This document shows positions 1-32,458 of a stretch of DNA of 32,458 nucleotides, one piece after another. The stretch lies in contig JAHHIK010000094.1 in NCBI GenBank assembly GCA_019358935.1, positions 1 through 32,458 of the forward strand, read 5' to 3'. The notes beneath the pieces were generated by a model, which saw nothing but the letters and a program-made list of their open reading frames with translations, was not told where the DNA came from and did not search any database. This DNA is from Tolypothrix carrinoi HA7290-LM1 (GTDB lineage: Bacteria; Cyanobacteriota; Cyanobacteriia; Cyanobacteriales; Nostocaceae). Positions within the stretch are counted from its first letter, which is position 1. Each line of letters starts with the position of its first letter. A program made the position numbers and the translations under genes.

Positions 1-53
1 CTTACTTTCCAATTATCTAATCGAGCAACTAAAACGTCCGGACATTGTTATGT

Positions 54-248
54 CTATAGTTTAGTTTTTAGGCGCTCGGCGCGGCGCAGCCGCGCCATTG
101 CTTGTGCCAGTTGCGTAAGTCCTGTTTCTATTTCTTGGTCAATTTTAGTTAGAAAGTATTCAACTAATTCGCGTGGATCTATACTGCCACTATTAATACC
201 GCATCCGATTTTTTCCAGAGTGTAACTTTCCCAAACTTGCTCAATCAT
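54..248 (-). pseudogene. Short remnant resembling the N-terminus of an amidase-signature (GatA-like) protein
   Basis: LEKIGCGINSGSIDPRELVEYFLTKID resembles the amidase N-terminal helix pair; only 64 aa and no catalytic motifs. Confidence 0.3.
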
Positions 249-308
249 CTTAGTTCTTCGTTAATCAGATTAATTCCTAATAAGTGTCAGTAGGGCTAGA
301 GAGCCAAA

Positions 309-854
309 TTAGACAACTATCTCAACTTTTTGACTAATGTAATTAATGACCTGTTGTACTGTCAAAAGTGTTTTAGCGGTTTGAGGTGAAATTTCAATTT
401 TGAAGGCTTCTTCAAAGGCCATAATTAGTTCTAGTGTATCTAAAGAATCTACTCCCAAGTCATTGGCAAAATTTGCTATAGGGATGACTTTGTCTGGCTT
501 GATTCCTAACTTCTCTACAATGATTGCTTGTACTTTTTCAAAAATACCCAGCTTCTTTAACTGGTCAGATTGAATCGCTATTTTAATTTCTTCCGTCAGT
601 TTAGCTATTTCCTTCAATATTATTACAATACGTTGGTAGCGTTCACTATCCTCATTGTTTAAGTTAGAACCACTACGGGATTTGAGCCAGTGGTTACAAA
701 TTTGATAACTATCAATATGGAAGTTCCAAACCTCCGGCGATATATCCTTAAAGTATTGAATTTTATCGCTCCAACTGCCTATAATGGGCTTGTTGATGTT
801 TTCTGGAAGATACTTTTCCATAGGGTTGTTAGGGTCACTTTGTAAAGTGTTCAC
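309..854 (-). CDS. Acyl carrier protein fused to an N-terminal segment resembling the Type ISP restriction-modification C-terminal domain
   Basis: C-terminal AcpP-like domain with LGVDSLDTLELIMAFEEAFKIEI (phosphopantetheine Ser); N-terminal QYFKDISPEVWNFHIDSYQICNHWLKSR resembles Type ISP enzyme C-termini. Confidence 0.7.
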   Translation of the reverse strand: MNTLQSDPNNPMEKYLPENINKPIIGSWSDKIQYFKDISPEVWNFHIDSYQICNHWLKSRSGSNLNNEDSERYQRIVIILKEIAKLTEEIKIAIQSDQLKKLGIFEKVQAIIVEKLGIKPDKVIPIANFANDLGVDSLDTLELIMAFEEAFKIEISPQTAKTLLTVQQVINYISQKVEIVV

Positions 855-909
855 AAGCTAGGATCAGCACTATCAAGTTAATTCTCAAACCAAGGTTTAT
901 AGTTAAGGC

Positions 910-1036
910 TTAAGTCTCGTTTCCCTGTGTTCCGCTTTGTTTCCACCAAAGCCGATAATACAGACCCCGAAGATTGAGTAACTCTTCATGAGTACCTTGT
1001 TCAATCAGTTTTCCTCCTTCAAGTACGAAGATGCAG
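910..1036 (-). pseudogene. C-terminal remnant of an ABC exporter ATPase (MsbA/HlyB-like)
   Basis: Hand translation gives CIFVLEGGKLIEQGTHEELLNLRGLYYRLWWKQSGTQGNET*, the typical end of an exporter NBD. Confidence 0.75.
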
Positions 1037-1039
1037 GCT

Positions 1040-1364
1040 GAAATTTTTCACATTTCTCTAAAGTTGTCAGGTCAATGATCACTTATAGAAACGGTTTCCG
1101 TCCCTTTGGGCGGTGGGACAAAATCTCCTGAATCATACGAGCGCAAGTAGTGCGAATTACACTACGGGTTGACCAATCATAAATATTCAGAAATCGGCTT
1201 AAGGCACTGGCAGACTTACTTTTACAGTGTTCGGGTAAAGGATGCCCTTGTGCCTGTAGGAACAATCCCAACATTGCTTCTAAGTTCTGTTCCTGATATA
1301 TAGAGGGCATCAACGACAGCAGAGTGTAAACTAGCCCTTGGGCGTGGGCAAGAATTGAGACCAT
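1040..1364 (-). mobile_element. IS701-family transposase, truncated N-terminal fragment
   Basis: KSASALSRFLNIYDWSTRSVIR...KPFL*VIIDLTTLEKCEKF; in-frame TAA at 1083-1085, sequence then breaks off. Confidence 0.7.
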
Positions 1365-1605
1365 TTTTCTTGCTTTTCTATATGCTTTTCACGCCCTTTT
1401 TTCTCATATTTCTGCTCATGAATGCAAATCCAGGTACTTTTTCAAATTGGCGATCGCCTGTACCCTGGGAATTTCCGTAATCTCAACATTTATATGGTTA
1501 TATCAATTGCTTTTTACTACTTAAATGCTTTTTCGCTTTTGGTGTCACTTTTTTACGCTCCTATTTCTGTATTAGTGGTTTATCCCGAGAGGTGCAAGAT
1601 ATAAG

Positions 1606-1722
1606 GTAGTGATACTTGAGTAACACGCCGCAGATCGTGACCATCAAAAAGCACTGAACCCTGGTTAGGATCGTAGAACCGCATGAGTAGGTTGAGGACA
1701 CTGTACTCTTGCCAGAGCCACT
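1606..1722 (-). pseudogene. Walker A fragment of an ABC exporter ATPase
   Basis: SGSGKST, a 1-nt frameshift, then VLNLLMRFYDPNQGSVLFDGHDLRRVTQVSL; cut by the IS5 end. Confidence 0.75.
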
Positions 1723-2631
1723 AGGGCGTGTTTTCAAACTCGTTATATTCTAAAAAATAGGCGATCGCAGACAGGTGAGGTTGATGAACCGAGGAGACTT
1801 AAGTAGCGAACAGTGGGAGAGGTTAAAACCGTTACTACCACCACAAAAATCCAGAACCGGAAAACCCAATAAAGACCATCGCACAGTCATCAATGGAATC
1901 CTATGAATACTGAGAACAGGAGCACCGTGGCGAGACTTACCAGAGCGTTATGGTCCGTGGGAGAGTGTGGCAACAAGATTTTATCGATGGCAAAAAGCTG
2001 GAATTTGGAATCGAATCTTAGAGCACCTACAAGCGAGCCTCCTCCGGAGGAGCTTCGCTAACGCAGACGAATATGGTTTCTTCGATTGGCAAGTTCATTA
2101 TGTCGATGGGACAGTTGTACGCGCCCACCAGCACGCTGCGGGTGGAAAAAAGGGGGCGAAGAAGATGAGAAACTAGGTCGTTCTCGTGGTGGTTTCAGTA
2201 CAAAAATACACATACGTTGTGAAGGTAAAGGTAAACCCATAACTTTTATTCTCAGTCCTGGTCAGCGAAACGAGTCAATTTTTCTAGAACAATTAATGGA
2301 ACAAGGTTCCGTTAAGCGTTCTGGGCGTGGTCGTCCACGTTTACGCCCTTTAAGATTAGTTGGGGACAAAGGTTACACAGGTCGGAGAATCCGTAATTAC
2401 CTGCGTCGCCGTGGTATCCGGTTGACGATTCCACGACTTTCCAACGAACCACGTCGAGGCCCTTTCAGCCGTGAAATCTACCGTCAACGCAACATTGTTG
2501 AACGTACTATCAACCGACTTAAGCAATTTCGCCGCATTGCTACCCGATATGAAAAACTTGCTGCAAATTATACAGCCATGATAACGATCGCCTGCATTTT
2601 GTTATGGTTATAGTTTGAAAACACGCCCTAG
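1721..2631 (+). mobile_element. IS5-family insertion sequence (two-ORF, IS427-like)
   Basis: Perfect inverted ends CTAGGGCGTGTTTTCAAACT (1721-1740) and AGTTTGAAAACACGCCCTAG (2612-2631), including the CTAG target; orfA/orfB transposase inside. Confidence 0.92.
1784..2613 (+). pseudogene. IS5 transposase orfA/orfB with -1 frameshift site, inactivated by a nonsense codon
   Basis: MNRGDLSSEQWERLKPLLP...INGIL*ILRTGAPWRDLPERYGPW with TGA at 1904-1906 where Trp is expected; A6G slippery run at about 2146-2152; orfB has GDKGY and YRQRNIVERTINRLKQFRRIATRYEK. Confidence 0.85.
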
Positions 2632-3050
2632 GACCAACAAATGTCTCTCGGGCAAGCTGAGCAAAAGCCTTTAGATGACCAATTTTGAGTAGAAAAGTTC
2701 TGACTGTAGTCAGCTAAACTTGGACGCCTTACTTTAACACCTTCTAATTCAAGAATATGAATAAACTCATCCAATTCTTTTTGTGCTGGCGCAATACCCC
2801 ATTTCTTGGGAATTTTAGTGCCACCTATAAAGAAAAGAAGATTATAAAGCTTTTGGGGAATCCCCCCTAACAAATATTTATGTCTAGGGGGAAGAACAGA
2901 ACCTTCTAGCCTACCGACAACAACTTCCTCTAATAGATCTCATTCATTGTATGAGTTAACCACACAATCGGTTGTTATAATATCGTCACTTTCATTGCCA
3001 TCTTTATTTTTGAAAGTTTCAGCTTTGTTTTCTACTTTGTTTAGTGTCAT
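2628..3050 (-). pseudogene. Second amidinotransferase, 5' part only
   Basis: MTLNKV...CVVNSYNE*DLLEEVVVGRLEG...FIHILELEGVKVRRP...CPRD aligns with the intact paralog (CPVSSYNEWDLLEEVIVG); TGA at 2940-2942 and truncation by IS5. Confidence 0.85.
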
Positions 3051-3102
3051 GGTTCTCTACTTTCCTAGATTTCTCTATTTTATTTTTTCTCGTTCAAAGA
3101 CT

Positions 3103-4527
3103 TTAGGTATTAGATACTAGCTTGACAGCTAAGTTATCATAAATACCAATAACTTTGTTATTGTGTATGATTTCTGAGACGATAATAATACAGGGATCTG
3201 CCGAATCATCAATTTCTTTCACCGTTATCCGAAATTGAACCTTATTTTCTTCCTTCCTTACCTCACCGCGAAATTTAACAGTACTTGTTACATTCTGACT
3301 ATATGTAAATTTAAAGTTCTCAAACCTTGTATGTAAACCTAAATAGTACATATAGAAAAAAAGAACTTGGCTACAGCCCTCTATTAGCATTACCCCAGGC
3401 ATAACAGGATCATTTTTAAAGTGCGCTTCAAAGACCCAATGGTCAGGAGTAATATCTTGTTCACCTATAATTTGCCCTAACCCCCACAGTCCTCCTTTAG
3501 GATCGACGTGTAGAATTCGATTAATCATTAGCAGTTTATTGCTTGCAAGGGCGAAGGGCTTTTTCGTAAGGTACGCATCACCAAAGCAGGTACTAAAATC
3601 ACCTTCTTGCAAAGCTTGAATGTCCGAATCGCTGAACTTGGTTTTAGAACAGGTGAGGGGGGGTGAAAAATGTCGCTTTACAATTGTTTGTTCTTTGGGA
3701 ACAGCAAAGGCTGGTAACCCTCTTGAATTCTTTAGGTCTGCTTCCGAAAAATAACCTGCAGTGCCCTTGCTTCTTATTAAATGCCGATCTTTATGATAGC
3801 AGTTATATTCGGATTGAAGGAGGAAATTATTGTTAGTTTTTATCAGCTGACGGATAAATACTTCTCCGCGTATCGTCTCTCCTGGCGGAGGAAACTCATC
3901 TAGAATCTCAATCTGACTATCTAAAGCTCGACAGCGTAGTTTCCCTTCAAACATCATGTCACAACCTATGTAAGCAAGAGCCAGAAGGATGGCGTGGGAA
4001 GCTTCAAAGGGAATTAATCCAGTTAGCTGATTATGGACTGCATAAAAGCTGTCTGGAGGAATGTCATACTCCCACTCGATCATGCATGGCTCTAACTTAC
4101 CTCGCTCAGCCGTCATCTTGGTCACTCGGCTAACGAACATAAAAGGGGGTAAAGGGGTACGGGTACGTATGGGGTATGAATCCATTTCTTGATAATAATC
4201 ACCCAGTACATTAGAGATTTTGCCCTCCACAATTTCGGTAATTTGTTCTAAATTCCAAACAACGCTTTTTGATTCAATATCTGCAATTATGCTGTCAGTT
4301 TTAATTGGTTGGTATGATATGTCTGGTATAGTTGCAAACACTTTATCTTGTGATATTTCAACAGACGATTGAGGTAAAGTTGTTTCTTCAGCTAGAAGTA
4401 TATCTGTTGTAAAGCTACGTCTGAATTTTTCATAAAATGTGTATTGATTTTGCAAAAATAAATGCTGTAATTTGGCATTTGCCACGATTTGACTTTCCAT
4501 AAAGACTTGTTTTTGGTTGAGCAACAT
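3103..4527 (-). CDS. PfaC-like FabA-type dehydratase (DH) domains; C-terminal half of an interrupted KS-CLF-DH gene
   Basis: PLPPFMFVSRV...WEYDIP and HFKNDPVMPGVMLIEG hot-dog motifs; ATG 4527 has AAGGA 7 nt upstream; the ORF-track start at 4722 lies inside an inserted repeat element. Confidence 0.8.
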   Translation of the reverse strand: MLLNQKQVFMESQIVANAKLQHLFLQNQYTFYEKFRRSFTTDILLAEETTLPQSSVEISQDKVFATIPDISYQPIKTDSIIADIESKSVVWNLEQITEIVEGKISNVLGDYYQEMDSYPIRTRTPLPPFMFVSRVTKMTAERGKLEPCMIEWEYDIPPDSFYAVHNQLTGLIPFEASHAILLALAYIGCDMMFEGKLRCRALDSQIEILDEFPPPGETIRGEVFIRQLIKTNNNFLLQSEYNCYHKDRHLIRSKGTAGYFSEADLKNSRGLPAFAVPKEQTIVKRHFSPPLTCSKTKFSDSDIQALQEGDFSTCFGDAYLTKKPFALASNKLLMINRILHVDPKGGLWGLGQIIGEQDITPDHWVFEAHFKNDPVMPGVMLIEGCSQVLFFYMYYLGLHTRFENFKFTYSQNVTSTVKFRGEVRKEENKVQFRITVKEIDDSADPCIIIVSEIIHNNKVIGIYDNLAVKLVSNT

Positions 4528-4579
4528 GAGTTTATCCTTTGTGCAATGATTATCTGAAAAAGGCTTAACTTGTGTGATA

Positions 4580-4778
4580 TTGAAGAAAGGCAGAGGGCAG
4601 GAGGCAGCTATGCTGAAGGAGCAATCGGATGGGGATTCAAACCCCAACCGATTGAATCCACCGTGTAGACGGTGGGGTTTTATACCCAGTTGGCTCCAGC
4701 CAGAAGGCTGAATCAAAGACATAATTTATACCTTCTGCCCTCTGCCCTCTGCCTTCTGCCTTCCGCCGAAGGCGGATA
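4580..4778. mobile_element. 199-bp MITE-like insertion with inverted STRR-like heptamer ends
   Basis: GGCAGAG/GGCAGGA heptamers at 4589-4607 are inverted relative to CTGCCCT/CTGCCTT heptamers at 4731-4762; internal hairpins at about 4622-4654, 4658-4675 and 4762-4776; GATA at 4576-4579 and 4775-4778 is a possible target duplication. Confidence 0.7.
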
Positions 4779-4785
4779 ATTTGAG

Positions 4786-4867
4786 ATTCTCTATGTTTAA
4801 ATTGCTTAACTGTACCCAAGTAAGGGAAGGTTCATAACGCTACTTATTCTCAATGTTTAAATTGCTT
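4786..4867. repeat. 22-bp direct repeat (21/22 identical) with 60-bp period
   Basis: ATTCTCTATGTTTAAATTGCTT at 4786-4807 and ATTCTCAATGTTTAAATTGCTT at 4846-4867. Confidence 0.9.
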
Positions 4868-7627
4868 GATATTATCTTCGCAAAGGATAATATCTCTCAT
4901 CCTTGTCGTACCATTGAACAAGGTTTTAACCACTCCTTTGCGAGGAACAATGTTAGGTAGCGCTTGACCATTGTTTTGCTGAAGCTCGGAATAATGGCCT
5001 TTACCTAAAATAACATGGGCAAAGGAATAGTCATTACTCATTCCGTTAACAGCAGCAAACCGTTTACGTTTGTTATGCGATGGCTCCCATGATTGAGCAA
5101 ACTGCTGCATGGGTACACTTGGGAGAAAGCGATGATAAAGACAAAGAGAGGTTTTTATGATGCTTGCTATGCCTGACAATACAAAGCTGTTACCGATATT
5201 AGTCTTAACTGAACCGACCTGTTTTTGCTCAAGAGAATAGAGCTTGCTCAACCCCACTATTTCATCACTGTCTTGTACACCAATACCACTTTGAGTTAGC
5301 TCTAGATATCCCACTTCTTCAGGTTTAACTTTGGCTTCTGCTAAGGCAGTTGTAGCTGCTTGATACACACGGTCAGCTTCAACTTCATTTCCATTCCCTT
5401 GGACAATTGCAAGCGATTCAATCGTGGCATAAATCCTGTCTTTAGCTTTTTGTGCGTCTTGTGTTCGCTTAAGCACGATCGCTCCTGCACCTTCACCAAA
5501 GGGAGGAGTATCCTTGTAAAGCTTTTTGCGCCATTCTACGTGTTCCCAAGTCCCTGCCCGATCGATAGCTCCTACTACTACAGCATCTACTTTCCCAATC
5601 TCCAGTAGGAGTCTGGCTACTTCGATTGCTTTGTAGACAGAGTTTTCTTGGCTCGACAGCGTAAAAGCAGGTCCTGTAAAATTCCATAAGGCTGAAATAC
5701 GGCACGCCACTATATTTCCTATCAATCCCGTCATCCCTTCCACAGAAAGACCGGGTGAAATACTATCCTTCAAAATGGATTCCAGTTTACTCACTTGGAT
5801 ATCCGTTAATTTAATGTTTAATTTATCAAGGCTTTCCCGCAAGTACTTGGGCATATTGACCCGGGTAGTGGTGCGGTGAGCGGTGAGATTCATTTCTGTA
5901 GCAATGATGACAGCTGTGTTGCTGAAAAGCTGTTCCTGGGTGAAACCAGCATCACGCAAAGCCACATCAGCCACTTTCATCATGAGTAAATGGTCAAATA
6001 TGAGAGGTCCGGTTTCGTTAGGGGGAACTTTGAAGGCAGCACAATCAAAATCAAATTTTTCCAAGTAGGCTGCTTTTGGTGCGGGTTCAACTAGCGTCTC
6101 CTCAGCCCCAGCCCAACGCGAAGGTGGCAAGGATTCCATCAGTTCCCGACCGTGATAGAGCGCAGAGGCAAAAGCATCAAGTCCAACGACTTCCCCAATG
6201 TGCATATGCATCCCGACAATAGCTAGGGGGCTTGGCTTAGTCTCTCTGGGCTTGATGACAAGTGGAGTCGGCTTAGTGGTTGCGGGGATATATTCTCTCA
6301 GGATCAGATGGGCGTTGATTCCGCCGAAACCAAATGCATTCACCCCAGCCCTTTTGGGTCGGCTTGTCTGCGGCCAGGGAGTATTTTCTTGAATGATATT
6401 TGCAGAACTTATAGTTCGATTTTGGGATACGATAGCATCCTGAATGCCAATGGTAGCTGGGATGATCCCTTCTCTCATTGCCCATATGACCTTGATCATA
6501 CTGGCCATGCCAGAAGCTGTCAGTATGTGACTTATATGGGCTTTATTGGCTCCCAGCATCAGTACTTTATGCTTGTCCGCAAAGAATTCCTCTAAAGAAT
6601 TCAGTTCCGTCCGATCGCCCACACGGGTTCCCGTTGCATGGCATTCTATATAATCTGGTGGTTCGGACTGCTGATAAGCCCGTTCAAGAGCAAGGTATTG
6701 TCCCTTTTTTGACGGACTCAGGATATGTTTCCCTCCTCCATCATTGGATAAGCCGATGTTTTCGATCACAGCATATATGCGATCGCCAGCTTGTTCTGCA
6801 TCCCTGAGCCGCTTTAAAACAAAAATACCTGCTCCCTCTCCTATTTTGATGCCTTCGGATGATTGATCGAAAGGGATACTCTCTCCCTGGTTAGGGAAAG
6901 CATGAAGCACATTAAACCCATGGATAGCAAAAAGGCGTTCAGGAGAGCACACCGCGCCAGCAAGCATCATATCTGCCTGACCAGTTTTCAGGTAATAAGA
7001 AGCTAGTTCCATGACATACAAAGAACTGGCGCAAGCAGAATCAATCGTGTAGTTAATTCCTCCAAGTCCCAAACCGCTACAGACGACACTAGCTGGTAAG
7101 CTAACAGCTATAGCGTTGTCGGGAGAAATATTTAGTTCCGACGTTCCCTCGTCAAAATGGAAATTTTGATGACTTAGGAGTTTTTTGACAAAGTATTCCA
7201 ACGCTTTTAAGTGCATTGATGAAAACAGTTTGCTAGAATACTCTATTGGAAAAGAGAGATTGCCTAAAATTAGACCTGTTTTTTTTAAAATTTCTTGAGC
7301 GTAAAGATAGCCACTATCTCTAAGAGCTTCCTTTGCTGCATAGAGAGACCAGTGAAATATCCTATCTAGGGTGATTAGCTTTTCAGCGGGGAGTTGATAG
7401 CCATTAGGATTAAAGCTAAATCCCCGAATATAACCGTTTTTAGTATAGCTAATCTTGTCTGGCGTTCCCTGCTTTGGATGGTAATACATTGATGGCTCTG
7501 TGCCCAAATCCTCTGCAGTCAGCTTAGAAGTGACATCTAACCCATTTATCAGAATTTTCCAAAAATCTGATGGACTTTTTGCGTTGGGAAACAGACAACC
7601 GATTCCAACAATAGCAATCTTATCCAT
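4850..7627 (-). CDS. PfaC-like ketosynthase plus chain-length factor (KS-CLF)
   Basis: KS motifs DSACASS, ECHATGT and NAFGFGGINAH; the second KS-like domain lacks the catalytic Cys (SSQENS); RBS AAGGAG upstream of ATG 7627 (MDKIAIVGIG). Confidence 0.9.
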   Translation of the reverse strand: MDKIAIVGIGCLFPNAKSPSDFWKILINGLDVTSKLTAEDLGTEPSMYYHPKQGTPDKISYTKNGYIRGFSFNPNGYQLPAEKLITLDRIFHWSLYAAKEALRDSGYLYAQEILKKTGLILGNLSFPIEYSSKLFSSMHLKALEYFVKKLLSHQNFHFDEGTSELNISPDNAIAVSLPASVVCSGLGLGGINYTIDSACASSLYVMELASYYLKTGQADMMLAGAVCSPERLFAIHGFNVLHAFPNQGESIPFDQSSEGIKIGEGAGIFVLKRLRDAEQAGDRIYAVIENIGLSNDGGGKHILSPSKKGQYLALERAYQQSEPPDYIECHATGTRVGDRTELNSLEEFFADKHKVLMLGANKAHISHILTASGMASMIKVIWAMREGIIPATIGIQDAIVSQNRTISSANIIQENTPWPQTSRPKRAGVNAFGFGGINAHLILREYIPATTKPTPLVIKPRETKPSPLAIVGMHMHIGEVVGLDAFASALYHGRELMESLPPSRWAGAEETLVEPAPKAAYLEKFDFDCAAFKVPPNETGPLIFDHLLMMKVADVALRDAGFTQEQLFSNTAVIIATEMNLTAHRTTTRVNMPKYLRESLDKLNIKLTDIQVSKLESILKDSISPGLSVEGMTGLIGNIVACRISALWNFTGPAFTLSSQENSVYKAIEVARLLLEIGKVDAVVVGAIDRAGTWEHVEWRKKLYKDTPPFGEGAGAIVLKRTQDAQKAKDRIYATIESLAIVQGNGNEVEADRVYQAATTALAEAKVKPEEVGYLELTQSGIGVQDSDEIVGLSKLYSLEQKQVGSVKTNIGNSFVLSGIASIIKTSLCLYHRFLPSVPMQQFAQSWEPSHNKRKRFAAVNGMSNDYSFAHVILGKGHYSELQQNNGQALPNIVPRKGVVKTLFNGTTRMRDIILCEDNIKQFKH

Positions 7628-7688
7628 TGAACCTATCACTCCTTGCGAGCAAAACAACATTTCTAACTTTTTACTGACAAAAAACTTG

Positions 7689-7925
7689 TCAAAAATCTGG
7701 TTTTTCAGCTTGCTCTTGCACTATTGTTGCGTTCATGCGACAGATATCTGCGTTCATTATATGATAAAAATTGTCTTCATAACTGTTGATGAATTTCTTT
7801 TGCGATACTTCGTTGTCTTTCTGAGGTTTCAGAAAGAGCGTTACGTCAAACCGTTCTTGTAAGAAGAAAAACAACCTAGCTTCCCACCTGGCAAGGATAC
7901 GTTGTAAGCTTTCCAATTGCAACAT
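7689..7925 (-). CDS. Small hypothetical protein (78 aa)
   Basis: GAGGAGG RBS 6 nt before ATG 7925 (MLQLESLQRILARWEARL...); co-oriented within the operon; no recognised motif. Confidence 0.4.
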   Translation of the reverse strand: MLQLESLQRILARWEARLFFFLQERFDVTLFLKPQKDNEVSQKKFINSYEDNFYHIMNADICRMNATIVQEQAEKPDF

Positions 7926-7943
7926 AAAAAACCTCCTCGAAGT

Positions 7944-8043
7944 CAATAATAGGAAACACCGCCCAATGAAATTTTCTGGAAATATTCAGGGATATTCGCG
8001 CCGATAAACAAACAACCTATTCCAAAATGGCAACTTTATCCAT
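7944..8043 (-). pseudogene. Degenerate duplicate of the KS-CLF gene 5' end
   Basis: AAGGAGcgtaAGGTTCgATGGATAAAGTTGCCATT vs AAGGAGtgatAGGTTCaATGGATAAGATTGCTATT; after a 1-nt gap it reads MDKVAI-GIGCLFIGANIPEYFQKI vs MDKIAIVGIGCLFPNAKSPSDFWKI. Confidence 0.7.
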
Positions 8044-8072
8044 CGAACCTTACGCTCCTTTTTGTAAGTTTT

Positions 8073-9659
8073 TTATACGGCGGTCGGGATGCTCAATGGA
8101 CTACTCACAACGATTTGCTCTACAGCCTGCTCATTGGCAACACAAAATTCATCTCGACAGAATTGAGTACCTAAATTAACAGGAATAAGGTCAACATTTT
8201 GCTCTTTATAATAACTTTTAAGCGTTGAGTCCATCATTCCCCGTTCCCAGGGACCCCAGTTTATTGAAACAACACGACTCTTGGGGAAGAGATATTTAAA
8301 AGAGTAAGCAAATTTATTGAGAATTTCGTTAGCTAGGGCATAATCCGTCTGACCTGCATTCCCGAAATAGCCAGCTACAGAAGAAAATAGCAAGATATAT
8401 TTCAGCTTCTCTGGATTGACAATAGAGAGTAAGTTTTCCAATCCCTTAATCTTGGGTTCGAGTACTCGATTAAAATCTGACTGTGATTTTTTCTCAATCC
8501 GCTTATCTGCTAAATTCCCTGCCCCGTGGATGATACCCGTAATCACTCCTATATCTTCTTGTACTCTCTCAAGCTGCTTCTCTAGATCGGGTTTATCGGT
8601 AACATCTGCACTGATGTAAATTGCCTCTCCACCGCAGTATTTTACACGGTCTAAAGTATTTTGAATTTCACGTTGCGATATTAAAGCATACAGAACCTTG
8701 TCAACCTCAACGGGAGTTGGTTTCTTTCCTTTTTGGATAATATCGTCAATAATATGCTTTTTGAGTTCTTTCTCATCGGTGCAGTTTCTAGCCCAATCAG
8801 GCTCACAGGGCTGCAAAGCTGTACGTCCTAATAAAATGAATTTGGATTTATAAGTCGCTGCAAGTTCCACTACACAGTCAGCGGTAATGCCGCGTCCTCC
8901 ACCACTTACTAAAAATACGCTCTCTCGATCTGGCGTCTCCTGACGATTCTCGACAACTCTCCTTATACGCTCTAGGATTAAAGTCATTCTCTCTGCTTGA
9001 GTACGCCCAACTTCCACCAAGCCAGAATTTGGATCTGCCATTTCTTCTATTACGATATTTGCAGCTTCTTCGACGTTAATACTGGGATCTAAATCGATAT
9101 GACGGCAATAAACATTTGCCCATTCACGGTGTAATGATTTGACCAAACCTGATAAACCGCCACTGATGATAGAACAAGCTTTTTTACCGGACGTTCCCAT
9201 CTGACCATCAAGCTGGGTAACGTTTAAAAAATAGGCATTACTACGATGTTTCGCATATGCATTCAGAGAAGGTTTTAGATGTTTAGCAAGTAAAAAGACT
9301 AATTTGACTATTTCTTTATCGTCTTCCTGAAAAAGATCGCTTAACGATGAAGCGGTTCTAGTCGGTGGATGCGCGTGGATAAACCCTCCAATCTGACCAA
9401 ATTTTTCTTGAATCATACTCAGAGTTTCCTTGAGGTGCGATTCTGTTCCATCACTAAGCTCTACTACATCCATCATTGTCTGAGCGTTTGATTGATTAGA
9501 AATTAAGTGGGCGGGAAAGTTCAGGATGACTGTTTTATGATCCAGCCCACACAGCTTTTCTGCTAAAGCAGTTCCTAAGCCGTCTCCTCCCTCAGTGATT
9601 AGCCAGATATAACCCTCAGCTAACCGCAGTTCCCGTTGGTCGGGTTTGCTCAGGTATTT
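8073..9659 (-). CDS. PfaA-like ketoreductase (KR) portion; frame is open upstream to the A9 run
   Basis: VSGGGRGITA, HGAGNLADKRI and FSSVAGYFGNAGQTDYALANE; first ATG is at 9476, but the 61 upstream codons (KYLSKPDQ...WLITEGGDGLGTALAEKL) are open and PfaA-like. Confidence 0.88.
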   Translation of the reverse strand, partial: KYLSKPDQRELRLAEGYIWLITEGGDGLGTALAEKLCGLDHKTVILNFPAHLISNQSNAQTMMDVVELSDGTESHLKETLSMIQEKFGQIGGFIHAHPPTRTASSLSDLFQEDDKEIVKLVFLLAKHLKPSLNAYAKHRSNAYFLNVTQLDGQMGTSGKKACSIISGGLSGLVKSLHREWANVYCRHIDLDPSINVEEAANIVIEEMADPNSGLVEVGRTQAERMTLILERIRRVVENRQETPDRESVFLVSGGGRGITADCVVELAATYKSKFILLGRTALQPCEPDWARNCTDEKELKKHIIDDIIQKGKKPTPVEVDKVLYALISQREIQNTLDRVKYCGGEAIYISADVTDKPDLEKQLERVQEDIGVITGIIHGAGNLADKRIEKKSQSDFNRVLEPKIKGLENLLSIVNPEKLKYILLFSSVAGYFGNAGQTDYALANEILNKFAYSFKYLFPKSRVVSINWGPWERGMMDSTLKSYYKEQNVDLIPVNLGTQFCRDEFCVANEQAVEQIVVSSPLSIPTAV

Positions 9660-11011
9660 TTTTTTACGAGCTGTCTCTCGATAGCCACTTGCTGATGAAG
9701 ATTGTCTGATGGTTGCGTTGTTTGGTCACCTGACGAGTATTCCTTCAGGTAGTCTATAATTTTAGCCAGTGTTCGCAGTTCTGCGATAACTTCAGTATCT
9801 AGGACAATATTTGGGAACTCGTCCTGTATGGCGGCGAAAATCTGTATCTGCTTAATTGAATCAATGCCGAGATCTGCTTCCAGATCCATATCCATATCCA
9901 GCATATCGATTGGATACCCAGTTTTGTCGCTAACCACTTCCAACAATCGATTACTAACTTTAGTAATATCAACGGAGTTTGTAGATCGAGCGCTCACCTC
10001 GGGAGCAACTGGCGCGGTACTTGGGACATTGGTAGAAGAAGTGCTCTCTACAGAATGATTAATGGTTTCTGAAATGGTGGTAACTTGCTCTAAGGTAGGG
10101 GTAACCTTAGGTAATGTTGCAGCTGTTGCAGATGTAGGCGTACTGCTAGCTGATTGGCTTGTTGATGCAGCAAGCCCTTCTGGCTTCGCAGTCTCTACAG
10201 GATGACTAATGGTTTCTGAGGTGATGGCAATTGGTTGTAAGGTAGGAGTAACCTTAGGTAATGTTGCAGCTGTTGCAGATGTAGGCATACTGCTGGCTGA
10301 TTGGCTAGCTGATGCATCTATAGACTTTTGCCCTTCTGGCTTCTTTGAAGGAGAAAGCGCGGTTTCAGTTGAGGTAGTAGGGTAATTGGGTACTCGGCTC
10401 GGAGGAGCATCATTCAGCGTATTGGATGAACGGGGAACCTCAGGTAACTGTTCAGTCACTGGAGGCGTAGTTACATTGCTGGCTGATTGGCTAGCTGATG
10501 CATCTATAGACTTTTGCCCTTCTGGCTTCTTTGAAGGAGGAAGCGCGGTTTCAGTTTCGGAATTAGGAAAATTGGGTACTCGGCTCGGAGGAGCATCATT
10601 CAGCGTATTGGATGTATTCGTTGAAAACTGTCCTCCTCGGATTAAAGCCAATTGATTCTGTAAATAACCTTCGTGATTAGCATTATAGTGAGACTGATTG
10701 TTCTGCAAAATCTGTAAAATTTGCTCTAGATTTTGCATCATTGTGGGAAGAACAGGAGAATTGTGATATTTTTCAACCAATATCATTTGATATTCAACCA
10801 GCTTTGACAGCAAGTCGATATATTTTCCCTGATTGTGATGGAATTGCTGATGTACTGCGCTTAACACATTTTGTACCTGAATCTGAGCCATGATCTCAGT
10901 CTGATTCACTACATGATAGGCTGGCTCATAAAACTTTTGAAGAGGGCTGTTCTCCCCATTAACAGAATAAAGATCGTTTTTGATCATGGATGTCTCTCTT
11001 GTTTGATTCAT
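9650..11011 (-). CDS. PfaA-like middle portion: helical segment, Pro/Ser/Thr-rich linker and a single ACP
   Basis: VVSDKTGYPIDMLDMDMDLEADLGIDSIKQIQIF is a Pfa-type ACP signature; RBS AAGGAG 6 nt before ATG; ends in A9 (LVKKNT*). Confidence 0.88.
   Translation of the reverse strand: MNQTRETSMIKNDLYSVNGENSPLQKFYEPAYHVVNQTEIMAQIQVQNVLSAVHQQFHHNQGKYIDLLSKLVEYQMILVEKYHNSPVLPTMMQNLEQILQILQNNQSHYNANHEGYLQNQLALIRGGQFSTNTSNTLNDAPPSRVPNFPNSETETALPPSKKPEGQKSIDASASQSASNVTTPPVTEQLPEVPRSSNTLNDAPPSRVPNYPTTSTETALSPSKKPEGQKSIDASASQSASSMPTSATAATLPKVTPTLQPIAITSETISHPVETAKPEGLAASTSQSASSTPTSATAATLPKVTPTLEQVTTISETINHSVESTSSTNVPSTAPVAPEVSARSTNSVDITKVSNRLLEVVSDKTGYPIDMLDMDMDLEADLGIDSIKQIQIFAAIQDEFPNIVLDTEVIAELRTLAKIIDYLKEYSSGDQTTQPSDNLHQQVAIERQLVKKNT
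10046..10613. repeat. Nested in-frame tandem duplications in the ACP linker (147-bp and 186-bp periods)
   Basis: 10091-10139 recurs at 10238-10286 (PTSATAATLPKVTPTL twice); 10291-10353 recurs at 10477-10539 (PSKKPEGQKSIDASASQSAS twice); SNTLNDAPPSRVPN twice. Confidence 0.9.
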
Positions 11012-11063
11012 GACTTTCTCCTTGCTTGGAATGGCATTACTCTATGTATTCTCAGGTTGGCAT

Positions 11064-14024
11064 TCATTCAGATAGCATTTGCTCTTTGATAAATGCATCC
11101 AAAAGAGATGTATCCCTTTCAAAAAGCGCTTTCTGTCTCAATTCTTGCGTTTTAGGGTTAAGATATAGGCCACCATTCAAAGTGATAGGTAGGCTTTTTC
11201 TAGATTTTTGTTTTTCAATGGGTTTTGGCATCTGGTAAGGATCTATATCTTGAAGTACAAGACCTGCAACCAAAAGTTGAACTATTGAGCGGCGAAACTC
11301 GTACTCCGAACTTTTCATTGAACGTGGATTAAGAGCAACCGCTATATGCTCTCGGTCTTTAAGAGTATCGCTGACAAAGCTGGTTAATACGTTTTTAGGA
11401 CCAATTTCAATAAATACAGAACCTCCTTGATTATAAATTGCTTCGATCCCTTGCTTGAAGGCAACTGGGCTTAGTAAGTGATTTGCCAGTATTGTTTTGA
11501 TTTCTTCTGTCTTATAAGGTAATGGTTCAGCAGTTACGTTGGAATAAACAGGGACAGAAGGCGCAGCAAAGTTGGTGAGGGCAATCTCCTTGGCAAAGGG
11601 TTCGGCAGCATGTCTGACAAAATCAGTATGAAACGCATTGGCAACAGCAAGAAGAGTGGATTTAATACCCTCATTTTGAAAAATATAATGGAGCGCTTCT
11701 ATCGATTTTCTGGAGCCTCCTAAAACTATCTGGCTATTTGAATTATAGTTCGTGATTTTAATATCAGCGAAACTAGCAATGAAGCCCTCGATCTGCTCTT
11801 CATGGGCATTGACTGCCAACATTGAACCCCACCCTTTTCCCGAGCAGTTTTCAACTCTCATAGCATCTCCTCTAGCTATAGCAAGTCGATAAAAAGCTTC
11901 ATCACTAAGAACCTCTGATGCCCAAAGAGCGGTAAGCTCACCAAAACTATGACCAATGATAAAATCAGGTTTAAATCCTGCTTTTTTCAGTATCTTGTAA
12001 ATTCCCGCACTGATGGCACCAATAGCCGGTTGTGCATATTCAGTTTTCAGAAGCTCATCTTCTTGTTTTCTCCTCGTATTCTCATCAAAGGCAGAAGGTG
12101 GATAAATAACATCAGATAGGTTCTGTTTATAGAGGAGTTGATTCACCTCTGACAAAACTCTACGCATTTCAGGATAGTTTTTGGCGAGATCTATCCCCAT
12201 ATTCAGATATTGTGAACCCTGGCCTGGAAATAAAGCTACAATCTTTCCTTTCAAATCCATGCCAACAGTCCGGTAGTAAATACCCTTTGGATGCTGCCAG
12301 TAATCTTTGGGGTTAGAACGCAATGTGAATAGCGATTCCTTGAGGTATTCTATAGTCTGTTCCAAAGACTCACTGACAAAACCAATTCTTGCCGAGTTCC
12401 TAGGAATATTTTTGTTCCTAGAATCATTTAGATATTGATGATAAAGATTTCTACCTGCTTCCGATTTAAACTTCTCCAGCAACTCCTCACAGGTTTTGAT
12501 CAAAGTATTGCGATCGCCAGCGTGTAGGATAACGATTTCGGGAACACTGTGCATCCTGTATTCGACAGAATGTTCCTGCTGATACTCTTCCACCACCATG
12601 TGAAAATTGGTGCCTCCGAAACCAAAAGAGCTAATCGCCGCCCGACGTTTCGAGCCATCAACGGGTTGAATCCAGGGTCTGGCTTTGGTATTTAAATAAA
12701 AACTACTGTTTTCAATATCAAATTGTGGGTTTGGTCGAGTCACATTAATGGTTGGAGGTAATATCTTATGATAAAGCGCTAGTGTTGTCTTTATCAAAGC
12801 AGCAGCCCCAGCTGCTGTTCGGGTATGTCCAATCTGTGACTTTACACTACCTAGAGCCACAGAACCCTCTGGGACTTCGTATTCCTTATATACGGAAGAA
12901 ATACTCTTAAATTCGCAGAGGTCTCCAACAACTGTTCCCGTTCCATGTGCTTCAACTAACTGAATCTGTTTGGGGCTTAGTCCAGCTTGCTGATAGGCTC
13001 TCTTTAAGGCTTTTACTTGCCCCTCAAACCTTGGAGCATAAATACTTTTGGCATGACCGTCACTGGAAGTGCCTATTCCTCTAATAATACCATAGATTTT
13101 GTCATGGTCTCTTTCTGCATCCTCTAAACGTTTCAGAACGACCATCCCTATCCCATCACCAAGAGCTATGCCGTCTGACGCTTCATCAAACGGACGGGAA
13201 CGGCCTTCTTCGGAAAGTGCAGGAGTCTTACTAAAACTCATATAGGCTAAGATGGAGTTATCGACATTGACTCCACCAGTTAATACTGCATCACAACTAC
13301 CATCAGCTAGTTCTGTGATCGCCATCTTGAACGCAGCCAAACTGCTAGCGCAAGCTGCATCAAGGGTACAGTTTGTCCCCCCAAGATCGAAGTGGTTGGT
13401 AATGCGACCGGACACCACATTGTTTAATAGACCTGGGAAACTACTTTCTCGCCAGCCTGCATATAAATTTTTCAATTTCTCCATGATGGCAGCAACCATT
13501 TCATCGGGGAAACCAAAATTTCTAATGACCTTTTCCCACAGGGGGAAATCAGTTCTGGTCTCAAGTTTAAATGCGGTATAGCCATTCCCTGCAACCCCAA
13601 GAATAACTCCTGTTTTTTCACGCTTTGAAGCTGTAGTCTCATCTCGGGTGTAGCCAGCATCCGCTAAAGCCTGCTTAGCCACTAGCAGTGCCATCAGTTG
13701 TATCGAACTGATTGACTCCAGATTGATCGGCGGAATTCCAAATTCTATAGAATCAAACTCTACTTCGGGAAGGAAAGCACCGGTTTTGCCATAGGTTTTA
13801 TCTGGAGCGGAGGGATCTGGAGAGAAATGTTCGTCTATTCTCCAGTACCCGTCATAATATTCAGGGTTTTTATCAACTATTTCTCTAATGCAGTTTTTTC
13901 CGAATAGAATGTTGTCCCAAAATTCTCCAATCGTTCTTGCTTCTGGAAAAAGACTGCCTATTCCAACGATAGCAACGGGAATAGGGTGACGCAGGCTACC
14001 ATTATTTGTTTTGATCGGCTTCAT
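11064..14024 (-). CDS. PfaA/HglE-like ketosynthase-acyltransferase (KS-AT)
   Basis: DAACASS, EAHGTGT, KSQIGHT, SSFGFGGTNFH; AT motifs FPGQGSQY, GHSFGE and NAFH; GGAGAGGGA RBS before ATG 14024. Confidence 0.93.
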   Translation of the reverse strand: MKPIKTNNGSLRHPIPVAIVGIGSLFPEARTIGEFWDNILFGKNCIREIVDKNPEYYDGYWRIDEHFSPDPSAPDKTYGKTGAFLPEVEFDSIEFGIPPINLESISSIQLMALLVAKQALADAGYTRDETTASKREKTGVILGVAGNGYTAFKLETRTDFPLWEKVIRNFGFPDEMVAAIMEKLKNLYAGWRESSFPGLLNNVVSGRITNHFDLGGTNCTLDAACASSLAAFKMAITELADGSCDAVLTGGVNVDNSILAYMSFSKTPALSEEGRSRPFDEASDGIALGDGIGMVVLKRLEDAERDHDKIYGIIRGIGTSSDGHAKSIYAPRFEGQVKALKRAYQQAGLSPKQIQLVEAHGTGTVVGDLCEFKSISSVYKEYEVPEGSVALGSVKSQIGHTRTAAGAAALIKTTLALYHKILPPTINVTRPNPQFDIENSSFYLNTKARPWIQPVDGSKRRAAISSFGFGGTNFHMVVEEYQQEHSVEYRMHSVPEIVILHAGDRNTLIKTCEELLEKFKSEAGRNLYHQYLNDSRNKNIPRNSARIGFVSESLEQTIEYLKESLFTLRSNPKDYWQHPKGIYYRTVGMDLKGKIVALFPGQGSQYLNMGIDLAKNYPEMRRVLSEVNQLLYKQNLSDVIYPPSAFDENTRRKQEDELLKTEYAQPAIGAISAGIYKILKKAGFKPDFIIGHSFGELTALWASEVLSDEAFYRLAIARGDAMRVENCSGKGWGSMLAVNAHEEQIEGFIASFADIKITNYNSNSQIVLGGSRKSIEALHYIFQNEGIKSTLLAVANAFHTDFVRHAAEPFAKEIALTNFAAPSVPVYSNVTAEPLPYKTEEIKTILANHLLSPVAFKQGIEAIYNQGGSVFIEIGPKNVLTSFVSDTLKDREHIAVALNPRSMKSSEYEFRRSIVQLLVAGLVLQDIDPYQMPKPIEKQKSRKSLPITLNGGLYLNPKTQELRQKALFERDTSLLDAFIKEQMLSE

Positions 14025-14171
14025 TATTATTCCCTCTCCACGTATTAGAAGGCTTTTAGCTACTAAGCTAATAAGCATTCAATTTGCACGAAATAGCAAG
14101 AAAAATGAATGGTGATTAGCTTAGTGCCATGTGACAGTTTAAAACTTTATTTTTTCAATATGATTGCAAGG

Positions 14172-15365
14172 TCACGAATAGGACTGAAGTACGCCGCGCC
14201 TGCGGACATCCAGCGTCGCGCAATGGAAAGAACCTAAGAAAGGATAATAATCCTCAAACGTGCATATGATAGGTTTAAATCCCCAGTCCTTCAGTGCCCT
14301 AATCATGGACTCCTGAGATTTTTCGACGATGACTCGCTCTTCGTCTAGACTAAGTACGTTCATGTTTATCCACTGGCTGATCACCTCTGTTCCATAGAGT
14401 GTCTTGGGCATCCTGTTGGGTTTAGGCGCGATCAGGACATCCCATGACTTAAAGTAGTCAGGAAGATTTTCAACATCTAAGTTTACCGGATTTACCATCA
14501 CCTTCCCTGGAGCGAGGGGTATCAGTGTGGTGTCAATGTGCAGTGCTTGCGGGCAGCGCGACTGTACCATGTGAATGCGGTATTCGTCGCCCAGGTGACG
14601 CTGCAACCATTCGATACCAAGGCTATTGGTGACATGGCTCTTCTGTACAAAGATATCACGTCCACAGCGCACAAAGTCTGCCGCATCAAAGGTCGGCTCA
14701 AACTCGGTGATCACAAAGCGCATCTCCTCACCAGGTTCAGGAACTTTGTAATTTGGGTCATAAAGTGCATCGACCAACTGAGGTCTGGGAGCAGCAGTCC
14801 ACTTGGCTCCTGCCTTGAAATACTCCTTGAGCAGGGAGCGATAGGGCCAAGTCTCGAAATAACGACCGCGATCGGCCATTGGAGCCTCGATGATATCATT
14901 CCCGACCACTATGAAGGCATCGCGCGGATTTGCGGCACTGAAACCATTCAGTATCTTCCAAGAGGGTGTGGAGTAAGACGCGGAAAAGTCCATAACATCA
15001 GGTCGGCGTACTACAACCCCTTCCGATTCGAGAATATGGACGAATTCCTCAAGGCACTTCTTAGCAGCCTGAATAAAGCTCTTCGGATAGGCAAGTCGCT
15101 GGGTTTCCATAATCTTGCTCAGTTCGTCCAGTTTATCATCCTGGTTAGGAGGTACGACTGCCCGATATATCGTGTGCCAAGATGGAGCCATTGCCCCATT
15201 GACAATGCCGACTATGACTTCCTCAAGGAGGTCCCATTCATTATAGGAACTCACGGGACACGTGTTAGCGTCTACGGTACTTGTATTAGAGGTTATGGTA
15301 CTTGTATTGCTTTTCATCGGTTCTATGTTTAAGGTAGTGGGTAATTTTGAAGTTCTGTTGTTCAA
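14172..15365 (-). CDS. Amidinotransferase (glycine/inosamine amidinotransferase family, CyrA/SxtG/StrB-like)
   Basis: SYNEWDLLEEVIVG, NPRD, FDAADF, LHIDTT and GSFHCATLDVRRRG (Asp-His-Cys triad); alternative start ATG 15317. Confidence 0.92.
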   Translation of the reverse strand: MNNRTSKLPTTLNIEPMKSNTSTITSNTSTVDANTCPVSSYNEWDLLEEVIVGIVNGAMAPSWHTIYRAVVPPNQDDKLDELSKIMETQRLAYPKSFIQAAKKCLEEFVHILESEGVVVRRPDVMDFSASYSTPSWKILNGFSAANPRDAFIVVGNDIIEAPMADRGRYFETWPYRSLLKEYFKAGAKWTAAPRPQLVDALYDPNYKVPEPGEEMRFVITEFEPTFDAADFVRCGRDIFVQKSHVTNSLGIEWLQRHLGDEYRIHMVQSRCPQALHIDTTLIPLAPGKVMVNPVNLDVENLPDYFKSWDVLIAPKPNRMPKTLYGTEVISQWINMNVLSLDEERVIVEKSQESMIRALKDWGFKPIICTFEDYYPFLGSFHCATLDVRRRGVLQSYS

Positions 15366-15475
15366 TTCTCAAGAAACACTCGTTGAAATGACAGCATCAT
15401 GGGGATTTGGTCAATTGTGTTTCTCTCATCCATTCCGTGTTCTTCACGCAAGCTCGTCTCCTGTCATCCTTAAAA

Positions 15476-16681
15476 TTAATTTTTGAGAATTGCAAGAGGA
15501 TATTGTTTAGCAGGAGGAGCTATAAAGCCTTGTTCAATGCAGTAGTTTAAGTAGGTTGAGATTAAGTTAATATCAATATTGGGGCAGGAAATACCTTGCT
15601 TTGAAAGAAAGTTTTGTGCATTTGATGTATCAATCTCAACAGTTGTATAAAATAGCACAGAATCTGGTGGAAATTCTGGACCTATTAAAGAATATGAAAA
15701 GAGCAGCACCTTAGTAAAAGAAGAACTGTAAATTTTACCTTCTTTTTGAATCGCATTATTTTTTAACAGCGATACATATTCTTGAAAGGGAATTATTTTT
15801 ACTCTATAGCCAAAATCAACGAGAAGATTGACAAAGTCATAACAATATTTCCGCTCTGGATTGACAATGTGAAATGTTTTACCATAAGCCTCTGGATTAA
15901 ATGCAAGGTAAAGAGAGGATGTTGCCGCATAATCTACCGGGGTTAGGTAAAAATAATCCTTTGTAAAATAGAAAACCCTAGTTTCAACAATGGTCTTAAT
16001 GATATCGTAATATACCCCTGGGGTAGTTGTATTTGTCAGGGGATAACAACCTGTTTTACTGTCACCTAAAACATCACCAAGCCTCACAATTACCCATTTT
16101 AGTCCTCGGTTTCCAGCTGAATGGATGAGCTTTTCCGCTCTCATTTTAGTTAGCTCATAATTCTGATATTCAAAACTCTGTCCTACATCAAGATCGCTTT
16201 CTCTGAATACAAAACCTGGTTTCATCATTTTATTACCCACCACACTATAGGTAGATGTGTATAACATTGGAATATGACCAGTTAAACAAAATTCAACAAC
16301 TTCCGAAGTACCTTGCAGATTGATCTTAGCTAATTTGTCATATCCAGCTATCAAACTCACATTTGCAGCTACATGAAAAACTTGCTCTATCTGCTGGACA
16401 AGTTGATAGTATTCTTCAGCTTTTAAACCAAATTTCGGTTTAGTAATATCCCCAATTATAGCAGTTACTCTTGATTCAAATTGCGAATGCAAGCTATTCT
16501 TGGGATCGTAAATTGCAAGGATATCAGCAATTCTTCTTTTTGCTTTTTGTACATCCTCTGCTCTAACCAGGCAATACACGTTTGCTTCTGTATAAGCAAG
16601 AATTTCATATAGAATTCTTCCTCCTACTACCCCTGTTACACCTGTTAGAAAAATATTTTCACAAGCAACAAATCTCATCAT
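15476..16681 (-). CDS. Stand-alone thioester reductase (NAD_binding_4 / R domain)
   Basis: IFLTGVTGVVG, VYCLVRA, GDITKPKFGL, FHVAANV, YELTKMRAE. Confidence 0.88.
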   Translation of the reverse strand: MMRFVACENIFLTGVTGVVGGRILYEILAYTEANVYCLVRAEDVQKAKRRIADILAIYDPKNSLHSQFESRVTAIIGDITKPKFGLKAEEYYQLVQQIEQVFHVAANVSLIAGYDKLAKINLQGTSEVVEFCLTGHIPMLYTSTYSVVGNKMMKPGFVFRESDLDVGQSFEYQNYELTKMRAEKLIHSAGNRGLKWVIVRLGDVLGDSKTGCYPLTNTTTPGVYYDIIKTIVETRVFYFTKDYFYLTPVDYAATSSLYLAFNPEAYGKTFHIVNPERKYCYDFVNLLVDFGYRVKIIPFQEYVSLLKNNAIQKEGKIYSSSFTKVLLFSYSLIGPEFPPDSVLFYTTVEIDTSNAQNFLSKQGISCPNIDINLISTYLNYCIEQGFIAPPAKQYPLAILKN

Positions 16682-16687
16682 GATGAT

Positions 16688-17470
16688 TTAACTCAACTCT
16701 GTGATTTCGACCGTACCAATGTTCAGACCTCCGTCCAATGTGAGTACTGCTCCGTTCAGGTAATCAGTTTTACACGTAGCGAGAAATAGAACTATTTCAG
16801 CAACATCTTCAGGATTCCCAAAACGGCCAACAGGAACGAAGTCCAGCACCCTCTTTTCAATAGAAAAAGAACTTTGCTTTTCAGCACGTTTTAGCATTTG
16901 GGTTTGGCATACACCAGGGGCTATTGCATTGACACACACACCAAAGGAACCCAGTTCTCTTGCCCAAGATTTAGAAGCAGCAATCATACCTGCCTTGGAA
17001 GCAGCGTAAGCAGAAGCAAAACCCGCTCCCCAAATTCCTAAAAGAGATGCAACATTAATGATGCGTCCGTATCTCCTTTTGACCATGAACTTGGAGAAAA
17101 TGCTGGTGCAATAATATGCCCCAATCAAATTAACATCAATCACCTTCTTTACTTTCTCATAATACTCCGTCAATAAAATGGGAGTACGTTCAAAAATTCC
17201 GGCATTATTAACTAAAACGACAATACAATCGCCGAAAATGCTGGTAATTTGCTCTGCTGCTTTTTGAATGCTTTGAGTGCTACATACATCCATAAAAAAC
17301 AAGCCTAATTTTTCAGAAGACTCTACAGAATTTTTCAAGTCTTCAAGTTTCTCTTCAGAAACATCTGTTGCTGCGACACAAAAACCTTCTGCCAGCAACT
17401 GCTGAACAATCTGACGTCCAAATCCTCCTGCGGCTCCTGTTACGACTGCTATTTTATGCTGATTGTGCAT
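16688..17470 (-). CDS. FabG-like SDR (3-oxoacyl-ACP reductase)
   Basis: VVTGAAGGFG, LVNNAG, YAASK, VNAIAPG; likely start ATG 17470, after the aminotransferase stop. Confidence 0.9.
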   Translation of the reverse strand: MHNQHKIAVVTGAAGGFGRQIVQQLLAEGFCVAATDVSEEKLEDLKNSVESSEKLGLFFMDVCSTQSIQKAAEQITSIFGDCIVVLVNNAGIFERTPILLTEYYEKVKKVIDVNLIGAYYCTSIFSKFMVKRRYGRIINVASLLGIWGAGFASAYAASKAGMIAASKSWARELGSFGVCVNAIAPGVCQTQMLKRAEKQSSFSIEKRVLDFVPVGRFGNPEDVAEIVLFLATCKTDYLNGAVLTLDGGLNIGTVEITELS

Positions 17471-17498
17471 ATGATAGTTACTGCTCACTTTAGAAAAT

Positions 17499-18824
17499 TT
17501 AAAAACTCCCAAAAAGTCTTTGGGCTTCAGCCATTGCTTCACCTATCCTTTCCTTGAAAAAACTCACATCAGATTCATCCATGAGCAGGTTACTGTAAAA
17601 TCTAGAAATCGGCGAAAATTGGATACCGTACTCCTTACAAATCCGGGTGATCAGAACATCCTGAATCTTAGTACTTTTTTCGTAATCTCCAGCACTCTGA
17701 ATGAGTTCTGCCTGAGAATGAAAAACTAGCACATTGGGTAGTCCTTGAACCACCATTGGTATTCCTAAGCTCTTTGCCGCTTCCACAAGAGACTGACCTA
17801 TCTGAATCAGGTAATTCCCCATCCTCTCGTAACATGAGGAATCATTTTCAAGCAACTCAATGGTTGCTAACACAGCAGCTAATCCCAGTGGATAACCATT
17901 GAATGTTCCGGCGTGGATGACTTTTTGATCCCCATAGAGTTGCATGATTTCCTTCTTGCCAACAATGGCTGACATCGGTAGAGCTCCTCCAGCCATTGCC
18001 TTAGCAAAAACAGTAATATCAGGTGTAACGCCTAACAGAGATTGTGCCCCACCGAGAGCTACTCTAAAACCAGTAATCACTTCATCAAATATGAGTGCTA
18101 CATGATGACGATCACAAAGTTCTCTGACCTTTTCCAAATACCCTTGTTGAGGTAGTATGCCTCCTCCATTAATACAGATAGGCTCCATGATAACAATGCC
18201 AATCTCGTCGCCGCGCTTTTGCAACAGATTTTCTAGCGCTTCGCTATCGTTCCATGGAAGTAGGAAAGATTGCTCTTGCAAAATATTGGGAGCGCGTCCA
18301 TCAGTCCCGAGAAAATCTCCTTCATAATCCACAGGGACAGGATGATCGGCAGATTCTGGTTTACCTCCCATAATATTGTCTGCATTACCGTGATAATGTC
18401 CCTGAAATCGGACAAATTTGTGCTTACCGGTATAAGCTCTGGCAAGCCTAATAGCATTCTGCACAGATTCAGTGCCACTCAGACCAAAACGTACCATTTC
18501 AGCACTGGGCACATGATGAATAATGCGTTCGCAAACAAGTCCTTCCAAATCGCATTGATCGACAGAAAGTACTTTATTCATGTAGTTGATTAACTTTGCC
18601 TTGTATTCCTCGTTGCCGTGTCCTACAATCAAAGCACCAAACTTACAAAAAAGATCGAGATGCTCATTACCATCCAAATCCCATACTCTCGATCCTTTTC
18701 CTTTACTAAAGGGTATCATAATATCTTTTATGCGATAACGGAAGTTGTAGTGGACTCCGCCTGGTAGATAGTTCTTTACCTGCTGGACTACTTGCTGAGA
18801 TTGAGGAAATTTAAGTTTCGGCAT
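17499..18824 (-). CDS. Class III PLP aminotransferase (GSA-aminomutase-like, PKS AMT type)
   Basis: KGSRVWDLDGNE, SGTES, FQGHYHG, LIFDEVITGFR, FAKAMAGG (PLP Lys), HAGTFNG. Confidence 0.9.
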   Translation of the reverse strand: MPKLKFPQSQQVVQQVKNYLPGGVHYNFRYRIKDIMIPFSKGKGSRVWDLDGNEHLDLFCKFGALIVGHGNEEYKAKLINYMNKVLSVDQCDLEGLVCERIIHHVPSAEMVRFGLSGTESVQNAIRLARAYTGKHKFVRFQGHYHGNADNIMGGKPESADHPVPVDYEGDFLGTDGRAPNILQEQSFLLPWNDSEALENLLQKRGDEIGIVIMEPICINGGGILPQQGYLEKVRELCDRHHVALIFDEVITGFRVALGGAQSLLGVTPDITVFAKAMAGGALPMSAIVGKKEIMQLYGDQKVIHAGTFNGYPLGLAAVLATIELLENDSSCYERMGNYLIQIGQSLVEAAKSLGIPMVVQGLPNVLVFHSQAELIQSAGDYEKSTKIQDVLITRICKEYGIQFSPISRFYSNLLMDESDVSFFKERIGEAMAEAQRLFGSF

Positions 18825-18967
18825 TGCAAGAATTCCTTATTAACAACTTGGGTTAAATAGTTAAAGCTCGGACGATAATGAGATTCACGCATGTTACATT
18901 TTCAAGGAGAATACTGATGCTTAAATCTCTTTCCAAACGACACCTATTGAGAAGAATAAATTAAAAA

Positions 18968-20581
18968 TTATGGTGTCACTTTATAGGTTCCATAATGTGT
19001 ACCATAGTTTACGCCTAGCCCGTTGAGCAGACGAAGACGAAAGAGATAAGCGGCTCCTCTCATCAGATGATAAGCAACATCAACAACATGACGGTTTTCT
19101 GGTTTCTCTAAGTATGACCCCTTTGCCCATTCATTAAACGCACCCATCGCTGGACCGCACCACACCTGGTAATCCATTTTTCGCTCGTGTACCCCAGCGC
19201 TAGCCCAACGAGATGATTTCCCAAGGTACCACTTAAAAATAAGGGCCATTTTTTTCTTCGGGTTGTCTAAAGCTTTCTGAATTTGACTAGGATCGCGCTC
19301 CGAAAAGAACTGAACAGTTTCATCCCATACTGTATCCAAATCCTTTTGAAAAAGCTCCTTTTCAATTTTTTGCCTCTCTACTGCTGGAATTTCATCGATA
19401 GAATTATACTGCCTGTAAATTTCATACAGTTTGTGAGCTCGCATCGCATAAAGTGTTCCTCTTTTTAAAACTTGTACCTTTACACCCATCTCAAACATAT
19501 CTGCAGCTGGAGACATGGCAACATCTGCAATATCTACTTGGGCTAATGAGGCTTTGACGGCTTCTGATGTACCGGATTCTAAACAGGCTTGATTCACTGA
19601 GCCAGTCACGACATAATCTGCTCCCATCATAAAAGCAGCCAACACTGCTTGGGGAGTGCTTATCCCACCTCCCGCCCCGACTCGAATGTTTTTTTCATAC
19701 TGATACTCCGCCTGAATCCGGTCTCTGATCTGTTGAATAAAAGGGAGCAGACAAATCAGCGGTCTGTTATCTGTGTGCCCAGCTGAATCTGCTTCTACAG
19801 TGATATCACTTGCCACAGGAACCAAGCTCGCCAAAGCAGCTTGTTCTTGAGTAATTAGACCTTGTGATACCAAATCCTGCAGTATCTTCTCTGGGGCTGG
19901 CTTCATGAATAGCTCAGCAACTTCTCTCCTAGAAATTTTGGCAATCACATGATTTTTAGCTGCGATCTGACCATGACTACTCTGAGAGAGCCCAGCGGCG
20001 TGATAATAAACAAGGTTAGGCGTCAAGTTCATAAAAGCAGATGCTTCTACCGTTTTTACGCCGTATTTGAGATACAACTCAACACATGCTCTTTCCAATT
20101 TCGGTTCGGAGGGGCTGTGAATAAGATTGAAGGCATAAGGGGCATCAGGAAGATTAGCTTGGAGGGTTCTGATGGCTTCTTCCACTCGCCTTAGAGGTAA
20201 ACCAGCCGCGCCAAACGAGCCCAAATATCCTTTTCTACCTAAAGAAGTTACCAAATCAACCGAAGCAATACCATTAGCCATAGCCCCTGCGTGATAGGCA
20301 TAATTCGTGCCGTGATCTTTTTTAAAAGCATTGCTACCAAGCCACTCAGGCTTTAAGGCTGGTATCAAGCCTGAACAATCGTAATCTCCTTTTGGCGAGA
20401 TTTCTCCACCCTTAGCGAGTGCAATGCCGGAATGGGTATGCAATACATAAAATGCTGTGTCTAGATCGTGTAAACAACGCTCAATTTGCGTCGCATCGGT
20501 TGCTATCAGATAATCCGACCCTTTCCATTTTAAGGGTGTACCAATGCTGTTTTCTTTGAGAAGAAGACTATTATTAATCAT
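18968..20581 (-). CDS. pfaD: PfaD-family enoyl reductase
   Basis: AGAMANGIAS, GSFGAAGL, EADSAGHTDNRP, PAADMFEMGVKVQVLKRGT, DYQVWCGPAMGAFN; likely start ATG 20581. Confidence 0.95.
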   Translation of the reverse strand: MINNSLLLKENSIGTPLKWKGSDYLIATDATQIERCLHDLDTAFYVLHTHSGIALAKGGEISPKGDYDCSGLIPALKPEWLGSNAFKKDHGTNYAYHAGAMANGIASVDLVTSLGRKGYLGSFGAAGLPLRRVEEAIRTLQANLPDAPYAFNLIHSPSEPKLERACVELYLKYGVKTVEASAFMNLTPNLVYYHAAGLSQSSHGQIAAKNHVIAKISRREVAELFMKPAPEKILQDLVSQGLITQEQAALASLVPVASDITVEADSAGHTDNRPLICLLPFIQQIRDRIQAEYQYEKNIRVGAGGGISTPQAVLAAFMMGADYVVTGSVNQACLESGTSEAVKASLAQVDIADVAMSPAADMFEMGVKVQVLKRGTLYAMRAHKLYEIYRQYNSIDEIPAVERQKIEKELFQKDLDTVWDETVQFFSERDPSQIQKALDNPKKKMALIFKWYLGKSSRWASAGVHERKMDYQVWCGPAMGAFNEWAKGSYLEKPENRHVVDVAYHLMRGAAYLFRLRLLNGLGVNYGTHYGTYKVTP

Positions 20582-20651
20582 TTTCTTCTTATAGTTTAAA
20601 AGATTTAAGAGTGTTAGACAATAACTAATCTGGTTAAAAACTAACAATTAT
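20578..20651. repeat. 74-bp direct repeat, copy 1 (pfaD upstream region plus ATG)
   Basis: 72/74 identical to 28363-28436. Confidence 0.92.
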
Positions 20652-20700
20652 CCACCATCAGTACATCGTTACCCTGTTGCAGAATTTAAAATCAATATTG

Positions 20701-22323
20701 TCATACTGTATTCAGCAATGCCATCTTTGAGTAGTTGTGAGTCAGCAGAACCGCTGCTTTTTCAGCAATCATCATTACGGGAGCATTAGTGTTGCCACCG
20801 ATAATATCAGGCATAATTGATGCATCAATAACTCGCAGTCTTTCAACTTTGTAAACTTGAAGTTGGGAGTTGACAACTGACATTGAATCATTACCCATTT
20901 TGCAAGTACCAACAGGGTGATATAAAGTTTCTACAGTGTTGCGTATAAAGTTGCAAATGTCCTCTTCTGTTTGCACTTGGTAACCTGGTACTAATTCATC
21001 ACCTCTAAATGCATCAAATGCCGTCATTTGTACTAGTTTACGAGAGAGGTGTACACCTTCTACTAAAACTTGTAAATCAGCTTGATTGTCTAGGTAATTC
21101 GGCTGAATAACTGGTGATTCAAAGGAAGCACTAGAGCGTAAAGTAATACTTCCTCTACTTTGAGGACGTAAAAGAGTTGAACCAAAAGTAAATCCATGAT
21201 TTTCAGATTGAATCAATCCGTGATTCAAGAAGTAAAATGGAGTAAAATGAAATTGTAAGTCACTTACTGTTAAATCCGGTTTAGTTTTGACAAAACCTCC
21301 AGCCTCCGCTACGTTTGATGTGAGAGATCCCTTTTTAAAAAGTAAATATTTCAAAAAACTTAGAAATTTTTGTGCATTCAGCAGAGTTATTGGTTTTGTA
21401 CATTGGTAGATGACGGGAACTAACAAATGGTCTTGTAAATTTTGACCAACACCAGGTAAATCTACTATCACTGGAATCCCCAAAGATTTCAGATGTTCAG
21501 CAGGTCCAATTCCTGATAGCATTAATAACTGAGGGGAGTTAATAGCTCCACAGCTTAAAATCACTTCGCGCTTAATTTTTATATCTTTTGTTACACCATC
21601 TTGAATATAGGTTAAACCTACAGCACGGGTTCCTTCAAAAAGTATGCGTTTACCCAGAGTATTTGTTAGAACAGTTAGGTTTGCTCGATGCAAAATGGGC
21701 TTTAAATATGCATCTGCTGCACTGTGGCGTTTCCCATTTCTTTGCGTTACTTGATAAAATCCAAATCCTTCCTGTTCTTCTCCATTAAAGTCGTTGTTTT
21801 CACAAAAACCAGCTTCTAAACAGGCTTCTCTAAATGCATAAGAAAGGGGGTTAATGCAGCGTTGGTTTGCAACATTGAGAGGTCCACCTATACCGTGATA
21901 CTCATTAGCACCATGTTCTTGATTTTCTGCTTTTTTGAAGTAGGAAAGTACTTCTTTTGCACTCCAACCTTCATTTCCTAAATTATACCAATGGTCGTAA
22001 TCATGATAGTTGCCACGAATATAAATCATGGCATTAATCGAACTACAACCACCTAAAACTTTTCCACGAGGCCAATAAAGGTTACGATTATTTAAGTGAG
22101 GTTGCTTTTCTGTGTAGTAAGCCCAATCGTACTCACTTTGAAATAGCGTGGAAAAACCAGCAGGAATATGGATTTCCTGCTTGTCGTCTGGTTTACCCGC
22201 TTCCAGCAGCAACACTTTAGTGTTTGAATCTTCTGTAAGACGGTTAGCTAAAACGCATCCTGCTGAACCTGCACCCACAATCACGTAGTCATAAATGGAA
22301 TTACTGGTGTGTCGAGTTTTCAT
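20701..22323 (-). CDS. GMC oxidoreductase (choline/alcohol dehydrogenase-like)
   Basis: YDYVIVGAGSAGCVLANRL, PRGKVLGGCSSINAMIYIRG, YHPVGTCKMG, GGNTNAP. Confidence 0.93.
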   Translation of the reverse strand: MKTRHTSNSIYDYVIVGAGSAGCVLANRLTEDSNTKVLLLEAGKPDDKQEIHIPAGFSTLFQSEYDWAYYTEKQPHLNNRNLYWPRGKVLGGCSSINAMIYIRGNYHDYDHWYNLGNEGWSAKEVLSYFKKAENQEHGANEYHGIGGPLNVANQRCINPLSYAFREACLEAGFCENNDFNGEEQEGFGFYQVTQRNGKRHSAADAYLKPILHRANLTVLTNTLGKRILFEGTRAVGLTYIQDGVTKDIKIKREVILSCGAINSPQLLMLSGIGPAEHLKSLGIPVIVDLPGVGQNLQDHLLVPVIYQCTKPITLLNAQKFLSFLKYLLFKKGSLTSNVAEAGGFVKTKPDLTVSDLQFHFTPFYFLNHGLIQSENHGFTFGSTLLRPQSRGSITLRSSASFESPVIQPNYLDNQADLQVLVEGVHLSRKLVQMTAFDAFRGDELVPGYQVQTEEDICNFIRNTVETLYHPVGTCKMGNDSMSVVNSQLQVYKVERLRVIDASIMPDIIGGNTNAPVMMIAEKAAVLLTHNYSKMALLNTV

Positions 22324-22325
22324 AA

Positions 22326-23510
22326 CTAAATGATTGATAACTGGAATTCTGACTCGGTGAATCCGTTGTTGTTAAAATATTCAAGCCCTTGTCGAGCCGT
22401 CTCACTTCTAACCCCAAAAGCTGGCTTTTGTTTTTTCTCAATTAAATGTGCAATCATAGCTGAGGTTCTGGAACAAAGAAATAGTCCTGTTCCATAATTA
22501 GCTCTGATGCCTAAAGATAAAAATACTGCGGCACTAATACTATCAACATTGGGAAAAATCCCGATTTTACTTTTCAAAACATCAGATATTACATCGTAGA
22601 TTCTGATAAAGTCTGAATCGTATCCCATATCAACAATAATCTTCCTTAAATGAGCATTTCTTGGGTCTACTTTAAATAAAGGATGCCCAAAGCCTGGGAT
22701 GATTGTCTTATTCGCTAACATTTTCTCTAAAATAGTCAAAGTACATTCATCTAAATCTCCTTGATGAGAATTATGGATTGATTGAAAAAGTTCCATCGCT
22801 TTATCACAAGCTCCAACGTGAAATGGTCCTGCTGCTGTATATCCTGCTGCTAGTGCTTGTGGAATCGGAACTCCAGTTCCTACAGCACCTCTGGGTAACA
22901 TCACAGTAGGAGTAAGAAAACCAAATCCAGCATGAAAACTTACCATTACGTCATTAAAAAGTTTTCTTTCTATTTCATTGGCAAAGTTTCTCCCAGAAGT
23001 AATTTGAAAGATGCAGGTTAAATAATCTACCTTTCTTGTTCTCAAGTCGCTTAGTTGACTCTCAAGTTCTTCGTTTCCTCCTTCTTTTACAGATGAAATA
23101 GCATAGGCAAGCAAAAGAGGAGTAATTGCAAAATAGTATAGTCCCTCTTGGGCATCTTGTTCTAAACCTATTTCTGCTATGTCACTCTCTTTTATTGTCC
23201 TTGATAAGATATCCTCAATCTCGACCATCAAGCCTGCTATGATGGCTCTGGATGCTGAAGTTCCAAATGCAGCAACTAGCTTGACAACTTTCATTGCAGG
23301 ATGATTAGGCTCCAAAGATAAAAAGGCTTTGACAAGATAGTTATCTAGCGCTTGTTCTTGAGAAGGATGTGGTTTTTTACCAGTTAGCAGATGGTAAACT
23401 GCTCCTGTATAAGAAAAAGTTCCAATAATTTCATTCAGATTTTTACCTCTTACATTCAGCTGCTCTGGCTTTAAAGTTGGTCCATCAATGTCTGTTACTT
23501 GATACAACAT
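22326..23510 (-). CDS. Citrate synthase/citryl-CoA lyase-like protein
   Basis: GPFHVGA, IPGFGHPLFKVDPR, PNVD and SRTSAMIAH motifs. Confidence 0.8.
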   Translation of the reverse strand: MLYQVTDIDGPTLKPEQLNVRGKNLNEIIGTFSYTGAVYHLLTGKKPHPSQEQALDNYLVKAFLSLEPNHPAMKVVKLVAAFGTSASRAIIAGLMVEIEDILSRTIKESDIAEIGLEQDAQEGLYYFAITPLLLAYAISSVKEGGNEELESQLSDLRTRKVDYLTCIFQITSGRNFANEIERKLFNDVMVSFHAGFGFLTPTVMLPRGAVGTGVPIPQALAAGYTAAGPFHVGACDKAMELFQSIHNSHQGDLDECTLTILEKMLANKTIIPGFGHPLFKVDPRNAHLRKIIVDMGYDSDFIRIYDVISDVLKSKIGIFPNVDSISAAVFLSLGIRANYGTGLFLCSRTSAMIAHLIEKKQKPAFGVRSETARQGLEYFNNNGFTESEFQLSII

Positions 23511-23562
23511 AATTACCTCTTAAGATGTGATAAAAAATTCCTTGGTCTCTTAAACAACAAGT

Positions 23563-24336
23563 TCAATGTGTAGAAAGTATCCCTTTTTGTTTGGTGTAGC
23601 GTTCAATAGCTTGAAACAGCAGCATACCAAGAGCAAAATAAACTACGCCGTTAATTACAGCCAGAACGAACTGAAGCGGATCGAAAAGTTCACTTCTAAC
23701 CATCATGGAACGCAACATTCCCATACCTGGTGTCATTGGTAATAGCTGTCCCAAAACTTGAGGTAAACCTCCCCAGGTTTCCACTGGTGCTGTAAGCAAA
23801 AACAACAGTGAGAACTCGAATATGCTTGTTATCCGATGGATACGCTTAAACAACAAGGCTAAAGCACCCATAGTGAAGCCCAGACCAATTGCACCCATCA
23901 CAACTGTGCATAAGGGGAGTAGCAAGCTGGGGGAAATTTGGATTTGACTTTTGGTGATAGCTAGAATAGTCAACAATACACCAAAAATAAGAATCAGGTG
24001 CAAAGTCATATTTGCAAAGGCTCGCACTAAATATACTGTTGAAGCGCCGAATGGTGAGAGGAAAATCTGCTCGAGAATTCCGGTCTGGGCTTCGTTTTCA
24101 ATTGTCCTAGGTAAATCTCCTACGGTTAATACAACTAGAGTCCAAAGCACATACCCCACAACTAAGGAGTCTAGTCTATCGCCAAAGGACAAGCTTGTTC
24201 CTGCCACATAATATATACCTAGGATTAGCCCATAAAAAAGTGCTGTCAGGATGATAATGACTCCAATAGCCTCGCTGGGGTAGCGCTTAAACATAAGCCA
24301 AGTTCGCTTGCACTCACCGAGAAATAGTTTAAACAT
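23563..24336 (-). CDS. ABC-2 type exporter permease
   Basis: About six hydrophobic segments and an EAQTGILEQIFLSP motif; overlaps the ATPase stop. Confidence 0.85.
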   Translation of the reverse strand: MFKLFLGECKRTWLMFKRYPSEAIGVIIILTALFYGLILGIYYVAGTSLSFGDRLDSLVVGYVLWTLVVLTVGDLPRTIENEAQTGILEQIFLSPFGASTVYLVRAFANMTLHLILIFGVLLTILAITKSQIQISPSLLLPLCTVVMGAIGLGFTMGALALLFKRIHRITSIFEFSLLFLLTAPVETWGGLPQVLGQLLPMTPGMGMLRSMMVRSELFDPLQFVLAVINGVVYFALGMLLFQAIERYTKQKGILSTH

Positions 24337-25252
24337 ATCTTCTACCTCGCGTAATTTTCAAGAAGGCTTGTGTGAGGTCGGCTTGTTCTTTTTCCACTTT
24401 TACAATGGGTAGGGGCTTGAGTTTTTCCAAAACACTGTAAAGCCCTTCTAAATCCTGTATGTATATGTCTTGACTGGATTGGACAACTGCACCCAAAGCT
24501 TCAAGCGCTTTTACCTGTGCTGACTCCAGACCTCGTTCGATTTTTATTGTGTAACCAGAACCAGAAAATTGTTTAATTATTTCGTAAGTAGGTTGCTCGG
24601 TAATAATTTTACCTTGATGAATAATAACCACTCTGTCTGAAAGTTCTTCTGCTACATCAAGTTGATGAGTAGTGAGGAGGATAGCATAGCCCTCTTGAGC
24701 AACTTCCCTCACTAAAGTTTTCATGTTCTCAGAAGCTTCTACATCTAATCCTAAAGTGGGTTCGTCTAAAAGCAAAAGCTTTGGTCGATGAATTAAAGCC
24801 ACAGCAATAGCAACTTTCTGCTGCATTCCTCGGGAAAGAAATTGAATTCGAGTTTTAGCTTTTGCTAATAAGTCAAATTTTTCTAAAAGTTCTATTGCAT
24901 TATTGCGAGCCGTCCTAGGGCTAAGTCCCTTTAACACGGCGAAGTACTCCAGATTTTCAATAGGAGTAAAGCTCCAATAAAGGTTACGATTTCCCTCCAA
25001 TACCACACTTAGCTTTCTGAAAGCAAGAGAGTTATTATGAGGGTTTAAACCATCGATTTGCACGCATCCTTCATCAGGTTTAATCAATCCTGCAATCATT
25101 TTGATTGTAGTCGTCTTTCCAGCCCCGTTACTCCCAAGGAAAGCCACCACTTCTCCAGGAGCTATATTTAAATAAACATCGTTTACTGCTCTCAATATTT
25201 TACCCCTATGCTTGAAAGACTTACTTAGCCCTCTTGCTTCAAGTACTTTCAT
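24329..25252 (-). CDS. ABC exporter ATP-binding protein
   Basis: GSNGAGKTT, LSRGMQQKV, LLLLDEPT, TTH; strong GAGGAGGAGG RBS. Confidence 0.93.
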   Translation of the reverse strand: MKVLEARGLSKSFKHRGKILRAVNDVYLNIAPGEVVAFLGSNGAGKTTTIKMIAGLIKPDEGCVQIDGLNPHNNSLAFRKLSVVLEGNRNLYWSFTPIENLEYFAVLKGLSPRTARNNAIELLEKFDLLAKAKTRIQFLSRGMQQKVAIAVALIHRPKLLLLDEPTLGLDVEASENMKTLVREVAQEGYAILLTTHQLDVAEELSDRVVIIHQGKIITEQPTYEIIKQFSGSGYTIKIERGLESAQVKALEALGAVVQSSQDIYIQDLEGLYSVLEKLKPLPIVKVEKEQADLTQAFLKITRGRRYV

Positions 25253-25579
25253 ATAGCCTCCTCCTCAGTGTTGTGTATAGGAGGGTGTACCACCTGTGAT
25301 TTTCATGAAATGTCATGTCTGTCAATACTCTCAAACACATTAAAATCTTGTTTTGCGGCGATTGGCATCTTTAGCTTGTTAAATCTGCGATCGCTCTCAA
25401 GATACACATTTTATAATCCTAATACAGTAAGGGTTTTAGGGAATCAAGGAAAAATGTGTTTCTTTCATCCGTTGCTTGCGGCGATTTTAGCCGCGAGTTG
25501 GGCGCTTATATCTTGAACTTTGAATTTTGAACAGGTAGAGACACCTGTTCCACAAGAGTTGTATTGATTTGTAGGGTAG

Positions 25580-26046
25580 CTCAGATCTTGCATCAACTCC
25601 AAAAACCGGGTTTCTAGATGACTGGAGTTTAGACTAAGCAACAAGAAACGATCCAGCAAAGCTGAGTTGAAAAGAAACAGGCTTCAGACATGAAAATCTA
25701 CAATCCTAAGCAGATTTTGGGTGCTCTTTGCGGGGCTTAGTTGTAGTTTTTTTGACTATCGGATAGCGAATTCTACGTTGTCGTGGTTTTCCTGGTTTCC
25801 AGCCTGGAGACTTTCCACTCTTGTTTAGGCAAGCGGGCAGGAGTACCAATCACTGCAAAAATGCTCCCCATCGCTTGGGCAACCCAACGAGCGGGTCATT
25901 TTGTCTGATGATAAATCAAGGGTTATAGGTTATACGATTTGCATTTGTACTCGGTTTTTACCTCTTGTTGAGAATGGTGAGTCCAGCGCTGAAGGAGGGT
26001 CTCTCTCCGCAGGCGACTGGCGAACCCGAAGGGTGCAAGATGTCAG
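25580..26046. mobile_element. Non-coding MITE with IS701-like ends
   Basis: Left end CTCAGATCTTGCATC and right end GGTGCAAGATGTCAG (12/15 inverted match), flanked by GTAG at 25576-25579 and 26047-26050; more GTGCAAGAT ends at about 26065, 26414 and 1592. Confidence 0.6.
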
Positions 26047-26142
26047 GTAGGCGACACCCGTGTTGTGCAAGATGTGAAATAGCCTATTCTCGGAGTTCTA
26101 CACTCCCAAAGATTGAACAAAACGAGTCAGCAACCTCTACTC

Positions 26143-26341
26143 CTAAGAAACACATTTAGTAGGTGTTGAAATAGGAATGAGTTCTAAGCCAAAAGCTTGA
26201 GCTTTGATCTTAAGATTTTTAAGTATGCAGTCTCGATACTGTTGTTCATAGGCATCAATACCAGGGTCAATATAGCGATCGCCAGATGTCCAAAGGCGAT
26301 AAAAAATGCGTGCGAGTTTATGAGCAGTAGCGGTGATAAGC
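26143..26341 (-). mobile_element. IS110-family transposase C-terminal remnant
   Basis: ITATAHKLARIFYRLWTSGDRYIDPGIDAYEQQYR...LKIKAQAFGLEL. Confidence 0.75.
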
Positions 26342-26451
26342 GCGATAAAAGCCAAGAAAAATAATGTAGCTTTATAGCGGATGTTTTTCGCTTGTACGGA
26401 ATTGTACGGTGAGGTGCAAGATATGAGTCTACCCGTCGAAGAGCAATATTT

Positions 26452-27114
26452 TTATTTGGAAATTCTTAGTTCAAAGCCTAAACTTCCCAGTCCACTCTCC
26501 GGTGCTGTGATGGTAGCATACTCTGTAAGTCCAGCTACTTTCAGCATATCTTCAACTTCTTGGGGCGTGTACTTCTCTTCTAGATTAGAGGGTACAATGC
26601 CAGCTTGTTCGCGAAGACGATTAAATTCTGCAAGTACTTCCGGCGCTGGGTTCCGTCGGATATCATGAATAATTGCAACTCCACTAGGCTTAAGGATGCG
26701 ATATATTTCCTGAAAAGCCCTTACAGGGTTAGCCCAATGATGTATTGTAGAACGGCTAATTACTAAATCAGCGTAATTATCAGGGAATGGCATATCGTGA
26801 ACATCTGCATTCGTAATCTCGATCCGATTTTCAAGATCATTCTGCTTCACAACCTCGCGAGCCTTATCGATCATATCCTCGAAACAATCCGTTCCGATAA
26901 GCGATAAAGCTTGTAGTTCTGGGTTTGCTGCTACTTTAATTAATACCTGAGCAGTGCCAGTTCCCACATCCACTAATGTTTTCAAACCACCGCCCTGCTG
27001 ATGATATTCTTCTAGCAAACGTTCCAGAATGAAGTCATCATAAATACTTACAAAACTTTTTGTGTAGTGGTCATAGCTTTCTGCTGAATACTTTACTGGT
27101 AAATTGTCTCTCAT
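26452..27114 (-). CDS. Class I SAM-dependent methyltransferase
   Basis: LVDVGTGTA, ADVHDMPFPDNYADLV, EIYRILKPSG; GAGG RBS. Confidence 0.9.
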   Translation of the reverse strand: MRDNLPVKYSAESYDHYTKSFVSIYDDFILERLLEEYHQQGGGLKTLVDVGTGTAQVLIKVAANPELQALSLIGTDCFEDMIDKAREVVKQNDLENRIEITNADVHDMPFPDNYADLVISRSTIHHWANPVRAFQEIYRILKPSGVAIIHDIRRNPAPEVLAEFNRLREQAGIVPSNLEEKYTPQEVEDMLKVAGLTEYATITAPESGLGSLGFELRISK

Positions 27115-27204
27115 CGTTTGTTCCTCTTTTGTAAGCTGTAAAATCTGAAAGTTGTTAGAGTTTTTGCAACTGTCCCTTTGCCAGTCAAAAAGGTAGAGAT
27201 AGTT

Positions 27205-28173
27205 TTAAAGTTGAAAAATAGGTTCTCCCATTCTGACAAATATTTTTCTATTGCTTGCTGTAGCTTCTCTTCTTCCATGAAGAATTTTTGTGTTGTCTAT
27301 CATGAGAACATCGCCTTTTTCCCATTGGATATCAATGGTTAGGTTGTCACAGATCTGCTGAAGTTCTTCAATAATATGCTCGGGAATACAGGAACCATCT
27401 TCCATTCTGACTACAAGTGGGGGGCTACTATTTGTCATTTTCAAATTTTCCGCAAACCAACCTGACTGGAATGCCCACTCAGCTATGTAAATTAACAAGA
27501 GATTATTGATAAATACATCTTCTCCATCTCGGCTTTTTACAATTGCTGAACAAACATACTCTGTTGTTATGGCTCCAGTTTCTGAATTGATCGACAGCTT
27601 GGTTTCGTTCTCATCACAAAACTTCTGCACTATGTTTAAATCATCAGTTTGAAATGTGGTTTGCCATTCCCCACTTGCTTGCTGTCTAACATATTTTATC
27701 TTTTGACTTTGGAATAATTTTTTGGTTTCGTCACTAAGATTTTTAAATATCTCTCTTCCATCGCTAACTGTTGTTTGGCCTCCTTGTATAGGTGGGTTTT
27801 CGCAATAAAACCAGAGAATGGTGGGATGATTTTTTAAGTAATACATCTCTCCATGAAGTTCTATAGGGAAGCCTTGTGAATGCCCCGAAGTGGTTAAAAG
27901 AGTTTCAATGTTATTTATTGCTTGTCTATCTAATACTCCCCATCTCAAACCACCTCCTTGATAAGTAGAGAAACTTTTGCAATACAATTGCGTAAATTTC
28001 ATGAAGGTATCAGCATCAGTACCGAAATTATTAAACAGTAAGGTCCCTGATTCTCGGAATAGATTTATGACTTCTTCATTGTCTAAATCCAAAATATTTT
28101 TTGAGCCATAACCTTGAATAATTCGACCAAAAGTGTTACTCAAAGAACGATGCTGAATCTGATTGGTCAACAT
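27205..28173 (-). CDS. TauD/TfdA-family Fe(II)/2-oxoglutarate dioxygenase (SyrP-like)
   Basis: LHGEMYY (HxE), WFYCENPPIQGGQTTVSDG, WEKGDVLMIDNTKILHGR; GGAG RBS. Confidence 0.88.
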   Translation of the reverse strand: MLTNQIQHRSLSNTFGRIIQGYGSKNILDLDNEEVINLFRESGTLLFNNFGTDADTFMKFTQLYCKSFSTYQGGGLRWGVLDRQAINNIETLLTTSGHSQGFPIELHGEMYYLKNHPTILWFYCENPPIQGGQTTVSDGREIFKNLSDETKKLFQSQKIKYVRQQASGEWQTTFQTDDLNIVQKFCDENETKLSINSETGAITTEYVCSAIVKSRDGEDVFINNLLLIYIAEWAFQSGWFAENLKMTNSSPPLVVRMEDGSCIPEHIIEELQQICDNLTIDIQWEKGDVLMIDNTKILHGRREATASNRKIFVRMGEPIFQL

Positions 28174-28362
28174 AATTGCAATCTCTCCTATATTACTAAA
28201 GTGGAAACTACAGGTGTTGCTTTAGGTATCTACGGGTAAGGGAACGAGAACACCAAAGCCATTACACATTTGAGACAATACTGATGAGCACAGGCAGACA
28301 AAGAAGTTAGAAAAGTATAACTATTCAACTATTTGCCTTGTTTCATTAAGGAAGGCAAAGTT

Positions 28363-28436
28363 TCATTTTCTTCTTGTAGTTTAAAAGATTTAAGAGTGTT
28401 GGACAATAACTAATCTGGTTAAAAACTAACAATTAT
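28363..28436. repeat. 74-bp direct repeat, copy 2 (upstream of the dioxygenase gene)
   Basis: 72/74 identical to 20578-20651. Confidence 0.92.
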
Positions 28437-28440
28437 TGTC

Positions 28441-28632
28441 CTACTTTTGGTGCGTATCTGATTTAATACAGCTACAGCACGCTTTTCTCCAAGCTTGGGG
28501 AGTTGTCCCGTGATATTGGCGACGAAACTGGCGGAAGAAATGAACTGGATGCTGATAGCCCACCAATGCAGCAATCTGCTCGACTCTTTTTAAAGTTTCA
28601 ACGAGCAAAGAACGTGCTGCTGCCATTCGGCG
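28441..28632 (-). pseudogene. AraC-family HTH C-terminal remnant
   Basis: RRMAAARSLLVET...VEQIAALVGYQHPVHFFRQFRRQYHGTTPQAWRK; N-terminal part missing. Confidence 0.75.
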
Positions 28633-28659
28633 CTGCGGGCGCTATGCGCCCGCAAGCTT

Positions 28660-29016
28660 AAGGCGATCGCAGATCAAGGCTACCCAAGTCTGAATTTTAT
28701 TCTTTTATGTCACTAAACTCCAAGAGCGAATAATCAGGTTGCGATAAGCACCTTCTCGCCGCGAACCTAAGTAGCGTTGATGTAAAATACGATAGCGATA
28801 TTCCATCACTTGAACAGCGATATCCAGATCCTTAGAGTTGAACGGATGGGATTGCTCAAGATAGCTTCCCAAAAACCAGTGAATAATACTTTTCTTGCAA
28901 GCCACACAAACTTCTGGACACTCTGCATCCATTCGCTTACACCAACCCAAGCGCGATTTCTGCAACCGTTGCCATAGTGAGATTGTACTCCTGGAAACCG
29001 TATTTTAAAGTTTGCT
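28660..29016 (-). pseudogene. Degraded 5' part of a HetZ-related protein gene
   Basis: AECPE...SIIHWFLG...MEYRYRILHQRYLG...AYRNLI...SLVT*KNKIQTWVAL resembles cyanobacterial HetZ-related proteins (from memory); frameshift near the start, in-frame stop, truncation. Confidence 0.55.
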
Positions 29017-29417
29017 TGACTTCCTTAATTTATTGTCAAAGTAACGAGTGCTTTGATAGCATACGCATGAATGCGTCCCTTGCGCGTCTCCTTAAGGAGA
29101 GGGATTGAATAACGTTACTGGCTAAAATTTTTCATCTTTGTGTTCTCAACAATTTGAGTGATTGAACTTAATTAATAAGATAAAAAACATTACTTAAGTT
29201 ATCCACTAACTTTTATGATCTATTGAATATCAAACTCGGTTTCAAAAAATACACTTTTCTGCATGCACTGCTAAATTTGCCTCTCATACAATACGTAAAT
29301 GCGTTAAAAGGTAAGCCAATGATGATTAAATATGTATCAAAATTACTGTATATGAGCGCGATCACTCTGTAAATTTTTGCTTTTATGTGCTACAATTATG
29401 AGCTTAAATAAAAGATT

Positions 29418-30128
29418 ATGGTAAAAGTAAGCTTTAAGGAATTGATGATGAGCCAAGATTTACCAAAGCAAGGGAAGCAAAAGATTCTCGTGGTGGACGA
29501 TCACCAATTAATCGTGAGTGGAAGCCTTGAACTGCTAGGACAGGAGTATACAGACGCGGAATTTCTCAAAGCTCAAACTGCACAAGAAGCTTTTGATATA
29601 GTAGCAAGCTGCCAGCTTGACCTCGTTGTCATAGACCTGTCCATTCCAGAGAAGTCTGGAATGATAGCTCAAATTGATACAGGTATTCAACTACTAAAAA
29701 CCTTAATGAAGAAGTATCCTACACTCAATTTTGTGGTGCAAAGCAGTTATATTAAGGCATTAGTGCGTATTAAACGTGAAATTGATGACCATCAAGGGGG
29801 CTTTGTCATTGCTAATAAAGGACTTTCCGAACAGGAAATCTTAAATAGGGTTAACTTGGCGCTACAAGGTATAACCCATACAAAAGATATCAAAACAGCA
29901 TTGGAATTTAAGCCAGAGTGGCTAGAAGTTTTGAAGTTAGCATTTGAAGAAGGATTGCAAGATAAAGCTATTGCCGAACGAATGCATATACATGAACGAA
30001 CTGTCCGTTCATACTGGACTAAAATCCAAGACGTACTGGGTGTTTATCCTGAAGATTGCAGACAAGAAGGCAAGAATATGCGAATTCAAACGACAATCTG
30101 TGCTAGAGAAGAAGGGCTAATTGACTAA
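29418..30128 (+). CDS. NarL/LuxR-family response regulator
   Basis: ILVVDDH, VVIDLSIP (phospho-Asp), C-terminal HTH GLQDKAIAERMHIHERTVRSY; start may be ATG 29446/29449 region after AAGGA. Confidence 0.88.
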   Translation: MVKVSFKELMMSQDLPKQGKQKILVVDDHQLIVSGSLELLGQEYTDAEFLKAQTAQEAFDIVASCQLDLVVIDLSIPEKSGMIAQIDTGIQLLKTLMKKYPTLNFVVQSSYIKALVRIKREIDDHQGGFVIANKGLSEQEILNRVNLALQGITHTKDIKTALEFKPEWLEVLKLAFEEGLQDKAIAERMHIHERTVRSYWTKIQDVLGVYPEDCRQEGKNMRIQTTICAREEGLID

Positions 30129-30152
30129 TTAAGAGTTAGGAGTTAATGATAC

Positions 30153-32183
30153 ATGCCTGAGGGTTCTGGTACGCTTATTTGGAGGAAAATTAAAAAAGAA
30201 ATTGCTATTTGGCGTACAGGAGCATTACCAGGATTTGGAATCTTAGCGATTGTTATCATCGCTCGTTCATGTGGGTTACTTCAGCCTCTAGAGTGGATGG
30301 CTCTTGATACCTTTCTCCGTCTGCGTCCTGCTGAACCTATGGATAATAGAATCACCATTATCGGCATTACTGAAAAAGATATCGTGAGTGCAAAAACTTA
30401 TCCTATACCAGATAAAGAGATTGCGACGCTTATTAGGAAAGTACAGAATTATCAGCCTAGAGTTATTGGTTTAGATATTGTTAGAAATATATCCGTTGAA
30501 CCAGGTCATAAAGAACTAGTTGATGTATTTAAACAAAGTAAAAATTTAATTACTATTGAAAAAGTCTTACCTCCTCAATATGCTCCACCGCCAAATGTGC
30601 CTGACAACCAAGTTGGTTTCTCAGATGCCATATCAGATAAAGATGGCAATTCCAGGCGTATTCTTATTGGTACACCATCATTACAGAAGGGTCAAGACTA
30701 CAAGTTTTCCCTACCTTTGCGTCTAGCAAAAGCTTATTTATTAAGTGAAGACATTTCTTTAAAACAAGGTATTCGCGATCCGGGAACTATGCGGTTTGGC
30801 TCAGTTGAAATCCCCCGCGTTTTGCCAAATGCTGGGGGATATGTAGGAATAGATGTAGGTGGGGTTCAGACACTACTCAATTGGCGGAGTGGAAAAGAAC
30901 CATTTGAAGTTGTATCTCTTAATGATATTAAAACAGATAAATTACAGTTGAAACGGTTACGCGATCGCATTGTTTTGATAGGCATAACTGCTCCCAGTGT
31001 TCCAGACTACATTAATACGGGAGCAGTTGCTGGTTTGAAACCTAATGAGCATATTTTTGGAGTAAAATTTCACGCTCATGCTTGTTCCCAAATTATTAGC
31101 GCAGTTCTAGATGAACGACCATTGTTAAAAGTTTGGTCAGATGAGTGGGAATATCTGTGGATAGTTGTTTGGGGTTTGATCCCCATTATTATTGGACGGC
31201 TAACTCAATCCATACTTAAAAATTTGTTTGCTGTTGGTGTGACTAGTCTTTGCCTAGTGGGAGGTAGTTATCTGCTTCTCATATGGGGTTGGTGGATTCC
31301 CTTAGCACCAAATTTATTAATTTTATGTATCAATGGTGTAGGTTTGAGTGCTTTTGCTTTTTATCAACGCGATCGGGCATTGCAGTCTCAAATTGATGAA
31401 CGCCAACGCACCATCGACCAAGCATTTACACTTATTCATAATGGACCTTTGCAAACACTAGCTACTGCCTTAAAATGTGTTCAAGATAAAAATTTACTAC
31501 AGGATAAATTACACTGTCAACTGCAAAATCTAGACATAGAACTTCGTGCAATAGGTGAACACTTTAAATCAGAAGCTCTCTATCAAGAGGAAAGCCTTCT
31601 TTTAGGAAGTGGTTTAAAACTAGATTTAAAACTTCCAATTCACGAACTCTTCTATGAAGTTTATACCAGCACACTAAAACGAGATCTTCCTAATTTTCCA
31701 AATCTCAAGGTAAAAACCCGCTCATTTGACCCTATTGAGGAGAAATATTTGAGTATTGAACAGAAGCGCGAACTTTGCCAATTTTTGGAGGAAGCTTTAT
31801 GCAATGTTGGAAAACACGCATTAGGAGCCAAACGCATTCAAGCCACTGGCAAAAAAAACCAAGGCAGGTATACTCTTAGCATTAAAGATAATGGGTGCGG
31901 TATCTATTCAAATTTAGAAAATAAAGGAACAAAGCAGGCTATAAATTTAGCCAGAAAATTAGGAGGTGACTTTAAGCGAGAACCTGTTTCTCACCGAGTT
32001 ACTTTATGTGAATTAACTTGGTCTTTAAAAAGTAGTAAAGGTCACCTCATAATTCCCTTTAAATCTTTTTTTAAAGTACCTAATCAGAACATTCTCGACT
32101 CAAAACAAGCTGCCCCGAAGACAACCGATACACACCCTGCGGTTCCACAATCGGATCGCCTTTCTGCCAAGGACGACGAGTAG
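30153..32183 (+). CDS. CHASE2-domain membrane sensor with HATPase-like C-terminus (histidine kinase)
   Basis: PRVIGLDIVR, GFSDAISDKDGNSRR, GVKFHAHACSQII, about three TM helices, IHNGPLQ, EEALCNVGKHA, IKDNGCG; AGGAG RBS. Confidence 0.88.
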   Translation: MPEGSGTLIWRKIKKEIAIWRTGALPGFGILAIVIIARSCGLLQPLEWMALDTFLRLRPAEPMDNRITIIGITEKDIVSAKTYPIPDKEIATLIRKVQNYQPRVIGLDIVRNISVEPGHKELVDVFKQSKNLITIEKVLPPQYAPPPNVPDNQVGFSDAISDKDGNSRRILIGTPSLQKGQDYKFSLPLRLAKAYLLSEDISLKQGIRDPGTMRFGSVEIPRVLPNAGGYVGIDVGGVQTLLNWRSGKEPFEVVSLNDIKTDKLQLKRLRDRIVLIGITAPSVPDYINTGAVAGLKPNEHIFGVKFHAHACSQIISAVLDERPLLKVWSDEWEYLWIVVWGLIPIIIGRLTQSILKNLFAVGVTSLCLVGGSYLLLIWGWWIPLAPNLLILCINGVGLSAFAFYQRDRALQSQIDERQRTIDQAFTLIHNGPLQTLATALKCVQDKNLLQDKLHCQLQNLDIELRAIGEHFKSEALYQEESLLLGSGLKLDLKLPIHELFYEVYTSTLKRDLPNFPNLKVKTRSFDPIEEKYLSIEQKRELCQFLEEALCNVGKHALGAKRIQATGKKNQGRYTLSIKDNGCGIYSNLENKGTKQAINLARKLGGDFKREPVSHRVTLCELTWSLKSSKGHLIIPFKSFFKVPNQNILDSKQAAPKTTDTHPAVPQSDRLSAKDDE

Positions 32184-32270
32184 GGCTGGTGGATGGGGAG
32201 GCATGAACCTATCCCACTAATGTCAAAAATGTGATAATCTGCTTCTAAAAATGGAAGGGTGTATCACATT

Positions 32271-32340
32271 ATGGCTGGGCGGTTTGAAGGGTTAACGGAC
32301 TTAGAATGGAGGCTGTTTGAAGATATATTCCCTAATACCA
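32271..32340 (+). mobile_element. IS5-family transposase N-terminal remnant
   Basis: MAGRFEGLTDLEWRLFEDIFP, then the sequence breaks off. Confidence 0.55.
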
Positions 32341-32458
32341 TTTTATTTTAAATATGCTACAGATGGTAAAGAAGATTTATGCTGAGGAGATGGACAATGT
32401 GTGGGGTAGTTAAAATAGATATTACGGAATCCGTTGAAACTCTAAAAACACTATTAAT

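Follow-up and report, generated by a model that had tools for sequence, protein, structure and literature searches.

The window analysed here is the entire contig JAHHIK010000094.1 (32,458 nt) of Tolypothrix carrinoi HA7290-LM1, and it carries a Pfa-like synthase cluster whose features are collected in Table 1. The genes named in the original prediction are all present on the minus strand in the order given there (ORF list), and Pfam and NCBIfam confirmed the assignments of PfaD, class III aminotransferase (AMT), SDR, thioester reductase, KS-AT, ACP, KR, KS-CLF and FabA-type DH. The cluster edge had been placed at 2628 but lies further out, as the cluster continues to an ACP-fusion gene and an amidase fragment.

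Table 1. Features of the T. carrinoi cluster (positions in the window)
Feature	Position	Strand	Remarks
Amidase-signature enzyme, 5' fragment, cluster member	122..255	-	96% to G005 amidase start
Type II-like ACP with unknown N-terminal domain, cluster member	309..854	-	NCBIfam acyl carrier protein
ABCB-type exporter remnants	860..1725	-	Blocks matching the exporter genes of G005 and G432 at 90%
IS5-family element at deletion junction	1721..2631	+	DDE transposase (Pfam); 20-bp inverted ends
Amidinotransferase 2 pseudogene	2628..3050	-	Start 3050; in-frame stop codon 37 (2942-2940); cut at 2631
FabA-type dehydratase didomain	3103..4527	-	Pfam FabA; His178, His369, Glu383 invariant
MITE-like dispersed repeat of 200 bp, in the KS-CLF/DH interval	4580..4779	.	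About 40 near-identical copies elsewhere in genome
KS-CLF	4850..7660	-	Two KS domains (Pfam); Cys199, His330, His367 invariant
PRMT-fold methyltransferase gene, 5' fragment	7689..7946	-	79% to residues 1-73 of 364-aa gene, G433 cluster
Pseudo-KR + KR, -1 frame	8073..9665	-	Lys342, Ser366, Tyr379, Asn383 kept
A9 slippery run, ACP to KR in -1 frame	9657..9665	-	Length and offset same in 11/11 family clusters
Linker + single ACP, short product 453 aa	9650..11011	-	PP-binding at residues 355-422
KS-AT, N-terminal part of split PfaA	11064..14078	-	TIGR02813 (PfaA) above cut-off
Amidinotransferase 1, intact, SxtG-like	14172..15365	-	No Pfam/NCBIfam match; matches solved amidinotransferases
Thioester reductase, Zmn14/FclG-like	15476..16681	-	TIGR01746 above cut-off
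Stand-alone ketoreductase, Zmn13/FclF-like	16688..17470	-	Pfam adh_short; 47-52% to same-position gene in zmn/fcl-type loci
Class III PLP aminotransferase, orthologue of Zmn12/FclE AMT domain	17499..18824	-	55-60% to zeamine/fabclavine-type loci
PfaD-type enoyl reductase (ER), stand-alone	18968..20581	-	TIGR02814 679 bits, cut-off 449

Relation to zeamine and heterocyst glycolipid synthases

Homologues of PfaA, PfaC and PfaD are present, PfaB is absent and the KS-CLF has no AT domain, an arrangement resembling the zeamine II synthase Zmn10-14 of Serratia plymuthica and Dickeya, which PMC3547906 describes as PfaA/C/D-like, with one ACP and no PfaB. The reading as zeamine-type polyamine machinery was borne out by the orthology of the AMT, the extra KR and the thioester reductase to the zeamine enzymes (58%, 51% and 42% identity to the Serratia genes, respectively). 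With 38-42% identity the thioester reductase is nearer to its zmn/fcl-type counterparts than to the Hgl reductase of this genome (30%), and in the KR tree the family groups with Zmn/Fcl (support 1.00), apart from Hgl and Pfa. Lys275 of the aminotransferase, the PLP lysine, is invariant in 9 sequences; Tyr175 and Lys179 of the thioester reductase and Cys243, His378, His418, Ser711 and His817 of the KS-AT are likewise invariant.

The zeamine/fabclavine gene order had also been claimed, and this holds in part: KR and thioester reductase do follow the AMT, but the ER-AMT fusion is not found (each has an ORF of its own in the window, as in every one of the 10 other clusters) and their position relative to the KS-AT differs. 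PfaA is split, and the DH is fused to the KS-CLF in 9 of the 10 other clusters versus separate in T. carrinoi. What the cyanobacterial clusters have beyond Zmn10-14 is an additional ACP, an amidase-signature enzyme and either one amidinotransferase or two. Nitrilase-like and NRPS genes had been reported missing from the window, in agreement with the ORF list and Pfam; nor was a nitrilase-like gene, NRPS-PKS or condensing enzyme found in the family neighbourhoods examined, and the genome's sole nitrilase-like match (30%) lies on another contig. In Xenorhabdus bovienii a polyamine-only fabclavine cluster functions although it lacks both NRPS and PKS-type DH (PMC9113149). Differences from FclC-G are the host phylum, the gene order and the predicted amidination, which is not described for fabclavine.

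The PfaD-type ER is 74-96% identical to its family orthologues, 60% to the genome's own HglA and 51-54% to the Zmn12/FclE-type ER. For ER and KS-CLF alike, Hgl-like synthases are relatives at least as near as Zmn/Fcl, so that the chain length and amine spacing of zeamine (an amine at every eighth carbon) are not transferable. The Hgl type F secondary lipid synthase shares with the family the hosts, a Pfa-like synthase, reductive release, similar exporters and an A-run after the ACP. A heterocyst glycolipid cluster was nevertheless rejected as identity: according to PMC3098273 such clusters are defined by the HglE/G/D/C/A/B arrangement, with the AT in HglC and no aminotransferase, and the window does not show this arrangement. 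In contrast to the present family Hgl has neither AMT nor amidinotransferase, and the Hgl cluster of this genome stands apart, at just 30-60% identity.

The T. carrinoi cluster is a decaying copy in which amidinotransferase 2, a glycosyltransferase, the exporter, the amidase and the PKS-type DH are lost. Amidinotransferase 2, originally listed as a gene, is a pseudogene with an in-frame stop, cut by the IS5-family element, and matches residues 1-136 of the intact 386-aa gene of the related genome G005 at 93%; with this enzyme broken, the complete pathway with two working amidinotransferases does not apply to this copy. Across the element some 3.3 kb present in the G005 cluster is missing, and the deletion also took the glycosyltransferase together with the greater part of the exporter, whose remnants are broken by a second IS fragment (1038-1608) with an IS-like match elsewhere in the genome. 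A search of the assembly did not find the remainder of the amidase gene. The KR protein, which has lost a DH didomain of PKS type, spans 530 codons from the A9 run versus 810-823 in the orthologues and ends where the DH-less FclC ends. In fabclavine synthesis this DH is optional and determines a hydroxy or deoxy product (PMC9113149); the output in T. carrinoi would presumably be a simplified hydroxylated product at most, or none. A further copy of the start of KS-CLF (82%, 7956-8062) lies ahead of the PRMT-fold fragment, and the MITE-like repeat is absent from G005.

The A9 run between carrier and ketoreductase

What had been read as a single ACP/KR ORF consists of two frames with a -1 offset at the A9 run, the ACP frame ending two codons past it. 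The same A9 with -1 offset occurs in two metagenome contigs, and in 10 of 11 loci the coding strand has no other run of at least nine A. The stretch from the run to the first start codon is under coding constraint (65% amino-acid identity; third-position differences of 0.36 versus 0.21 at first and second positions). The KR is very probably made through a programmed -1 change at the A9, by RNA-polymerase slippage or ribosomal frameshifting, which would give two proteins, a short one ending after the ACP and a long ACP-KR(-DH) form. A precedent is the tau/gamma recoding of dnaX, where one gene yields a short and a long product; some species use A_AAA_AAG together with a 3' hairpin and others a run of 9-10 A, and reversed polarity is also known (PMC5009743 and PMC3711429). 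Unlike dnaX, the predicted site would split carrier from reductive domains of a megasynthase. Sites of this kind also occur in related synthases, with both polarities represented: a dnaX-like heptamer followed by a covarying hairpin lies at the ACP-KR linker in 28 of 34 zeamine/fabclavine loci (absent in the other 6), and HglE has an A10 after the ACP in 31/31. No conserved 3' hairpin was found after the run in the cyanobacterial family, where structures are weak and distant.

Could the KR instead be the product of a plain gene split, translated by re-initiation at a near-cognate codon with the A9 run as initiation enhancer? Split pfaA genes are described in PMC3098273, in 9/11 clusters the ACP stop shares bases with a CTG or TTG at which re-initiation might occur, and codon 11-12 is NTG in 10/11. 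However, this overlap is missing from the clusters of G432 and G434, the first ATG is scattered from codon 62 to 155 depending on the cluster, the run has exactly nine A in every cluster although its phase differs, and a Leu is conserved in continuous homologues. Given also the sites of both polarities in related synthases, we regard re-initiation as unlikely.

Amidinotransferases and their linkage to the synthase

Against PDB proteins amidinotransferase 1 scores 566 bits with SxtG, 323 with HsvA and 304 with AGAT. The Cys-His-Asp set of L-arginine amidinotransferases and fold-wide homology are present in copy 1 and in the intact orthologues of copy 2; in copy 1 Asp149, Asp227, His276 and Cys382 are retained throughout the family members. 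The two paralogues form separate clades (support 100/100) with the catalytic residues kept, and dN/dS values of 0.13 (window versus G005) and 0.12-0.16 among intact clusters indicate that the amidinotransferases are under purifying selection. Identity as a glycine amidinotransferase of AGAT/CyrA type was rejected, since SxtG is much closer than AGAT and the AGAT pocket residues Asn300, Met302 and Arg322 are replaced by Gln, Leu and Asn in copy 1 and by Gln, Met and Tyr in copy 2 (the alignment represents this type by AGAT). The position of Arg322, which we take to be the carboxylate-binding residue of AGAT, is Phe in SxtG and Trp in HsvA. Because an Arg322 equivalent is absent, the match is to SxtG and guanidine-tailoring enzymes occur in relatives, late amidination, the preference of the original prediction, is favoured over a guanidinoacetate starter.

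SxtG and HsvA, the polyamine amidinotransferase, share fold and catalytic residues with the family enzymes and both take amines other than glycine; SxtG accepts various primary amines and acts on the free amine (PMC12371840). Where SxtG has Glu255 and Glu276, amidinotransferase 1 has Gln and Val, pointing to a pocket of lower acidity. A saxitoxin cluster was rejected, as sxtA and other sxt genes are absent from the window.

The marker aminotransferase is carried by 14 of 389 family genomes. Conserved linkage of amidinotransferase and pfa-like genes was the original prediction's own test, and apart from T. carrinoi it was seen in 11 of 12 scorable genomes, with the amidinotransferases embedded and co-oriented. 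Ten of these have the complete architecture, 9 with both paralogues; in the eleventh (G585) the module is fused to an Hgl-type synthase and has one paralogue. The exception, G473, has the aminotransferase with neither a pfa gene nor an amidinotransferase within ~37 kb. Two metagenome contigs, one at 62% GC, show the same linkage. No amidinotransferase lies near the AMT in 10 proteobacterial loci among the matches listed, nor in Desulfamplus. Judged by its genes, this family in scattered filamentous cyanobacteria is one that joins zeamine polyamine machinery to predicted guanidine-adding enzymes.

Among accessory genes, the extra ACP is found in 8 of 10 other clusters; of the 11 clusters, a complete PRMT-fold gene is found in only 1 and a prenyltransferase-fold gene in 5. 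The prenyltransferase-fold protein superposes on a terpene-synthase-like fold (Z 14.6, rmsd 3.8, 220 aligned) with a conserved DxxxE, and may be akin to the Aer3/AgdS-type guanidine prenyltransferases, which are characterised by such a fold, DxxxE and an acidic second motif. Both folds in some relatives fit a guanidine product. DevB/DevC-type exporters, GT1/GT2/GT-C glycosyltransferases and a fatty-acid hydroxylase adjoin several clusters.

Proposed pathway and its implications

We think it probable that the conserved synthase family makes a long alkyl polyamine whose amines are then converted to guanidines, the window being a decaying member. By analogy with Zmn10-14/FclC-G, KS-AT and KS-CLF would extend malonyl units on the ACP, KR, FabA-DH and PfaD would reduce them, and the aminotransferase would introduce beta-amino groups instead of reduction at set cycles; the extra KR would leave a final hydroxyl, and the thioester reductase would free an aldehyde for transamination. 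The step we add is amidination of the amines by two arginine-dependent amidinotransferases, most simply one for terminal and one for internal amines. Some strains may then methylate, prenylate or glycosylate the product before export. We infer a guanidine lipid as the product class, likely a cationic amphiphile.

Amidination could instead take place during assembly, the substrate being an amine still tethered to a carrier (either a short amino starter on the extra ACP or a beta-aminoacyl-ACP), to give a guanidine that may cyclise. Close relatives of amidinotransferase 1 (P0009, P0010 and P0016, 70-75%) are fused to carrier domains, so that amidination on the ACP may occur; the extra ACP is widely conserved, and in G028 a 70%-identical amidinotransferase adjoins an adenylation-ACP-aminotransferase protein. 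Against this, no adenylation or ligase gene was found in the window, where its absence had already been noted, or in annotated family neighbourhoods, and both enzymes resemble SxtG, which uses a free amine, and not AGAT; we hold amidination during assembly to be rather unlikely. The chance is somewhat slimmer still that the product is a cell-envelope guanidino- or amino-glycolipid, a heterocyst glycolipid variant and not a secreted antimicrobial. The neighbouring exporters, glycosyltransferases and hydroxylase, the Hgl-like ER and KS-CLF and the fusion in G585 speak for it, but a complete Hgl cluster is present elsewhere in this genome, on C77, and the patchy spread and the lesions in 3 of 11 copies fit a dispensable specialised metabolite. 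The chemistry of such a glycolipid would still be that of a guanidino-lipid. That the amidinotransferases are passengers beside a synthase making an unmodified zeamine-II-like polyamine seems very improbable: the polyamine-only cluster of X. bovienii (PMC9113149) and the Desulfamplus core lacking an amidinotransferase are compatible with it, but the conserved embedding, extending to the 62% GC contig, the purifying selection and the accompanying guanidine-type tailoring genes oppose it.

No bacterial pathway for long-chain polyguanidine lipids is described in the literature searched, and the cluster family, whose proposed two-step route to guanidines we prefer, points to an undescribed guanidine lipid class. 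More tentative, at a little under an even chance, is the joint proposition that the family makes such lipids and that Pfa-like synthases with few ACPs share, as a common design, programmed -1 recoding directly behind the ACP, a scope covering the cyanobacterial family and the zeamine, fabclavine and heterocyst glycolipid synthases. If true, the family would be a genetic model for the building of polyketide-derived guanidines, recoding would adjust how many carrier domains there are per reductive domain, a role that tandem ACPs play in PUFA synthases, and Zmn10, FclC and HglE would exist as unrecognised short and long isoforms, a simple testable prediction on enzymes already studied. Since the KR lacks a proper start codon at its N-terminus, heterologous expression would fail if the A run were lost through annotation or codon optimisation. 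The T. carrinoi copy is unsuited to expression since it is decaying, but several intact, compact clusters (~20-25 kb, no NRPS) offer a source of predicted nitrogen-rich cationic lipids from soil and mat cyanobacteria, together with two clades of amidinotransferases for which lipid amines are probable substrates.

Gene content, kinship and distribution of the cluster

The window is an entire 32.5-kb contig of a 7.96-Mb genome and carries, on its minus strand, genes for PfaD, a class III aminotransferase (AMT), an SDR, a thioester reductase, an amidinotransferase, KS-AT, an ACP protein, a KR, KS-CLF, a FabA-type DH and a partial second amidinotransferase. Catalytic residues are kept relative to orthologues in the KS, AT, KR, KS-CLF, DH, aminotransferase, reductase and amidinotransferase 1. 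The original prediction of a zeamine/fabclavine-like Pfa machinery is borne out by the orthology of the AMT, the extra stand-alone KR and the reductase, which are 58%, 51% and 42% identical to the Serratia plymuthica genes, with 54% for the KS, 48% for the KR, 53% for the ER and 41% for KS-CLF. In a FastTree phylogeny the window KR joins Desulfamplus and Zmn/Fcl with a support of 1.00, away from Hgl and Pfa, and the thioester reductase shares just 30% identity with the genome's own Hgl reductase. The ER and KS-CLF are equally close or closer to Hgl-like proteins than to Zmn/Fcl, and the KS is not firmly placed among Zmn/Fcl, Hgl and Pfa in a FastTree tree whose five rows at 32-33% represent the wrong paralogue, to be read as outgroup only. 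In contrast to the zmn and fcl clusters, where the two are fused, the AMT is separate from the ER, and nitrilase, NRPS and condensing enzyme are all missing; the first two had already been noted as absent from the window. We conclude that the cluster functions like a zeamine/fabclavine polyamine synthase, for which the chemistry proposed for Zmn10-14 (accessible text of PMC5811116) served as template, yet lies outside those clusters. It is a new, amidinotransferase-bearing variant conserved in scattered Nostocales and in one or more distant lineages.

Coordinates of features in the window and in three comparison loci
Feature	Locus	Position	Strand	State
Extra ACP (ACP-fusion gene)	window	309-854		
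IS5-family transposase	window	1721-2631		
Amidinotransferase 2 (paralogue 2)	window	2628-3050	-	pseudogene
Long start of DH ORF	window	4722		dropped
85-aa ORF	window	7689-7946		
A9 run	window	9665-9657	-	
Amidinotransferase 1 (paralogue 1)	window	14172-15365	-	intact
Upstream cassette	window	20578-28436		
Upstream genes, TauD to GMC	window	20701-28173		
Response regulator, CHASE2 histidine kinase	window	29418-32183		divergent
Amidinotransferase with adjoining protein	L013 (G028:C1)	12699-17255		
Tandem amidinotransferases	L081 (G434:C120)	9388-13944		
Metagenomic cluster	L179	1-11107		

Scanning species genomes for the aminotransferase returned 49 loci, chiefly from Nostocales and of zeamine/fabclavine type. 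The marker occurs in 14 of 389 family genomes (a set that takes in Nostoc, Calothrix and Scytonema), the window's genome counted, and in an order-wide sample in 1 of 401, the window's genome alone. Among the 13 other positive family genomes, one contig is too short for scoring, G473 has the aminotransferase alone, and ten (G005, G432-G435 and G534-G538) show the full architecture; nine of these ten have both amidinotransferases and G435 only the second. Genome G585 holds an Hgl hybrid in which the aminotransferase and paralogue 2 belong to one gene run and stand about 25 kb apart. Two additional loci that pair paralogue 2 with pfa genes, L177 and L179 (62% GC), came from 73 metagenome loci with paralogue 2; of the 73, three belong to genomes included in the count above, and many are too short for a verdict. 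Linkage of amidinotransferase and pfa genes, the check attached to the prediction, is thus conserved elsewhere: in the ten full clusters, G585, L177 and L179. Because the genomes are kin, with five from one genus, the cluster count overstates independence. All 10 proteobacterial loci examined, out of about 35, lack an amidinotransferase near the AMT, as does Desulfamplus. Between intact clusters, dN/dS of five core genes is 0.12-0.16; Nostoc sp. UHCC 0252 (locus L028) and the G534-G538 strains are examples with the cluster intact.

On the hybrid's contig (G585:C77; L092, L093) the aminotransferase and a reductase-ACP fusion precede an Hgl-type synthase, followed further along by a carbamoyltransferase, a Rieske oxygenase, exporters and amidinotransferase 2. 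The metagenomic cluster in L179 runs KS-AT-ACP, A9 junction, KR-DH, DH, aminotransferase, KR, reductase and amidinotransferase, and adjoins NADH dehydrogenase genes. In four marine gammaproteobacterial loci (L037-L039, L041), genes for an unknown protein, a nitrilase and transporters come after a zeamine-like core, and the stretch up to 10 kb from the aminotransferase holds no NRPS.

Contig C77 of the host genome carries a separate heterocyst-glycolipid cluster as well as a phosphopantetheinyl transferase. A promoter and terminator scan gave chance-level signal, no match was obtained in Rfam or in a plasmid search at E 1e-100, and the extra ACP's N-terminal domain matched nothing in the Atlas. 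A link between the cluster and the response regulator and CHASE2 histidine kinase genes was looked for and none was found.

In the searchable literature, which leaves out most subscription journals and MIBiG, no description of the cluster family was found under zeamine with amidinotransferase or cyanobacteria, fabclavine with Nostoc, or amidinotransferase together with either thioester reductase or PUFA synthase, and "amidino" does not occur in the main text of a 2026 survey of Pfa-NRPS hybrids (PMC13291983). The co-occurrence of amidinotransferases with hglE-KS/PUFA clusters has already been tallied, since a 2026 preprint counts six, in its accessible part without description (10.64898/2026.09.06.749771).

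The adenine run at the ACP-KR junction

At this junction, the ACP frame ends one or two codons past a run of nine adenines and the pseudo-KR goes on in the -1 frame. The run and the -1 offset recur in 11 of 11 family clusters as well as in L177 and L179, and in 10 of 11 loci the coding strand has no other A run of this length or longer; A9/T9 runs number 99 across the 7.96 Mb of the host genome. In zeamine-type, Hgl and Pfa proteins the reading frame passes through the same junction without a break. A sequencing or assembly error was rejected, as the identical run and offset are present in 11 genomes from several genera and in two metagenome contigs. The first ATG 3' of the run varies in position from codon 62 to 155, and the segment between the run and this ATG is under coding constraint. 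Judged on these sequence patterns, programmed recoding at the ACP-KR junction, with predicted products of 453 aa and roughly 980 aa, is highly probable. Alternatively, the KR may be made by re-initiation at a near-cognate codon. Nine-A runs are known sites of polymerase slippage, a reporter with a nine-A cassette gave 40% shifting, and dnaX is known to occur with the polarity reversed (accessible text of PMC5009743 and PMC3711429). Because no conserved 3' hairpin was found after the cyanobacterial run, polymerase slippage is slightly likelier there than ribosomal shifting.

Matching signals occur in related synthases. Among 34 zeamine/fabclavine-type loci (L032, L040, L042-L072), the ACP-KR linker of 24 carries A_AAA_AAG or A_AAA_AAA in phase, and a -1 stop comes exactly three codons later; four have reversed polarity and six lack the heptamer. 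As background, the 24,562 codons downstream contain 4 such heptamers. An 11-pair hairpin 3' of this heptamer has 87% of cells paired and 5 pairs changed on both sides, counts that rest on a structure taken from one member; its score was matched by 0 of 500 shuffles of these related sequences, and RNAalifold gave no consensus on 28 such sites. In each of the 31 HglE loci (G000:C77, L101-L130, L092) an A10 run directly follows the last ACP, and the 25,629 codons hold no further A run of eight or longer; the host genome has only 11 A10/T10 runs. Canonical multi-ACP PfaA (L132-L159, 28 loci) is continuous without a long A run. In 8 of these 28, A_AAA_AAG stands at the pseudo-KR start, and in one more slightly earlier. 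Desulfamplus and five Hgl-like cyanobacterial loci (L160, L166-L169, L172) have reversed polarity, with an in-frame stop and a long ORF in the -1 frame past an A8-A11 run. No report of recoding at this junction was found in the searchable literature, and the word "frameshift" is absent from the accessible text of PMC7214866, PMC3098273 and PMC3547906 and from the supplement of PMC9113149.

Amidinotransferases and the predicted product

The two paralogues are 58% identical and form separate clades with 100/100 support each in a 30-row tree, where paralogue 1 sits in a 100/99 clade with a protein bearing SxtG-matching motifs. Both score far higher with SxtG than with glycine amidinotransferase (566 versus 304 bits for paralogue 1; 477 versus 330 for paralogue 2). 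In AGAT, Arg322 binds a carboxylate. The corresponding position is Asn or Tyr here, Phe in SxtG and Trp in HsvA. SxtG accepts various primary amines, and four acidic pocket residues are named in the accessible text of a review (PMC12371840); in paralogue 1, Gln and Val stand at two of these positions.

Independent support for amidinotransferase-made guanidines comes from accessory genes. The 85-aa ORF of the window corresponds to the beginning of a 364-aa gene that G433 has in full and whose product has a protein-arginine methyltransferase (PRMT) fold (Atlas TM 0.70-0.78; profile E 3e-35 to PRMT). Five genomes (G432, G534, G535, G537, G538) encode an all-helical protein, and its model (pLDDT 90) gave, against terpene synthases and prenyltransferases, a best Z of 14.6 (rmsd 3.8, 220 aligned); Foldseek returned no match below E 0.001. 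Its conserved DxxxE motif is one also described for the guanidine prenyltransferase Aer3 (PMC12371840, accessible text), and as a lead from this model the protein may be akin to Aer3. As an alternative to simple late amidination, the amidinotransferase may be tied to a carrier-bound substrate, as suggested by three near homologues of paralogue 1 fused to carrier domains. Taken together, we infer that the product of the cluster family is somewhat more probably than otherwise a long-chain (poly)guanidine lipid.

On contig G028:C1 a 70%-identical amidinotransferase adjoins an adenylation-ACP-aminotransferase protein, possibly part of another lipid-guanidine pathway. On G434:C120 a tandem pair of amidinotransferases is flanked by glycosyltransferase and epimerase genes.

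Condition of the window's copy

The copy in the window is damaged and decaying, as seen against sister genome G005 (93-95% DNA identity). The second amidinotransferase of the original prediction is there as a gene, but not as a working copy: its codon 37 is a stop, and an IS5-family element cuts the gene. About 3.3 kb are gone across this element, including a glycosyltransferase and most of an ABC exporter. An amidase is reduced to 45 codons, about 800 bp for a PKS-type DH are replaced by a stray KS start and a methyltransferase fragment, and a 200-bp repeat precedes the FabA-DH; the long start of the DH ORF lies within a dispersed repeat and was dropped. The missing pieces were searched for in the rest of the assembly and none was found, which leaves relocation unsupported. 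Loss of the PKS-type DH was rejected as fatal, because its deletion in X. bovienii merely turns the deoxy into the hydroxy polyamine (PMC9113149, accessible text) and the window KR ends where DH-less FclC proteins end; by analogy, this loss need not kill the pathway. The dN/dS between window and G005 is 0.30, a value inflated by the short divergence. On balance, we rather doubt that the window strain still makes a product.

The cluster's native upstream region is also replaced relative to G005, and its place seems to have been taken by a co-oriented cassette of TauD-like, methyltransferase, ABC-2 pair, citrate-synthase-like and GMC oxidoreductase genes. The direct repeat that bounds this cassette is 74 bp long and duplicates the pfaD 5' flank. 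The cassette genes were rejected as core pathway since they are missing from the other clusters. The citrate-synthase-like gene is present in 2 of 389 family genomes; the second copy has genes for an MFS pump and a TauD-type dioxygenase as neighbours, and the 12.9 kb examined around it contain no pfa gene. G005 and G434 carry lesions of their own, and in the window the IS5-family transposase is itself spread over two frames.
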